A DNA stretch of 32,000 bases, taken from the NCBI GenBank assembly GCA_028713935.1, contig JAQTNI010000009.1, forward strand, positions 3,406 to 35,405, in the 5' to 3' direction. The position numbers were made by a program, and so were the translations under genes. Below are positions 1-32,000 of this stretch, one piece after another. Origin of the DNA: Candidatus Iainarchaeum sp. Its GTDB lineage: Archaea > Iainarchaeota > Iainarchaeia > Iainarchaeales > GCA-2688035. The notes beneath the pieces were generated by a model, which saw nothing but the letters and a program-made list of their open reading frames with translations, had not been told where the DNA came from and made no database searches. Each line of letters opens with the position of its first letter. The stretch's first letter is position 1.

Positions 1-65
1 AGCTGGAAATAACAAGTGCCTTTTCAGGCTCTTTCGAGGGGCAGGCAATGGTTATTTCGGGTTAA

Positions 66-713
66 TCATATTTTTCTTGCCAATTCAATTGTTTCATCGC
101 AGAACTGGGCAATTATTTTTGTTATTTCGTCTTCTTTTCCCTGGATCATCAGAAAAATCGCCTTTGCTTTCCAGGAACGCGCCTTGCTTGTAAGCGAATG
201 CACAAACCTTGCAATAACAGCGGGCTTGTTGTAAACAAGAAGAGTGCTCAGCGAATCAAATACAAGAAACCTGTTTTTCCCCTTTATTTTCTGCATTGCG
301 TTTTCAATTGCAATGCTGAGTTCAATCAGGTTTTTTGGCGAATCAACATAAATAAAATTTTCCCCGTCAATAATTTCCGAGTTGCTTGCCTTTGTTATTG
401 CATCGACAAAATAAAAATTTTTAAAATCAATTTTTTCCTTTTTAAAATTCTCAATAAGGGCTGTCAGGGGCTTGTTTGTGCTTGCATAAACCCCGGGAAT
501 CGCGTTTTTTGCAAAATACTTTGCAAGCCTCATGTTAGCTGTTGAATATTGCCTCATTTTTTCCAGGACCAAAACCACAAAAGAATCCTGCATTTCTTCA
601 AAAGTTTTCTGGATCAGCATGTCAATTTCCCTTGTTGGGCTTACAAGGTCAAACAGCTCTTCGTCATCCAAAATGCCGCCTTTTTGCGTTTCGTTTTCCT
701 GGTTTTTTGGCAT
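66..713 (-). CDS. KaiC/RecA-fold protein without a P-loop (degenerate paralogue of the adjacent KaiC-like ATPase)
   Basis: 215-aa ORF. KaiC-like core elements are recognisable (IPGVYASTNKP, NFYFVDAI, NRFLVFDSLSTLLVYN, AIFLMIQG), but the expected GxxGxGKT position reads LEKMRQYS (nt 543-566). TGATG stop/start overlap with the upstream gene at nt 713. Confidence 0.5.
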   Translation of the reverse strand: MPKNQENETQKGGILDDEELFDLVSPTREIDMLIQKTFEEMQDSFVVLVLEKMRQYSTANMRLAKYFAKNAIPGVYASTNKPLTALIENFKKEKIDFKNFYFVDAITKASNSEIIDGENFIYVDSPKNLIELSIAIENAMQKIKGKNRFLVFDSLSTLLVYNKPAVIARFVHSLTSKARSWKAKAIFLMIQGKEDEITKIIAQFCDETIELARKI

Positions 714-1423
714 CAGCTCACCTCTTCAAAAAGCTCGTGCTTTGCCAAGATTTTTATGCCGTCTTTTTCTATGTCTATTGGATGCAATTTTTCAGAAATT
801 TTTGTTTCCCGCATTTTCAATATGCCAATGCTCCTGACAAACCTGTCTTCAAGCTTTGTATGGTAAAGCAGTATGACTCCATCCGCAACATATTCTTCAA
901 GGCCGAACAGCGAGCTCACCTTGTCCAGGGAAATTTCATTGGTAATGATTGCAGTGCACCCAAGCCTTTTCAGCATTTTTGCAAGGCTCAAAATCCTTTT
1001 TCTCGCATCAAGCTCCCTTTCAAAATAAAGCCTGAAAATAACTCCCGGGTCAATCACAAGCCTTTTTGCGCCAAGCCTTGCAACTGCATCCTCAATAGTG
1101 TTTTTTAATTTGTCAAAATCATACAATTCAACATAAATAATTGCCAGTTTTCTCGCTGCAATGAGCTTTCTGAAATCCCAGCCAAAATTTTCAGCTGTCT
1201 TGATTATTTCCTCTTCAGGCTCTTCCAGAGAAATAAAAACTCCCGGTTCATTGTATTTCAAGGCCCCGGCATACAAATATTCCATGCACAAACAGGTTTT
1301 TCCGCTTCCAGGGTCACCGGAAATAACAACAAGGCTGTTAGCAGGAATCCCGCCAAAAAGAATTTCGTCAAGGCCAGGCACTCCGGTCAGTGTTCTTGCA
1401 ACAGGCATTCTCAAACCTTCCAA
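713..1423 (-). CDS. KaiC-like single-domain RecA-superfamily ATPase
   Basis: 236-aa ORF. LTGVPGLDEILFGGIPANSLVVISGDPGSGKT with Walker A at nt 1295-1318, Walker B-like KRLVIDPG, and a C-terminal GVILLY...IGILKMRET pattern typical of archaeal KaiC/RadA-like proteins. The start could also be Met6 (1408). Confidence 0.85.
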   Translation of the reverse strand: MEGLRMPVARTLTGVPGLDEILFGGIPANSLVVISGDPGSGKTCLCMEYLYAGALKYNEPGVFISLEEPEEEIIKTAENFGWDFRKLIAARKLAIIYVELYDFDKLKNTIEDAVARLGAKRLVIDPGVIFRLYFERELDARKRILSLAKMLKRLGCTAIITNEISLDKVSSLFGLEEYVADGVILLYHTKLEDRFVRSIGILKMRETKISEKLHPIDIEKDGIKILAKHELFEEVS

Positions 1424-1500
1424 TAAACAATAGGCATAAAAAGAATAAATAACCCTATTAAAATCCTTTTCCTAAAAGAAGCCATTGAAGACAATGCGAA

Positions 1501-2742
1501 TTATTTTTCAATATTTTCAAAAAGGCTGACATAACTGTCAGCTATTTTCGGCCAGGTCCATGCCCTGCTGTAATCATAAGCATTGGCCTCTATTTTTTCC
1601 CTGAATTTTTTGTCCGACAAAATCCTGTTCACTCCATTCGCTATTGCCTTTGAATCCTTAAAAGGCACAAGAACTCCGCGTTCATGCCGCAAAGCGTCCT
1701 TTGCATAAAGGTAAGGAGTGCTGACACAGGCCTTTCCCGCTCCAATCGCATAAGCCAGTGTGCCTGAACTTATCTGCTGGGGATCAAAATAAGGCGTAAT
1801 ATAAACATCGGTTGCCTGCAAATACCTGCAGATTTCTTCAACTGGCAGGTATTTATTGTAAAACTTTACATTGCCTTTAAGGCCAAGGTCTTTCACCATT
1901 TTTTTTAATTTGTTCCTGTATTTTTCCCCTTCCCGTTTTCTTACAAGAGGATGGGTTTCTCCAATAATAAGGTAAAGCAAATCAGGGTTTTTTTCAACAA
2001 CCTGGGGCAATGCCTTAAGGGCAAACTGAATTCCTTTTTTGTTGCTCAGCAATCCAAAGGTTGTCATTAGTTTTTTTCCTTCAAGGCCAAGCTCTTTTTT
2101 TGCTTCAAGTGTTTTTCCAAATTGTATTGGCGGAACTCCATGGGGAATAACAGCTATTTTTTCTTCGGGAATGCAGTATTTTTGCATAAGAATGTCTTTT
2201 CCATAACCGCTTATCACAACAATTTTTGAACTGTTCTGGGCAATTTTTTTGACAACATATTTAATGTGCCTCTGGGTTTTTGTCGCATCCTGCGGATTCA
2301 AAATGGAATGAAAAGTCGTTACAACAGGCTTTTTCAGCTCTTCCAGAAAAGGAATGAGATAATCCCCATAAGTGCCGCCGAACAAGCCGAACTCATGCTG
2401 AATGCAAACCGCCTTTGTTTTTTTGCATTTGTTAAGTTTTTCCGCGGCAAGCAGGTAACTGTCCCTGTCATCCTCGTCAATCTGCAATTGCACTCTTTCA
2501 GGGTAAGTATAAGTTGAAAAAAGATTCTCGTTCATTGCAGTGACCCTGCACCTTATTTTCGGGCTGAACCTTTTTTCAATCGAAGTCAGGACATCCTGCG
2601 TAAAAGTAGCAATCCCGCATTCCCTCGGGGGAAAACTGCTTAAAAAATTTATCCAGTACTGTGATATGCCCAACACCCCAATCGGCCTTACGCCCGCAAA
2701 AATCGCTCGGCTAAATTTCCTTTTTTCTCTCTGTGCACTCAA
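1501..2742 (-). CDS. GT-B fold glycosyltransferase, family 4-like (group 1)
   Basis: 413-aa ORF with N-terminal SSFPPRECGIATFTQD motif, HEFGLFGG, IIGETHP and a C-terminal Rossmann region (YITPYFDPQQISSGTLAYAIGAGKACVSTP). It is a paralogue of the next gene. The ATG at 2742 overlaps the upstream gene by 32 nt. In-frame GTG 2676 or TTG 2673 would align the N-terminus with the paralogue and remove the overlap. Confidence 0.8.
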   Translation of the reverse strand: MSAQREKRKFSRAIFAGVRPIGVLGISQYWINFLSSFPPRECGIATFTQDVLTSIEKRFSPKIRCRVTAMNENLFSTYTYPERVQLQIDEDDRDSYLLAAEKLNKCKKTKAVCIQHEFGLFGGTYGDYLIPFLEELKKPVVTTFHSILNPQDATKTQRHIKYVVKKIAQNSSKIVVISGYGKDILMQKYCIPEEKIAVIPHGVPPIQFGKTLEAKKELGLEGKKLMTTFGLLSNKKGIQFALKALPQVVEKNPDLLYLIIGETHPLVRKREGEKYRNKLKKMVKDLGLKGNVKFYNKYLPVEEICRYLQATDVYITPYFDPQQISSGTLAYAIGAGKACVSTPYLYAKDALRHERGVLVPFKDSKAIANGVNRILSDKKFREKIEANAYDYSRAWTWPKIADSYVSLFENIEK

Positions 2743-3898
2743 TTTTCAATTGGCTCAAAAGCTTTTCATAAAGCGCAAAATGTTTTTTTGCAACTACACT
2801 CCACTTTATTGTGCTAGTAACATAAGCAAAAGCATTTTTTGCATATTTATTGCGAAGCTCGTCATTTTTCACCAATTCAACAATTGCACGCTCCAATTCC
2901 GCATCATCGCCTTCAGGAACAGCAATTCCAGCCTTGCTCTCCTCAATTTCCGCTTTCAAGCCTTCCATTGCAGTTGCAATGCACGGAACCCCCAATGCAA
3001 AAGCATGGGCAAGATTTCCCGATTGTGAAGCCCTGCTGTAAGGCAAAACCATTATGTCAAAAGCAGACAAAACCCGGTCATAATCCTCAGGAGTAAAAGC
3101 TCCCTGAATAACCTTGATGCTTGCCCTGTCCCTGCTTTTTTCAATTGCATTCAAAAGCTTTGGCTTGTAAATCTGCCCCGAAGTCGAACCAGGCCTCGCA
3201 TCCCCAGCCACAACCAAAACAGTGTTTTTTCCTGTTTTTTTCTTTATGCTGTCCCAGAGCTTTACAACCCTTTCAAAGCCCTTGTTCGGCTCCCACCATC
3301 CAATCAGGCCGACAACTTTCTGCCCTTCAAGGCCAAGCTCATGCTTTGCGTCCTTGTCCTGCTTCATGCCTTTTGCGCCATGGGGAATAACATAAACATT
3401 GTCAGGAACCCTTCCAATATTGATTGGCAAATAAATTTTTTGGTATTCCTCATGAAAAATTGCTGCACTGCTCAGCTTCAGCGCCACATCCATGTAAATG
3501 CTTTGCATCCTGTCCAGGGCAGTGTAAATGCTGTGATAAGTCAGCACAACTGGAAACTCAGCATCAACCTTCCACTTGAAAAGGCAATTAAAAAGTTTTG
3601 AACTGTAATCATCATCATGAAGATACAAGCCGTACTCATGCTGGATATGCACAACATCCGGCTTGAGTTTTCTCACTGCCTGGTAAAGCTTTTCACTCCA
3701 GTCAGCATGCCTCAGCTTCCTGTCTTTTGCAACAGGAAGAATAGGATAAACATTCTTCTCCCCTTTCTTACCGCCATCGGAAAAAGTAATTATTTTTACA
3801 TCATGGCCAAGGCTTCGCATCGCATTTACAAGGTCAACAGAATAAGTGGCAATCCCGCAATGCCTCGGGGGCCAGCTTGAAACAATCACAATTCGCAA
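2711..3898 (-). CDS. GT-B fold glycosyltransferase, family 4-like (group 1)
   Basis: 395-aa ORF. MRIVIVSSWPPRHCGIATYSVDL, HIQHEYGLY, VVAGDARPG and VLPYSRASQSGNLAHAFALGVPCIAT show the same architecture as the downstream paralogue. Confidence 0.85.
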   Translation of the reverse strand: MRIVIVSSWPPRHCGIATYSVDLVNAMRSLGHDVKIITFSDGGKKGEKNVYPILPVAKDRKLRHADWSEKLYQAVRKLKPDVVHIQHEYGLYLHDDDYSSKLFNCLFKWKVDAEFPVVLTYHSIYTALDRMQSIYMDVALKLSSAAIFHEEYQKIYLPINIGRVPDNVYVIPHGAKGMKQDKDAKHELGLEGQKVVGLIGWWEPNKGFERVVKLWDSIKKKTGKNTVLVVAGDARPGSTSGQIYKPKLLNAIEKSRDRASIKVIQGAFTPEDYDRVLSAFDIMVLPYSRASQSGNLAHAFALGVPCIATAMEGLKAEIEESKAGIAVPEGDDAELERAIVELVKNDELRNKYAKNAFAYVTSTIKWSVVAKKHFALYEKLLSQLKIECTERKKEI

Positions 3899-3934
3899 AC
3901 CAGTGTCAACTCCAGTTAATCTATTTGAACAAAC

Positions 3935-3945
3935 TTTATTTTATA
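3935..3945 (+). promoter_or_regulatory. TATA-like box (TTTATTTTATA) upstream of coaE; spacing suggests a leaderless or near-leaderless transcript
   Basis: AT-rich box centred about 28 nt upstream of the ATG at 3968. There is no Shine-Dalgarno-like sequence in between. It lies in the divergent intergenic region between the GT4 gene and coaE. Confidence 0.3.
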
Positions 3946-3967
3946 CCTTTCTCCCCCAGATTTTAAA

Positions 3968-4537
3968 ATGCTTCGCGTTGCCCTGACAGGAAACATTGCA
4001 ACAGGAAAAACAACTGCCCTGAATTTTTTTTCAAAAGCCGGAGCCCCGACAATTAATTGCGATGAAATAGTTTCCGAGCTTTACAAAAAACCAGAAGCAA
4101 AGGCTTTCCTGGAAAAAAATTTTGGCGCAACGGAAAAAAAAGAAATTGCAAAACAAATTTTTCCAGACACAAAAAAACGCGTTCTCCTTGAATCCTTTTT
4201 TCACCCGCTTGTTTTTTCAGAAATAGACTCAAGAATAAAAAAGCTTGAAAAAAAAGGCAAAAAAATTGTTATTGTAGAAGTCCCGCTATTGTTTGAAACA
4301 GGCCACGAAAAAAATTTTTCCAGGGCAATTGTTGTAAAAGCAACCCAGGTACAACAGGCCTTCAGGCTGCAAAAACAGGGCTTTTCAAGCACAGAAGCCC
4401 TTGCAAGAATGAAATCACAAAAAGGGCTTGAACACAAACTAAAAAAAGCTGATTTTATAATTGACAACACAGGCTCTTTTGAGGAAACAAAAAAACAGGC
4501 CCTGAAAATCCTCAAAATCCTGAATTTAAAAACTTAA
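3968..4537 (+). CDS. coaE: dephospho-CoA kinase, bacterial CoaE type
   Basis: 189-aa ORF. The N-terminal P-loop VALTGNIATGKTT, VEVPLLFETG and the ~190-aa length are typical of CoaE. Confidence 0.85.
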   Translation: MLRVALTGNIATGKTTALNFFSKAGAPTINCDEIVSELYKKPEAKAFLEKNFGATEKKEIAKQIFPDTKKRVLLESFFHPLVFSEIDSRIKKLEKKGKKIVIVEVPLLFETGHEKNFSRAIVVKATQVQQAFRLQKQGFSSTEALARMKSQKGLEHKLKKADFIIDNTGSFEETKKQALKILKILNLKT

Positions 4538-4555
4538 CCAGCAACAATTATTCTG

Positions 4556-5041
4556 ATGCTTATGAAAATCGCTGTTTATGCAGGAACATTCGACCCTGTT
4601 ACTTTTGGGCATCTTGATGTAATTGAAAGGGCTTGCCAGTTGTTTGACAAAATAATTGTTGGAGTTTCAACCAACCCCGAAAAAAAGCCTTTGTTTTCAG
4701 TTGAAGAACGGATAAGCCTGATAAAAGACTGCACAAAACAATTCAAAAACCTTGAAATTGCTTCTTTTGAAGGGTTGCTGGTTGATTTTGCAAAGAAAAA
4801 AAAAGCAGGAATTATTCTCCGAGGATTAAGGGAATTGTCTGATTTTCAAGGGGAATTCCAGCGCGCAATAATAAACAGGAAGCTTGCCCCTGAAATTGAA
4901 ACAGTTTTTATTGCAACAAATGCAAAATTCTTTTACCTGAACAGCAGCATAGTGAAAGAAATAGCCTGTTTGAACGGCAATATTTCCTGTTTTGTCCCAA
5001 AACAAGTTGAAAAAGCATTAAAACAAAAACTGGGAAAATAA
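4556..5041 (+). CDS. coaD: phosphopantetheine adenylyltransferase, bacterial CoaD type
   Basis: 161-aa ORF. KIAVYAGTFDPVTFGHLDVIERA (T/HxGH nucleotidyltransferase motif), GIILRGLR and SSIVKEI are typical of bacterial PPAT. The start may be Met3 (4562). Confidence 0.9.
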   Translation: MLMKIAVYAGTFDPVTFGHLDVIERACQLFDKIIVGVSTNPEKKPLFSVEERISLIKDCTKQFKNLEIASFEGLLVDFAKKKKAGIILRGLRELSDFQGEFQRAIINRKLAPEIETVFIATNAKFFYLNSSIVKEIACLNGNISCFVPKQVEKALKQKLGK

Positions 5042-5048
5042 TTATTTT

Positions 5049-5288
5049 TTATTGGTATTTTCCAAATTCTTCTTCTTTTATTTTAGCCAATTCAAGTATG
5101 CCTTTTAAAGTCCCGATTTTGAGCTCTTTGTGGTTTGGCACAACTGTGCCAATTTCCCCAGAATCAGTTTGTTTTTTCAGCACAACATGGCTGCCTGTTT
5201 GCCTTGCTATTCTGAAGCCAAATTTGTTGCAAAGAATTTTTATGCATTCTTTGCCAGAAATTTTTTTAAGCACGGGCAACAGAAGCAA
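5049..5288 (-). CDS. hicA: HicA-family mRNA interferase toxin
   Basis: 79-aa ORF. SGKECIKILCNKFGFRIARQTGSHVVLKK matches the HicA dsRBD-like pattern with the conserved GSH. It overlaps the upstream hicB by 23 nt. Confidence 0.8.
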   Translation of the reverse strand: MLLLPVLKKISGKECIKILCNKFGFRIARQTGSHVVLKKQTDSGEIGTVVPNHKELKIGTLKGILELAKIKEEEFGKYQ

Positions 5289-5487
5289 CCTCGAAAGTAG
5301 TCAAAATTGCCTTGTTTTTTTGTTTTATTGGAAATTCTTCCAAATATAATCCAGTGGCTTCCTTTAAGTTTTCCACGGCTTCTTCAATTGTTTTGCCCTG
5401 ACTTACAGTGCCAATTTCTGCGCACTTTGCGACATACATATCTTCTTCTTTTACAACAATAGCAGTGAAAGAATTCATAACGCTCAT
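5266..5487 (-). CDS. hicB: HicB-family (UPF0150) antitoxin
   Basis: Trimmed from track ORF 5266-5625 to Met47 (ATG at 5487; ATG at 5478 also possible). FTAIVVKEEDMYVAKCAEIGTVSQGKTIEEAVENLKEA is the typical HicB N-terminal domain. Confidence 0.75.
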   Translation of the reverse strand: MSVMNSFTAIVVKEEDMYVAKCAEIGTVSQGKTIEEAVENLKEATGLYLEEFPIKQKNKAILTTFEVASVARA

Positions 5488-5623
5488 ACAAAACAACTGC
5501 TTCAAATAAAATAAAAGCTTAATTGTAATGCTTTCCAACCCAAACAAAAAACAAATAATTTTTTTTCGGCAATTGCCGTTAGCCCTTCTTCTTTTAAAAC
5601 CAGAAACAAGGCAAATTTTTTCC

Positions 5624-6046
5624 ATGCAAAAAAAATTTTACCTTGACACTTCCATTTGGAGGGATTATTTTGAAGACAGAAGCGATGGCGTAAGGCCATT
5701 GGGAGAGTTTGCTTTTCAGTTTTTAAAAAACTGTGCAAAGAAAGGCTTTACAATTCTTGTTTCCGACACAGTAATTTTGGAGTTGAAAAAAGATTTTTCA
5801 GAAGAACAAATTTCTGATTTTTTCAACCCTTTCGAAAGCATTATTGTGCATATTGCCGCGGTTTCTGAACAATACGCCGAAGCCAAAAAAGAATGGCTGC
5901 AAAACAAAGCAATTCCACTAAACGATTTTCTTCATGCAATTATTGCGCGTGATAACAATGCAATTTTAATAAGCAGGGACAGGCATTTTGCAGAATTGCT
6001 AAGCCTGGTTGAATCCAAATTGCCTGAAGAAGTTATTTTAGATTAA
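5624..6046 (+). CDS. PIN-domain protein (VapC-like nuclease)
   Basis: Trimmed from track ORF 5528-6046 to the ATG at 5624. The acidic residues fall in the expected PIN order: FYLDTSI, VSDTVILEL, NDFLHAIIA, ILISRDRHF. Confidence 0.7.
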   Translation: MQKKFYLDTSIWRDYFEDRSDGVRPLGEFAFQFLKNCAKKGFTILVSDTVILELKKDFSEEQISDFFNPFESIIVHIAAVSEQYAEAKKEWLQNKAIPLNDFLHAIIARDNNAILISRDRHFAELLSLVESKLPEEVILD

Positions 6047-6335
6047 TCCCAAATTTTTTTTCATAATGGTCCATTATTTCCTTGCTTCCTTCGTTTTCTC
6101 TCCACTTGTAAAAATCTTCATCAGTTTTGAAACGGCTTTTTCCCTTCAAAGCGCCCCTTGCGGCAAAAAGCGCTTTCCAAGCCTTGTTTTTTTTTCTTTG
6201 TTCCTCATTATTTTTCAGCTTGTCCCGGATAGACTCCCGAATAAACTCTGTTTTTGTGCTATACTTGAACTCCTGCATATCATGTTCAATCTGCCTTGCA
6301 AGCGCAGAATCCAGCCTCAAACAAACACTTTCCAT
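6033..6335 (-). CDS. ribbon-helix-helix (CopG-like) protein, possible antitoxin or regulator
   Basis: Trimmed to the ATG at 6335. VCLRLDSALARQIEHDMQEF..STKTEFIRESIRDKL fits a strand-helix-helix pattern, followed by a basic/acidic C-terminal tail. The 3' end overlaps the convergent PIN gene by 14 nt. Confidence 0.55.
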   Translation of the reverse strand: MESVCLRLDSALARQIEHDMQEFKYSTKTEFIRESIRDKLKNNEEQRKKNKAWKALFAARGALKGKSRFKTDEDFYKWRENEGSKEIMDHYEKKFGINLK

Positions 6336-6451
6336 GCAATACAATGTAATACAAACCATTATTAAAAATATTCTTTTTTTTCAGAAACGGTTTTTGCAAA
6401 AAGCAATTTTGCCTCGTTTTTTATTGAAATTCGTTTTTCTTAACGCAAAGC

Positions 6452-6460
6452 TTTTTAAAT
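6452..6460 (+). promoter_or_regulatory. TATA-like box (TTTTTAAAT) upstream of pilin gene 1
   Basis: It lies about 55 nt upstream of the ATG at 6511. This would give a roughly 25-30-nt leader containing the GGAGG site. Confidence 0.3.
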
Positions 6461-6497
6461 GCCAAAGGTGTTATATCTAACAATCAATAACCTAAAA

Positions 6498-6502
6498 GGA
6501 GG
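6498..6502 (+). promoter_or_regulatory. Shine-Dalgarno site GGAGG for pilin gene 1
   Basis: AAAGGAGGT with an 8-nt spacer to the ATG at 6511. It is the clearest SD I noticed while reading the intergenic regions. Confidence 0.6.
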
Positions 6503-6510
6503 TTGAAAAA

Positions 6511-7038
6511 ATGAATTCTAGAGGACAAGCAGCGTTAGAATACCTAATGACCTACGGATGGGCACTCGTAATCATAGTGGTGGTAGCAGGAATCCTGTTC
6601 TTCATCATGAGTTCTCCAAGTTCAGGAGTAGTTTGTAGTTCCAGCGACCCAACAAAAATGGTTGTTAAAAGTTCTAACATTACTGCTGGTACTGCAGCTG
6701 GCACGCCTGTATCGACAAGTGTCATTAATTTGCAGAATGGTACTGGCGGTGCAATAGGCTCAGCTACTGTGACTGCTGCATCAGGCCTTTTTTCAGCAAC
6801 TGGCGAAGCAATTTCTTCACAAACATGCACTACATTCCTTGCAGCCCCCTGCCTTGCGGATACAGCCATAACCCAAGTAATTGGTGGTGGTAATTTGTAT
6901 ATATACCCAAAGTATGCAAGCACAGTAGTCTCGGGTAGTGCAGTAGTTTCAAGCACATACACAATAACTTACAATGACCAGTTCGGTTATGCCAAAGCAG
7001 TAGTATTAACTTGCCAAGGAACAATACCAACACCATAA
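6511..7038 (+). CDS. archaeal type IV pilin-like protein (class III signal peptide, Gln +1); candidate major pilin
   Basis: 175-aa ORF. MNSRG/QAALEYLMTYGWALVIIVVVAGILFFIM is a short basic N-terminus, a G/A-Q cleavage motif with xxLEY, then a hydrophobic helix. The rest is Ser/Thr/Gly/Ala-rich. Strong SD; paralogue at 27627-28328. Confidence 0.8.
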   Translation: MNSRGQAALEYLMTYGWALVIIVVVAGILFFIMSSPSSGVVCSSSDPTKMVVKSSNITAGTAAGTPVSTSVINLQNGTGGAIGSATVTAASGLFSATGEAISSQTCTTFLAAPCLADTAITQVIGGGNLYIYPKYASTVVSGSAVVSSTYTITYNDQFGYAKAVVLTCQGTIPTP

Positions 7039-7144
7039 TTCAATTTCCTTTTTTTGGGGTTTAACCCCTTTTCTTTTTTTTTTAATTTTGTTTTAGCTGT
7101 CAGGCTGCTGGTTTTTGAGAATTAGTTGTTTGGCTTTTGCATTG
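7039..7144. repeat. repeat copy R1 (left arm shared with R2, right arm shared with R3)
   Basis: nt 7073-7117 are identical over 45 nt to 8688-8732. nt 7039-7055 match 8666-8682. nt 7113-7127 (TTTTGAGAATTAGTT) are identical to 9286-9300, with weaker similarity continuing to about 7144. Confidence 0.8.
7056..7083 (+). terminator. short GC hairpin (GGGGTTTAACCCC) followed by a T-tract, downstream of pilin gene 1
   Basis: The hairpin spans 7056-7068, then TTTTC plus a run of 10 T (7069-7083). Oligo-T tracts act as archaeal terminators. The element lies 18 nt after the pilin stop codon. Confidence 0.4.
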
Positions 7145-7880
7145 TTTTGTCGAGTTTTTGTTTGACTTCTTTTTTTATTTGTTCGTATGCTGGCAGGTGT
7201 TCCAAGAGGTTTTTGAGGCTTGTTTCGTATTCTTCCTTTGTTGGGAATTTTGTTTTTGGATAATTGCTTTTTTCTTCTGACAATTTTTGTTTTAACAGTT
7301 TTTTGTTTATTGCAATTTTGTTTTGCAATAGCATCCATACATCGTACAAGTCCCGTGCTTCGCCCCTGTTTATCAAGGCGCGAATTTTTTCTGTTAACAT
7401 TTCTTCAAGGCTTAATGCCTGAATGGTAAAAACAGGAATGTCTGAAAAAAGCTTTGGAATTGCTTTTGCAGTTTTTCCTTTTGCTTTGCTTTTGTTAAAA
7501 TCAATTTTGAGGGTGTTTGTTGAAGAATTCTGGCCATTGTACAAGGGGCCTTTGAATCTTGCTTCAAAGCGGATGTTGCCTTCAAATTCTTTTTCAGCAA
7601 AAACAGTGTGTTCAATGTTCAGCAATTCAAAATTTTTTAAGCAGGTTTTTACTGTTTTTTTTGTTTCCTGCAAGCCCAAATTTGTATTAAAATCAAGGTC
7701 TTCAGAGGCTCTTTCAAAATCGTAACAAATTCTTAAGCAGGTTCCGCCTTTAAAAACAAAGTTTTCTGAAAAACGCGAAATTGCATGGAGAAAAACATAT
7801 TGCAGGTATTCTTTTTCTGCATAATAAAGAGTTGTTCTTCTTTTTTCTTTTATTTGGCGCAGTTCTTCCATTGAAATCAT
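7122..7880 (-). CDS. AbiEii-family nucleotidyltransferase toxin (type IV TA / abortive infection)
   Basis: 252-aa ORF. YAEKEYLQYVFLHAI...FVFKGGTCLRICYDFERASEDLDFN is the characteristic AbiEii/DUF1814 N-terminal motif. Confidence 0.8.
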   Translation of the reverse strand: MISMEELRQIKEKRRTTLYYAEKEYLQYVFLHAISRFSENFVFKGGTCLRICYDFERASEDLDFNTNLGLQETKKTVKTCLKNFELLNIEHTVFAEKEFEGNIRFEARFKGPLYNGQNSSTNTLKIDFNKSKAKGKTAKAIPKLFSDIPVFTIQALSLEEMLTEKIRALINRGEARDLYDVWMLLQNKIAINKKLLKQKLSEEKSNYPKTKFPTKEEYETSLKNLLEHLPAYEQIKKEVKQKLDKTMQKPNN

Positions 7881-7886
7881 TTTTTT

Positions 7887-8597
7887 TCACCAATTGATGT
7901 CCAAAAGCCATTTTTTGTTAAAATTGTTTTTTCTTTTTATGGAAGGGTCGAACAATTCAAATCCTTTGCCTTTGTGTTTCAAGAGCATTCCAATGGCTCC
8001 TTTTCCTGCTTTGTTTTCTTCTAAAACAAAGCCGAGCCTGCGTATTGCTGCTTTGCTTTTTGTTTTCATGGCATAATTTGCAAGCTTCTTGGCGCTGATT
8101 TCTTTTAAACCAGTTTTTAGAGCGCGCATTATCTCTTTTGTTCCGCCTGCATATTTTGGGAACAAAAAAGAATCAATAAATGCTTTTTCTTTGTCTGCAA
8201 TTGCAAAGTCGCCCATTGGGCAATAACCAAAAAACTTTTTTTTTGAAAGTGTTACATACTTAAAGTTTTTTACCGCTTTTTTGTATTTTGTGCTTGCCAA
8301 AAAAATTTTTTTTGGCGTTTGGTCGCTGAATCCGTAATAGTTCAAAGCAGACCAAAAACTTATGTAAGAGGGCCAGTTTAATTGGCAGCCCATGGCAAAG
8401 TCAGATGTTCCTTTCAATGCGAAAGCTCCCGCCTGCACAGTTTCTATGGCCTGTTTTTTTTTCAGTGATTTTATTGCATTGTATGCCTTTGTTTTGTTTA
8501 TGTGCAAAAGCAGGGAAACGTCTTTAGCTTTGAATATCAAAAGATTGCTTTTTTTAAGCGCATCAATAGCTTCGTGCTCAAGCTTGCTCAATTGCAT
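7887..8597 (-). CDS. AbiEi-like antitoxin/transcriptional regulator (N-terminal winged helix)
   Basis: 236-aa ORF immediately upstream (6-nt gap) of the AbiEii gene. The N-terminal FKAKDVSLLLHINKTKAYNAIKSLKKKQAIETVQAGAFAL is wHTH-like. Size and position match AbiEi. Confidence 0.65.
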   Translation of the reverse strand: MQLSKLEHEAIDALKKSNLLIFKAKDVSLLLHINKTKAYNAIKSLKKKQAIETVQAGAFALKGTSDFAMGCQLNWPSYISFWSALNYYGFSDQTPKKIFLASTKYKKAVKNFKYVTLSKKKFFGYCPMGDFAIADKEKAFIDSFLFPKYAGGTKEIMRALKTGLKEISAKKLANYAMKTKSKAAIRRLGFVLEENKAGKGAIGMLLKHKGKGFELFDPSIKRKNNFNKKWLLDINW

Positions 8598-8607
8598 TTT
8601 TCTTCAC

Positions 8608-8630
8608 TTTTAGTATTTTTATTACTAAAA
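8608..8630. promoter_or_regulatory. inverted repeat TTTTAGTA-N7-TACTAAAA overlapping the presumed abiEi promoter
   Basis: Perfect 8-nt arms at 8608-8615 and 8623-8630, located 11-33 nt upstream of the abiEi ATG (8597, minus strand). Confidence 0.3.
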
Positions 8631-8665
8631 TTTAACAAAATTACAATTAAAAATAGTGCGGTTTA

Positions 8666-8732
8666 TTCCAATTTCCTTTTTTCTTTTCTTTTTTTTTTAA
8701 TTTTGTTTTAGCTGTCAGGCTGCTGGTTTTTG
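8666..8732. repeat. repeat copy R2
   Basis: A 45-nt perfect match (8688-8732) to 7073-7117, plus the TTCCAATTTCCTTTTTT left flank. It lacks the GGGGTTTAACCCC hairpin present in R1. Confidence 0.8.
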
Positions 8733-8783
8733 TAGTGCATATGTTTAAATCGGTTTCATGGCATGTTTTGTTTAGTGGTTTGT

Positions 8784-9011
8784 ATGCAGAAAACGCGTGT
8801 GTATAATTTTGTGGTTTTGATTGAGCAGGATTCTGACGGCTGGTTTGTAGCCAAGGTTCCTGATATCCAGGGTTGCCATACTCAGGGAAAAACAATTCCG
8901 CAGGTTTTGGACAGGGTAAAAGAGGCAATACAGGTTTGTTTGGAAGCAGAGGATATTGAATTGCCTCAAATGAAATTTATTGGCTTGCAGACTGTTGAAG
9001 TTGAAGCGTGA
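8784..9011 (+). CDS. hicB: HicB-family (UPF0150) antitoxin
   Basis: Trimmed from track ORF 8763-9011 to the ATG at 8784. YNFVVLIEQDSDGWFVAKVPDIQGCHTQGKTIPQVLDRVKEAIQ is a typical HicB fold motif. Confidence 0.75.
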   Translation: MQKTRVYNFVVLIEQDSDGWFVAKVPDIQGCHTQGKTIPQVLDRVKEAIQVCLEAEDIELPQMKFIGLQTVEVEA

Positions 9012-9017
9012 TTCTTT

Positions 9018-9251
9018 TTGGCGCGTCTAATCCCTATTTCTGGAAAAAAATTATGCAAGCTTTTGGAAAAACTTGGTTTTCAAAAGGTTCATCAAGTAGG
9101 CAGCCATGTTCGTTATATTCATGCAGATGGGCGAAAAACAGTTGTGCCAGTCCATGGCGATGAAGAGCTTGGCATTGGAATTTTTAAGGAAATTTTAAAA
9201 CAAGTGAAAATTTCAAGGCACGAATACGAAAAATTAAGGCAAAAAATATGA
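9018..9251 (+). CDS. hicA: HicA-family mRNA interferase toxin
   Basis: 77-aa ORF with a TTG start. SGKKLCKLLEKLGFQKVHQVGSHVRYIH is a typical HicA motif. It starts 6 nt after hicB. Confidence 0.8.
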   Translation: MARLIPISGKKLCKLLEKLGFQKVHQVGSHVRYIHADGRKTVVPVHGDEELGIGIFKEILKQVKISRHEYEKLRQKI

Positions 9252-9320
9252 TTGTTTTTTTCTTTTTTTTCCCAGCCGTTAGGCATTTTGAGAATTAGTT
9301 TTTTTTTGCCTTTTCAAGCC
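9252..9320. repeat. repeat copy R3 (diverged)
   Basis: T-tract, then AGCCGTTAGGC (compare AGCTGTCAGGC in R1/R2), then an identical TTTTGAGAATTAGTT (9286-9300), followed by GCCTTTTCAA (compare GGCTTTTGCA in R1). Confidence 0.55.
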
Positions 9321-9360
9321 TTGGGTTGTTGCTTTTTTTTCTTGGCTTGGCTGGAAGCAT

Positions 9361-10377
9361 TTACATTCCAAGCATTTTGAGGCTGCCAAGTACCTGCACT
9401 AAAATGATTCTTATTATGAAAAACAAGGCTACTGCTATTATTCCGACTATTGGGATGTATCTTATTCCGTCTTTTTCTTTGCCAGAGTTTATTGTGCCCA
9501 TTATTAAGGAGGAGAACAGGCATGTTACTCCGAGTGCAATCAGTGCGTACATTGTTGCGAATTCTTCTGTTATTGATATTTCGGGAATTCCGATTATTCT
9601 TGTTATTGAGCTTTTTTGTGTTATTTCTTTTAATTGTTCTGGGTTCATGCTTAGCTGGCTTGTTTGCACGTTTAGCACTCCGACTATGTAAGAGGAAATG
9701 CTGAACAGTACTGGTGCTCCTATTGCTGCCCCAAAAAAAATGAGCATTATGTACATGCTTACTTCTGCTTTTGTTTCTTCTTTTAACGCGTTTTCTTCTC
9801 TTAAATCATCTGCCAGTTGTGATAATAGGTCCGCCACTTCTCCGCCGCTTCTTATGCCCTGGACTACCAGCCACATTGTTCTTTCAAGCAATGGGCTTTT
9901 GATTCTTGTTGTTATGTCTGTCAGGGCTCCTTCTATTCTTTCTCCTGCAAGGACTTTTCCGCTTGCAAGTTTTAGTTCGTCTGAAAAAACCCCGAATTCC
10001 GGCCTTGCCGATGCAAGCAGTGCCCTTTCTGTTGTCAGGCCTGATTTCATGTTTGATGAAATCAATTGCAGCACATCCGGCAGGAGTTTGTCTACAAATT
10101 TGCCCCTGCTTTCTGCAATTGTGTTTAGCCAGTAATATATGCTTCCTGCAAATCCAAGAAAAATTAGTGGAAATGTTGCAATTATTGGCAGTGAAAAGAA
10201 TATTTGGAGGTTTGCTGATATTGCTATGCTTAGCACTGCCCCGAACAAAAAAATGAATCCAACTACGCTTAGTTCCTGTATTTCCCATCCAATGTAATCC
10301 ATTTCTTTTTTGAATGCCCTTACTATGAAGGAGGGGACTATTGCGCCTACTCTTTGGTAAAAACCCATTTTTTTCAC
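9361..10377 (-). CDS. type II secretion system F-domain membrane platform protein (TadC/EpdK/J-like)
   Basis: 338-aa ORF. It has N-terminal TM helices, one T2SSF domain (LLQLISSNMKSGLTTERALLASARPEFGVFSDELKLASGKVLAGERIEGAL...VVQGIRSGGEVADLLSQLADDLREE) and C-terminal TM helices. Confidence 0.8.
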   Translation of the reverse strand: MKKMGFYQRVGAIVPSFIVRAFKKEMDYIGWEIQELSVVGFIFLFGAVLSIAISANLQIFFSLPIIATFPLIFLGFAGSIYYWLNTIAESRGKFVDKLLPDVLQLISSNMKSGLTTERALLASARPEFGVFSDELKLASGKVLAGERIEGALTDITTRIKSPLLERTMWLVVQGIRSGGEVADLLSQLADDLREENALKEETKAEVSMYIMLIFFGAAIGAPVLFSISSYIVGVLNVQTSQLSMNPEQLKEITQKSSITRIIGIPEISITEEFATMYALIALGVTCLFSSLIMGTINSGKEKDGIRYIPIVGIIAVALFFIIRIILVQVLGSLKMLGM

Positions 10378-10381
10378 TTTG

Positions 10382-11257
10382 TCAGTTCATTATTGTTGGC
10401 CGTCTTGATTTTATTATGCCAATGTACATGAATTGCATTATTGTTATTCCTATTAATAATGCCCAGAACATCATTTCGTCTATTTTTATTGCGGGAAAGC
10501 TTCCCAGTATGATAAGAAATGTCAGTCCAAGCGCAGGCGCTATCACTCCAATCATCATGTATGCCAGGGAAAGAATCCTTAGTTGAGAGGAATACATGTT
10601 TATTGCTATTCTCTGGTCTCTTGCAGCGGATTTCACTGTTTCTTTTATTATGCTTGAAATGTCTCCGCCTGCTTTCATTCCGTTTACAAGCTGCCATAAT
10701 GCTTTTCTGAAATATTCGCTTGGGTTGTTTGTGGCAAGCTTTTGGAATACTTCATCGTAAGGCGTTCCAGTGTTTATTTCGTCAACTGCTTTTGCAAATT
10801 CTTTGCTTAATTCGCCATAATTGCTTTTTGCAATCATCTGCATTGCGTCAAAAAGGCTGACTCCGCTTTTTATTTCAATCAGCAAGGTTCTTAGTGCAAA
10901 CAAGAGGTTTTTTTCCAGTTCCCTCTGCCTTTTCCTTATCTGCATTGTGGGGTACATTGAAAATTGGATAAACACTGCCAGTGCCATTATTGCTGCTATT
11001 GTGAATCCCAATAACAAAAAATTTGGAGTGACTTTTGTCAGGACTATTGTGAACAATGCGCCAAGCCATATGAAATAAAAACCTGCCAAAAAAAGCATCA
11101 TTGCAAGGTATTCCCTTATTTGGAATTCCATTCTTGCCTGCTGCAATTGCAATTCCAGGTTGGGAAAAATTCCCTTGATTTTCATTGCCAGCGGGACTAA
11201 TGGCTGTGAAAACCTTCTCAGCATCGGGACAGGGAACAGGTTGAATGGCAGAGTCAT
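10382..11257 (-). CDS. type II secretion system F-domain membrane platform protein (TadB/EpdJ/K-like)
   Basis: 291-aa ORF with one T2SSF domain (LLFALRTLLIEIKSGVSLFDAMQMIAKSNYGELSKEFAKAVDEINTGTPYDEVF...LVNGMKAGGDISSIIKETVKSAARDQR) flanked by TM helices. There is a 4-nt gap to the next platform gene. Confidence 0.8.
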   Translation of the reverse strand: MTLPFNLFPVPMLRRFSQPLVPLAMKIKGIFPNLELQLQQARMEFQIREYLAMMLFLAGFYFIWLGALFTIVLTKVTPNFLLLGFTIAAIMALAVFIQFSMYPTMQIRKRQRELEKNLLFALRTLLIEIKSGVSLFDAMQMIAKSNYGELSKEFAKAVDEINTGTPYDEVFQKLATNNPSEYFRKALWQLVNGMKAGGDISSIIKETVKSAARDQRIAINMYSSQLRILSLAYMMIGVIAPALGLTFLIILGSFPAIKIDEMMFWALLIGITIMQFMYIGIIKSRRPTIMN

Positions 11258-11260
11258 TTT

Positions 11261-12778
11261 TTACAGCTCCGGCTTTTTGTTTTTTTCCACAAGATTTTTT
11301 ATTTCATCAATGTCCTGGTAGCATTGCGCCATTATTTTGCCGACTTCGTTCACATTGTGAATGTCAAATTTTATCATCCAGTTCAATATTTTTGTTTTTG
11401 TTTTTAATTCCTGCTGTATTTCTCCCTGGCTCATTCCTGTGTGCAGTGACAATTCATCATAGAATCTTATGCTTTCATTGTGCGCGACAATCTGGTCATC
11501 GCTGCTTCTCCATCTGTAAATTATGTTTGGCTTTATTTCAAGTTCTTTTCCCCTTTTTTCAGGGATAAATTCCGCTGCTTCAAGCACTCTTCTTGATCCC
11601 AGTCTCCTGTTTCTGAACATTACAATGTTTAAGTGCACTGAATCAAGCATTGAAACTGGGATTGAAACAGGCGGGTTTACAAGCCTTGTGATTGTTTCAT
11701 CGGCTGTGTTTGCATGGATTGTGGTGTAAACACTGTGCCCTGTGTGCATTGCTTCAAACATTACTTCTGCTTCTCTCTGCCTTCTGACTTCTCCAACAAT
11801 CACCCTGTCAGGCCTCATTCTCAATGAATTCACAAGCAAATCAAGCATTGTTATTCCGCCTTTTCCTTCAGGATTCGGCTCTCTTGTTGTCAATGGAACC
11901 CAGTGCAAATAATCGGGAAGCATGAGTTCCCTAGTATCTTCAATTGAAAGCACTCTGTGGTTTGGCTGTATGAAGGGCATGCAGACATTCAAAAAGCTTG
12001 TTTTTCCCGATGCTGTTCCCCCGCTGATAATGATGTTTAATTCGTATTCCATTGCTTCCCATATCAGTGCCATTAGTTCTGCGCTGACTGTTTTTGTTTT
12101 TATAAAATCAGTTACTGTCCATGGGTCTCTTCTGAAGCGCCTTATTGTGACAGTGTTTCCCTTGCTTGAAATTGGAAAAAGAGTTGCGTTTGCCCTGTCG
12201 CCTGTTATGAGATGGGCATCAAGCAATGGCGATAAGATTGTTATTTGTTTTCCAACGCGCCTTGCGATTATGTTTGCATAGTTTTCTATGTCTGCCTCTG
12301 TTTCTATGCGGACATTTGTTTTGAGCCAGCCGTATTTTTTGTGGTAAACCCATACTGGTTCCTGGCTCCTGTTTATGACTATTTCCTCAAGGTTTCCGTC
12401 TGACAAAAGAAATTCTATTCTTCCAAGGCCCAGCATTTCATGCATTAATATTCCAACAAGCGCTTTTTTTGTTTCTTCTGTTGCGGTTGGCAGTTCGGAA
12501 TCAAGCATTTTTTGGGCTTTTTCAACGAATTTGCCGCGGATTTTTTCCACTGCATCCATGTCAAGCTGGCCTGTTCTTGCAGCTGTTTCCGCTACAAGGC
12601 TTTTTTTCAGGTTTGTGAGCAGTGCGCTTGTTCCGGCGCCATAGCTTGGAAAATTCAGGTAATACATGTTTACAAATTCTTTCGGGTCATGGATAATGTT
12701 GGTTTCCACTTTCAGGTTGTCTGTTTCCACTGTGTAAGACTCAATTACCTGGTATTTTCCGTCCATTTCTGCCTGCAT
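11261..12778 (-). CDS. type IV pilus/secretion ATPase of the GspE/VirB11 (ArlI/EpdL/TadA-like) family
   Basis: 505-aa ORF. Walker A IIISGGTASGKTSFLN, Asp box VLSIEDTRELMLP, Walker B/His box DRVIVGEVRRQREAEVMFEAMHTGHSVYTTIHA. Confidence 0.9.
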   Translation of the reverse strand: MQAEMDGKYQVIESYTVETDNLKVETNIIHDPKEFVNMYYLNFPSYGAGTSALLTNLKKSLVAETAARTGQLDMDAVEKIRGKFVEKAQKMLDSELPTATEETKKALVGILMHEMLGLGRIEFLLSDGNLEEIVINRSQEPVWVYHKKYGWLKTNVRIETEADIENYANIIARRVGKQITILSPLLDAHLITGDRANATLFPISSKGNTVTIRRFRRDPWTVTDFIKTKTVSAELMALIWEAMEYELNIIISGGTASGKTSFLNVCMPFIQPNHRVLSIEDTRELMLPDYLHWVPLTTREPNPEGKGGITMLDLLVNSLRMRPDRVIVGEVRRQREAEVMFEAMHTGHSVYTTIHANTADETITRLVNPPVSIPVSMLDSVHLNIVMFRNRRLGSRRVLEAAEFIPEKRGKELEIKPNIIYRWRSSDDQIVAHNESIRFYDELSLHTGMSQGEIQQELKTKTKILNWMIKFDIHNVNEVGKIMAQCYQDIDEIKNLVEKNKKPEL

Positions 12779-12865
12779 AAAAATCTTTTTTTTTCCATTG
12801 ATTTTTTTTAATTTGCCATATTATTAACGGGTTTTGTGGTTATTAAGTTTGCGGATTTTTGGTTT

Positions 12866-15328
12866 TCATTTTCCCAAACTTTTTTCTTTTTTGATTTTTT
12901 TTTCTTTCTTGGGTTTTGAAGGCTTTACATAATCCGCGCTTTCAATTATTGTGTCCCCGAATGCGGGGTACTCTACTTTTATGAGGTGCTGGTCTTCAAG
13001 AATGTTTAAGAGTTCTTCAAGCCGTTTTTTTTCAATTTTGGTTTCTTTCCAGAGTTCCCCTGTCCTTATTTTTCCTTTTTCCCGGATTATCTGCAAAGTA
13101 AGGTCCATGTCTGTTTCAATCCTGAATTTCATTATTTCCTTTTCATTTGTCTTTAATTTTTCTTTTTCCTTGTTTTCAAGAGTGGTGGGAAAAGTCGGGA
13201 TTTCAGCTTCTGACCAGCCGACTTCGCCGGGCTCAATAATCACTCTGCGGGGCTCTTCAGAAGTTTTTTTGAAAAACCTTGTAATGGGCAAAGCCCTTAT
13301 GTGCAATTCTTTTTTTGGCCTTTGCATTCCTTCCACTTTTGCGCTTATTCTCCCCATTTCTTCAAGTTCTTCGCTGCGCGAAGCCCAGCCCTCTTCCCGG
13401 CTTGTCTTTTCTGTTTCTTCATTTCCTGCATCAGCATCAAGAGGTTTTTCGGCTTCAATGTCACCCGGCTTTTCAATTTCAATGGGCTCCTCAATTTTTG
13501 CCTCGTAATTTTTCTGCACCTGCTCTTCTTTTTGAATTATTGTTTCATGCAGTGCCTCATTGACCTGGACATTTGTTGTTTGCTGGCTTTCTTTTTTCTG
13601 TGCTCTCCTGAAAATTCCCCCGAAAAAGCCTTTTTTTGCCTGTTGTGCAGGAACAGTTGTTTTTGCTGTTTGCACTTCAATTTCTTCCTGAGGCAATGCT
13701 GTTTGCTCTTCTGTTATCCCTGAAATTTTGCTGTAATTTGGCGCAGGCGCCTGCACCGCAATTATTTTTTCTTTCGGGGTTTCCGCGCTTTTTTGCATTG
13801 CAGGCAACTGGCCTGTTGCAGTTGTTCCTGTTTGTGTTGCCGTGCTTGTTGTTTGTGGCTGTGTTTCAGGGCTTGTTTCCTGCATTGCTGTTGCCTGCCC
13901 AGGCAAGGCTTTTTCTTCTTCTTTTTGTTTTGTTAGCCAGGGAAACTGGAATCCTTTTTTTTCTATTTCCTGTTCTGCCTGCCTCTGCAATTCGTTCATT
14001 TTTGCGAGTTTTTCAAGGCTTGCAAGCAATTGGCTGCTGTCCAATGGCTTTATTTCCTGCACAATTTTTTTTTCCGGCATTTTGTAATTGTTTAATAATT
14101 CCACAATGTAATTTTCTATTTCCATTATTTTTTCGTCGCTAACCCTGCCTGAAAGCTTTTGCTCTATTGTTTTTTCAAGTTCTTTGCTAAGCCGTTTTTC
14201 CCTGCCTTTGGGGGCTGCTTTTGTTTTTTCAAGGATTTTCTTTTTTTCTTCAAGCTCATAAAGCTTTGCCTGGTAATCCATTACTTTTTCCTGAAAATCT
14301 TGTAGAGGGATTCTGCGCTTGTAAAAATCTATTTCCAGGCGTTTCTGCATTCTTTTCATCTGGTCTATCTGCTGGTCAGTGCTGAGCATTTCCTCGTGGC
14401 TTTCTATGACAATTTTTGGCTTTGGCGATGCCCTTGCAAGGCTTGCTGCCGCAAGAGTAATTGCCTTTGCGGCTTCAGCCAGATCAGTCATTGTTTTCAG
14501 TTCCAATGGCGATTTTGTCTCTTCCCTGAAAATAATCTGGCCTTTTGCCTGTTCAGTTGCAATTTGCTCCATTTCAAGGTTTTCTTTTGCGGAAGAAACC
14601 TTGCTGAGAAGCGCTATCTGCATTTTGTAGTCCCGAATTTTTTTTGTTAGCTGGCTTTTTTTCCTGGTTTGTTCCTCTGAAAGTTTTTTTTCTTCCTGCG
14701 CATGCTTTAACTGGTTCAGTTCCCTCTGGTATCTTGCCTGCCATGATTCAAGCCTGGTTATTTTTGACCTTATTTTTTTCAGGTTTTCTTTTAATGCTCC
14801 GGGCTCTTCCCTTATTTTTTCTGAAACCCCTTCAAGCCTTTCCATTTCAGGCGAAATTGCTTCAGGCTCTCCGCTTATTGCCTGTTCAGCAAACTCTTCA
14901 AATCCTTTTTTTGTTTCAGATGCAGGAATTTCCGGCATTGTTATTTTTTCCAGTTTTTCTTCCCTTGCCTTTCCGCCAAAAAGCCTCCTGAAAATCCTTG
15001 AAAAAAAGCCCTGTTTTTTTCCTGATGTTTTTGTTTCTTCCGCAAACATCCGTTTCCTCGCTGCTTCTTCTATCTGGGATTTTATTATTTCCCTTAAAAT
15101 CGGCTTGTCACCCGAAATCTGGGTTTCAATAATTCTGCCTATTTCGCTTTTCAACTGGTCAAAAGTATGTGCCTGTGCAACAAGAAGCATTCTTTTTGCC
15201 TCATCATCCTTTGCGCCAAGGCCCTGCAAGGTTTTAATTATTTTGTCTTCTGTTTCTCCTTCTCTCAGCATTTCGCCTATTATTTTGATTATTCCTTTTT
15301 CACTTTTTTCTTCAGGCATAAAAATCAT
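12866..15328 (-). CDS. Glu/Lys-rich coiled-coil protein with two MinD-MTS-like amphipathic motifs and a C-terminal winged-helix-like domain; function unknown
   Basis: 820-aa ORF directly upstream of the ATPase gene with no TM segment. Motifs are GKKQGFFSRIFRRLFGGKA (nt 14966-15022) and AKKGFFGGIFRRAQ (nt 13598-13639). The C-terminal LQIIREKGKIRTGELWKETKIEKKRLEELLNILEDQHLIKVEYPAFG lies at nt 12959-13132. Confidence 0.7.
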   Translation of the reverse strand: MIFMPEEKSEKGIIKIIGEMLREGETEDKIIKTLQGLGAKDDEAKRMLLVAQAHTFDQLKSEIGRIIETQISGDKPILREIIKSQIEEAARKRMFAEETKTSGKKQGFFSRIFRRLFGGKAREEKLEKITMPEIPASETKKGFEEFAEQAISGEPEAISPEMERLEGVSEKIREEPGALKENLKKIRSKITRLESWQARYQRELNQLKHAQEEKKLSEEQTRKKSQLTKKIRDYKMQIALLSKVSSAKENLEMEQIATEQAKGQIIFREETKSPLELKTMTDLAEAAKAITLAAASLARASPKPKIVIESHEEMLSTDQQIDQMKRMQKRLEIDFYKRRIPLQDFQEKVMDYQAKLYELEEKKKILEKTKAAPKGREKRLSKELEKTIEQKLSGRVSDEKIMEIENYIVELLNNYKMPEKKIVQEIKPLDSSQLLASLEKLAKMNELQRQAEQEIEKKGFQFPWLTKQKEEEKALPGQATAMQETSPETQPQTTSTATQTGTTATGQLPAMQKSAETPKEKIIAVQAPAPNYSKISGITEEQTALPQEEIEVQTAKTTVPAQQAKKGFFGGIFRRAQKKESQQTTNVQVNEALHETIIQKEEQVQKNYEAKIEEPIEIEKPGDIEAEKPLDADAGNEETEKTSREEGWASRSEELEEMGRISAKVEGMQRPKKELHIRALPITRFFKKTSEEPRRVIIEPGEVGWSEAEIPTFPTTLENKEKEKLKTNEKEIMKFRIETDMDLTLQIIREKGKIRTGELWKETKIEKKRLEELLNILEDQHLIKVEYPAFGDTIIESADYVKPSKPKKEKKIKKEKSLGK

Positions 15329-15346
15329 CTTCAGCTTGTATACTTA

Positions 15347-16498
15347 TCAGCTTGTTCCAATTTTAAGGTTTGTAAAGCCGGATTTTCCGACATTAAAATC
15401 AAAAGCATTGAATTTAACAAGAGCAATCGGCTCTTTGAAAATAATTTTTGTTGATGCAATTACTGGTGCGTGCTGGTCTGCTTTGTTGTCCATTCCAATA
15501 ATTACTTTCGGGTCGAAATCTTCTAATTTTGACTCATTTAGGATAAAAATATCTGTATAGCCTTCGCCCGCAAGTTTTAGGCTGAAATAATTGTCTGCTG
15601 TGCCAACATGATTTGAGCCTTCTGTAGAACAGCAGGAAAGGTCGCAGGGAGGCTGTGGGTCGCAATCCGCAATGGGGATCTGGCTATTGATATTAACATA
15701 AGGATTGGCATTTGATTGGAGAAATTCGTTTAACAGTGGGTTTTTTGAGCCATCCCCGAGGTCGCCATAATATTCCCATTTTTGTATCTGAATTGGCATG
15801 CCTGCATTTGGGCCTGTTGTTGGCTTTGGAATTGTCACATTAAAATCAATCATTCTTATTTTGCTTATGTCAAAGCTGCATCCATCATCTTCTCCATCAG
15901 TAAAAATTTGCAGCAAGGTTCCGTCAGGCTGCGGATTATAGGATATGCATTCGTCCAAAATCAGGTATGTGAACTTGTCGTTTCCTCCCCAATCGGAATT
16001 TTTAGCAGCCCTTGCAGTTATGTTTAAGTCTCCGTTTATGTTTTTGTCTGAAACAAAAATCGAGTAAAGGTTCAGCGCATCATACATCGCTTTGAGCTGT
16101 TCATCATCGCTGCTTATCGGGGTTTCCTGTGAAATTTCTATCCATCCGCATCCGCTTGGCGAAGCATTTGGGCCTGTGCAGGGGCAAATGTCATGGTCTT
16201 CACTTTCGGGGCAGCCATTTTCTTGGACACAGTCATCTTTGCAGGCCATGTTTCCCGCATCATATTCAAACGGAGTTAGAATCCTGCTCTGCAGCCTTCC
16301 TGCATAGCCTGTTTTTACTGCCAATGTTTCGTTGTAAATGTTTGCAAAGCCAGTGTTTACTGCGTCAAAAGCGGTTTCTTCAACAGTGCCTTGTTTTTGC
16401 CCGATTGTTGTTTGTTTTACCCCGCTTCCTGCAAGAATTATTGCCAGTCCCATTAGGAATATTACAAATGCAAGGAAAAAGCCTTTTTTGCTGTTCAT
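15347..16498 (-). CDS. membrane-anchored or pilin-like Cys-rich extracellular protein, function unknown
   Basis: 383-aa ORF. MNSKKG/FFLAFVIFLMGLAIILAG is a possible class III signal or a signal anchor. A Cys-rich segment follows (ACKDDCVQENGCPESEDHDICPCTGPNASPSGCGW). The ATG abuts the stop of the upstream gene (TAAATG at 16498/16499). Confidence 0.6.
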   Translation of the reverse strand: MNSKKGFFLAFVIFLMGLAIILAGSGVKQTTIGQKQGTVEETAFDAVNTGFANIYNETLAVKTGYAGRLQSRILTPFEYDAGNMACKDDCVQENGCPESEDHDICPCTGPNASPSGCGWIEISQETPISSDDEQLKAMYDALNLYSIFVSDKNINGDLNITARAAKNSDWGGNDKFTYLILDECISYNPQPDGTLLQIFTDGEDDGCSFDISKIRMIDFNVTIPKPTTGPNAGMPIQIQKWEYYGDLGDGSKNPLLNEFLQSNANPYVNINSQIPIADCDPQPPCDLSCCSTEGSNHVGTADNYFSLKLAGEGYTDIFILNESKLEDFDPKVIIGMDNKADQHAPVIASTKIIFKEPIALVKFNAFDFNVGKSGFTNLKIGTS

Positions 16499-19400
16499 TT
16501 ATTTCACCCAGGCAGCGTATTGCACTTTGAAGTAATAAACTTTTGATTCGCCCAGGCAGTATATTTGTGCTGTGTTGTGCAAGCTGCAGTCTTTTGCACC
16601 GCTTATCACTCCCCAGATATAACCTTCGCCTAACAATTTTGTGTTGCTAGTTGAAACAGTGTAATTTGGCGCTGCAGGCTGGTATTGTAAATTTTTATCT
16701 GCAGTTATGGAAAAAGTGCCGCAGTTTCCTGTGCAACCTGACGGTGGCAGGTCTGTGTCAATGTGGGTTGTCATTGTGTTATTTTTATAAAATCCAATGT
16801 AAAGGTCTTTTGGCGCTGTGAATCCAACACAGTTTAATTCAAAATTTAGTCTTGTGTCTTGAGGCCCATATATTGTTCCGCAGTCTGTTCCTATGCATGT
16901 GAATTTTATCTGGCAGTCCCTGTAGCCAAATGGCACTGTTTGCCTGCATGTTGCCAGGTCGTATGGGCAGTTTGGCATGCAACTACTGTCGCATTCAGTC
17001 TCTGTTCCCCAAATGTAATTATTCTGGTCTTTTATTATTGTTGTCTGCGGAGGCGGAAATTTTATTGTATCGCTTTGGCAGTATTCTCCTGTGCAGGGAA
17101 TTCTTTCCTTGAATGTCTGGCTTTTGTATTCTCCTGCAATGTCAACATCAAAAGTTATGCTTTGGTTTGTCCACTCGGGGTTTGTTGTGCAGGCAGGAGT
17201 GTCATCTGCTTTTAGGCATTTGTAAGCGTCTGTTCCAATGGTTTCGTATTTTTCGCATTTGCATATTTCTGTTCCCGGCTCGGCTTCTATGGTTATTTTT
17301 GTATTTGGAATTGCTGTTCCAATTTCTTCTGCAATCAATGCGTATATTTCCGTTAAAGTGCTTTGGTCTGCCGCAAAATAATATCTTCCGCACTGCTGGA
17401 CTTTGTTAATTTCCAGGCTTGGCCAGTTTGAAAAACATTCGGGATATTTTGGGTTTGAACCGTTCATTCTGGCTTCTTCGCAGGCTCCTGTTGCATCATA
17501 GCTTGTGCAGGGGTCTTTTGCAATGTCCCTTAAATCCTCTGCGGCAGCATCTCCGCCAAAACCAATTGCATAAACAGTAATTCCTGTGCTTCTTGCATTA
17601 TCCGCTTGCAGTATTGCATATTGCACTGCCTCCGCGGGTGTGCAAGCTGTTCCTCCTTCACATTTGTTTGCCTGTCCGTCTGTAAGCAGCACAATGAATT
17701 TTTTGTTTTGTGTATTAAATGCCGCGCTTGCAATTCCTATTGCGTCTCCAATGTTTGTTTCTCCGCTCGGATTCATTGTTTTGGCAGGGTCTGGGCCAAA
17801 ACTGTCAGTGCCGTTTAAAGTTCCTATCAAATTTGTTTTTCCAGCTGCATTAAGAAGAATCGGGCCTTGGTTAAGCACTGCCGTAGTTGAATAGCTCGCT
17901 ATTCCCATTTTGTCTTCTGATTTCCATTGTGCGTTGTTTATGAATGTTATTGCTGCCGAAAGCGCAGCGTCAATTCTTTTTATAGACCAATCAATGTTGT
18001 AACTTGTAAGATATTCAGCCCAGCCTATTACACTGTAATCTCCTGCTGGGATTGGCTGGCCTGTTGCAGTGTTGTCATAAATTATGCTCTGGCTTGTGCA
18101 TGTGTCCATTGAATCCGCGTTTGTGCAATTTACTCCGTAACCGTTATTGTCTAACCAGCCTTTTCTTGGGCGGGGATAATACCATTTCAAATTTGAGCTT
18201 CCAGATATTGGATTTTCAAATCCAATTGCTCCGCCTGCACAGACAGCGCCAGAGTCGCCTATAAGTGATGTGGAAATTTTGAGCCCGCGGAATTTATAAT
18301 TGTCTGTGATTGTTGTTGTGTCCAGGTATGTTGCTGAACTTTCTATGCTTGGCAGGCTTGCAACAGCATTGCTTGGGTTTGTCGGGCAGTTTGTTTCTCC
18401 GGGAATCATTGGTGTTGTTGTGCTTGTGCAGGTTGCACCGCTGCAGGTCCCCCCGCTTATTGAATCTGTCCTGCCAAAATTTCCAAAAACAAGGCCAAAA
18501 GAATTGCTTACAGTAGTTTGAACATTGAATGTTACTGCAGAATCAGACCAGGCCCATAATTCATAATCCCCTGTTGTTTCAAATGGTCCCGATAAGCTGC
18601 TTCCCCAATTTATTGAGCAGGGAGTTCCCTGTGCGCAAGTGCTGCTGGTCCAATCAACTGCCCCGCTGCTATTTTTGTGCGTAACATAAAATCTTGGCCA
18701 TCTGCAGTCTCCGCTGTAATTCTGGTAATTGCTGATTTGCCAGCCAATTCCGTAAATTTGATTATATTTTACAAGATCATAAGGAAAAGTGTATGAACTA
18801 ATTTTTTGCCAGTTCCCGTAATTGCTGCAGTCAGTTGGATTTTCTCCTTCCTGATATGTTCCTTCGTGTGTTCCTGTTCCGCTTGCACTTAAACCTGAAG
18901 CAGTAATTGAAGCCGGATTTTGCCGTAAATAAACATAATATCCTACTGGTGAATCGCTCCAGGCGTTTACTCCGTAGTTGTAGCCATAGCTTGGCCCCAG
19001 GCTTAATACTGTGTTTCCGCTTATGGCCTCGTAATAGAGGTAGCCGACGTTGTTTACTATTGCGCCGTTTGGTTGTGTTACCCAGATTCCTTGTGTTCCA
19101 TCTCCTGCATAATTATTTTTGCATGCCCCGTTGTATGTTGTTCCTGATGAAATGAAATAAAGAGTGTCATTGCTTAAAATTTTGTTCAAGGTGCCTTGGC
19201 TTGAAAAATCATATGAGCCTGAGCTTTGCTTGTTTGTATACGCGGTTGATGCTTTGCTTAAAGGGCAATTCGTGGTTGTTTGTGCCGGCGTGTCTGGATT
19301 TAAAACACAGCTAGGCCCGCCTCCGTTTAGCCAATTGTACAATGCTCCTGTGTTATTGTTGCCTGAGGAATCCGAAGCAATATTTCCGCTTGATTCGTTA

Positions 19401-20950
19401 AATGCCCAGTATCCAACCAAATTTGCATTGTTATTGAAAACCCCGTTATAATGCTGGTTAATTTCTACTGCAGTAAGCACCCTGTGGTAAACTCTTACTT
19501 CGTCTATTATGCCGTTAAATTCGTTTGTGATTGGCGGGACTCCTGGCCAGCCTGTTAAAGAATCACTGCCTGTTTTCCAAAATCCTGCATAATTTTTGGC
19601 TGTTCTTGTGATTGTGTCTCTTGCCACTGGGTTTGGGTTTCCGTCAACATAAAGTTTCATTCCTACTGTGCTGCTTAGTGTTGCTACAACATGGTGCCAT
19701 TGCTGATTATTGTATCCTACCATGCTGCTTAGATTTGCAACAATATTTTGCTGTTGTTGGCTATTGTCTCCTGCCAATTGAGGAACTACCATTGAGGGGC
19801 TTGTTATTACTTTTTTTGTTGTGCCGGAAATAATTCCAAAGGAAAGAGTGCCATTGTCGCGCATATAAATTAGCCTGTCTGTATTTGTGCTTGTTCCTAC
19901 CTGGCTGTTTCCAAAGCCTATCAGCCTTCCGCCATTTATGTTATCCGAAGTTGTTTTGAACCATAATTCTATGGAAAAATTTGTGGGATTTGTAAAGCCA
20001 TTATATGTTGTTACAAAAGTGTTTGCTGAACCAAACCTTAGTGCGTGGCTTCCTCTTTTTCCCGGTGCAACCCATTTTTCCGTTGTGTTTGTGCAGTATC
20101 CATAATTGATTTGCCCGATTGGGCTTGCAGTTGCTATTGGCGAGTCCATGTCAAATTTTGACATTGTAAGGCTTCTGTCTATTATTGTCATTATTGCTAT
20201 TGGGTCTCTTATTCCGCTTTTTTCGCTTATTGTGACTGTTGCCACTTCATTGGCATCTACTCCGTCTTCAGAATCATAACAGTACATTTTTGATGTTGGC
20301 ACAAAAAGTTCCGGCGTCTCAGTGCCTGGAGTGTTTGTTGTACTTACTTTTGTTGTTATTGTTGTTGCTGTTTCGTCCAATTGCAGCGTTGTGTTTTTTT
20401 TGTTTTCAGAGGCTGTTTCTATTATGCAGTTGTTTGCAATGTTTCCTTTCATATAGGGCTGCCTTTTCATGAATGCCTGGCTTCCAGTGTAAATTTCCTG
20501 GTTTGAGGGTATTTGCTGGCCTCCTGTTGCTTCTGAAACTTTGTTGAAGCATTCGTTGAATTGTGTTGTGCCAGGAGGGGGATTTCTGCAGCTTGCCAGG
20601 TCTGTGTTTTTTTGTTCAAATTGTTCTATTTGTATGTTTAAATCCATGTTTTCCGGCAATATTTTTTTCATTTCAAAGTAAAGCAAATCTGCGTCAAAAT
20701 TTGTAAGCGGGTTTCCTGTGTTGTCTACAAATATTTGCCCTATTATGCCGTTGTTGTCCATTGCAGTCACTGCATCGTCAAGCATTTGTTTTGCGTTTGC
20801 CTGCCGGGTTATGCTTGCAGTTGGCGCTTCCGTCATTATTCCCAATCCAAGATAGGATATCAGGGCAATGAGAATTGCTATTGCAAACAATGTGTCCAAT
20901 GAAATTACAAATCCTTTTTCACGGGTTTTTTCAGCAATCATTTTTTCCAA
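16499..20950 (-). CDS. giant pilin-anchored adhesin: class III signal-like N-terminus, split vWA domain with a nested LamG/ConA-like lectin domain, Cys-rich C-terminus
   Basis: 1483-aa ORF. The first codon is TTG at 20950, and the ATG at 20941 (MIAEKTREKG/FVISLDTLFAIAILIAL) is the more likely start. MIDAS-like IIDRSLTMS lies at nt 20159-20200. LamG elements (FSIELWFK, QWHHVVATL, KLYVDG, IIDEVRVYHRVL) lie at nt 19436-20053. The vWA remainder (GETNIGDAIG, KFIVLLTDGQAN, ITVYAIGFGGD) lies at nt 17318-17983. Confidence 0.85.
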   Translation of the reverse strand: MEKMIAEKTREKGFVISLDTLFAIAILIALISYLGLGIMTEAPTASITRQANAKQMLDDAVTAMDNNGIIGQIFVDNTGNPLTNFDADLLYFEMKKILPENMDLNIQIEQFEQKNTDLASCRNPPPGTTQFNECFNKVSEATGGQQIPSNQEIYTGSQAFMKRQPYMKGNIANNCIIETASENKKNTTLQLDETATTITTKVSTTNTPGTETPELFVPTSKMYCYDSEDGVDANEVATVTISEKSGIRDPIAIMTIIDRSLTMSKFDMDSPIATASPIGQINYGYCTNTTEKWVAPGKRGSHALRFGSANTFVTTYNGFTNPTNFSIELWFKTTSDNINGGRLIGFGNSQVGTSTNTDRLIYMRDNGTLSFGIISGTTKKVITSPSMVVPQLAGDNSQQQQNIVANLSSMVGYNNQQWHHVVATLSSTVGMKLYVDGNPNPVARDTITRTAKNYAGFWKTGSDSLTGWPGVPPITNEFNGIIDEVRVYHRVLTAVEINQHYNGVFNNNANLVGYWAFNESSGNIASDSSGNNNTGALYNWLNGGGPSCVLNPDTPAQTTTNCPLSKASTAYTNKQSSGSYDFSSQGTLNKILSNDTLYFISSGTTYNGACKNNYAGDGTQGIWVTQPNGAIVNNVGYLYYEAISGNTVLSLGPSYGYNYGVNAWSDSPVGYYVYLRQNPASITASGLSASGTGTHEGTYQEGENPTDCSNYGNWQKISSYTFPYDLVKYNQIYGIGWQISNYQNYSGDCRWPRFYVTHKNSSGAVDWTSSTCAQGTPCSINWGSSLSGPFETTGDYELWAWSDSAVTFNVQTTVSNSFGLVFGNFGRTDSISGGTCSGATCTSTTTPMIPGETNCPTNPSNAVASLPSIESSATYLDTTTITDNYKFRGLKISTSLIGDSGAVCAGGAIGFENPISGSSNLKWYYPRPRKGWLDNNGYGVNCTNADSMDTCTSQSIIYDNTATGQPIPAGDYSVIGWAEYLTSYNIDWSIKRIDAALSAAITFINNAQWKSEDKMGIASYSTTAVLNQGPILLNAAGKTNLIGTLNGTDSFGPDPAKTMNPSGETNIGDAIGIASAAFNTQNKKFIVLLTDGQANKCEGGTACTPAEAVQYAILQADNARSTGITVYAIGFGGDAAAEDLRDIAKDPCTSYDATGACEEARMNGSNPKYPECFSNWPSLEINKVQQCGRYYFAADQSTLTEIYALIAEEIGTAIPNTKITIEAEPGTEICKCEKYETIGTDAYKCLKADDTPACTTNPEWTNQSITFDVDIAGEYKSQTFKERIPCTGEYCQSDTIKFPPPQTTIIKDQNNYIWGTETECDSSCMPNCPYDLATCRQTVPFGYRDCQIKFTCIGTDCGTIYGPQDTRLNFELNCVGFTAPKDLYIGFYKNNTMTTHIDTDLPPSGCTGNCGTFSITADKNLQYQPAAPNYTVSTSNTKLLGEGYIWGVISGAKDCSLHNTAQIYCLGESKVYYFKVQYAAWVK

Positions 20951-21040
20951 TCCGGCTTTAATTTATTTTATTATAATTAATATTTTTTTAATATAAAATT
21001 GTATTGCCAATGTTTTTTTGGGCAGTTTTAGAAACCAAAG

Positions 21041-21670
21041 TCAATTGTATGCCCAGAGTTCAATTGTTGCTGTTCCGCTGTAGCCAGCCCCTTCATAATA
21101 AACTATTCTTTTTTGCGCAATTACTTTTTTTGCGTATGCGCTCGGGGTTACGCCTGTTTCCATTTCTGTTTCCGAACCGCGTATTTTTTCCTTAATCAAT
21201 TTTTTTTCCGATGCATTATTAGGGCTAAAATAATAAATCTGGAAATAATAATTCATGTCTCCCAGGAGCAATAATTTTGCCTTTGTTTTTTCATAATCGC
21301 CAAAGCAGTTTGCCTCGCAATCAGGCCAGATTTTTCCATATTCCACAAATTTTGCAAGCTTGTTTGAGTCTATTGCCCTGTCTCTTTTTGCAAGGCCAAT
21401 GAACAGCACATTGTCAATGCTTGGGGCAAATTGCCAGTCTGTTCCGCCGTTTATTTTTTCGCCTGGGCTTTTTACAATAAAATTCAGTGTTCTTGCGCTC
21501 GTTGCAGCCATTTCATAGTCTTTCAGCTGGTTTTCTGCAAAAGAATTCTGGTTTTCCCAGATTGTAACCGCAATTGCAAGCACTGCGAGAAAAATTGTTG
21601 TTCCAATGACTATGTCAAGGGAAACAGCCTGTGCTTTTTTGTCACTGCCCAGTGAATACAACAAAACCAC
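21041..21670 (-). CDS. pilin-like protein (class III signal peptide, Gln +1), minor pilin candidate
   Basis: 209-aa ORF. SDKKA/QAVSLDIVIGTTIFLAVLAIAVTIW. It overlaps the upstream pilin-like gene by 29 nt, so the exact start is uncertain. Confidence 0.6.
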   Translation of the reverse strand: MVLLYSLGSDKKAQAVSLDIVIGTTIFLAVLAIAVTIWENQNSFAENQLKDYEMAATSARTLNFIVKSPGEKINGGTDWQFAPSIDNVLFIGLAKRDRAIDSNKLAKFVEYGKIWPDCEANCFGDYEKTKAKLLLLGDMNYYFQIYYFSPNNASEKKLIKEKIRGSETEMETGVTPSAYAKKVIAQKRIVYYEGAGYSGTATIELWAYN

Positions 21671-22052
21671 CTTTTTTTGACAATTTATAGTTTCTAACTG
21701 TTAAAGAAATTCCACTTGCGTTTGTGTCCCCATGATCCTGATCAATCTGTGCGTTTCCAAAATAATGGCACGAATAAAGCCCCACTGTTATCTGCCCAGG
21801 ATTTCCTATGATTTTTTGGATTGCGACATTTTCTCTTGCAACAAAAATATTTTTTTCCGCTATTCCCTGGCTTGAATAAATTTCTGAAATCGCATCTGCT
21901 ATTTTGTTGCATTCAATGCCGTCTGAATTTATGCCTGTTATAAAATTGGTTTGAACTGTTTGCTGCGCATAAGCAGTTACTCCAATCAAGAGCAATGTCA
22001 TTGCAACAAGCGCAGCAATGAGGAATTCAAAAGAAACCTGGGCTTTTTTCAA
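21642..22052 (-). CDS. pilin-like protein (class III signal peptide, Gln +1), minor pilin candidate
   Basis: 136-aa ORF. MKKA/QVSFEFLIAALVAMTLLLIGVTAYA. Confidence 0.7.
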   Translation of the reverse strand: MKKAQVSFEFLIAALVAMTLLLIGVTAYAQQTVQTNFITGINSDGIECNKIADAISEIYSSQGIAEKNIFVARENVAIQKIIGNPGQITVGLYSCHYFGNAQIDQDHGDTNASGISLTVRNYKLSKKGGFVVFTGQ

Positions 22053-22061
22053 GGTTCCACC

Positions 22062-22589
22062 TTACTTTTCCAGCCGGATTAATTTCCTGTCAGTCCAGCT
22101 TACTTTAATTTTGTACCTGAAATTGTTTATCAAAATCGCAGTGTCAGTCCCGTCAGGTATTATAAGCCTTGCTTTTGTGGGATAAAGCAATTCGTTTCCA
22201 GAAATTTCAATTACTTTTACTGCGCTTGATTTTATGCAGTCATCCCCATTAGAGCACTGCTTGCCTGCGCCGCTGCAATTGCAGTTTGCTCCCTGTGCTC
22301 CATCACAGCCAATCATTTCCGCGTTTGTTTTGCAGAGGCTGTAGATGCTTATGCCTGTCACTTCGCCTGGCCAGCTTACTTCTGCAAATTGGACATTGCC
22401 CGGGCCCATTGCATAAACAAGGTTTATTGTTTGTACAAGATTGTCAAGGCTTTCGCCTGCCTGTTGTGTGCTAATGTTCTGGCTTGTTGTTGCAAGTGAA
22501 GCGCTGAACAGGACAATGACTATTACCATTGCAAAAACGCTTACCATCAGGTATTCCATTGAAGCCTGCGCGGTTTTTTCTACTTTCAT
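22062..22589 (-). CDS. pilin-like protein (class III signal peptide, Gln +1), minor pilin candidate
   Basis: 175-aa ORF. MKVEKTA/QASMEYLMVSVFAMVIVIVLFSASL, with a Cys-rich loop (CDGAQGANCNCSGAGKQCSNGDDC). Confidence 0.7.
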   Translation of the reverse strand: MKVEKTAQASMEYLMVSVFAMVIVIVLFSASLATTSQNISTQQAGESLDNLVQTINLVYAMGPGNVQFAEVSWPGEVTGISIYSLCKTNAEMIGCDGAQGANCNCSGAGKQCSNGDDCIKSSAVKVIEISGNELLYPTKARLIIPDGTDTAILINNFRYKIKVSWTDRKLIRLEK

Positions 22590-22654
22590 AGCACCAAAAA
22601 TAATAAGGGAATTCTAATATTTAATTTAATCCATTGCTGTTACAGCCAAGAGTT

Positions 22655-25600
22655 TTAGCTGCAATTGCCGCTGTTCCAGGTTTTGCCTGCAAGAACACAA
22701 ATTTTGTCTGCTGTCAAGGCTTTTTTCCAGATTGAAACATCGTCAATCAAACCAGCAAAATGACCCGGTTCATCCTGCCAGCCAAAACCAATATACGCCG
22801 CATGCAAATCGCTTGCATCAGAATAATCATGTAAAATCAGGGCAGGATTACTGGATTCGCCAGCCAGGCTTCCATCAATATAATACTTCCAGCCAACGCC
22901 GCTTTCAAAAACAAAAGCAACCTGATGCCACTCATTTTCGGCAATTGTTCCAGTGGAAGTAGGCCAAGAATTAGACTGGTTGCTTCCGTTCCGAACCATT
23001 GAAACCAAATGGCCAAAAGAATAAGAAGAAGAACTGCCGGCACTGAAATAATCAAATCCGCCTAAATGTTGGGTTACAATATTTATCTGATTCACGTAAT
23101 CCGGTTTAACCCAGGCAACAACAGTAGTAGAACTGTTCTCGCCGCCATACGTTGAAAGAGCACTCAAAGAACTGTCAAAACGAATATGGTCAGGGCCAGA
23201 AACACCACCGCGGAAAGAAAAAGCACCACTACCGTTGTGGCCTCCAGTTGCCTGACAAGTCGCTCCCACAACTGTTCCGTTACGATGATTTCCGGACTGG
23301 TCCCAGGCATTGCAATGGTCAAAACTCCAATAAGCAACCAAGTCAGGGTCGCAATCGTTTGGGCAACTGGTAAAACTTTCCCCGCCAGCATTTTCACAAA
23401 TGCCATTATTGTTGCAAGAAGGGAGTCCATAAGAATGGCTACTCCAATCTAAAGGGCCAGTATTATCAGCAACCTCTACTCCATCAGAAAAACCGTCAAA
23501 ATCAGAATCCGGATTAGTCGGGTCAGTACCGCGGGCAAACTCCTGCGAATTGATAAGGCTATCATTATCAGGGTCGCCAAGGCCATTCTGCGAAGTAATA
23601 TTCCCAAAATACTGCACTTCCCAATCATCCCGCAAACCATCCCCATCTGCATCCAAACCCTCAGTAGTAAAGGAATCGACAGAACCCCAAAGAATCTCAT
23701 TCAAAATATCGGCAGCCCGATTTGAAGAACGGATGCGGAAATTATAATCAGTATTCGGATTCAAACCAGAAAGCGTTATGCTATGAAAAGTCGTAAAAGA
23801 AGGGTCACCTATGATCCCATCTGGGCCACTAAAATAGGTAGTAGGATGTGTCTCATGATAGGGATTGTACCACCAAGAACCATTGCTTGTGTAAGCAACC
23901 TCGCTATCAGAAGGCAAATTAGTCTCCCACTGAATCGTAAAAGAAGTGCCAGTAACTGGTATTATCTGAATATTTGTCGGAGCCCTAAACCAGCCATTCT
24001 GTGCATCAACTGGCCAAGCAGTGTCAAGATTTGATGAATACGAAGCTTTCCTCTGATCATAAAGAGGCTTAAAATAACTCAGCCAAGCACCAGAACGGCT
24101 AAATTGTGCACTATTAAGATTCTGCGCCAAAACACGGAACATTTCTTTTGTGGAAATAGCAGCACGCGCACTACTAACGCGAATATTTGAGCCAATTGCC
24201 TGGGACATTCCATATCCTGAAACAAAAAATCTAAAATAAGGGTTATTAGGGCTCTCTACTTCAGCCATGGGCCCGGTTTCTCCTGTAAGCGTGTAATCAA
24301 CATACGCATCAATCATGACTGCCCTTCGGCCAGTATAAGCCAAATAAGCATCCCAGGCATCAACAGAATCATGATGATAAATAATTCCGTTATCACCAAT
24401 ATCTGTGCGGACTTGGCGAATAAAATTATAATCCTGTTGCAAATCCCCTGCATCCGCATTGTCAAAATACCAGCCATCAAAATTATTTTCTTCCTGGAAT
24501 TCTTTCATCCAAGACAAGGTTACCTGGATATCCTGCTGGTTCCACCAGTATATGGATGGCGCAGACATATAAGTAATGACTTTGAAATTGTGTGCATGGG
24601 CAAAAGAAACAAAATCCTGCAATAACTGTTTGTCAATGTCCCGGATTTTATACCCCATAATGCCAGAAGGCAAAAGCACCGGGACTTCCCCTATTTTACC
24701 GGGAGTGTTTTCATATGCAACGCTTGCCCAAAGCAAAAAAACTCCAAAACCGTCGTTAACATAATTGTCCACATTTGTCCCGGACATCAGATTAGTCAAG
24801 TCATCAGGGGTGTATAAGAAATGAACAAAAGGCTTTGAGCTTGCCCCATATAATTTTTCAAAATCAAATTTTTTTGGGGGAAAAACCATGTTTCCCATTG
24901 AACTGCCGGCTCCCAAAGAAATGCTTGTAGAATCTGTTGTTTCATTTGAAACAACTGGGTTTCCCTGCATTTTTGCATGCAAAGAACCGCCATACCCGTC
25001 TGTCCAAATTCTGTCTGTTCCTGTTCCTTTGTTCCAGGGCGCAGCAGCAACCAAATTGTTGTAGGTGTAGGCGAATGGCTCTTTGGCTTCAATAATGAAA
25101 AAAGAATCCGAATTGAAAACAAAGCGTGCTTTGTCGCTTTGCACAATTGCCTGTATTGTTGTTGCGGATTCAACAGTTAAATTTGAAATTGTGTTTTCAA
25201 AAGAGATTTCTGCAACTTTTCTGGGGGTTTCTGTGTCATTATTGGTTGCGGGGTCAATGCGGCGCCATAATTCAATTCCGTCTTGTTTTATAATGTACAA
25301 GGCGCCTGTGGTTGTAATTTCAATTTGATCTTCGTCTTGAAAAGCAGAAAAGATGCTCATGCCAAAAAACCCGTTGCCAGTGCAGTCCAGTGGGCAGTTG
25401 CTTGCTGTTTCGCCTGCCTCGCATGTTCCGTTGTTGTTGCAAACGGCTTGTCCTGTGCATTGGCAGTTTGTGCAGGTAAATCCTGCTTGGCATTGCGCTT
25501 GCCCTGTCCCGTCGCATTGTTCTGTTTGGCCTTCGCTGTTTGGGTCGGTTATAATATTGTCTCCGCAATAGGTTGTGCAGTCTGTTGGGCAAGTGGCATT

Positions 25601-26107
25601 GGTTTCTCCTGTTTCGCATGTTCCGTTTCCACAGTTGCTTGTTGTTTGGCAGTCAGTGTCGTTTAAAGGAGTGCAGGTTGCTGGGCAGCAGTTGTCTCCG
25701 TTTGTGCAGGTTGTTATGTCTGTGTAGGTGCAGGTTTGGCTTGTGCAGGTTGCTGTTTTGCAGTTTTGTGATGTGCAGTCTGCTTCTGTTGTACAACTTG
25801 TTCCTGTGTTTGTTTTGTTGAGGCAGTCTGGTGTTATTAGTATTGCTGTTGTTCCTGTGCATTTGTTTGCTGCGAATGACCATTCGCAGTCTGAGTATTG
25901 GCAGTTTCCTGTTCCATCCGGGTCGTTTCCTGCTTGGCCACATTGTGTGGATGAGAATTTTGCGCAGATTGTGTTCAGGACTTCTATTTGTGTGCTGTTG
26001 ATATTTGTGCCGCTGGCATTGAAGAGTATTACAATTGCCAGTGCTGCCACTATTACTGCCCCGCCAATTATCAGCAGGTATTCCAAACTGCTTTGCGCGT
26101 TGTTCAA
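22655..26107 (-). CDS. giant pilin-anchored multidomain surface protein: Cys-rich modules, TIM-barrel glycoside-hydrolase-like region, Fn3, Ca-binding TSP3-like repeats, C-terminal LamG
   Basis: 1150-aa ORF with a TTG start at 26107. MNNA/QSSLEYLLIIGGAVIVAALAIVILF is the class III signal. Cys/Thr-rich region at nt 25379-25966. Hydrolase-like region (FVSFAHAHNFKVITYM, NNFDGWYFDNADAG, GIIYHHDS) at about nt 24008-24850. Fn3-like (FTIQWETN...TDYNFRIRS) at nt 23663-23995. DADGDGLRDDWE / DPDNDS / DSDFDGFSDG at nt 23453-23656. LamG (LVAYWSFD...EWHQVAFVF...YYIDG...GLIDDVSIWKKAL) at nt 22703-23347. Confidence 0.85.
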   Translation of the reverse strand: MNNAQSSLEYLLIIGGAVIVAALAIVILFNASGTNINSTQIEVLNTICAKFSSTQCGQAGNDPDGTGNCQYSDCEWSFAANKCTGTTAILITPDCLNKTNTGTSCTTEADCTSQNCKTATCTSQTCTYTDITTCTNGDNCCPATCTPLNDTDCQTTSNCGNGTCETGETNATCPTDCTTYCGDNIITDPNSEGQTEQCDGTGQAQCQAGFTCTNCQCTGQAVCNNNGTCEAGETASNCPLDCTGNGFFGMSIFSAFQDEDQIEITTTGALYIIKQDGIELWRRIDPATNNDTETPRKVAEISFENTISNLTVESATTIQAIVQSDKARFVFNSDSFFIIEAKEPFAYTYNNLVAAAPWNKGTGTDRIWTDGYGGSLHAKMQGNPVVSNETTDSTSISLGAGSSMGNMVFPPKKFDFEKLYGASSKPFVHFLYTPDDLTNLMSGTNVDNYVNDGFGVFLLWASVAYENTPGKIGEVPVLLPSGIMGYKIRDIDKQLLQDFVSFAHAHNFKVITYMSAPSIYWWNQQDIQVTLSWMKEFQEENNFDGWYFDNADAGDLQQDYNFIRQVRTDIGDNGIIYHHDSVDAWDAYLAYTGRRAVMIDAYVDYTLTGETGPMAEVESPNNPYFRFFVSGYGMSQAIGSNIRVSSARAAISTKEMFRVLAQNLNSAQFSRSGAWLSYFKPLYDQRKASYSSNLDTAWPVDAQNGWFRAPTNIQIIPVTGTSFTIQWETNLPSDSEVAYTSNGSWWYNPYHETHPTTYFSGPDGIIGDPSFTTFHSITLSGLNPNTDYNFRIRSSNRAADILNEILWGSVDSFTTEGLDADGDGLRDDWEVQYFGNITSQNGLGDPDNDSLINSQEFARGTDPTNPDSDFDGFSDGVEVADNTGPLDWSSHSYGLPSCNNNGICENAGGESFTSCPNDCDPDLVAYWSFDHCNAWDQSGNHRNGTVVGATCQATGGHNGSGAFSFRGGVSGPDHIRFDSSLSALSTYGGENSSTTVVAWVKPDYVNQINIVTQHLGGFDYFSAGSSSSYSFGHLVSMVRNGSNQSNSWPTSTGTIAENEWHQVAFVFESGVGWKYYIDGSLAGESSNPALILHDYSDASDLHAAYIGFGWQDEPGHFAGLIDDVSIWKKALTADKICVLAGKTWNSGNCS

Positions 26108-26196
26108 AAAAACACCGTTTTTATTGTGCTAGAAGCATACCAAATATGTTTTTTGTATTTTTAAGGCTGCCGAACAATTTTTTTGGCTTGCACAGT

Positions 26197-27528
26197 TCAG
26201 AGTTCAATTGCCTGGGTTTCTTTTGGAATCAGAATTTCTTTTTTCAGTTTTTTTTCAAGTGTTTTTTTGAATTCGGGGAGCTTTTCTTTTTCGCCGTGAA
26301 TCAAAAAGGTTTTCTGTGCCTTTATTGCAAATGCAAAATTCAGCAGTCCATTGTAATCCGCATGCCCTGAAAACCTTATCCTGCAGGTTTCGCACTGTAC
26401 AAAAATTTTTTTTCCGCTTAATTCAATTGTTTTTTTTCCTTCCAAAAGCTCTCTTCCAAGGGAGCCTTCTGCCTGGTAGCCAACAAGAATAACACAATTT
26501 TTTTTGTCCCCAGCAAGCTTTTTGAGGTATTGCCTGCTTGGCCCGCCAGTAAGCATTCCAGAGGTTGCAATTATAACTGCTTTTTTTGAATTAAAAACCT
26601 CTTTTTTTGTTTTGCTCACAGGCTGCCTGAAAAAAGGGCTTTTGAAAGCATCATCATCAGCCAGCAAAATCCTGTTTGAAATTTCAGGCCGCATAAAAAT
26701 CACGTTGTGCCTGCAAATCCTGTTTGCCTTGTTAATCATTCCGTCAAGCCAGATATCCATTTCAGGCAGGTAGCCGCTCCTTATGTAATTGTCAATTGTG
26801 AACATTACTTCCTGCCCTCTTCCAACAGCAAAGCTCGGAATCAGTATTTTTCCGTTTCTCTTCAAAACCTGCCTTATTTTGTCGGCGAGATCCTTGCTTG
26901 CTTTCTGCATTGAAGGCAGAATATCCTGTTTTCCTGCATAAGTGCATTCCATAACCAAAAAATCAATTTTTTCTTTCGGCAATTCAGCAGGCAAAAGCAA
27001 ATTGCTTTCCCTGGTGTTTATATCCCCGGAATACAATAATTTTTTTCCGTCAAACTCGATTATTATTTCTGCACTGCCGATTATATGCCCTGCATTCAAA
27101 AATTTTATTTTAATCTGTGAATCGTGGAACAATTGTTTTTCCTCGTTGTAATTGATTGCAACAGTCTGCTTCATTGTCTTGTCAATTTCCTTTGTGCCAT
27201 AAAAATCCGCCTTGTTTTCCTTTGCAATTTTTGCGGAATCACTCAAAAGCAAATGCATTATGTCCCTTGTAGGGGGGGTTGCAAAAATTTTTCCCTCAAA
27301 GCCCTGTTTAACCAAAAAAGGCAGGTATCCGCAGTGGTCAATGTGCGCATGGGAAATTATTATTGCATCAATTTTTTTTGCAAGTTCCTTTGGAATATTC
27401 GGAAGTTCGGGATTTCCCTTTCCAACTTTTATGCCTGCATCAACCAAAATTTTTTTGTTTTTTGCCTCAAGCAGCATTGCATTCCTGCCGACTTCATTGC
27501 AGGCGCCAAAAAAAGTTATTTTTGCCAT
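26197..27528 (-). CDS. metallo-beta-lactamase / beta-CASP family ribonuclease (aCPSF2-like, no KH domains)
   Basis: 443-aa ORF. HxHxDH motif (IISHAHIDHCGY), NAGHIIGSA, ECTYAG, VGYQAEGSLG and FSGHADYNGL are arranged as in CPSF73-like beta-CASP nucleases. Confidence 0.85.
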   Translation of the reverse strand: MAKITFFGACNEVGRNAMLLEAKNKKILVDAGIKVGKGNPELPNIPKELAKKIDAIIISHAHIDHCGYLPFLVKQGFEGKIFATPPTRDIMHLLLSDSAKIAKENKADFYGTKEIDKTMKQTVAINYNEEKQLFHDSQIKIKFLNAGHIIGSAEIIIEFDGKKLLYSGDINTRESNLLLPAELPKEKIDFLVMECTYAGKQDILPSMQKASKDLADKIRQVLKRNGKILIPSFAVGRGQEVMFTIDNYIRSGYLPEMDIWLDGMINKANRICRHNVIFMRPEISNRILLADDDAFKSPFFRQPVSKTKKEVFNSKKAVIIATSGMLTGGPSRQYLKKLAGDKKNCVILVGYQAEGSLGRELLEGKKTIELSGKKIFVQCETCRIRFSGHADYNGLLNFAFAIKAQKTFLIHGEKEKLPEFKKTLEKKLKKEILIPKETQAIEL

Positions 27529-27626
27529 TGCACAAAAATAAAGAACAATTTTCCTTAAAAAACGCTTGTTTTAAAAAAATCCCAAAAAGTTAAAAATAAA
27601 AACTTCAAATTCCAGATTATACCTAT

Positions 27627-28328
27627 ATGTTTTGTGGAAAACCAAGTGCGCAGGCTGGTCTTGAGTATTTAATGACTTATGGCTGGGCATTGGTTTTGAT
27701 TGTGACTGTTGCGAGTGCTTTGTTTTTTGTTATGGGCACTCCGCAGAATCAGTTTGTTTGTTCTAGCAGTGACCCTACAAAGATTTTGCTGGAAAGTTAT
27801 AACCTGCCCTATTCGCCGAATTTTTCTGCAGGGGGCTCTGTGCCTCCAGAGTCAAGCTGTTATCCTGCTTCCGCTAGCAAGTGTGAAGTCTGGGGGAACC
27901 CATGGGCATCAACCCCGGATATTCCGGGAAAAATGGTTTTAAGGAATGCAACCGGAGGGGAAATAAAAATAATAAGCCTTGTTCCTTGGTCTGGCTCAGA
28001 CGCTATAACAATGCCTGGTTGCACTTATTTCTGGTGTTTTTTAGGCGGTGCAAATCCTTGCGCTGTGGAAGCTTCGGCTTTGTATGCTACTTTTAATGGC
28101 ATAAAAATAAATTTGATAATCCCAACTGCCCCTTTGAGTGTTTCAGGAGGCCGGAGCATTGTTATTGATAATCTTGTCTTAAGCAAAAGAGCCCGCCCAG
28201 GCACAACTTGTGACCCGCAAAATTTTTCTTTTCCACAAAACCCTTCTTTTGTTATAACTTATCTTGACAGGTCTGGTTACCAAAAAGATGTCACCATTAC
28301 TTGCAAGGGCTATCCTTCAAAAACCTGA
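27627..28328 (+). CDS. archaeal type IV pilin-like protein (class III signal peptide, Gln +1), paralogue of 6511-7038
   Basis: 233-aa ORF. MFCGKPSA/QAGLEYLMTYGWALVLIVTVASALFFVM..VCSSSDPTK and the C-terminal ITYLDRSGYQKDVTITCKG match the N- and C-termini of the first pilin. There is no SD. An AT-rich box (TTAAAAATAAAAA, about 27590-27603) lies 25-37 nt upstream. Confidence 0.75.
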   Translation: MFCGKPSAQAGLEYLMTYGWALVLIVTVASALFFVMGTPQNQFVCSSSDPTKILLESYNLPYSPNFSAGGSVPPESSCYPASASKCEVWGNPWASTPDIPGKMVLRNATGGEIKIISLVPWSGSDAITMPGCTYFWCFLGGANPCAVEASALYATFNGIKINLIIPTAPLSVSGGRSIVIDNLVLSKRARPGTTCDPQNFSFPQNPSFVITYLDRSGYQKDVTITCKGYPSKT

Positions 28329-28394
28329 TTTGCTGAATCTGATTTTCCTGCGAAAAAGCATAATTTTAAAGCCAGTTTTTTGCCAATTATTCTA

Positions 28395-29066
28395 ATGAAA
28401 AAGCACTCTGCAGAGCAAACTAAGGTAAATGAACCAGTGAATAAAGCCGATGTTGTTTCTTTTTCTTCCGAAGATGCACAGAAAGAATTGCAGTGCATGC
28501 TATGCAGGCTTTTGCTTTCAAAGTATTCCGAGCTTATTAACGAGTCAGAGCGCAGGACAATAGGCGAAATAAAAGGCCTTGTCAATTCCGATGACCTCAC
28601 AATACAGTCAATTCTTGCTGACTTGAAGCCTGAAAATTTTTCTTTTGAAAAGGACTTTTTGATTACGGCCGAAAAAATTTTTGGCTTTGTTTCAGGCGAA
28701 ATTAATTTTGTGGAACTGGGCATTAACCTGAATTACTGGCTTTCCCCGAAAGAAATTTTTTCAGAAAAAATTGCAGACGATGAGGACCTAGCAATTTTTT
28801 TGTGCTCCCTGCTTTTCGGCCTGGGCGACGAAAAGGCATTTGTTGCAGTTGCAGAGCTTGACAACCTGCAGACACATGCCTTTGTAATAACAGAATTCCA
28901 AGAAAATTTCCTGATTCTTGACCCAGCGCAAAAGCACCAGTTCAAAAAATTTTTTGGAAACAGGGACAATGTCCTTATGGATTATTCCTTCAAAGGGGCA
29001 AAAATAAAACAGTTTTTATACAAATTCAACCATTCAACCTACGAGCAATTTGCAGATGCCGAATAA
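28395..29066 (+). CDS. transglutaminase-core-like protein with the catalytic Cys position substituted (putative, function unknown)
   Basis: The track ORF starts at TTG 28380, and the ATG at 28395 (MKKHSAEQ) is preferred. nt 28740-28928 encode SPKEIFSEKIADDEDLAIFLCSLLFGLGDEKAFVAV...THAFVITEF..FLILDP. This aligns by eye with the transglutaminase-core pattern GxCxDFAxLxxALLRxxGIPARxV...HAWxE...DP, except that Asp replaces the Cys. Confidence 0.4.
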   Translation: MKKHSAEQTKVNEPVNKADVVSFSSEDAQKELQCMLCRLLLSKYSELINESERRTIGEIKGLVNSDDLTIQSILADLKPENFSFEKDFLITAEKIFGFVSGEINFVELGINLNYWLSPKEIFSEKIADDEDLAIFLCSLLFGLGDEKAFVAVAELDNLQTHAFVITEFQENFLILDPAQKHQFKKFFGNRDNVLMDYSFKGAKIKQFLYKFNHSTYEQFADAE

Positions 29067-29083
29067 AACAGCCCTGCAGGAAG

Positions 29084-29536
29084 GTGGCTTTTTTGGGCGA
29101 AAAAAGCTCTGGCGCAATTGTTTTTCACAAAAAAAACCATGAAACAAAATTCCTCATTCTCCATTACACCTCTGGCCACTGGGATTTTGCAAAAGGCCAC
29201 GTTGAAGAAAATGAAACAGAAGAACAGGCGCTCTGGAGAGAACTTGAAGAGGAAACAGGCATAAAGCAGGGCCAGGCAAGGCTCGTTCCAGGCTTTAAGC
29301 AGAGAATAACCTATTTTTACAACAGGGACAGCCAGACAATTTTCAAGGAAGTAATACTTTTTTTGGTTGAATCAAAAACAGATTCAGTAAGGCTTTCCGC
29401 AGAGCACACAGGGTTTGCATGGCTGCCATTTGGCCAGGCATTAAAAAAAACAACTTTTGACAATGCAAAACAGGTTCTAAAAAAAGCCAAAAGTTTTTTG
29501 CAGCAAAAAAAATTTTGCGGCAACCCGCCTGCCTGA
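29084..29536 (+). CDS. NUDIX hydrolase (Ap4A-hydrolase-like)
   Basis: 150-aa ORF with a GTG start. Nudix box GHWDFAKGHVEENETEEQALWRELEEETGI. Confidence 0.85.
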   Translation: MAFLGEKSSGAIVFHKKNHETKFLILHYTSGHWDFAKGHVEENETEEQALWRELEEETGIKQGQARLVPGFKQRITYFYNRDSQTIFKEVILFLVESKTDSVRLSAEHTGFAWLPFGQALKKTTFDNAKQVLKKAKSFLQQKKFCGNPPA

Positions 29537-31500
<1,964 letters not shown>

Positions 31501-31611
31501 TTATTTTTAATTCAGCCTAAAAATTAAAAGCAACAATATTAAGTGCTTTTCACTATTATTGTTCCATAAGATTAATTTAATACTTTTCACAGAACTTATA
31601 ATGGCGGTTTA

Positions 31612-32000
31612 ATGGCAGAACTGGAAAAAACAATGTTCCGAACCTATGACATCAGGGGGAAAGTAAATGAAAAAGAACTTAATGAAAACAGCATTTGCCT
31701 TATCGGCAAAGGCTTCGGGACAATGCTTGCCAAAAAGGAAATTAAAGAATGCATTGTTGGTTTTGATGCAAGGGCATACAGTGAAAAACTTGCAAAAGCC
31801 CTTATCAAAGGCCTGGCTGAAACAGGAATTAATATTGTAAATATTGGCATGGTTACAACCCCGGTTTCCTATTTTTCGCAGTACTATTTCAAAACCAAGG
31901 GCCTTGCAATGGTTACAGCTTCGCACAATCCAAACGGCTGGAGCGGCTTAAAGCTTGGCTATGATTATTCATCAACACTGCTTCCGGCAGACATTGAAGA
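31612..32000 (+). CDS. phosphoglucomutase/phosphomannomutase (alpha-D-phosphohexomutase), 5' partial, runs off the window
   Basis: Own translation of the + strand from the ATG at 31612 gives MAELEKTMFRTYDIRGKVNEKELNENSICLIGKGFG...GLAMVTASHNPNGWSGLKLGY. FRTYDIRG and the TASHNP active-site Ser loop are diagnostic. It is absent from the ORF track because no stop codon is reached. Met8 (31633) is an alternative start. Confidence 0.85.
   Translation, partial: MAELEKTMFRTYDIRGKVNEKELNENSICLIGKGFGTMLAKKEIKECIVGFDARAYSEKLAKALIKGLAETGINIVNIGMVTTPVSYFSQYYFKTKGLAMVTASHNPNGWSGLKLGYDYSSTLLPADIE

Follow-up and report, generated by a model that had tools for sequence, protein, structure and literature searches.

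A life in attachment to other cells is assumed for DPANN archaea, although few of the molecules that make this contact have been described. To our knowledge, none of their Tad/Epd-type pilus loci has been studied experimentally, and we know of no studied pilus from the Iainarchaeota. The Epd pilus of Methanococcus maripaludis has in common with the locus described here two contiguous platform genes of one T2SSF domain each (PMC4858521, PMC6668835, 10.64898/2026.04.22.720090), pilins whose residue +1 is Gln and whose residue +5 is Glu (DUF361/UPF0333-type), several minor pilins within the locus and major pilins outside the main cluster, large Concanavalin-A-clan (LamG/DUF2341) adhesin-like proteins, and a nearby secondary ATPase of the RecA/KaiC superfamily. 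Such a split platform is a defining trait of the Epd-like/Tad clade (PMC6668835). Clade 1 loci carry two TadC genes along with large LamG-clan adhesins, KaiC and vWA proteins have been tied to type IV pili (PMC4858521), and some DPANN loci were assigned to 'system 1' (10.64898/2026.04.22.720090; PMC5498576). Published surveys already record DPANN pilus loci of the Tad/Epd type with kaiC and LamG genes: a clade-1-type system was described from the Micrarchaeon Mia14, together with pilus-linked LamG genes and a single FlaK-like peptidase encoded apart from the pilus locus (PMC5498576), the 'Tad' clusters of Nanohaloarchaeota and Undinarchaeota contain two kaiC genes and no peptidase (PMC9563170), and pilin islands are known from DPANN dark matter (PMC6393860). 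These loci belong to the same superphylum as ours. Their core of TadA-like ATPase and TadB/C-like platform is found here too, as are the kaiC genes and LamG proteins linked to it, and their peptidase lies outside the locus, as it presumably does in our case.

The window analysed here, a 32,000-nucleotide stretch of DNA, encodes a secretion ATPase 100% identical to a protein of the NCBI metagenome-assembled genome 'Candidatus ainarchaeum sp.' (Iainarchaeota, DPANN), in line with the DPANN-like genome proposed in an earlier note on this sequence. The ORF listing contains the ten minus-strand ORFs of that note at exactly the coordinates it gave (Table 1), separated from 9361 upward by 4, 3, 87, 18, 0, 90, −29, 9 and 65 nt; the junction without a gap, at 16498/16499, reads TAAATG, and the 29-nt overlap lies at 21642-21670. 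With a start of p209 at either of two downstream TTG codons, this overlap shrinks. As the A/T-rich gaps of 65-90 nt before the p175, vWA and ATPase genes could leave room for internal archaeal promoters, we treat the ten genes as a candidate single operon. Pfam scans recovered the domains noted previously (two T2SSF, T2SSE, Laminin_G_3 and VWA), and the secretion ATPase, the split platform, several pilin-like proteins and two large LamG proteins bear out the assignment to an archaeal type IV filament machine. The ten-gene core stands, and the locus proved larger than described: two plus-strand pilin genes and a KaiC/DUF7504 pair had been overlooked.

The cluster is a genuine, widely conserved type IV pilus locus. 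In a comparison set of 82 related loci (synteny from L001/L002 and 80 GTDB species genomes), the four-gene core of a winged-helix (wHTH) protein, the ATPase and two single-domain platform proteins was found in 75, and the small pilins, the large vWA pilin and p383 are retained in many relatives as well. The synteny comparison proposed earlier thereby revealed a conserved gene order, which repeats in dozens of independent genomes, so that the arrangement is not due to chance. Overall, the product of the locus is probably a type IV pilus belonging to a subtype widespread in DPANN (Iainarchaeota, Micrarchaeota, Aenigmatarchaeota and others) that stands nearer the Epd/Tad branch and in which the roles of pilX and of the tip proteins are predicted ones. 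We see in it a known machine in a lineage-specific version, not a separate kind.

Table 1. Features of the window; a slash precedes residue +1 of the pilin-type N-termini.
Feature	Position	Strand	Length (aa)	Sequence features and occurrence
DUF7504 protein, degenerate KaiC/RecA-like partner	66..713	−		30/82 loci, adjoining KaiC
Single-domain KaiC-family ATPase	713..1423	−		KaiC 214 bits; KaiC_arch_3 156 bits
Two GT4-family glycosyltransferases	1501..3898	−		5-6 loci, 60-68% identity, same relative position
pilX1, candidate major pilin	6511..7038	+	175	MNSRG/QAALEYLMTYGWAL...
F2 platform protein, one T2SSF domain	9361..10377	−		74/82 loci
F1 platform protein, one T2SSF domain (TadB/TadC-like half)	10382..11257	−		Four hydrophobic segments; 80/82 loci
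Secretion (assembly) ATPase, GspE/VirB11/TadA superfamily	11261..12778	−		T2SSE 120 bits (Pfam)
cc820, cytoplasmic wHTH protein	12866..15328	−	820	wHTH at residues ~735-795 (nt 12944-13126)
p383, Cys-rich pilin-like protein	15347..16498	−	383	KKG/FFLAFVIF..., no acidic residue near +5
VWA1483, modular pilin	16499..20950	−	1483	EKG/FVISLD...; Laminin_G_3, VWA/VWA_2
p209, putative minor pilin	21041..21670	−		KKA/QAVSLD..., acidic residue at +6; 23 loci
p136, putative minor pilin	21642..22052	−		KKA/QVSFEFL...
p175, putative minor pilin	22062..22589	−		KTA/QASMEYL...; same position in 22 loci (blastp)
L1150, modular pilin-like protein	22655..26107	−	1150	MNNA/QSSLEYL; Class_IIIsignal 25.3 bits vs cut-off 23.7 (N-terminus alone)
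pilX2, pilX1 paralogue	27627..28328	+	233	KPSA/QAGLEYLMTYGWAL...; recovered as P0181
Transglutaminase-like / CEP76-peptidase-like protein	28380..29066	+		23/82 loci

Motif inspection of the ATPase showed Walker A, Asp box, Walker B and His box to be intact. The two platform proteins each contain the T2SSF domain once (62.7 and 60.4 bits against a Pfam cut-off of 25.2), F2 being a distant paralogue of F1 (21% identity), and this split into two contiguous one-domain genes is kept in 74-80 of the 82 loci. The gene order, ATPase followed by platform, differs from that of the Epd locus, where the platform genes precede the ATPase, and corresponds to tadA-tadB-tadC of the bacterial Tad (Flp) pilus. 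In further contrast to Epd, the DPANN module is joined by the wHTH protein, includes vWA and p383 pilins, and has neither an EppA/EpdA peptidase nor a FleN/MinD gene linked to it.

Eight proteins of the window have pilin-type N-termini, [K/R/N/T/S][G/A]/[Q/F] followed by a hydrophobic helix, and the motif is conserved across homologues; the class III signal pattern is in itself unspecific, yielding four decoy hits. The Epd-class signal with Gln at +1 occurs in pilX1, pilX2, p175, p136 and L1150, where it is combined with Glu at +5 (DUF361/Class_IIIsignal/UPF0333-type), and does not occur in the vWA protein and p383, which have Phe at +1. In the class III signal check with Pfam PF04021, the L1150 N-terminus passed and the others scored weakly, below threshold. 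From gene position, conservation and analogy, pilX1 and pilX2 are likely the major pilins. The N-terminus of this family is near-invariant (Q6, L9, E10, Y11, L12, M13, T14, Y15, G16 and W17 are invariant in the pilX1 family, which also has a sequon N76-x-T78), and its members, some of them labelled 'UPF0333 family' by JGI, are often multi-copy and present in most related genomes, located directly after F2 on the opposite strand (50 loci by blastp, 61 by HMM). The AF2 model of pilX1 (pLDDT 87) consists of a helix at residues 3-33 plus a β-sandwich, for which Foldseek found no significant match among solved pilins (best E = 0.075). The Epd major pilin, in contrast, is helix-only and ~60 aa long, compared to 130-240 aa for the pilX homologues, and no family of short pilin ORFs was seen among ORFs of at least 50 aa. 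Of the putative minor pilins, p175 has relatives that keep [KR][GA]/Q..[LVM]EY and the following hydrophobic helix, and p136 evolves fast, with blastp detecting only 4 loci.

The two proteins of more than 1100 aa described as pilin-anchored, L1150 and VWA1483, indeed both have pilin-type N-termini and LamG domains. The vWA domain of VWA1483 exhibits the full MIDAS set (D258xSxT, T1065, D1090), split by a ~730-aa insertion that holds the LamG domain; in relatives, the elements D.SGS ... G.T..G ... (L/M)(S/T)DG flank a different insert with LVIVD-like repeats, and blastp homologues were found in 43 of the 82 loci. In L1150 the class III signal is followed by a Cys-rich region, a ~450-aa central domain without Pfam or PDB match, fn3 and, ahead of the LamG domain at the C-terminus, three Ca-binding repeats of TSP3 type (Pfam matches Laminin_G_3, fn3/Pur_ac_phosph_N and TSP3_bac; three Cys motifs and three DxDxDG repeats). 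Only 2 homologues, weak and partial and on the opposite side of the locus, occur in the 82 related loci, and judged by this distribution L1150 is a lineage-specific add-on that is not conserved. The 383-aa protein is Cys-rich as reported, with 12 Cys counted, and its family HMM finds 44 loci; its AF2 model is of low confidence (pLDDT 48) and unusable for the fold. p383 may act as a tip or capping minor pilin.

The product of the 820-aa ORF had been read as a coiled-coil protein. The ORF and its cytoplasmic nature are upheld, and a C-terminal winged-helix domain had escaped notice, its profile matching LrpA in the PDB with E = 3e-4. This domain is preceded by basic amphipathic motifs (105-120, 566-576) and a long charged linker and followed by a Lys-rich tail, and HTH_24, TrmB, TFIIE_alpha and MarR matches were obtained among family members. 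With the wHTH HMM, the gene was found directly upstream of the ATPase gene on the same strand in 75/82 loci, the proteins varying from 72 to 1010 aa. The build proposed for a motor subunit comprises an N-terminal basic amphipathic helix, a spacer of 0 to ~900 aa, the wHTH and the Lys-rich tail. We consider it unlikely that the pilus motor contains the protein as an integral, previously undescribed cytoplasmic subunit serving as a tethered transcription coupler or a DNA-import module. If true, a membrane-tethered wHTH protein would link the assembly state of the pilus directly to pilin gene transcription or, alternatively, the wHTH module would make the pilus a DNA-import device for nucleotide-auxotrophic DPANN cells.

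The KaiC-family ATPase, whose gene lies mostly just after F2 and pilX, was found in 36 of the 82 loci with up to 81% identity; it is not ArlH/FlaH (47 bits against 215 for the ArlH model) and may be a regulator or partner of the pilus ATPase. The window contains no prepilin peptidase, as noted before, because its only polytopic ORFs are the two platform genes and the flanking ORFs are otherwise assigned. Likewise, an EppA-type or A24 peptidase is absent from the 10-kb flanks in the 82 relatives, and a MinD-type gene was found neither in the window nor in the related loci.

The designation 'Epd/Tad-like' agrees with the split platform, the Gln +1 signals and an ATPase nearer CpaF, and disagrees with the globular candidate major pilin and the lack of a linked peptidase. 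A somewhat unlikely alternative, invoking the same mechanism with another ancestry and label, is an adhesion pilus of clade 2 (the 'euryarchaeal' PilA/halo-pilus type) whose platform was split secondarily. In the PDB, our ATPase finds its best full-length match in afGspE of clade 2 (234 bits over residues 10 to 489, compared to 179 for FlaI and 170 for CpaF); its afGspE/PilB3-type N- and C-terminal extensions likewise point towards clade 2, as does a borderline PilB3_C domain in close homologues, and the A. fulgidus non-archaellum ATPases are all clade 2 in the excerpts of supplementary Tables S2 and S3. As in PilA systems, the candidate major pilins have a globular domain and are encoded by genes standing alone, KaiC is tied to clade 2 loci, of which many have two tadC genes, and the DPANN genomes analysed (N. 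equitans and Nst1 only) fell in clades 2 and 4 (PMC4858521). However, system 2 is described as having a single platform gene (10.64898/2026.04.22.720090), and in a four-point distance test on 290 ungapped core columns, with afGspE, FlaI and CpaF as the only references and no clade 1 or 4 reference, afGspE paired with FlaI and the DPANN ATPases sided with CpaF in 200/200 bootstraps. The ATPase core is 38% identical to CpaF, whereas afGspE and FlaI reach only 33-34%, and DPANN ATPases and CpaF have in common an ungapped TRxPNxEG segment, where afGspE and FlaI exhibit a 2-residue deletion. On present evidence, these sequence comparisons suggest a machine that lies closer to the Epd/Tad ('system 1') branch than to that of archaellum and halo pilus, with a major pilin that does not appear Epd-like. 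Membership of the bacterial Tad pili themselves was rejected: the TadA-family equivalog model scores 188 against 373, the ATPase has archaeal terminal extensions, and Pfam scans of the locus gave no secretin (RcpA), TadZ/CpaE, TadD or short Flp pilin. Bacterial Tad pili have been proposed to descend from an archaeal Epd-like system, and the DPANN ATPases, being unusually close to CpaF and encoded in tadA-tadB-tadC order, are useful taxa for a phylogeny of Tad origin.

The probability of an archaellum, a rotary swimming organelle, is negligible: although FlaI is the top NCBIfam match of the ATPase and a KaiC-family ATPase is linked, the 275 bits obtained fall far below the cut-off of 550, as the KaiC protein does for ArlH. 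The split platform and the position of the ATPase apart from the pair of FlaI and afGspE speak against an archaellum as well. Neither the window nor the related loci contain archaellin or arlC, D, E, F, G or X genes, and without any Arch_flagellin or Arl accessory match in the window, every archaellum-specific component is absent and this organelle is ruled out. The two large proteins with pilin-type N-termini, together with the L1150 central domain that could be enzymatic, are also what one would expect of a short pseudopilus, or of class III signals used as anchors, displaying large LamG/vWA/enzyme-like proteins in the manner of a bindosome-like 'functionalised' filament, and many archaeal filament machines have been proposed to be functionalised with class-III-signal binding proteins (10.64898/2026.04.22.720090). 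We regard this as quite unlikely, as the conserved, often multi-copy pilX family fits a true filament shaft, linked genes for substrate-binding proteins or ABC transporters are lacking, and the bindosome ATPase model BasE gives only 138 bits. Very unlikely, too, is a filament machine for DNA uptake with the wHTH protein and its Lys-rich tail handling DNA at the cytoplasmic face. The arrangement of wHTH and tail, encoded beside the ATPase in most loci, would suit such a function, and pilus-mediated DNA import has been proposed for DPANN (PMC9563170, PMC5498576), but linked genes for a ComEC-like channel, DprA or a nuclease are lacking, wHTH domains occur just as often as protein-binding modules as they do as transcription factors, and archaellin and pilin genes are known to have membrane-tethered wHTH regulators (ArnR, arCOG00381; PMC4858521).

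In the Epd/Tad-related pilus that we favour, a class III signal peptidase encoded elsewhere would cut the prepilins after [K/R][G/A], and an ATPase hexamer on the F1/F2 platform would polymerise the pilX pilins into the filament shaft. By analogy, p175, p136, p209, the vWA/LamG protein and p383 may form a priming and tip complex presenting lectin-like LamG modules and a vWA adhesin that depends on metal (MIDAS), to which L1150 would contribute further LamG, fn3 and Ca-binding modules in this lineage. The wHTH protein and the KaiC/DUF7504 pair could be regulators or adaptors of the ATPase on the cytoplasmic side. Bacterial minor pilins form adhesin-displaying tip complexes with PilY1 or TadG, and in Streptococcus sanguinis the modular pilins PilB and PilC carry a vWA and a lectin module, respectively. 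As in bacterial T4aP/T2SS tip complexes, 4-5 minor pilins are co-encoded, one of them without an acidic residue near +5; PilY1, PilB and PilC resemble the DPANN proteins in placing adhesive vWA and lectin-type modules on a filament, the vWA-plus-propeller build of PilY1 is echoed by the β-propeller-type repeats in relatives of the vWA pilin, and the vWA protein, with its pilin-like N-terminus, is a counterpart to TadG. The DPANN modules differ in being fused straight to archaeal class III signals and in the insert splitting the vWA domain, and beyond domain families no sequence homology to PilY1/PilB/PilC-type bacterial proteins was detected. Adhesion to surfaces or other cells appears the most likely role of the pilus from its predicted modules, with host attachment as a plausible putative one.

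The claim that the accessory set lies outside any characterised archaeal pilus holds for experimentally studied systems, whereas large adhesins of LamG/DUF2341 type, along with vWA proteins and KaiC partners, are already on record from comparative genomics of archaeal type IV pilus loci (PMC4858521, PMC5498576, PMC9563170). The DPANN genome papers treat their pilus loci in one-paragraph annotations, and the portions consulted do not describe the invariant wHTH gene, pilX, p383 or the split-vWA pilin. An anonymous 17-kb cluster thus becomes a defined, testable parts list recurring across several DPANN phyla, comprising a motor module of four invariant genes (for the wHTH protein, the ATPase and the two platform halves), a sharply conserved pilX family as a target for antibodies, proteomics and cryo-ET, a candidate metal-dependent vWA/LamG tip adhesin and a KaiC-type regulatory pair.

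Further genes accompany the locus in some relatives. The transglutaminase-like gene is there found upstream of the pilin genes in divergent orientation on the other strand, and its tie to the pilus is uncertain. The GT4 glycosyltransferase genes are located between pilX and KaiC in several relatives, and their products may possibly glycosylate the pilins.

All ten minus-strand open reading frames (ORFs) that the earlier note had placed between positions 9361 and 26107 were recovered with identical coordinates, separated by 4, 3, 87, 18, 0, 90, -29, 9 and 65 nt, including the TAAATG stop/start junction at 16498/16499 and the 29-nt overlap, which is shared by the 136-aa and 209-aa ORFs (p136 and p209). 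Pfam and NCBIfam searches bore out the domain calls, with one T2SSF domain in each of the two platform proteins F1 and F2, a T2SSE ATPase whose Walker A, Asp-box, Walker B and His-box motifs are intact, Laminin_G_3 and VWA matches in the 1483-aa protein (VWA1483), and Laminin_G_3, fn3/Pur_ac_phosph_N and TSP3 repeats in the multidomain 1150-aa protein (L1150). We do not claim an operon in the strict sense, since internal archaeal promoters could lie in the A/T-rich gaps of 65-90 nt. A scan of the window for bacterial sigma-70 promoters and terminators was uninformative, the source being an archaeon, and no tRNA or Rfam features were found in the window. The description of the genome as DPANN-like was right, the ATPase being 100% identical to a 'Candidatus ainarchaeum sp.' MAG protein at NCBI, encoded on a 35.4-kb contig. 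Homologues with 53-83% identity number in the thousands and come from MAGs of Diapherotrites/Iainarchaeota, Micrarchaeota and related DPANN lineages. One homologue of 670 aa (P0095) contains an intein splicing domain (PF14890).

The gene order of the pilus locus recurs in a groundwater relative with 76% ATPase identity, where three small ORFs, a 1197-aa vWA protein, proteins of 353 and 798 aa, the ATPase and two T2SSF genes are followed by an opposite-strand small ORF, a KaiC-like gene and a DUF7504 gene. Scanning GTDB species genomes yielded 80 further loci, whose ORFs were compared with the window proteins by blastp. The resulting Iainarchaeota consensus comprises a divergent transglutaminase-like gene, p175, p136, p209, the vWA protein, the 383-aa protein p383, the 820-aa protein cc820, the ATPase, F1, F2, an opposite-strand gene of a pilin family termed pilX, KaiC and DUF7504, with two glycosyltransferases between pilX and KaiC in some loci. 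Profile HMMs detected pilX in 61 of the 82 loci (1-3 copies each) and p383 in 44. The locus is thus conserved and extends beyond the ten ORFs listed in the earlier note; L1150 falls outside the conserved set. In the window, inserted toxin-antitoxin modules and coaE/coaD lie between F2 and the conserved neighbours.

Coordinates of the pilus genes and neighbouring features in the window
Feature	Position	Strand	Remark
KaiC/DUF7504 pair	66-1423	-	same conserved neighbours as in relatives
Two glycosyltransferases	1501-3898		same conserved neighbours as in relatives
CoaE, CoaD-like and GAPDH genes	3968-5041 and 30457-31458
Toxin-antitoxin run	5266-9251		HicB-like ORF, PIN, RHH-like ORF, AbiEii, AbiEi, HicB, HicA
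pilX1	6511-7038	+	equivalent of opposite-strand pilX following F2 in relatives
F2	9361-10377	-	T2SSF platform protein
F1	10382-11257	-	T2SSF platform protein
ATPase	11261-12778	-	T2SSE
cc820	12866-15328	-
beta-CASP metallo-beta-lactamase	26197-27528	-	443 aa; between L1150 gene and pilX2
pilX2	27627-28328	+	paralogue of pilX1
Transglutaminase-like/CEP76-peptidase-like gene	28380-29066	+	divergent neighbour upstream of pilin genes

The toxin-antitoxin run occupies the spot where relatives have F2 directly followed by pilX, and seems to have been inserted into the conserved surroundings of the pilus genes. The transglutaminase-like gene is present as a divergent neighbour in 23 of the 82 loci, and its product has Cys, His and Asp at what appears to be plausible catalytic spacing (FLCSLL ... 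THAFV ... ILDP). Iainarchaeota-type pilus loci also turned up in MAG contigs assigned to Falkowbacteria, Chloroflexota, Thaumarchaeota and Methanosarcinales (L013, L015, L016, L059, L073); in three of them (L015, L016, L059) the glycosyltransferase-KaiC-DUF7504 neighbours recur as well, with identities reaching 81%. Mis-binning is the likeliest explanation for these five contigs.

Least expected among our results was a strict gene adjacency across several DPANN phyla. In cc820, read earlier as a coiled-coil protein, wide conservation is limited to the last ~100 residues, and this region is a winged-helix (wHTH) domain that had been missed. Its profile matched winged-helix regulators in the PDB (LrpA, E = 3e-4), and single family members match HTH_24, TrmB, TFIIE_alpha and MarR. 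By profile HMM, 75 of 82 loci have the gene for this domain immediately before the ATPase gene and on its strand, including loci from Aenigmatarchaeota, Woesearchaeota and Nanoarchaeia, and we found no description of this arrangement in the papers accessible to us. The family, with about 242 cluster representatives among 1.84 billion proteins, ranges from 72 to 1010 aa; its members typically start with a short basic amphipathic segment (e.g. MSLIEKLVKKFRRKK), and many end in a Lys-rich tail. Two basic amphipathic motifs are present in cc820 itself, KKQGFFSRIFRRLFGGK at residues 105-120 and KKGFFGGIFRR at 566-576. The protein may be a regulator, a motor adaptor or a DNA-binding module; a precedent exists in ArnR and arCOG00381, wHTH proteins that are associated with the membrane and regulate archaellin and pilin genes (PMC4858521).

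Eight window proteins have an N-terminus of the pilin type that contains a single hydrophobic helix. Only the L1150 N-terminus passed the Pfam Class_IIIsignal threshold. A FlaFind-like regular expression matched six of the eight and one antisense ORF, but also four reversed-sequence decoys, so that our pilin calls rest on family-wide conservation. The N-termini of the operon-encoded proteins are family-specific, with Q at +1 in p175, p136 and p209, combined with E-Y at +5/+6, E at +5 and D at +6, respectively, F at +1 and D at +6 in the vWA protein, and a hydrophobic residue at +1 and no acidic residue in p383. The two plus-strand proteins pilX1 and pilX2, which the earlier note had not listed, form one family whose N-terminus, [K/R][G/A]/Q[A/S]ALEYLMTYGWAL (with the slash before Q marking the predicted cleavage site), is essentially invariant across DPANN. 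Several homologues carry the JGI annotation 'UPF0333 family'. An N-x-T sequon at residues 76-78, with N76 invariant and T78 nearly so, suggests a conserved N-glycosylation site. In several relatives, two GT4 glycosyltransferases are conserved neighbours.

A confident AlphaFold2 model of pilX1 from a 73-sequence alignment (pLDDT 87) consists of an N-terminal helix (residues 3-33) and a beta-sandwich, a layout that type IV pilins of archaea generally have. A Foldseek search of the PDB returned only generic Ig-like matches (best E = 0.075, TM about 0.3), and we therefore claim no link to a solved pilin. The p383 model (6-sequence alignment, pLDDT 48) was judged unusable. PDB sequence searches with F1, F2, pilX1 and the central region of L1150 gave nothing significant. 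Because it is conserved, small, stand-alone and multi-copy, the pilX family is the best candidate for the filament shaft subunit.

In VWA1483 an insertion of about 730 residues, the LamG domain among them, splits the vWA domain following its first MIDAS loop; all MIDAS residues are present (D258-x-S-x-T, T1065, D1090). In relatives the motifs D-x-S-G-S, G-x-T-x-x-G and (L/M)(S/T)DG are kept and surround another insert, one that has LVIVD-like repeats. That a protein anchored by a pilin has an intact metal-ion-dependent adhesion site speaks for binding of a ligand at the filament. L1150 contains three copies of a G-x-C-E-x-G-E...C-P-x-D-C motif, three DxDxDG calcium-binding repeats, fn3 and LamG. 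Since blastp against the related loci gave only two homologues, both weak and partial, L1150 is a lineage-specific addition outside the conserved set. Its earlier designation as an enzyme found no support, the central ~450 residues (about 250-720) matching neither Pfam nor PDB sequences.

An archaellum was rejected as the identity of the locus, as the ATPase scored 275 bits on the FlaI model (cut-off 550) and the KaiC-like protein 47 bits on ArlH (cut-off 215), and archaellin and Arl accessory genes are absent from the window. The proposed Epd/Tad-like character is borne out in part. Two contiguous one-domain platform genes, as in the window, are a hallmark of the Epd-like/Tad clade (PMC6668835), and signals with Q at +1 and E at +5 resemble those of Epd, the Methanococcus pilus class. 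For the ATPase, reference sequences of afGspE, FlaI and CpaF were transcribed from PDB alignments and compared in 290 columns free of gaps. The DPANN ATPases share 39% identity with afGspE, 38% with CpaF and 34.5% with FlaI; between afGspE and FlaI identity is 45%, and each shares just 33-34% with CpaF. A four-point test gave the (DPANN, CpaF)/(afGspE, FlaI) split in 200/200 bootstraps, and an ungapped TRxPNxEG segment is common to the DPANN ATPases and CpaF, with a 2-residue deletion in afGspE and FlaI. With references from outside clades 1 and 4, this quartet places the ATPase outside the archaellum/halo-pilus pair and says no more. A pilus system of the Methanococci/Thermococci group was reported for a co-cultured Micrarchaeon (PMC5498576), and a 2026 survey counts DPANN among carriers of 'system 1' (10.64898/2026.04.22.720090).

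Other findings count against the Epd/Tad-like label or leave it open: the best full-length PDB match of the ATPase is afGspE, assigned to clade 2 in the accessible part of the PMC4858521 supplementary tables, homologues of the window ATPase show a borderline PilB3_C domain, and a pair of tadC genes is likewise known from clade 2, 4A and 4B loci (PMC4858521; 10.64898/2026.04.22.720090). Moreover, the major pilin candidate is globular, in contrast to the short Flp/EpdE-type helix, and no EppA or MinD-type gene is linked to the locus. Among the polytopic ORFs of the 82 loci, the search for a linked prepilin peptidase returned only transporters and antisense artefacts (ABC-2 permease, UbiA, CorA, SpoIIM, MscS). 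The accessible parts of the PMC4858521 and PMC5498576 supplements hold no entry classing an Iainarchaeota or Micrarchaeota ATPase and do not list the locus genes of the Micrarchaeon Mia14. Weighing four supporting lines against five points that are contrary or open, we therefore file the locus as a DPANN subtype of archaeal type IV pilus, a subtype probably nearer to Epd/Tad, rather than as a demonstrated Epd member.

For such a DPANN-subtype pilus, prepilins would be cleaved by a peptidase encoded elsewhere; Mia14 has a single FlaK-like peptidase located outside its pilus loci (PMC5498576). The ATPase, docked on a heterodimeric F1/F2 platform, would polymerise pilX, and the five conserved operon pilins would form a priming and tip complex carrying the MIDAS vWA and LamG modules, in this lineage also L1150. 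p383, whose N-terminus has no acidic residue, is the candidate cap, in analogy to minor pilins of the GspK type. The target of the wHTH protein and of the KaiC/DUF7504 pair would be the ATPase or the expression of the pilin genes. We infer that the role of the predicted pilus is most likely adhesion, with a host cell as a hypothetical target. The kind of system is already known, since genome papers (PMC5498576, PMC9563170) describe pilus loci of DPANN archaea that contain TadA/B/C-like genes, kaiC genes and LamG proteins, and a 2026 census (10.64898/2026.04.22.720090) also records DPANN pilus loci; the locus in the window thus belongs to a large family. Newly defined here, at the level of sequence, are the invariant wHTH-ATPase-F1-F2 module, the pilX family, the split-vWA modular pilin and the p383 family.

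The beta-CASP protein encoded next to L1150 matched the aCPSF1 model from position 175 only, so that the KH domains are absent, and scored 338 bits on the type VII CRISPR Cas14 MBL-CASP model (cut-off 800). The window further encodes a bacterial-type dephospho-CoA kinase (CoaE), a CoaD-like cytidylyltransferase and a type I (GapA-like) GAPDH, which in a DPANN archaeon may be inter-domain transfers.

Follow-up and report, generated by a model that had tools for sequence, protein, structure and literature searches.

A type IV pilus operon with an unannotated gene

The window, by which we mean the whole 32,000-nucleotide stretch that was analysed, carries a type IV pilus operon of Candidatus Iainarchaeum, a member of the Iainarchaeota, which are tiny archaea of the DPANN group. 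Six pilin genes with class III signals are followed by the open reading frame (ORF) under study, a FlaI/TadA-like ATPase and two T2SSF platform genes, and the intergenic gaps are consistent with a single operon; a KaiC-like ATPase is also encoded in the neighbourhood. The operon comprises:

15347 to 26107, minus strand: six genes upstream, each with a class III (prepilin) signal peptide, two of them giant adhesin-like pilins (one with LamG and VWA domains, the other with fn3, TSP3 and LamG domains)
12866 to 15328, minus strand: ORF under study, 820 aa (817 from Met4, nt 15319)
11261 to 12778, minus strand: FlaI/TadA-like secretion ATPase, the downstream neighbour (T2SSE E=9e-35; FlaI model E=1e-81, under its equivalog cut-off)
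10382 to 11257 and 9361 to 10377, minus strand: two single-domain T2SSF platform genes (T2SSF domain matches)

A search for related loci with the close-family alignment covered only 4 species-level genomes. Across the 11 loci examined (the window and 10 others, spanning close relatives at 38-66% identity and divergent ones at about 20-30% identity), a family gene lies directly upstream of T2SSE-T2SSF-T2SSF in every case, bearing out the pairing with a pilus ATPase that an earlier note, made from the sequence alone, had asked to be checked.

The ORF is genuine. Read from its first ATG it codes for the 820 amino acids given in the earlier note, although homologues and the NCBI annotation favour Met4 (MPEEK..., nt 15319) as the likely true start, which yields 817. 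The Glu/Lys/Gln dominance seen earlier was evident in the composition (E 15.6%, K 13.4%, Q 6.7%), as was the lack of a hydrophobic transmembrane (TM) segment (maximum 19-residue Kyte-Doolittle mean, 1.0). We found neither a signal peptide nor a class III signal, the N-terminus (MIFMPEEKSEKG) having no hydrophobic stretch; without a TM segment or signal peptide, the protein is predicted to be cytoplasmic. About one third of it is predicted to be disordered, and its AlphaFold model is all-helical save for a winged helix. By contrast, the long heptad-like stretches described earlier proved to be overstated: in a simple heptad test, only aa ~169-217 and ~309-372 exceeded a 99% shuffle null.

These properties bear on a scarcely credible alternative, in which the protein is a coiled-coil fibre that is exported or serves in attachment, a role put forward for coiled-coil proteins of cluster-2 DPANN pilus loci. 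Those proteins adjoin CpaF/TadC in DPANN and have been compared with sigma-1, a viral attachment protein (Hamm et al., 2024; PMC11291902). The missing export signals and TM segment, the limited heptad signal, the K/E-rich composition, the winged-helix domain and the polybasic tail all argue against export.

Modular anatomy of the protein and its family

Word-indexed searches returned 7 proteins with the full-length query and 7 and 2 with two family alignments, and the word index appears to have been swamped by low-complexity words. An exhaustive profile search reached beyond these to reveal a modular, unannotated family (682 profile matches), whose common parts are a cationic amphipathic helix, a core of helices, a winged helix that is extended and, overall, acidic, and a tail rich in basic residues. 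All members that carry a phylum-level label belong to Diapherotrites/Iainarchaeum, organism names having been returned for few clusters. The protein is previously undescribed, and its family is apparently phylum-restricted among labelled members. Pfam and NCBIfam scans detected no homology to TadZ, UpsX or AapX, in agreement with the earlier note; a PDB search with the full protein produced only Beclin-1 coiled-coil noise (E~0.16); and Foldseek, run with two full-length models, matched winged helices only, with nothing for the N-domain or helical core. Because the helical core has no recognisable relative, nothing can be transferred to it by homology. From N- to C-terminus, the protein contains:

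15029 to 15301, minus strand: N-domain, aa 10-100 (close-family conservation; pLDDT 83-93)
14966 to 15022, minus strand: motif 1, GKKQGFFSRIFRRLFGGKA, aa 103-121, a predicted cationic amphipathic helix with core GFFSRIFRRLFGG
14546 to 14803, minus strand: long antiparallel helical hairpin, aa 176-261 (H176-213, H218-261; pLDDT 93-97)
14216 to 14509, minus strand: CORE-A, aa 274-371 (invariant columns in the close-family alignment; pLDDT ~95)
13955 to 14185, minus strand: CORE-B, aa 382-458, a helical module (alignment, AlphaFold)
13394 to 13909, minus strand: variable disordered T/Q/P/E-rich linker, aa 474-645 (pLDDT below 50; poorly aligned among close relatives)
13592 to 13639, minus strand: motif 2, AKKGFFGGIFRRAQKK, aa 564-579, basic/aromatic, inside the disordered linker
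13124 to 13261, minus strand: conserved pre-winged-helix segment, aa 690-735 (EPRRV..W-E-E-P..P-T; invariant columns)
12929 to 13114, minus strand: winged-helix domain, aa 739-800 (TD[FM]D ... YP[PA][IF]G ... Y; AlphaFold, Foldseek, Pfam)
12869 to 12928, minus strand: polybasic C-terminal tail, aa 801-820, net +8 (family charge pattern)

The N-domain is a helical bundle (H13-22, H27-36, H41-70, H76-100) that, within the pilus-linked family, is restricted to an Iainarchaeum subclade. It also occurs in a paralogue family of ~215 aa anchored by two C-terminal TM helices; since these free-standing paralogues are TM-anchored, the N-domain probably works at the membrane. The paralogues' context at three loci revealed no link to pilus genes and no functional clue, and a JGI automatic label ('SMC interacting...') on one of them was discounted as a coiled-coil artefact. 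A PDB search with the N-domain returned only designed helical proteins, among them a three-helix miniprotein (E=0.001), and no other solved relative.

The hairpin at aa 176-261 begins with a conserved SWQxRY-type motif, also found in distant members, and coincides with the heptad signal at aa 169-217, making it a candidate oligomerisation or coiled-coil element. CORE-A, the most conserved block in the close family (AAKAI..PKPKIV..EIDFYKRRI..LYELEEKKK), was matched in ~100 cluster representatives and folds in the AlphaFold model as a second helical hairpin (H317-336, H342-371); a SHOCT-like motif within it (EIDFYKRRIsLxDFQxK) was rejected, having no Pfam match even at E<=1. CORE-B directly adjoins the C-module in the wider family, relative to which the linker is an insertion. 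Its composition (87% P/T/Q/S/G/A over aa 481-510) and its predicted disorder agree with the Thr/Gln/Pro-rich linker placed earlier at about aa 480-560.

The C-terminal winged helix put forward in the earlier note was confirmed on structural grounds: aa 740-797 adopt an H-beta-H-H-beta-beta topology in the AlphaFold model (pLDDT 93-96), and the top 50 Foldseek matches in the PDB are all winged helices (RMSD 1.2-2.2 A over ~60 residues). A helix at aa 717-735 (pLDDT ~72, with a conserved K/E pattern) extends the domain. Among 105 sequences T739, D742 and L777 do not vary, and G791 is kept in 99%. The Pfam TFIIE_alpha model scores just under its cut-off (E=2e-4; 21.6 vs 22.9 bits), and the best PDB profile match is the winged helix of CdvB (2xvc, E=0.01), with ESCRT-II SNF8 next. 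Families of DNA-binding winged helix-turn-helix (wHTH) proteins all fell under their curated cut-offs (TrmB 23.2 vs 25.6, Lrs14 21 vs 90, ArnR 11.5 vs 400).

What this domain binds bears on a further alternative, which we consider quite unlikely: that the protein is a membrane-sequestered transcription regulator, whose winged helix and basic tail bind pilin promoter DNA and whose amphipathic helix retains it at the membrane or the motor until assembly status releases it. Such logic would recall ArnR, which is bound to the membrane, or the way in which FlgM-type systems couple expression to assembly; ArnR/ArnR1 set a precedent, being membrane-bound and regulating the operon of an archaeal type IV filament (PMC4307647). 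The fold matches DNA-binding repressors and related proteins (MarR, ArsR, ROK, TFE), there are weak matches to Lrs14, Csa3-HTH and ArnR models, and a basic cap at the start of H3 (K767/K768/R769) is conserved, as is the polybasic tail: of 79 family members, 96% have a positively charged one, with a mean of +6.3. The winged helix with its KK(R) cap and this tail could bind nucleic acid. Against this, the domain's net charge is negative (-4 here, -0.8 on average in the family), two exposed residues of H3, E772 and E778, are acidic in 87-88% of sequences, basic residues are not conserved in the wing in the family alignment, the closest PDB match by sequence is the peptide-binding winged helix of CdvB, and an invariant place beside the ATPase, within a structural operon, is what one would more typically see for part of the machine. 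The acidic H3 face, the lack of conserved basic residues in the wing and the net charge together lead us to lean towards a protein ligand rather than nucleic acid.

The amphipathic helix and the KKGF motifs

Motif 1, whose position was given exactly in the earlier note, is the top-ranked cationic amphipathic 11-mer of the protein (muH 0.72-0.76, H 0.5-0.7, z +3); in both hydrophobic moment and hydrophobicity it matches or surpasses the E. coli MinD membrane-targeting sequence (MTS) by the same measures (muH 0.41, H 0.27, z +4). A helical wheel separates its faces cleanly, and AlphaFold places a helix at aa 108-117, albeit with low confidence (pLDDT ~50). Comparison across the family provided a number of clues: firstly, motif 1 keeps its position and amphipathic character, though not its sequence, in all full-length relatives, lying 6-15 residues after the N-domain in all 7 members that have one; secondly, among members that lack the N-domain, a cationic amphipathic helix falls within the first 70 aa in 61 of 78, as against 13.7 +/- 3.1 expected from shuffles (maximum 22); thirdly, the density of such helices in this region of the N-less members is 7-fold higher than elsewhere. 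By these sequence measures the cationic amphipathic helix is a family hallmark, and we propose motif 1 as a membrane-binding element, while recognising that amphipathic helices can also serve as protein-binding motifs.

The earlier note had described two MinD-like motifs, the first containing RLFGG as in MinD. Of the two, only motif 1 stands as a conserved feature; its RLFGG is present here, but is conserved in no orthologue in the close-family alignment. Motif 2, a labile copy specific to the lineage, ranks second among the cationic amphipathic windows (muH 0.61). It is present much as described, but the start coordinate first given was 6 nt off, AlphaFold predicts coil rather than helix for it (pLDDT below 40), and its conservation is confined to the closest relative, with degenerate traces in two further relatives; motif-2-like motifs occur at other positions in relatives. 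The recurrence of KKGF at aa 140 and 457 fared similarly: both copies are present, with a third at aa 565, and three copies far exceed the 0.018 expected (0 of 20000 shuffles reach 3), but conservation of the copies at aa 140 and 457 stops at the closest relative.

These motifs shift in position and vary in number, as short linear motifs typically do, and they lie in disordered regions. Both traits could be read as signs of a soluble adaptor or chaperone, in which the amphipathic segments enter a partner's hydrophobic groove (the ATPase N-domain or the cytoplasmic domain of T2SSF) and not lipid. The targeting sequence of FlhG does dock in a protein groove in one state (PMC6803595). We nevertheless regard this adaptor as unlikely: the conserved trait is physicochemical (a hydrophobic arc with flanking basic clusters) and not a defined sequence, so that lipid binding fits better; the N-domain paralogues have real TM anchors; and the polybasic tail is also compatible with binding to anionic lipid.

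A highly improbable reading takes the KKG/FF strings as mimics of the site at which the prepilin peptidase is predicted to cleave the neighbouring pilins, acting as a pseudo-substrate or competitor for the peptidase or platform. Two pilins of the operon do have [KR]KG/F sites (MNSKKG/FFLAF and REKG/FVISL, with cleavage at the slash), and the number of KKGF copies is far above chance. Across the family, however, the basic cluster mostly follows the hydrophobic segment rather than preceding it (GIISDFLSRIFGKKK, MGFFQSIMELFGLRKKK), the KG prefix is absent from many members, and a class III signal has a hydrophobic stretch of ~20 residues that the motifs lack. Nor do they co-vary with pilin N-termini: at one related locus the pilin reads KKGVFF and the motif KARGFIAG. 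We therefore rejected cleavage-site mimicry as a general reading.

A possible role at the pilus motor and its parallels

DPANN archaea are thought to rely on surface filaments for contact with hosts or surfaces, and to our knowledge the cytoplasmic components of their pilus machines have scarcely been characterised. With moderate confidence, we take the protein described here to be a peripheral-membrane protein that scaffolds or regulates the pilus motor, an analogue but not a homologue of ArlX, PilM and TadZ. The earlier note's picture of a cytoplasmic peripheral-membrane accessory of the ATPase and platform fits the data well, given the synteny at 11 of 11 loci and the conservation of motif 1.

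We infer that the protein would serve, as an accessory subunit in the cytoplasm, a type IV pilus machine specific to Iainarchaeota, docking on the cytoplasmic face of the membrane through the motif 1 helix (aa ~105-119), without a TM segment and with assistance from the polybasic tail; in this lineage, extra labile KKGFF-type motifs may strengthen this docking. The two helical hairpins (aa 176-261 and 317-371) would self-associate and so raise membrane avidity, as happens with weak targeting sequences of the MinD type. One copy of the MinD MTS binds only weakly, two or more being needed (PMC6803595), and by analogy a comparable dependence of motif 1 on valency is plausible. CORE-B and the extended winged helix, which are universally conserved, would contact the FlaI-like ATPase and/or the cytoplasmic faces of T2SSF, and possibly the KaiC-like ATPase as well, a contact that would scaffold, position or gate pilus assembly. 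An amphipathic targeting sequence is functional in archaea in Haloferax SepF (PMC8187382), and FlaX, a coiled-coil scaffold anchored in the membrane, binds both FlaI and FlaH (PMC4307647).

A more elaborate and improbable reading is that of a reversible, valency-dependent membrane switch. Several weak lipid binders (the conserved amphipathic helix, the labile KKGFF copies and the polybasic tail) would engage only once the hairpins oligomerise around an active ATPase and platform, the winged helix would alternate between the motor and another ligand, possibly nucleic acid, and assembly state would thereby be coupled to expression or machine positioning. The N-domain would then mark a wider Iainarchaeota membrane-scaffold system, so far unknown, into which the pilus machine plugs.

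The family is defined as an invariant operon partner of the ATPase at the loci examined, with an anatomy of putative amphipathic anchor, helical core, extended winged helix and basic tail. If it is a scaffold, it would be a further independent solution, besides ArlX, ArlCDE, PilM, GspL and TadZ, to the problem of keeping the ATPase of a type IV filament in place at the platform, and one that involves no TM segment. Its members also provide a simple, natural set of amphipathic sequences for studies of membrane targeting on archaeal lipids.

By operon context only, the protein resembles arCOG07564 of halobacterial subclade 4F (Makarova, 2016; PMC4858521) and the coiled-coil proteins of DPANN (PMC11291902), uncharacterised helix-rich proteins that adjoin a pilus ATPase and TadC; these come from other lineages (Halobacteria and cluster-2 DPANN), and the two papers mention no winged or amphipathic helix. 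The winged helix has the canonical topology of CdvB (2xvc), ESCRT-II SNF8, TFE/TFIIE-alpha and MarR/ArsR, with an extra N-terminal helix as in the 'extended' winged helix of TFE; unlike these named families, it is acidic overall and has no match above the Pfam or NCBIfam cut-offs. Its resemblance to 2xvc is limited to the winged helix, and no Pfam Snf7 match places the protein in ESCRT-III/CdvB. ArnR-type regulators have an N-terminal wHTH and C-terminal TM helices, whereas here the winged helix is C-terminal and TM helices are absent. Nor does the N-terminus have the basic leader, [GA] site and ~20-residue hydrophobic helix of a type IV pilin.

As in the targeting sequences of MinD, FtsA, SepF and MinE, the amphipathic helix is short, with an aromatic/aliphatic face and flanking basic residues; motif 1 has an i, i+1, i+4, i+5, i+8, i+9 pattern and shares RLFGG with E. 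coli MinD (KGFLKRLFGG). Unlike the C-terminal sequence of MinD, it is internal (aa 105-119) or N-terminal, and Pfam/NCBIfam scans found no ParA, MinD, CbiA or AAA_31 match even at E<=10, nor actin-like or SepF domains. Given the absent ATPase domain, the non-C-terminal motif and the unconserved RLFGG, the likeness to MinD is therefore convergent. With TadZ/CpaE, PilM and the cytoplasmic part of GspL the protein shares operon logic and a presumed role in linking or positioning the ATPase and platform, but has neither the ParA-like fold of TadZ nor the actin-like fold of PilM and GspL.

In ArlX/FlaX the central coiled coil is needed to form a ring of ~30 nm. The corresponding trait here is the pair of long helical hairpins, with their modest heptad signal, and formation of a ring or filament would be pure analogy. 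No NCBIfam or Pfam archaellum accessory model matched, in libraries that may lack an ArlX model. FlaX has an N-terminal TM anchor and no winged helix, whereas the protein here has an amphipathic helix with a basic tail, and a winged helix. Like ArlX/FlaX, however, it is a lineage-restricted, cytoplasmic, helix-rich/coiled-coil protein with predicted membrane attachment, its gene lies between the filament genes and those of the ATPase and platform, and a KaiC-like ATPase is encoded nearby, just as the FlaX partner FlaH is KaiC-like (PMC4307647).

Genes of the pilus operon

The reading frame at 12866-15328 on the minus strand is real, with 820 amino acids counted from its first ATG, and belongs to a minus-strand pilus operon. 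Six genes upstream of it encode products that open with class III (prepilin) signal peptides; a reading in which the protein itself mimics a prepilin site is very improbable. On its 3' side, across a gap of 87 nt, lies the gene at 11261-12778 for a FlaI/TadA-like ATPase (T2SSE, E=9e-35).

Genes surrounding the 820-aa protein, by window position
66-713 (-), DUF7504 gene, next after the KaiC-like gene
713-1423 (-), KaiC-like ATPase (PF06745, E=2e-63)
5528-6046, PIN-domain protein
7887-8597, AbiEi-like protein, paired with AbiEii at 7122-7880
8763-9011, HicB, paired with HicA at 9018-9251
9361-11257 (-), two T2SSF platform genes after the ATPase (291 and 338 aa, one domain each)
16499-20950 (-), giant adhesin-type protein with prepilin signal (1483 aa, LamG and VWA)
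22655-26107 (-), giant adhesin-type protein with prepilin signal (1150 aa, fn3/TSP3/LamG)

The split platform resembles bacterial TadB/TadC, unlike the single two-domain protein of the ArlJ/PilC type, and the two-gene split is kept in all related loci examined. The KaiC-like and DUF7504 genes lie ~8 kb beyond the T2SSF genes in the window, with other genes between; because the same pair follows the T2SSF genes immediately in a related locus, L001, it is probably an ArlH-like partner of this pilus system.

The related loci differ from the window in several details. The fn3/TSP3/LamG giant protein has no counterpart in L001 or L003. The window ATPase is 505 aa long and lacks an intein, while its orthologues in three loci (L003 12467-15490, L006 2581-5491 and L016 6038-9088) reach ~1000 aa because their T2SSE domain is interrupted by an intein that bears a LAGLIDADG homing endonuclease. 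The toxin-antitoxin/defence-type cluster at 5528-9251 separates the platform genes from conserved CoaE/CTP-transferase genes; L007, L014 and L015 have no such cluster at the equivalent position.

Predicted structure of the protein

A deposited Candidatus Iainarchaeum MAG contains the identical protein, annotated as hypothetical. Since that copy begins at our Met4, as do all homologues at the equivalent position (MPxEKSE...), the true product probably has 817 aa and starts at nt 15319. Several features described in the earlier note hold: the composition is rich in E (15.6%), K (13.4%) and Q (6.7%); a T/Q/P-rich linker is present, with P/T/Q/S/G/A making up 87% of aa 481-510; and there is no transmembrane (TM) segment, the Kyte-Doolittle mean being at most 1.0 in every 19-residue window. 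Its description of the chain as dominated by heptads was overstated: in a simple a/d-register scoring against shuffles, aa ~169-217 and ~309-372 rise above 99% of the null and the rest does not. The protein is cytoplasmic; that it instead forms an exported attachment fibre, a role proposed for coiled-coil proteins in pilus loci of cluster-2 DPANN archaea (PMC11291902), we find scarcely credible. Across the gene (12000-15000), the AT skew of the plus strand is strongly negative (to -0.48), owing to K/E codons that are purine-rich on the coding strand, and this skew produces several long non-coding 'shadow' ORFs opposite the gene, for example 12951-13508 and 13636-14142.

An AlphaFold model built from a 50-sequence alignment (mean pLDDT 67) predicts disorder for about one third of the chain.

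Predicted elements of the protein, numbered from the first ATG
aa 13-100, helical N-domain (pLDDT 83-93 across aa 11-60)
aa 176-261, long helical hairpin (pLDDT 93-97)
aa 317-371, CORE-A helical hairpin (pLDDT ~95)
aa 382-458, CORE-B helices (pLDDT 83-92)
aa 474-645, disordered region (pLDDT below 50)
aa 717-735, helix ahead of the winged helix (pLDDT ~72)
aa 740-797, canonical winged helix (pLDDT 93-96)

The C-terminal winged helix anticipated from sequence is thus confirmed by the model and by Foldseek, which against the PDB returned winged helices only (RPC39, MarR/ArsR, ROK, ESCRT-II SNF8, TFE and Z-alpha; RMSD 1.2-2.2 A across ~60 residues) and no match for the helical parts. The top PDB match of the C-module sequence profile is a marginal one (E=0.01), to the peptide-binding winged helix of Sulfolobus CdvB/ESCRT-III (2xvc). 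Among 105 family sequences the best-conserved residues of the winged helix are structural (T739, D742, L777, the YP[PA][IF]G turn and Y800). In the same sequences H3 carries a basic cap (K767/K768/R769), its exposed positions E772 and E778 are acidic in 87-88%, and no basic residue is conserved in the wing. Because of these acidic positions, the wing and the net charge of the winged helix (-4 here, -0.8 on family average), we lean towards a protein, more than nucleic acid, as its ligand; a winged-helix regulator sequestered at the membrane seems quite unlikely.

A modular family with a conserved amphipathic helix

A word-indexed search found only six relatives (38-66% identity), and Pfam and NCBIfam scans gave no family above cut-off anywhere along the sequence. 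When 1.84 billion cluster representatives were searched exhaustively with a profile, the yield was 682 proteins at E<=1e-3, 182 of them at E<=1e-10, and dissection of these matches with sub-profiles revealed that the family is modular. About 100 representatives (200-1100 aa) combine the helical CORE with the C-terminal module and lack the N-domain; ~37 others (~215 aa) share the N-domain alone, which they join to a coiled coil and then to two TM helices at the C-terminus. The complete N-CORE-C architecture occurs in just four genomes at the species level, whose labels read Iainarchaeum or unclassified archaeon, and wherever members carry a phylum-level label it is Diapherotrites/Iainarchaeum. 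An [AS]-W-x2-R motif, which may be a functional site, is conserved in the wider family where the first long helix begins (aa 176-213, window ~14690-14803), as SWQARY here and as AWEGRR, AWQTRR and SWRSRK in distant members.

The adjacency to a pilus ATPase pointed out in the earlier note extends well beyond this genome: a family member stands immediately 5' of T2SSE-T2SSF-T2SSF in the window and in 10 other loci, comprising five close relatives and five divergent members without the N-domain (~20-30% identity). Where the contig reaches upstream, it is preceded by both a pilin-like gene of ~300-560 aa and a giant pilin that in most loci is VWA-positive. A position this constant marks a component of the machine. 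The N-domain/2-TM paralogues (P0077-P0151) showed no pilus linkage in the three loci examined (L008 915-1583, L009 5288-5956 and L018 5535-6182); in L008 and L009 they always follow a 228-aa gene whose TM-containing, beta-rich product has no Pfam match. Their TM anchors provide an independent argument that the N-domain works at the membrane.

The first of two motifs likened to the membrane-targeting sequence of MinD, GKKQGFFSRIFRRLFGGKA, lies at aa 103-121 (nt 14966-15022), as originally placed. Among the cationic amphipathic segments of the protein it ranks first, with muH 0.72-0.76, H 0.5-0.7 and z +3; by the same measures the targeting sequence of E. coli MinD gives 0.41, 0.27 and +4. On a helical wheel all six F/I/L residues fall within a 180-degree arc, with the three Arg, the Ser and the Gly residues on the other side. 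AlphaFold models aa 108-117 as a helix, and its low confidence there is what one would expect of a segment that takes up its fold on lipid. All full-length relatives keep the motif's position and amphipathic character, though not the RLFGG string, and the resemblance to MinD is convergent. Members without the N-domain open with a similar element (for example MAKKRGIIARVIGAISRMLLGGKRK, GIISDFLSRIFGKKK and MGFFQSIMELFGLRKKK): a cationic amphipathic window falls within the first 70 residues in 61 of 78, against 13.7 +/- 3.1 (maximum 22) in shuffles, and the local enrichment is 7-fold. All seven N-domain members have one 6-15 residues past that domain. A cationic amphipathic helix is the conserved hallmark of this whole pilus-linked, one-phylum family, which weighs more than any likeness to MinD.

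The second motif, AKKGFFGGIFRRAQKK, is present at aa 564-579, although its correct span, nt 13592-13639, starts 6 nt away from that first reported. It ranks second among the cationic amphipathic segments (muH 0.61), but as a conserved targeting motif it fails, being predicted as coil and kept in the nearest relative only. As other relatives carry similar KK-G-[FL]F-G strings at different places, often at the extreme C-terminus, it appears to be a labile extra copy. KKGF does recur at aa 140 and 457, and a third copy lies at aa 565; chance would give 0.018 copies, and not one of 20000 shuffles had as many as three. The C-terminal tail is polybasic in 96% of members (mean +6.3; +8 here).

Proposed role and comparison with known systems

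Starting from the established operon membership, amphipathicity, conservation pattern, cytoplasmic topology and winged-helix fold, we consider the odds slightly in favour of an accessory subunit of the pilus motor that is bound peripherally to the membrane. The amphipathic helix and basic tail would dock the protein on the membrane, and the helical hairpins would mediate self-association, thereby providing the multiple copies on which weak targeting sequences of the MinD type depend (PMC6803595); the conserved CORE-B and winged-helix module would contact the ATPase, the platform or the KaiC-like protein. Amphipathic targeting sequences do work in archaea, where that of Haloferax SepF suffices to localise GFP (PMC8187382). 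A soluble adaptor whose amphipathic motifs occupy protein grooves is an unlikely alternative to such a membrane-docked subunit.

The family carries no annotation, and Pfam and NCBIfam scans link it to none of the known accessory proteins of type IV filaments. In the proposed role, its nearest functional counterpart is ArlX/FlaX, a coiled-coil scaffold that is anchored in the membrane and binds both FlaI and FlaH (PMC4307647). No archaellum accessory model matched our protein in the Pfam and NCBIfam scans; ArlX/FlaX has a TM anchor and no winged helix, whereas our protein has a winged helix and no TM segment. Coiled-coil cytoplasmic proteins have also been noted at pilus loci elsewhere in archaea, as arCOG07564 (PMC4858521) and as the DPANN CCPs (PMC11291902), here compared by operon context. 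The family most likely fills a functional niche that is already known.

Follow-up and report, generated by a model that had tools for sequence, protein, structure and literature searches.

How a vWA domain can be completed from two pieces of a chain lying some 720 residues apart is the question raised by a giant gene in a 32,000-nucleotide stretch of Candidatus Iainarchaeum sp. DNA, here called the window. The DNA belongs to a DPANN archaeon (Iainarchaeota/Diapherotrites). An earlier note, made from the letters alone, had read the gene product as a pilin-anchored adhesin whose vWA domain is interrupted by a long, lectin-bearing insertion. We consider it likely that the protein is a giant, modular, minor-pilin-like component of an archaeal type IV pilus, with a split vWA domain and a proposed role in binding at the distal end. 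The features of the locus are collected in Table 1.

Table 1. Coordinates of the split-vWA gene, its parts and its neighbours in the window
Feature	Position (nt)	Strand	Residues or size	Remarks
Whole gene, pilin-like modular vWA protein	16499..20950	-	1483 aa from TTG; 1480 aa from ATG at codon 4	
Class-III-type signal	20840..20950	-	aa 1-13, aa 14-37	charged leader MEKMIAEKTREKG, then hydrophobic helix FVISLDTLFAIAILIALISYLGLGI
Conserved N-terminal globular block	20201..20839	-	aa 38-250	4 conserved Cys; alignments, HMM, AF2
vWA strand beta1 and MIDAS loop (supported)	20147..20200	-	aa 251-268	IAIMTIIDRSLTMSKFDM; MIDAS residues D258, S260, T262
Laminin_G_3/ConA-like lectin domain in vWA insert	19457..20014	-	aa 313-498	Pfam
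Leader motif of second LamG unit	19346..19420	-	aa 511-535	LVGYWAFNESSGNIASDSSGNNNTG
Beta-rich region	18926..19345	-	aa 536-675	ends in YGVNAWSD; motif scan, AF2
Family-specific beta-module copy	18521..18841	-	aa 704-810	CSNYGNW ... YELWAWSD; module HMM
Family-specific beta-module, last copy	17993..18463	-	aa 830-986	ends GDYSVIGWAEYLTSYNIDW; runs straight into alpha1
Rest of vWA fold, alpha1 to last helix	17315..17986	-	aa 989-1212	MIDAS T1065, D1091
C-terminal Cys-rich domain	16502..17314	-	aa 1213-1483	18 Cys; ends ...YYFKVQYAAWVK
Downstream partner p383	15347..16498	-		class-III-type N-terminus SKKGFFLAFVIFLMG, Cys-rich; synteny
Assembly machinery: p820, ATPase, two platform genes	9361..15328	-		Pfam, synteny
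T2SSE-family ATPase	11261-12778	-		Pfam; 65-67% identical ATPases in L003, L005, L007
T2SSF/TadC-like platform genes	10382-11257 and 9361-10377	-		Pfam
Three small class-III-signal pilin-like genes, directly upstream	21041..22589	-	209, 136, 175 aa	
Second giant class-III-signal protein	22655..26107	-	1150 aa	Pfam fn3, TSP3, Laminin_G_3

The gene is a single unbroken frame; the NCBI start is M4. GC content is uniform across the ORF (0.385-0.443) and the insert is homologous to those of relatives, so that no sign of a chimeric assembly is seen in the ORF, where the earlier note had allowed for an assembly or sequencing artefact. The source genome is metagenome-assembled, and a long insert could have arisen through an assembly or sequencing artefact fusing unrelated genes. 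This is extremely unlikely, given the intact frame and even composition, an identical database protein on a 35-kb contig (P0001, 'VWA domain-containing protein [Candidatus ainarchaeum sp.]') and dozens of independent assemblies with homologous inserts between the same two vWA pieces.

Concerning the vWA domain itself, all eight motifs quoted in the earlier note were recovered exactly, at residue as well as nucleotide level. IAIMTIIDRSLTMS occupies aa 251-264 (nt 20159-20200). Far downstream lie RIDAALSAAITFINNA (aa 992-1007), KMGIASYSTTA (aa 1014-1024), SGETNIGDAIG (aa 1062-1072), KFIVLLTDGQAN (aa 1084-1095), ITVYAIGFGGD (aa 1124-1134) and YYFAADQSTLTEIYALIAEEI (aa 1190-1210), with a Cys-rich loop between beta5 and beta6. 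The note had reckoned with a lack of any VWA profile match; both Pfam profiles match, VWA_2 at aa 989-1093 (profile positions 17-107) and VWA at aa 1039-1148 (positions 62-155). In the window protein and six relatives all such matches begin at profile position 16-24, which indicates that beta1 and the MIDAS loop are missing locally. At the end of the N-terminal block, each of about 52 family representatives carries a hydrophobic strand followed by D.SGSM (h5-D-x-S-G-S-M), and alpha1 (QRIDAAK..AK.FIDN) follows 105-1557 aa downstream. In a 38-sequence family alignment with a mean column identity of 13%, D258 and S260 are invariant, while position 262 (S, in the window T) and M263 are kept in at least 90%; judged from this alignment, the conservation of the motif is far beyond chance. 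T1065, D1091 and G1092 are likewise invariant in the family. The window protein has DRSLT in place of the DxSGS of the family, which reads as a conservative change.

For a splice test, aa 243-268 were joined to aa 989-1215 and scored against Pfam profiles together with control fragments. The VWA_2 score rose by 14 bits, from 34.0 (profile 17-107) to 48.4 (profile 1-107), whereas shuffled and unrelated fragments gave 35.2 and 33.7 bits. For P0104, the VWA score rose from 76 to 98 bits and the match extended from 17-173 to 1-173; in the native upstream context a VWA match never begins before position 17-22. The earlier note had suggested looking for a discontinuous match; what is seen is a Pfam match without beta1 that is completed to profile position 1 by splicing. 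Moreover, the insert-deleted family profile matches the solved structures 4rck (7.5e-27 over positions 10-214, unbroken from beta1) and PilB (6.5e-14 over positions 9-134, through beta1/DxSxS).

Structure models point in the same direction. In the native AF2 model (mean pLDDT 69, pTM 0.50), the contiguous C-terminal part (aa 989-1212) is modelled at pLDDT 85-96 with strands beta2-beta6 only, and aa 251-258 form an isolated strand island with pLDDT of about 94. The insert-deleted construct containing aa 243-268 folds as one vWA domain (pLDDT 88.8, pTM 0.88; aa 251-268 about 96). Foldseek aligns it along its whole length with solved VWA domains (over 247-257 of its 253 columns), and TMt to VWA structures increases from 0.58-0.71 (native) to 0.68-0.79. 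The top match of both models is the Streptococcus sanguinis minor pilin PilB (E 1.7e-7 native and 1.9e-12 insert-deleted). Family conservation, splice test, matches to solved VWA domains, AF2 and Foldseek together support aa 251-268 as the missing beta1 and MIDAS loop and aa ~989-1212 as the rest of the domain, with ~720 aa in between. That aa 251-258 pair with beta2 and beta4 in the native protein is suggested by the spliced construct, by the number of strands and by the distribution of pLDDT. A coincidental DxSxT at aa 258-262, leaving an incomplete, MIDAS-less vWA that takes its first strand from elsewhere, would find a candidate in aa 982-990, which form a strand directly before alpha1 in the native model. 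However, these residues belong to the terminal hairpin of the last beta-module, and the fold is confident without aa 963-988 and with aa 243-268. Together with the invariance of the motif in so divergent a family and the inert controls, this makes a chance look-alike very improbable.

The insert of the window protein is 725 aa long. As proposed earlier, it contains a full Laminin_G_3 domain (E 6e-16, profile positions 7-151 of 151). This domain and part of the N-terminal block fall below pLDDT 50 in the native model, in the case of LamG due to a shallow alignment. The note had also seen the start of a second LamG domain. The leader motif is real: in P0085 and P0087, a motif of the LVGYWAFNESSGNIASDSSGNNNTG type lies between two LamG domains, ~13 aa behind the first and ~50 aa ahead of the second. 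No recognisable LamG domain follows it here, as Pfam gives no LamG signal in aa 499-700 even at E<=1. The adjoining beta-rich region shows AF2 strands at aa ~560-700 (pLDDT 70-90) and no significant match to the module HMM; probably either a LamG domain or a first beta-module has degenerated here. Genuine beta-modules, also foreseen by the note, are found at aa 704-810 (module HMM E 5e-7), alignable to the modules of P0002, and at aa 830-986 (E 3.5e-31, with an HMM built from the same position in the family; AF2 pLDDT 75-90).

The split is present in every one of the ~52 representatives, all from DPANN archaea, and the length of the insertion varies among them as given above, an alignment of orthologues having been recommended on this very point. 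Many carry one to three LamG domains, and other members have up to seven or eight beta-modules per insert. P0071, a close relative, has no LamG after the MIDAS motif, P0002 has three modules and no LamG, and one MAG encodes two paralogues with different inserts (L002, L003). On its predicted domain content, the family insert is a variable array of family-specific beta-modules and LamG domains.

All family members are matched by an HMM of the N-terminal block, which is 43% identical to that of P0002 and 68% to that of P0071. The block has no Pfam match and is modelled with helices and strands at aa ~50-160 (pLDDT 60-83); it is presumed to form a pilin-like head and stalk. At the other end, the Cys-rich C-terminus seen by the note holds 18 of the 42 Cys of the protein in ~270 aa. 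This 'C-block' is kept in about half of the family and is without a Pfam match.

Six consecutive genes have class-III-type N-termini, and downstream of the vWA gene come those for a T2SSE ATPase and two T2SSF proteins. Gene order is conserved in at least five loci from other MAGs; the order of the three small pilin-like genes (N-termini KKAQAVSLD, KKAQVSFEF, TAQASMEY) is kept in L003 and L005, and p383, unrelated to the C-block, directly follows the vWA gene in L001, L003, L004, L005 and L006. The p820 product is charged and ends in a TFIIE-alpha-like wHTH (Pfam). The 1150-aa protein is a candidate lectin-type modular pilin. These N-termini, machinery genes, the conserved order and PilB as top structural match suggest that the protein is part of a pilus, and place the gene in a predicted conserved type IV pilus operon.

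The class-III-type N-terminus assumed earlier is borne out by its charged leader and hydrophobic helix, by a family consensus (KGFAIS.DAL.A..L in the 38-sequence alignment) and by an SLD at +4 to +6 identical to that of the neighbour pil209. Pfam gives neither a Class_IIIsignal nor a TadE/G-like (PF13400) match for the window protein, no prepilin peptidase gene was found within the window, and 1483 aa is very large for a pilus subunit. The N-terminus might be an uncleaved signal anchor, and the protein a membrane-tethered surface or S-layer-associated adhesin whose gene simply lies among pilus genes; an older proposal, cited in PMC4858521, had TadG anchoring pili in the membrane. We regard this as unlikely. 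Five neighbouring pilin-like genes have the same K-G|hydrophobic leader form, the position in the operon is conserved, the nearest structural neighbour PilB is a true pilin, and large modular pilins are on record (PMC8179133).

The earlier note had called the arrangement unusual for an archaeal pilin-like protein, which does not hold within the DPANN family described above. Nor is a split vWA unique: in CpaL (TadG) of Caulobacter crescentus, two inserted beta-rich domains cut the vWA into two sequence segments (148-203/384-626; PMC12607857). The likeness is one of architecture. CpaL, too, is encoded or operates together with a Tad-type machine (one ATPase, two platform proteins of the TadB/C kind), and it has a predicted tip location with small minor pilins, as proposed here. 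Its insert, however, measures ~180 aa, no LamG is described in it, and, to go by the published boundaries, its vWA may be interrupted at a slightly later point of the fold. The window protein gives no match to PF13400, and the host of CpaL is bacterial, in contrast to an archaeon without outer membrane or secretin. The planctomycete TadG-like protein L011 likewise has its DxSxS at aa ~177 and does not reach alpha1 until aa ~409. The archaeal family as such appears to be undescribed, and so does the extreme variation in the length of its insert.

PilB (PDB 7B7P/7BA2) combines a class-III-signal pilin module with an adhesive MIDAS vWA module (PMC8179133). It is bacterial, from a T4aP-like system of a monoderm, shares 16% sequence identity with the window fold and has an essentially contiguous vWA with small arms, whereas one arm of the window protein has grown into a multi-domain array. 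PilC of S. sanguinis carries a ConA-like/LamG lectin module on a type IV pilin, and PF13385 is one of the modules most often found grafted onto pilins (PMC9934059, PMC8179133). In such lectin pilins LamG is appended at the C-terminus, unlike the LamG nested here inside the vWA. The PilB and PilC pair is paralleled by the window protein and the 1150-aa protein, which ends in LamG. The sortase-pilus adhesins RrgA, SpaC, PitA and GBS104 and the type V Mfa5 have a MIDAS vWA at the tip, where inserted arms surround the metal site, and all of them appear among the Foldseek or HMM matches (6m48, 7w6b, 6tnj); their assembly chemistry is unrelated, they have no class III signal and their inserts are short. 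PilY1/PilC of T4aP are large proteins associated with the tip; their vWA-like domain is N-terminal and has been implicated in adhesion and mechanosensing. They are not pilins, dock by beta-strand complementation and end in a beta-propeller, for which the window protein has neither a domain nor a Pfam match.

The pilus would be of the Tad/Epd-like 'system 1' type, with one ATPase and two platform genes. On the evidence above, the chain runs from a ~210-aa head through beta1 and the D258-x-S260-x-T262 loop and leaves the fold for a stretch of ~720 residues, made up of one LamG, what is left of a second, and two to three beta-modules; it returns at alpha1 (aa ~990) to complete the vWA, adding T1065 and D1091 to the MIDAS. 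As the insert exits directly after DxSxS, topology places it on the MIDAS face, in agreement with the earlier note; beginning and ending beside the metal site, it would form an oversized arm on the ligand-binding face. By analogy with PilB, PilC, CpaL/TadG and the Myxococcus Tip complexes, the protein would be built into the pilus through its N-terminal helix, at the distal end and alongside the small pilins encoded next to it. Targets would be bound via the metal site, an acidic residue of the ligand completing the coordination, LamG would add glycan binding, and the insert would be the fast-evolving, specificity-determining part. Tip location and adhesion are suggested by likeness to PilB, CpaL and TadG.

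The same architecture could mainly serve as a pilus-assembly primer or mechanosensor, as in Caulobacter CpaL or Pseudomonas PilY1, the vWA/MIDAS engaging pilus or envelope components or changing conformation under tension. The described protein nearest in architecture, CpaL, influences the number of pili and the sensing of surfaces, not just adhesion (PMC12607857), and the gene studied here is part of a strictly conserved operon core, adjoining p383 and the ATPase, which fits a structural or assembly role. Against this, the insert is hypervariable and has recruited lectin domains repeatedly, as is typical of regions that face outwards to recognise ligands but not of an internal interface under conservation, and in archaea there is neither a secretin nor an outer membrane to be gated. 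A main role other than adhesion is thus possible, if clearly the less probable one. Adhesion and a primer or mechanosensor role are not mutually exclusive.

A complete MIDAS-type vWA domain is built from two distant segments of the adhesin, the large pilin-like protein of the window, with strand beta1 and the MIDAS loop in the first segment. The ORF is an unbroken frame of 1483 aa that opens with TTG and has an ATG as its fourth codon, and an identical 1480-aa protein is on record from a 35-kb contig as "VWA domain-containing protein [Candidatus ainarchaeum sp.]". GC content is uniform along the gene. The earlier note had considered a sequencing or assembly artefact within the ORF; given the intact frame and the even GC content there is no sign of one, and all motifs it quoted were recovered, in amino acid and nucleotide position alike.

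Both Pfam matches to the VWA family, VWA_2 (profile 17-107, aa 989-1093) and VWA (profile 62-155, aa 1039-1148), are clearly truncated at their N-terminal end. The beta1 side is absent from them, in agreement with the discontinuous domain that had been proposed, and in the native protein no single profile match extends from beta1 to the last helix. Full VWA coverage was regained only upon in-silico deletion of aa 269-988. When aa 243-268 were joined to aa 989-1215, the scores rose from those of native aa 963-1215 (VWA_2, 34.0 bits, profile 17-107; VWA, 41.1 bits, profile 22-155) to 48.4 bits (VWA_2, profile 1-107) and 44.7 bits (VWA, profile 2-155). Neither a shuffled fragment (VWA_2 35.2, VWA 40.9 bits) nor an unrelated beta-fragment (33.7 and 41.0 bits) extended the match. 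The same splice raised the VWA score of the related protein P0104 from 76.0 bits (profile 17-173) to 98.0 bits (profile 1-173) and gained 5-8 bits in the relative P0002; in 6/6 further members the VWA match begins at profile position 16-24 (Pfam). Such a splice test is a simple route to the detection of discontinuous domains.

The signature DxSxS...T...D of a predicted metal site is present as D258-R-S260-L-T262, T1065 and D1091. In an alignment of 38 family sequences, with a mean column identity of 13%, no sequence departs from D258 or S260, and at least 90% share position 262 (S; T in the window) and M263. T1065, D1091 and G1092, which lie in the block from helix alpha1 onwards, are invariant as well. 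A profile of 24 insert-deleted family sequences matched solved VWA domains without a break across beta1 and DxSxS, among them 4rck (E 7.5e-27, profile positions 10-214) and PilB 7b7p (E 6.5e-14, profile positions 9-134). Homology to PDB sequences is seen with the family profile only, since the full adhesin gave no match by phmmer and a single spliced chimera reached PilB at E 0.17 only.

Structure prediction was carried out on the native and on the insert-deleted sequence. The native AF2 model (aa 30-1220, 38-sequence alignment, mean pLDDT 69) comprises a vWA part of pLDDT 85-96 with strands beta2-beta6 only; strand aa 251-258 forms an isolated island of pLDDT ~94 flanked by regions below 50, and the LamG fold is poorly modelled. 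For the insert-deleted model the spliced window sequence was aligned to full-length relatives, and MAFFT put the fragment on the invariant columns. This yielded one confident domain (pLDDT 88.8, pTM 0.88), in which strand 9-16 (IAIMTIID, pLDDT ~96) leads into a loop, alpha1, beta2 and beta3 in canonical order within a Rossmann-like alpha/beta fold, a six-stranded sheet beta1-beta6 with flanking helices. In Foldseek, 247-257 of 253 columns of this model aligned to VWA crystal structures, with TMt up to 0.79. From the native to the insert-deleted model the E value for PilB improved from 1.7e-7 to 1.9e-12 and the target-normalised TM-score rose for TEM8 (0.62 to 0.78), Rpn10 (0.65 to 0.78) and BatB (0.58 to 0.68), whereby the native-model search does not span the 720-aa gap and carries no information on beta1. 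The sole rival strand, aa 982-990, lies directly before alpha1 and could conceivably take the place of beta1, but no profile supports it, the spliced construct folds without it in the model, and it belongs to the hairpin at the end of the last beta-module. The earlier assignment of the distant segment as the first vWA strand thus agrees with the prediction of a single vWA domain in the insert-deleted construct; that strand aa 251-258 pairs with the vWA sheet in the native protein is what we infer from the models rather than view directly.

Between the two vWA pieces, a Laminin_G_3 profile match (E 6e-16, 59.4 bits vs a gathering cutoff of 27.6 bits; Pfam) bears out the LamG domain that had been read there, and predicts a Laminin_G_3/ConA-like lectin domain with putative carbohydrate binding. 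Comparison of the insert with itself by BLASTP gave no repeats. A module HMM derived from the ~150 aa that precede alpha1 in 17 members found two copies in the window (the first at E 5e-7), three in P0002 and 7-8 in the relative P0075; the repeats are therefore visible with the family module HMM only, BLASTP self-comparison being blind to them. A third, degenerate unit, ending YGVNAWSD, is probably present. The start of a second LamG domain had also been suggested. Its motif, LVGYWAFNESSGNIASDSSGNNNTG, is a genuine leader of a LamG unit, and leaders of the LVGYWAFNESSGNIASDSSGNNNTG type are found between successive LamG domains in the relatives P0085 and P0087, ~13 aa from the end of the first and ~50 aa from the start of the second. 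As aa 499-700 have no match in Pfam and nothing past the leader scores as LamG, the second unit has degenerated or been lost. In the window, beta1/MIDAS is followed in turn by a linker, the LamG domain, a LamG remnant with a degenerate module, two modules and alpha1. Neither aa 37-250 of the N-terminal block nor the Cys-rich C-terminal domain has a match in Pfam.

Features of the window (nt), of the adhesin (aa) and of two loci from other genomes, with class-III-type N-termini where present
Feature	Position	Strand	N-terminus
KaiC-family ATPase genes (two, adjacent) and GT4 glycosyltransferases (two), first stretch	66-1423	-	
KaiC-family ATPase and GT4 glycosyltransferase genes, second stretch	1501-3898	-	
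HicB/UPF0150-like gene	5266-5625	-	
PIN-domain gene	5528-6046	+	
AbiEii-type nucleotidyltransferase toxin	7122-7880	-	
Unannotated upstream partner of AbiEii-type toxin	7887-8597	-	
p820, charged protein	12866-15328	-	
p383, downstream partner	15347-16498	-	SKKGFFLAF
Adhesin	16499-20950	-	EKGFVISLD
90-nt spacer upstream of adhesin start	20951-21040		
pil209, small pilin-like gene		-	KKAQAVSLD
pil136, small pilin-like gene		-	KKAQVSFEF
pil175, small pilin-like gene		-	TAQASMEY
1150-aa protein	22655-26107	-	NNAQSSLEY
228-aa protein	28380-29066	+	
Adhesin, beta1/MIDAS	aa 251-268		
Adhesin, Laminin_G_3	aa 313-498		
Adhesin, LamG leader motif	aa 511-535		
Adhesin, degenerate module (probable)	aa ~545-675		
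Adhesin, module	aa 704-810		
Adhesin, module	aa 830-986		
Adhesin, sheet strands of native AF2 model	aa 1014-1020, 1024-1032, 1083-1090, 1124-1131, 1190-1193		
L005, second adhesin-like gene (partial) and p383 homologue	1553-3735		
L007, T2SSE ATPase homologue in two pieces	12974-13723, 15722-16489		

With the whole protein as query, a word-indexed search gave mostly LamG proteins and one true relative, P0002 (1127 aa). By BLASTP the two proteins share two colinear blocks, window aa 10-287 with P0002 19-297, ending IAIMTIIDRSLTMSKFDM in the window and ISAMLVTDKSTSMNQYDL in P0002, and window aa 658-1483 with P0002 385-1127. Window helix alpha1 has the sequence (IK)RIDAALSAAITFINNA, its P0002 counterpart (IQ)RIDAAKKASKTFLDNA, and the gap between the vWA pieces amounts to ~390 aa without LamG in P0002 vs ~720 aa in the window. 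In the fragment P0071, 68% identical in the N-terminus, PIAIMTIMDKSGSMSKLDM is directly followed by a Cys-containing beta-module, without LamG. Its last residues, EIGRASCRERV, are the translation of the Illumina adapter AGATCGGAAGAGCGTCGTGTAGGGAAAGAGTG (JGI contig, 2047 nt), so this contig ends in adapter read-through rather than genuine sequence.

Exhaustive searching by phmmer, with P0002 as query, gave 39 representatives below E 1e-30 and 121 below E 1e-10. Using three block HMMs (N-terminus to MIDAS loop, alpha1 onwards, C-terminal block), both vWA pieces were found in 53 representatives, 52 of which have the hydrophobic strand and D-x-S-G-S-M. In these 52 the gap from MIDAS to alpha1 ranges from 105 to 1557 aa, so that the insertion length varies among orthologues, as the alignment proposed earlier was meant to reveal. 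Rough size classes are ~105-130, ~280-290, ~385-525, ~560-670, 715 (the window), ~780-930, ~1000-1120 and 1557 aa, and the longer inserts carry 1-3 Laminin_G_3 domains (Pfam, six further members). One MAG encodes two paralogous adhesins with differing inserts (L002, L003). The only relative without an insert, P0166 (671 aa), passes straight from the N-terminal block into the vWA block. It was ruled out as an intact ancestral form because its MIDAS loop is degenerate, DQSRP replacing DxSGS; insert and metal site may have been lost together. The gammaproteobacterial hits L008 and L009 were rejected as members, having ordinary contiguous VWA domains. Named members come from Diapherotrites, Micrarchaeota and 'archaeon', and their annotation stops at VWA domain-containing protein or, in one case, Mg-chelatase subunit ChlD. 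Standard annotation shows a truncated VWA or 'ChlD', and both the MIDAS and the pilin nature are overlooked.

The closest described architecture is that of CpaL, whose AF3 model has one vWA-like domain (residues 148-203 and 384-626) divided by two tandem beta-rich domains, with a MIDAS of D160, T162, S164, T470 and D515 (PMC12607857). As in TadG/CpaL, the vWA domain of the adhesin is broken by beta-rich domains downstream of the MIDAS DxSxS, in the case of CpaL according to the published description. A break directly after DxSxS is also found in a planctomycete TadG-like protein (L011, ~225 aa to alpha1) and in a Micrarchaeota class-III-signal protein of other N-terminal architecture (L016, ~105 aa to alpha1). 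Since CpaL and these two proteins share the break, the split-vWA principle is already known. The arrangement had been called unusual; this does not hold for the principle. The DPANN family itself, its universal split, its more than 10-fold range of insert lengths and its recurrent nesting of LamG in vWA appear undescribed in the literature searched. Sequence does not establish the adhesin as a member of the TadG family: PF13400 (TadE/G-like) has no match in it at E<=1 (Pfam), and CpaL was compared through its published description; by analogy the adhesin may work like TadG/CpaL, which is not to say that it is one. In NCBIfam there is only a sub-threshold TafC match in the LamG region (E 0.022, 13.9 bits vs a 410-bit cutoff). 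Identity with the PilY1/PilC tip adhesins was rejected, as PF05567, the beta-propeller, is missing (Pfam) and a pilin-like N-terminus is present.

The adhesin has a pilin-like N-terminus and its gene lies within a conserved pilus operon. Its N-terminus, MEKMIAEKTREKG / FVISLDTLFAIAILIALISYLGLGI, consists of a short charged leader ending G/A and of ~20 hydrophobic residues (alpha1-N), a form kept across the family, in line with the class III signal and pilin helix recognised earlier. PF04021, the curated class III signal model, has no match in the adhesin and a weak one in the neighbouring 1150-aa protein (Pfam). Six consecutive genes on the minus strand have class-III-type N-termini, and downstream follow p820, a T2SSE ATPase and two T2SSF/TadC-like genes (Pfam). 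With a 10-sequence adhesin alignment as query, we found the order pilins, adhesin, p383, p820, ATPase, TadC, TadC to recur in MAGs of Iainarchaeum and of other archaea. The adhesin is thus co-encoded with a T2SSE-family ATPase, with a platform of the TadC/FlaJ type and with further pilins; synteny is kept in L001, L003, L005, L006 and L007, and the ATPases of syntenic loci are 65-67% identical. The machinery matches archaeal type IV filament 'system 1', an ATPase with two platform genes known from methanococci, Thermococcales and DPANN (bioRxiv 10.64898/2026.04.22.720090; PMC4858521). A peptidase A24 (prepilin peptidase) gene was not among the window ORFs scanned.

In other pili, PilB, which binds host proteins, combines a pilin with a vWA domain whose MIDAS is flanked by two arms (PMC8179133), and PilC combines a pilin with a lectin (PMC9934059). 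Myxococcus Kil/Tad pili carry exchangeable Tip complexes with a large TadG-type pilin as backbone, the tips differing in target recognition (PMC12075869). In the adhesin, a variable multi-domain excursion leaves and re-enters the vWA fold at the loop beside the predicted metal site. By analogy with PilB, PilC, CpaL/TadG and these Tip complexes, this site would bind an acidic ligand group. The LamG and beta-modules could bind glycans or shape access to the metal site, and the insert would then determine specificity. A function like that of CpaL, in assembly priming or mechanosensing, must be taken seriously, either instead or in addition. Regarding a role in recognition, we consider it possible, if rather doubtful, that the loop between DxSxS and alpha1 is a dedicated hot spot of cassette insertion in DPANN pilus adhesins, where arrays of beta-modules and lectins (105 to more than 1500 aa) come, go and change order even among close relatives and same-genome paralogues, so that variable glycan-binding modules beside an invariant metal site form a two-part recognition surface which sets the host cell or substrate of attachment.

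DPANN archaea are tiny, every cultivated one, to our knowledge, lives attached to other cells, and their recognition of partners or surfaces is largely unknown. The family provides a concrete, conserved candidate for such recognition, a pilus-borne vWA/MIDAS adhesin whose ligand face bears a fast-changing stack of lectin and beta-modules. A split-vWA large minor pilin is moreover common to archaeal pili and bacterial Tad pili; it links the two and is relevant to the proposal that Tad systems are of archaeal ancestry.

Several neighbouring features deserve mention. The spacer that precedes the adhesin start has an extremely high AT content (…TTTATATTAAAAAAATATTAATTATAATAAAATAAATT…) and may be an internal archaeal promoter for separate expression of the adhesin. 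The Cys-rich p383 always lies directly downstream of the adhesin (L001, L003-L006) and is a candidate obligate partner; it has no match in Pfam, and was rejected as a paralogue of the adhesin C-terminal domain for want of similarity. In L005 a second, partial adhesin-like gene and a p383 homologue upstream of the pilin genes are a tandem duplication of the pair within one locus. The 1150-aa protein combines its class III signal with a domain resembling fn3/purple-acid-phosphatase-N, a TSP3 repeat and a C-terminal Laminin_G_3; together with the vWA adhesin it parallels the S. sanguinis pair of PilC (lectin) and PilB (vWA). Between p383 and the ATPase, the 820-aa p820 is highly charged and of low complexity, with a TFIIE-alpha-like winged helix at its C-terminus (E 2e-4); this C-terminus recurs at the same operon position in L003, L005 and L007. 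The T2SSE ATPase homologue of L007, an Iainarchaeum MAG, is in two pieces (aa 12-260 and 250-505) on the same strand ~2 kb apart, and the gene could contain an intein or other inserted element. The two KaiC-family ATPase genes lie, with two GT4 glycosyltransferases, ~8 kb downstream of the pilus machinery; KaiC-like ATPases were noted earlier as T4P-associated regulators in archaea (PMC4858521). The AbiEii-type gene with its upstream partner, and the PIN-domain gene with the HicB/UPF0150-like gene which it overlaps, are toxin-antitoxin modules adjoining the pilus operon. A transglutaminase-like / CEP76 peptidase-like domain (E 1.8e-7) is carried by the 228-aa protein, which has no apparent connection with the pilus locus.

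Follow-up and report, generated by a model that had tools for sequence, protein, structure and literature searches.

In bacteria, modular pilins combine an N-terminal pilin-type signal and alpha1 helix with a globular beta-sheet part and grafted functional modules, among which are LamG, vWA, Fn3 or peptidase modules (PMC8179133). The commonest grafts in an InterPro survey included LamG (PF13385), Fn3 and vWA; enzyme cargo was predicted in the form of S74 and M26 peptidases, and in Streptococcus sanguinis PilB carries a vWA module and PilC a LamG-type lectin module (PMC8179133). In archaea, class III (prepilin-type) signals are also established on proteins that are not pilins, such as the sugar-binding proteins of the Sulfolobus bindosome, with precedent for such functional proteins depending on homologues of the pilus-assembly machinery (PMC3387779). 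As for enzymes, the endo-alpha-1,4-galactosaminidases of families GH114, GH135, GH166 and GH191 act on extracellular matrix polysaccharides (PMC12054363).

The gene described here lies in a window of 32,000 nt (the whole stretch of DNA analysed) from a Candidatus Iainarchaeum MAG, a DPANN archaeon of the tiny, symbiotic type, and touches on all of these systems (Table 1). Its product runs from a class III N-terminus through a Cys/Thr-rich stalk, a beta-sandwich, a barrel, an Fn3 domain and TSP3 repeats to a LamG domain. The ORF and domain layout read from the DNA in an earlier note were borne out by translation, Pfam and the structural model, and the motifs it listed were all found in place in the protein: QSSLEY at aa 5, FVSFAHAHNFKVITYM at aa 499, NNFDGWYFDNADAG at aa 541, GIIYHHDS at aa 574, and the acidic DADGDGLRDDWE, DPDNDS and DSDFDGFSDG at aa 819, 845 and 867. 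A TATA-like TTAAAAATA is located about 55 nt upstream of the ORF.

Table 1 Features of the pilin-enzyme gene and of the adjoining operon (positions in the window).
Feature	Position	Strand	Details
Whole ORF	22655..26107	(-)	1150 aa; TTG start; GGTG 5 nt upstream
Class III (prepilin-type) signal and hydrophobic alpha1 helix, aa 1-29	26021..26107	(-)	MNNA/QSSLEYLLIIGGAVIVAALAIVILF; fits QxSxExxx[L/I]
Cys/Thr-rich stalk, aa 30-243 (214 aa)	25379..26020	(-)	30 Cys (14%), 21% Thr, several N-x-S/T sequons
N-terminal beta-sandwich of enzyme module, aa 244-410	24878..25378	(-)	AF2 model; near-invariant RxWTDGYGGSLHA loop
Eight-stranded beta/alpha barrel, aa 411-707	23987..24877	(-)	AF2 model; glycoside-hydrolase-like
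D549 codon	24461..24463	(-)	C-terminal end of strand beta4 (FDGWYFD); predicted nucleophile; 166/166
H579 codon	24371..24373	(-)	End of strand beta5 (IIYHH); 165/166
E610 codon	24278..24280	(-)	Two residues after strand beta6 (YTLTGE); predicted general acid/base; 173/173
Fn3 / purple-acid-phosphatase-N-like domain, aa 708-816	23660..23986	(-)	Pfam
Bacterial TSP3-type acidic Ca-binding repeats, aa 817-895	23423..23659	(-)	DADGDG, DPDNDS, DSDFDG; predicted Ca binding
Third Cys-knot linker, aa 896-920	23348..23422	(-)	CNNNGICENAGGESFTSCPNDC
C-terminal Laminin_G_3 (concanavalin-A-like lectin/glucanase fold), aa 921-1150	22658..23347	(-)	Pfam, PDB
Type IV pilus-like operon, conserved, adjoining	9361..22589	(-)	
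Three small pilin-like genes	22062-22589, 21642-22052, 21041-21670	(-)	Operon members
LamG+VWA pilin-like giant	16499-20950	(-)	Operon member
383-aa and 820-aa proteins	within 9361..22589	(-)	Operon members
T2SSE ATPase	11261-12778	(-)	Operon member
Two T2SSF platform genes	10382-11257, 9361-10377	(-)	Operon members

The N-terminus resembles that of the archaeal Epd pilins (Methanococcus; PF04021/DUF361, EppA-cleaved) in its short leader, Gln at +1, QxSxExxxL motif and hydrophobic helix: MNNA, with a small residue at -1, precedes Q5-S-S7-L-E9-Y-L-L-I13, and a hydrophobic alpha1 helix comes straight after the predicted cleavage site (A/V/L/I/F/M/G/W make up 95% of aa 11-30). Unlike the Epd pilins, the protein scores below the cut-off of the Pfam Class_IIIsignal model (PF04021; aa 2-27, 19.1 bits against 23.7, E 0.0013), and its cleavage and assembly are predicted. 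Agreement with the locus's own pilin-like N-termini nevertheless upholds the pilin-type start (class III, Gln at +1) that had been proposed: the region resembles the adjacent pilin-like ORF pil175 (BLASTP E 2e-6), and the A/Q-x-S-x-E-Y-L type is found in 6 of the 151 ORFs of the window, all pilin-like, five of them besides this gene. No prepilin peptidase gene was found within the window.

Comparison with the bacterial modular pilins shows the same order of an N-terminal pilin-type signal and helix followed by grafted modules, and the adjoining operon likewise encodes a pilin-like giant with LamG and VWA. In contrast to their IPR012902 motif, the signal here is archaeal and of the EppA-type A/QxSxE, and the modules follow alpha1 with no recognisable globular pilin module between them, aa 30-100 lacking a detectable pilin head. 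Also unlike them, five or more modules are borne on a long Cys-rich stalk, in which two CxxxGxCxxGExxxxCPxDC knots occur (aa 159-177 and 223-242), and the cargo includes a glycoside-hydrolase-like barrel, which is not listed in the survey's text (PMC8179133). Composition confirmed the Cys/Thr-rich region claimed earlier, and Pfam scores above cut-off confirmed the Fn3-like domain (Pur_ac_phosph_N, aa 710-815, 36.3 bits, cut-off 30; fn3, aa 709-798, 28.8 bits, cut-off 25), the acidic repeats (TSP3_bac, 26.7 bits, cut-off 25) and the C-terminal Laminin_G_3 (aa 991-1137, 71.9 bits, cut-off 27.6), the last also matching PDB 4qvs (E 1e-4). In most homologues, too, an Fn3 domain comes after the barrel.

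The gene is co-oriented with the T2SSE/T2SSF operon and lies 65 bp upstream of it. Its earlier description as the first operon gene holds for position and orientation only; a TATA-like box, rich in AT, and a T-run are present in the 65-bp gap 3' of the gene, which may therefore have a transcript of its own. In the syntenic operons of four relatives (L022/L023, L024, L025, L026; ATPase 70-76% identical), all nine other operon genes have orthologues and the pilin-enzyme gene has none, which indicates that the pilus does not need this protein and led us to reject it as a core component of the Iainarchaeota/Diapherotrites T4P-like operon. Homologues were found beside T2SSE/T2SSF at 0 of 53 further loci (20 genome, 31 metagenome, two further archaeal). 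Pilus display of the enzyme is plausible, but the link to the pilus is based on one instance.

Codon usage differs along the gene. At fourfold-degenerate sites, aa 1-243 are operon-like (A 65%, T 5%), whereas aa 411-1150 show A 18% and T 47% (p 3.6e-33 against the operon), and the shift is gradual across aa 240-420, inside the conserved module, with no sharp junction. A protein from Micrarchaeota aligns with aa 213-1142 (45% identity) and has plain membrane anchors in place of the pilin head. The synonymous switch inside the gene suggests that a foreign enzyme cassette was joined to a native pilin head, and this joining to the operon-native 5' part was probably recent. Such a mosaic offers a rare view of a pilin-enzyme graft soon after the event.

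Based on these comparisons, the gene has about an even chance of encoding an accessory "modular pilin" of Candidatus Iainarchaeum, with a glycosidase cargo whose cassette was recently joined to it. A prepilin peptidase would remove the short leader by cutting after A4, leaving Q5 as the first residue. The alpha1 helix (aa 5-29), being of the same type as in the locus's pilins, would allow the neighbouring machinery to retain the protein or to incorporate it into a type IV pilus-like fibre, where it would most likely be a minor subunit or a rare one at the tip. The stalk, disulfide-rich and probably glycosylated to judge by its composition, would hold the cargo away from the fibre: the beta-sandwich and barrel enzyme, then the Fn3 spacer, the Ca-binding TSP3 repeats and the lectin-like LamG domain. 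The target that the barrel would cleave is a glycan at the surface or in the matrix, whether that of a partner cell or of the environment, with LamG and TSP3 supplying the binding. The attachment fibre of the cell, or a site next to it, may thus bear an enzyme. Should the pilin head prove functional, the bacterial idea of module grafting would extend to archaea and to catalysis, in an archaeal modular pilin whose cargo is an enzyme, and would provide a mechanism by which a DPANN cell could breach or remodel its partner's surface.

Alternatively, and with a lesser but real likelihood, the class III signal could serve only for processing by a prepilin peptidase and cell-surface anchoring, so that the protein would scavenge or remodel glycans as a bindosome-like surface enzyme and not as a part of a fibre. 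In the Sulfolobus bindosome the passenger is a solute-binding protein, whereas here it is a predicted enzyme. Established archaeal precedents of non-pilin class III proteins (PMC3387779), the missing globular pilin domain, the absence of the gene from related operons, its possible own promoter and terminator, and enzyme homologues elsewhere that have Sec, lipoprotein or transmembrane N-termini, as ordinary proteins secreted from the cell or anchored in its membrane do, would all fit this reading. Yet the N-terminus is of the specific A/Q-x-S-x-E-Y-L type of the operon's pilins, whereas other archaeal homologues of the enzyme have KG/V or RG/F types; the 5' third shares the unusual synonymous codon usage of the operon, and the gene abuts it. 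A bolder form of the modular-pilin reading, an "enzymatic pilus" whose fibre tip bears an active glycosidase of a new family, so that the fibre would bind (LamG, TSP3) and also digest, locally, a host cell's envelope or matrix glycan where the two touch, its cargo having been acquired horizontally and fused onto the native pilin head, appears unlikely. That the enzyme acts where the pilus makes contact, as the earlier note had it, is something we infer with caution, given the related operons that lack the gene and the homologues elsewhere that are not pilus-linked.

Turning to the enzyme that the modular pilin would carry, aa 244-707 were modelled (AF2) with a pLDDT of 95 and a pTM of 0.93 as a beta-sandwich followed by eight beta/alpha units, so that the alternating strand/helix region pointed out earlier is a TIM-type barrel. 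The conserved 167-aa beta-sandwich (aa 244-410) had not figured in that description; it always precedes the barrel in homologues. With both domains, Foldseek against the PDB returned the GH36 galactosaminidase 9awt first (E 3.5e-10), followed by GH31, GH129, GH97 and GH36 (such as 4fnu), alpha-glycosidases of the clan GH-D type or related to it, all of them with an N-terminal beta-sandwich and then a catalytic barrel; the top matches had E-values of 3.5e-10 to 1e-7 and a probability of 1.0 at a TM of only 0.3-0.45. The barrel alone matched GH18, GH27, GH13, GH5 and GH31 at TM 0.5-0.57 (GH27 0.54-0.57), and viral GH models were also matched in a further fold search. Since nearly every structural neighbour is a glycoside hydrolase, the glycoside-hydrolase-like reading of the middle region finds support. 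Sequence homology to GH31 went undetected in hhalign against E. coli YicI (probability 0.14).

In the model, D549, H579 and E610 all lie at C-terminal ends of barrel strands, and a branch with about 20% identity to the query retains the three without exception. The aspartates of FDGWYFD are kept in homologues, the first (D544) in 155 of 166 representatives as compared with all for the second, and G545 (164/166) and R567 (163/167) are similarly conserved. Neither of the outcomes that the earlier note had named as refuting its reading, a middle region devoid of barrel fold or glycoside-hydrolase-like matches and a lack of conservation of the acidic residues, was thus observed. The barrel is predicted to be an active retaining glycosidase with D549 as nucleophile, E610 as acid/base and H579 assisting. 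The invariant beta4 Asp has a D-G-x-x-x-D context, which is similar to the nucleophile motifs found in GH31, GH13 and GH27. In clan GH-D enzymes the second acid is an Asp on beta6, whereas here it is a Glu after beta6. A GH18 chitinase-like assignment was rejected: the DxxDxDxE motif is absent from beta4, and in a weak alignment with 3co4 (E 0.019) D549 falls on the third Asp of that motif and A551 on the position of the catalytic Glu.

Grouped at 50% identity, the family forms 453 clusters from Patescibacteria, Planctomycetota and DPANN archaea, and its members often bear CBM_4_9, a GH59 lectin domain or LamG. It has no Pfam or NCBIfam model, is described in none of the libraries searched, and its barrel was tied to no characterised GH family by any sequence method used. 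Its members concentrate in Planctomycetota and in ultrasmall lineages of the episymbiont type (Patescibacteria, DPANN). The family is a concrete target for CAZy-type characterisation, and its substrate could reveal the glycans that these organisms attack or harvest.

Membership in GH114 or its relatives GH135, GH166 and GH191 would make the enzyme an endo-alpha-1,4-galactosaminidase type with a Pel-like or galactosaminogalactan-like cationic exopolysaccharide as its substrate, which we regard as quite improbable. As in Ega3, Sph3, PelA and TmGH191, the barrel is eight-stranded; D549 and E610 would be candidates for an Asp/Glu pair like that at the C-terminal face of their barrels, and the D549-E610 spacing of 61 residues falls within the 58-69 found between Asp nucleophile and Glu acid/base in GH114, GH166 and GH191 (PMC12054363). 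Further in favour, Pfam GH114 (PF03537) weakly matched 4 of 50 homologues (all E >= 0.023), Spherulin4 (GH135) weakly matched one distant family member, and the top Foldseek match acts on galactosamine, though as a GH36 enzyme. However, the specific link to GH114 drawn in the earlier note found no support in the query itself, which has no Pfam GH114 match (E <= 1). Structures of the four families, and 6oj1, 2aam, 5tcb, 5c5g and the 9ep/9eu entries (including 9ep5), were missing from the best 50 matches of both Foldseek searches; profile searches of the PDB did not reach GH114, GH166 or GH191 sequences at E <= 10, their weak matches being spread equally over GH18, GH13 and GH31. The four families also have a three-stranded beta insertion between beta3 and alpha3 (PMC12054363), which DSSP did not find in the model, whereas the obligatory beta-sandwich here is additional to their fold and matched GH31, GH36 and GH97 instead. 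Pel- or GAG-type biosynthesis genes do not recur beside homologues, and no link to an exopolysaccharide-synthesis operon was found. As GH114 membership is thus unsupported, we treat the module as a new GH-like family.

Slightly less probable still is a barrel that is not a glycosidase: either another carbohydrate-active or hydrolytic TIM-barrel enzyme, in which D549, H579 and E610 could be metal ligands (metal-dependent esterase, phosphodiesterase or isomerase-like), or a barrel that is non-catalytic and lectin-like. The invariant Asp-His-Glu trio could bind metal, the barrel has no family assignment, and the lower Foldseek matches include sugar-phosphate isomerase/epimerase-like barrels and a phage glycerophosphodiesterase. 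On the other hand, all three fold searches are dominated by glycoside hydrolases, which also score best in E-value and TM; a barrel preceded by a beta-sandwich is an arrangement of glycosidases; homologues carry carbohydrate-binding modules; and the acidic pair is kept without exception, which speaks against a barrel that does not catalyse.

Finally, a metagenome mis-assembly that joined the pilin-like 5' end to the cassette, or a true start further downstream, is hardly credible: although the ORF contains a sharp switch in synonymous codon usage and no other record matches its full-length product exactly, an independently recovered 517-aa C-terminal fragment (P0056) being the only counterpart, the frame is unbroken over 3453 nt with a sensible start context, the codon shift is in fact gradual and within the conserved module, starts at internal Met codons would strip the export signal from a clearly extracellular protein, and the Cys-knot-to-sandwich junction is identical in the independent homologues L004, P0066 and L047.

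The open reading frame (ORF) at 22655-26107 (-) runs without interruption and encodes 1150 aa. It begins at a TTG codon with GGTG 5 bases upstream, a context shared with neighbouring genes, and exact-sequence look-ups of the full 1150-aa protein and of the neighbouring operon's ATPase returned no record. The motifs quoted in an earlier note all sit at their positions in the product, and the Fn3 domain, TSP3-type repeats and LamG domain claimed there were each matched by Pfam, while no Pfam match was obtained within aa 30-705. The stalk behind the pilin-type N-terminus (aa 30-243) contains 30 Cys (14%) and 21% Thr, and the whole protein carries 19 N-x-S/T sequons. A four-Cys motif recurs at module boundaries and is also present in L004, L047, P0066 and P0103. 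As it directly precedes the beta-sandwich in unrelated proteins from DPANN, CPR and metagenomes, this mini-module looks like a portable disulfide-knot linker.

Features of the ORF, its surroundings and related loci (coordinates are those of the window, the ORF product or the named contig; A and T values refer to fourfold-degenerate sites)
Feature	Position	Strand	Details
Class_IIIsignal	aa 2-27		Pfam, sub-threshold (19.1 bits, cut-off 23.7), E 0.0013
CxxxGxCxxGExxxxCPxDC, ~20 aa	aa 159-177, 223-242, 898-919		four-Cys motif
Fn3/Pur_ac_phosph_N	aa 709-815		Pfam
Bacterial TSP3 repeats			Pfam, 26.7 bits
Laminin_G_3	aa 991-1137		Pfam, 71.9 bits
ORF, 5' part	aa 1-243		A 65%, T 5%
ORF, 3' part	aa 411-1150		A 18%, T 47%
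Nine other operon genes			A 49%, T 19%
Eleven other window genes			A 29%, T 33%
T2SSE ATPase gene	11261-12778	-	product 100% identical to an NCBI protein from a Candidatus Iainarchaeum sp. MAG; closest relatives Diapherotrites and Micrarchaeota
820-aa protein	12866-15328	-	no family; weak TFIIE-alpha-like winged helix, aa 731-786, E 2e-4, below cut-off
383-aa protein	15347-16498	-	no family match
Pilin-like giant, 1483 aa	16499-20950	-	Laminin_G_3 + VWA; N-terminus ...EKGFVISLDTLFAIAILIAL
AbiEii toxin + AbiEi-like antitoxin	7122-8597	-	type IV toxin-antitoxin, flanked by the pilus operon and one of the stand-alone pilin genes
Stand-alone pilin-like paralogue	6511-7038	+	N-terminus GQAALEYLMTYGWALV
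Stand-alone pilin-like paralogue	27627-28328	+	N-terminus AQAGLEYLMTYGWALV
KaiC-like ATPase + DUF7504	66-1423	-	window
KaiC-like ATPase + DUF7504	14129-15575		relative L022
KaiC-like ATPase + DUF7504	19741-21080		relative L024
Third small pilin, 403 aa	1486-2697		relative L024; enlarged by Laminin_G_3
ORF >5731 aa	36-17231		metagenome contig L041; 5' end truncated

A word-indexed search with aa 244-707 found 60 homologues at E <= 1e-3, the best with 47-48% identity over 99% of the region; none has a Pfam domain there, and in most an Fn3 domain follows. With these homologues as input alignment, AlphaFold2 modelled the region (pLDDT 95, pTM 0.93) as a 16-strand beta-sandwich (aa 244-410) followed by eight beta/alpha units (aa about 425-695). 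Foldseek against the PDB placed the GH36 A-antigen galactosaminidase 9awt first (E 3.5e-10), followed by GH31, GH129, GH36 AgaA and GH97 enzymes of the same two-domain layout, with low TM-scores of 0.3-0.45. A barrel-only model (pLDDT 82.8) matched GH18, GH27, GH13, GH5 and GH31 barrels (TM 0.5-0.57, E about 1e-6). Matches in a viral structure library were again to models of GH5, GH18, GH13, alpha-galactosidase and Spherulin-4. The TIM barrel and glycoside-hydrolase likeness proposed earlier are thus borne out by structure prediction, and on these models the glycosidase-type fold of aa 244-707 is solid, whereas the assignment of the barrel to a GH family is not.

In TIM-barrel enzymes the active site lies on the C-terminal face of the barrel, and the most conserved residues map to this face in the model: D549 at the end of beta4, H579 at the end of beta5 and E610 two residues past beta6. 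When 1.84 billion cluster representatives were searched exhaustively with a profile, 453 proteins matched at E <= 1e-3 (116 at E <= 1e-30). Among 179 retrieved proteins aligned to the barrel profile, D549 (166/166), E610 (173/173), H579 (165/166), G545 (164/166), R567 (163/167) and D544 (155/166) are kept, so that the aspartates of the FDGWYFD motif, whose conservation had been left to be checked, are indeed retained in homologues. The equivalents of D549, H579 and E610 are also invariant among 35 distant family members (about 20% identity) that were aligned separately. The near-invariance of the beta-sandwich loop RxWTDGYGGSLHA among homologues suggests that it may help to build the active site; no paper with the WTDGYGG motif was found in the literature.

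GH114, GH135, GH166 and GH191 use Asp as nucleophile and Glu as acid/base, with a catalytic spacing of 58-69 residues in GH114, GH166 and GH191 (PMC12054363); D549 and E610 are 61 residues apart. The earlier GH114-like assignment is nevertheless not supported, as the query itself has no Pfam GH114 match, no solved GH114, GH135, GH166 or GH191 structure appears among the best 50 Foldseek matches of either model, and the three-strand insertion described at beta3-alpha3 in GH114-type families is absent from both models. In favour of that assignment, weak Pfam GH114 matches occur in 4/50 homologues (lowest E 0.023), and a single distant member matches Spherulin4 weakly. A GH18 mechanism is ruled out because Ala551 occupies the position of the catalytic Glu, and homology to GH31 is not claimed (probability 0.14 when hhalign compared the barrel profile with E. 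coli YicI). Pfam, NCBIfam and phmmer/profile searches against PDB sequences gave no significant family for the barrel; sub-significant profile matches covered only the beta3-alpha3-beta4 segment of GH18, GH13 and GH31 (E 0.006-1). We conclude that the barrel represents a distinct, unclassified GH-like family, most probably of retaining glycosidases with D549 as predicted nucleophile and E610 as predicted acid/base. A glycan substrate would be consistent with the CBM_4_9, GH59-type lectin, LamG or PKD modules that homologues often carry. Scanned with Pfam, the 103 ORFs neighbouring homologues at 17 loci gave no substrate hint, no family occurring in more than two loci. In the metagenome ORF of L041, sandwich, barrel and Fn3 lie mid-protein.

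The N-terminus, MNNA/QSSLEYLLI, matches the EppA-type pilin pattern QxSxExxxL and aligns at E 2e-6 with that of pil175, the adjacent small pilin-like ORF, while other archaeal homologues of the enzyme have plain transmembrane anchors or KG/V and RG/F type signals. On these grounds the predicted head is of the same kind as the pilin heads of the locus itself. A start of the form [A/G]Q-x-x-x-(E/D) with a hydrophobic helix is found in only 6 of the 151 window ORFs of at least 60 aa, namely this ORF, three small operon genes and the two stand-alone paralogues. These paralogues, which are probably this system's major pilins, have nearly identical N-termini and share the segment VCSSSDPTK; in relatives, a homologue lies directly downstream of the T2SSF genes.

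We see about an even chance that the product is a modular pilin-headed glycosidase that the T4P-like machinery would present at the surface. Bacterial modular pilins likewise carry modules grafted behind a pilin N-terminus, including LamG, vWA, Fn3 and even peptidase modules, which are probably displayed at the tip of the fibre (PMC8179133), and the ORF would join this known design to an uncharacterised enzyme family. No GH-fused pilin in archaea and no DPANN precedent was found in the literature, and a survey of T4P loci across archaea published in 2016 does not mention enzyme-fused pilins. In the main alternative, which has a rather lower probability, the protein could be a surface-anchored enzyme merely borrowing a class III-type signal; archaeal passengers of such signals, e.g. 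the Sulfolobus bindosome proteins, offer a parallel to its architecture (PMC3387779). The kinship of the head with the locus's own pilins speaks for pilus display, and the gene's distribution speaks for the borrowed signal. Four relatives (ATPase 70-76% identical) have syntenic operons with orthologues of all nine other genes, and the ORF's own orthologue is absent from 4/4; in L022 a divergently oriented gene occupies its position. In tblastn searches with all operon proteins as queries, no T2SSE, T2SSF or pilin genes were found beside homologues at 20 genome, 31 metagenome and two archaeal loci (P0006, P0059). The Micrarchaeota homologue L004 (1151 aa), 45% identical over aa 213-1142 from knot to LamG (sandwich, barrel, Fn3 and TSP3 included), has membrane anchors at both termini and no pilus neighbours, and LamG is also present in Patescibacteria and Planctomycetota versions. 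The ORF is an accessory gene and its pilus link a single instance. The 65-bp gap before pil175 contains a TATA-like, AT-rich element as well as a run of T, so that the two genes may be transcribed separately.

Synonymous codon usage changes within the ORF, with a break around 24850-25380. In its 5' part the ORF is similar to the pilus operon, aa 244-410 are intermediate, and the 3' part is unlike anything else in the window (aa 411-1150, p 3.6e-33 against operon genes and p 3e-6 against the eleven other genes); the same mosaic shows up in the AT skew, which forms a positive island at 23001-25000. The pattern is most simply explained by the recent joining of an enzyme cassette of foreign composition to a head and stalk native to the operon. 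The trivial alternative, a chimera created during assembly, is unlikely, since the change is gradual and lies within the conserved module, and since the knot-to-sandwich junction is repeated in independent homologues.

Downstream of the ORF on the same strand follow three small pilin-like genes, the giant, the 383-aa and 820-aa proteins, the T2SSE ATPase, whose kinship indicates a DPANN archaeon as source, and two T2SSF platform genes. The giant, kept in related operons at 1162-1725 aa, holds in one protein the modules that S. sanguinis splits between PilB (vWA) and PilC (LamG). The 820-aa and 383-aa proteins have orthologues in 4/4 related operons, and the LamG-enlarged pilin of L024 shows that grafting of modules onto pilin heads is recurrent in this operon type. 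The KaiC-like/DUF7504 pair close to the operon is consistent with a noted KaiC-T4P association (PMC4858521).
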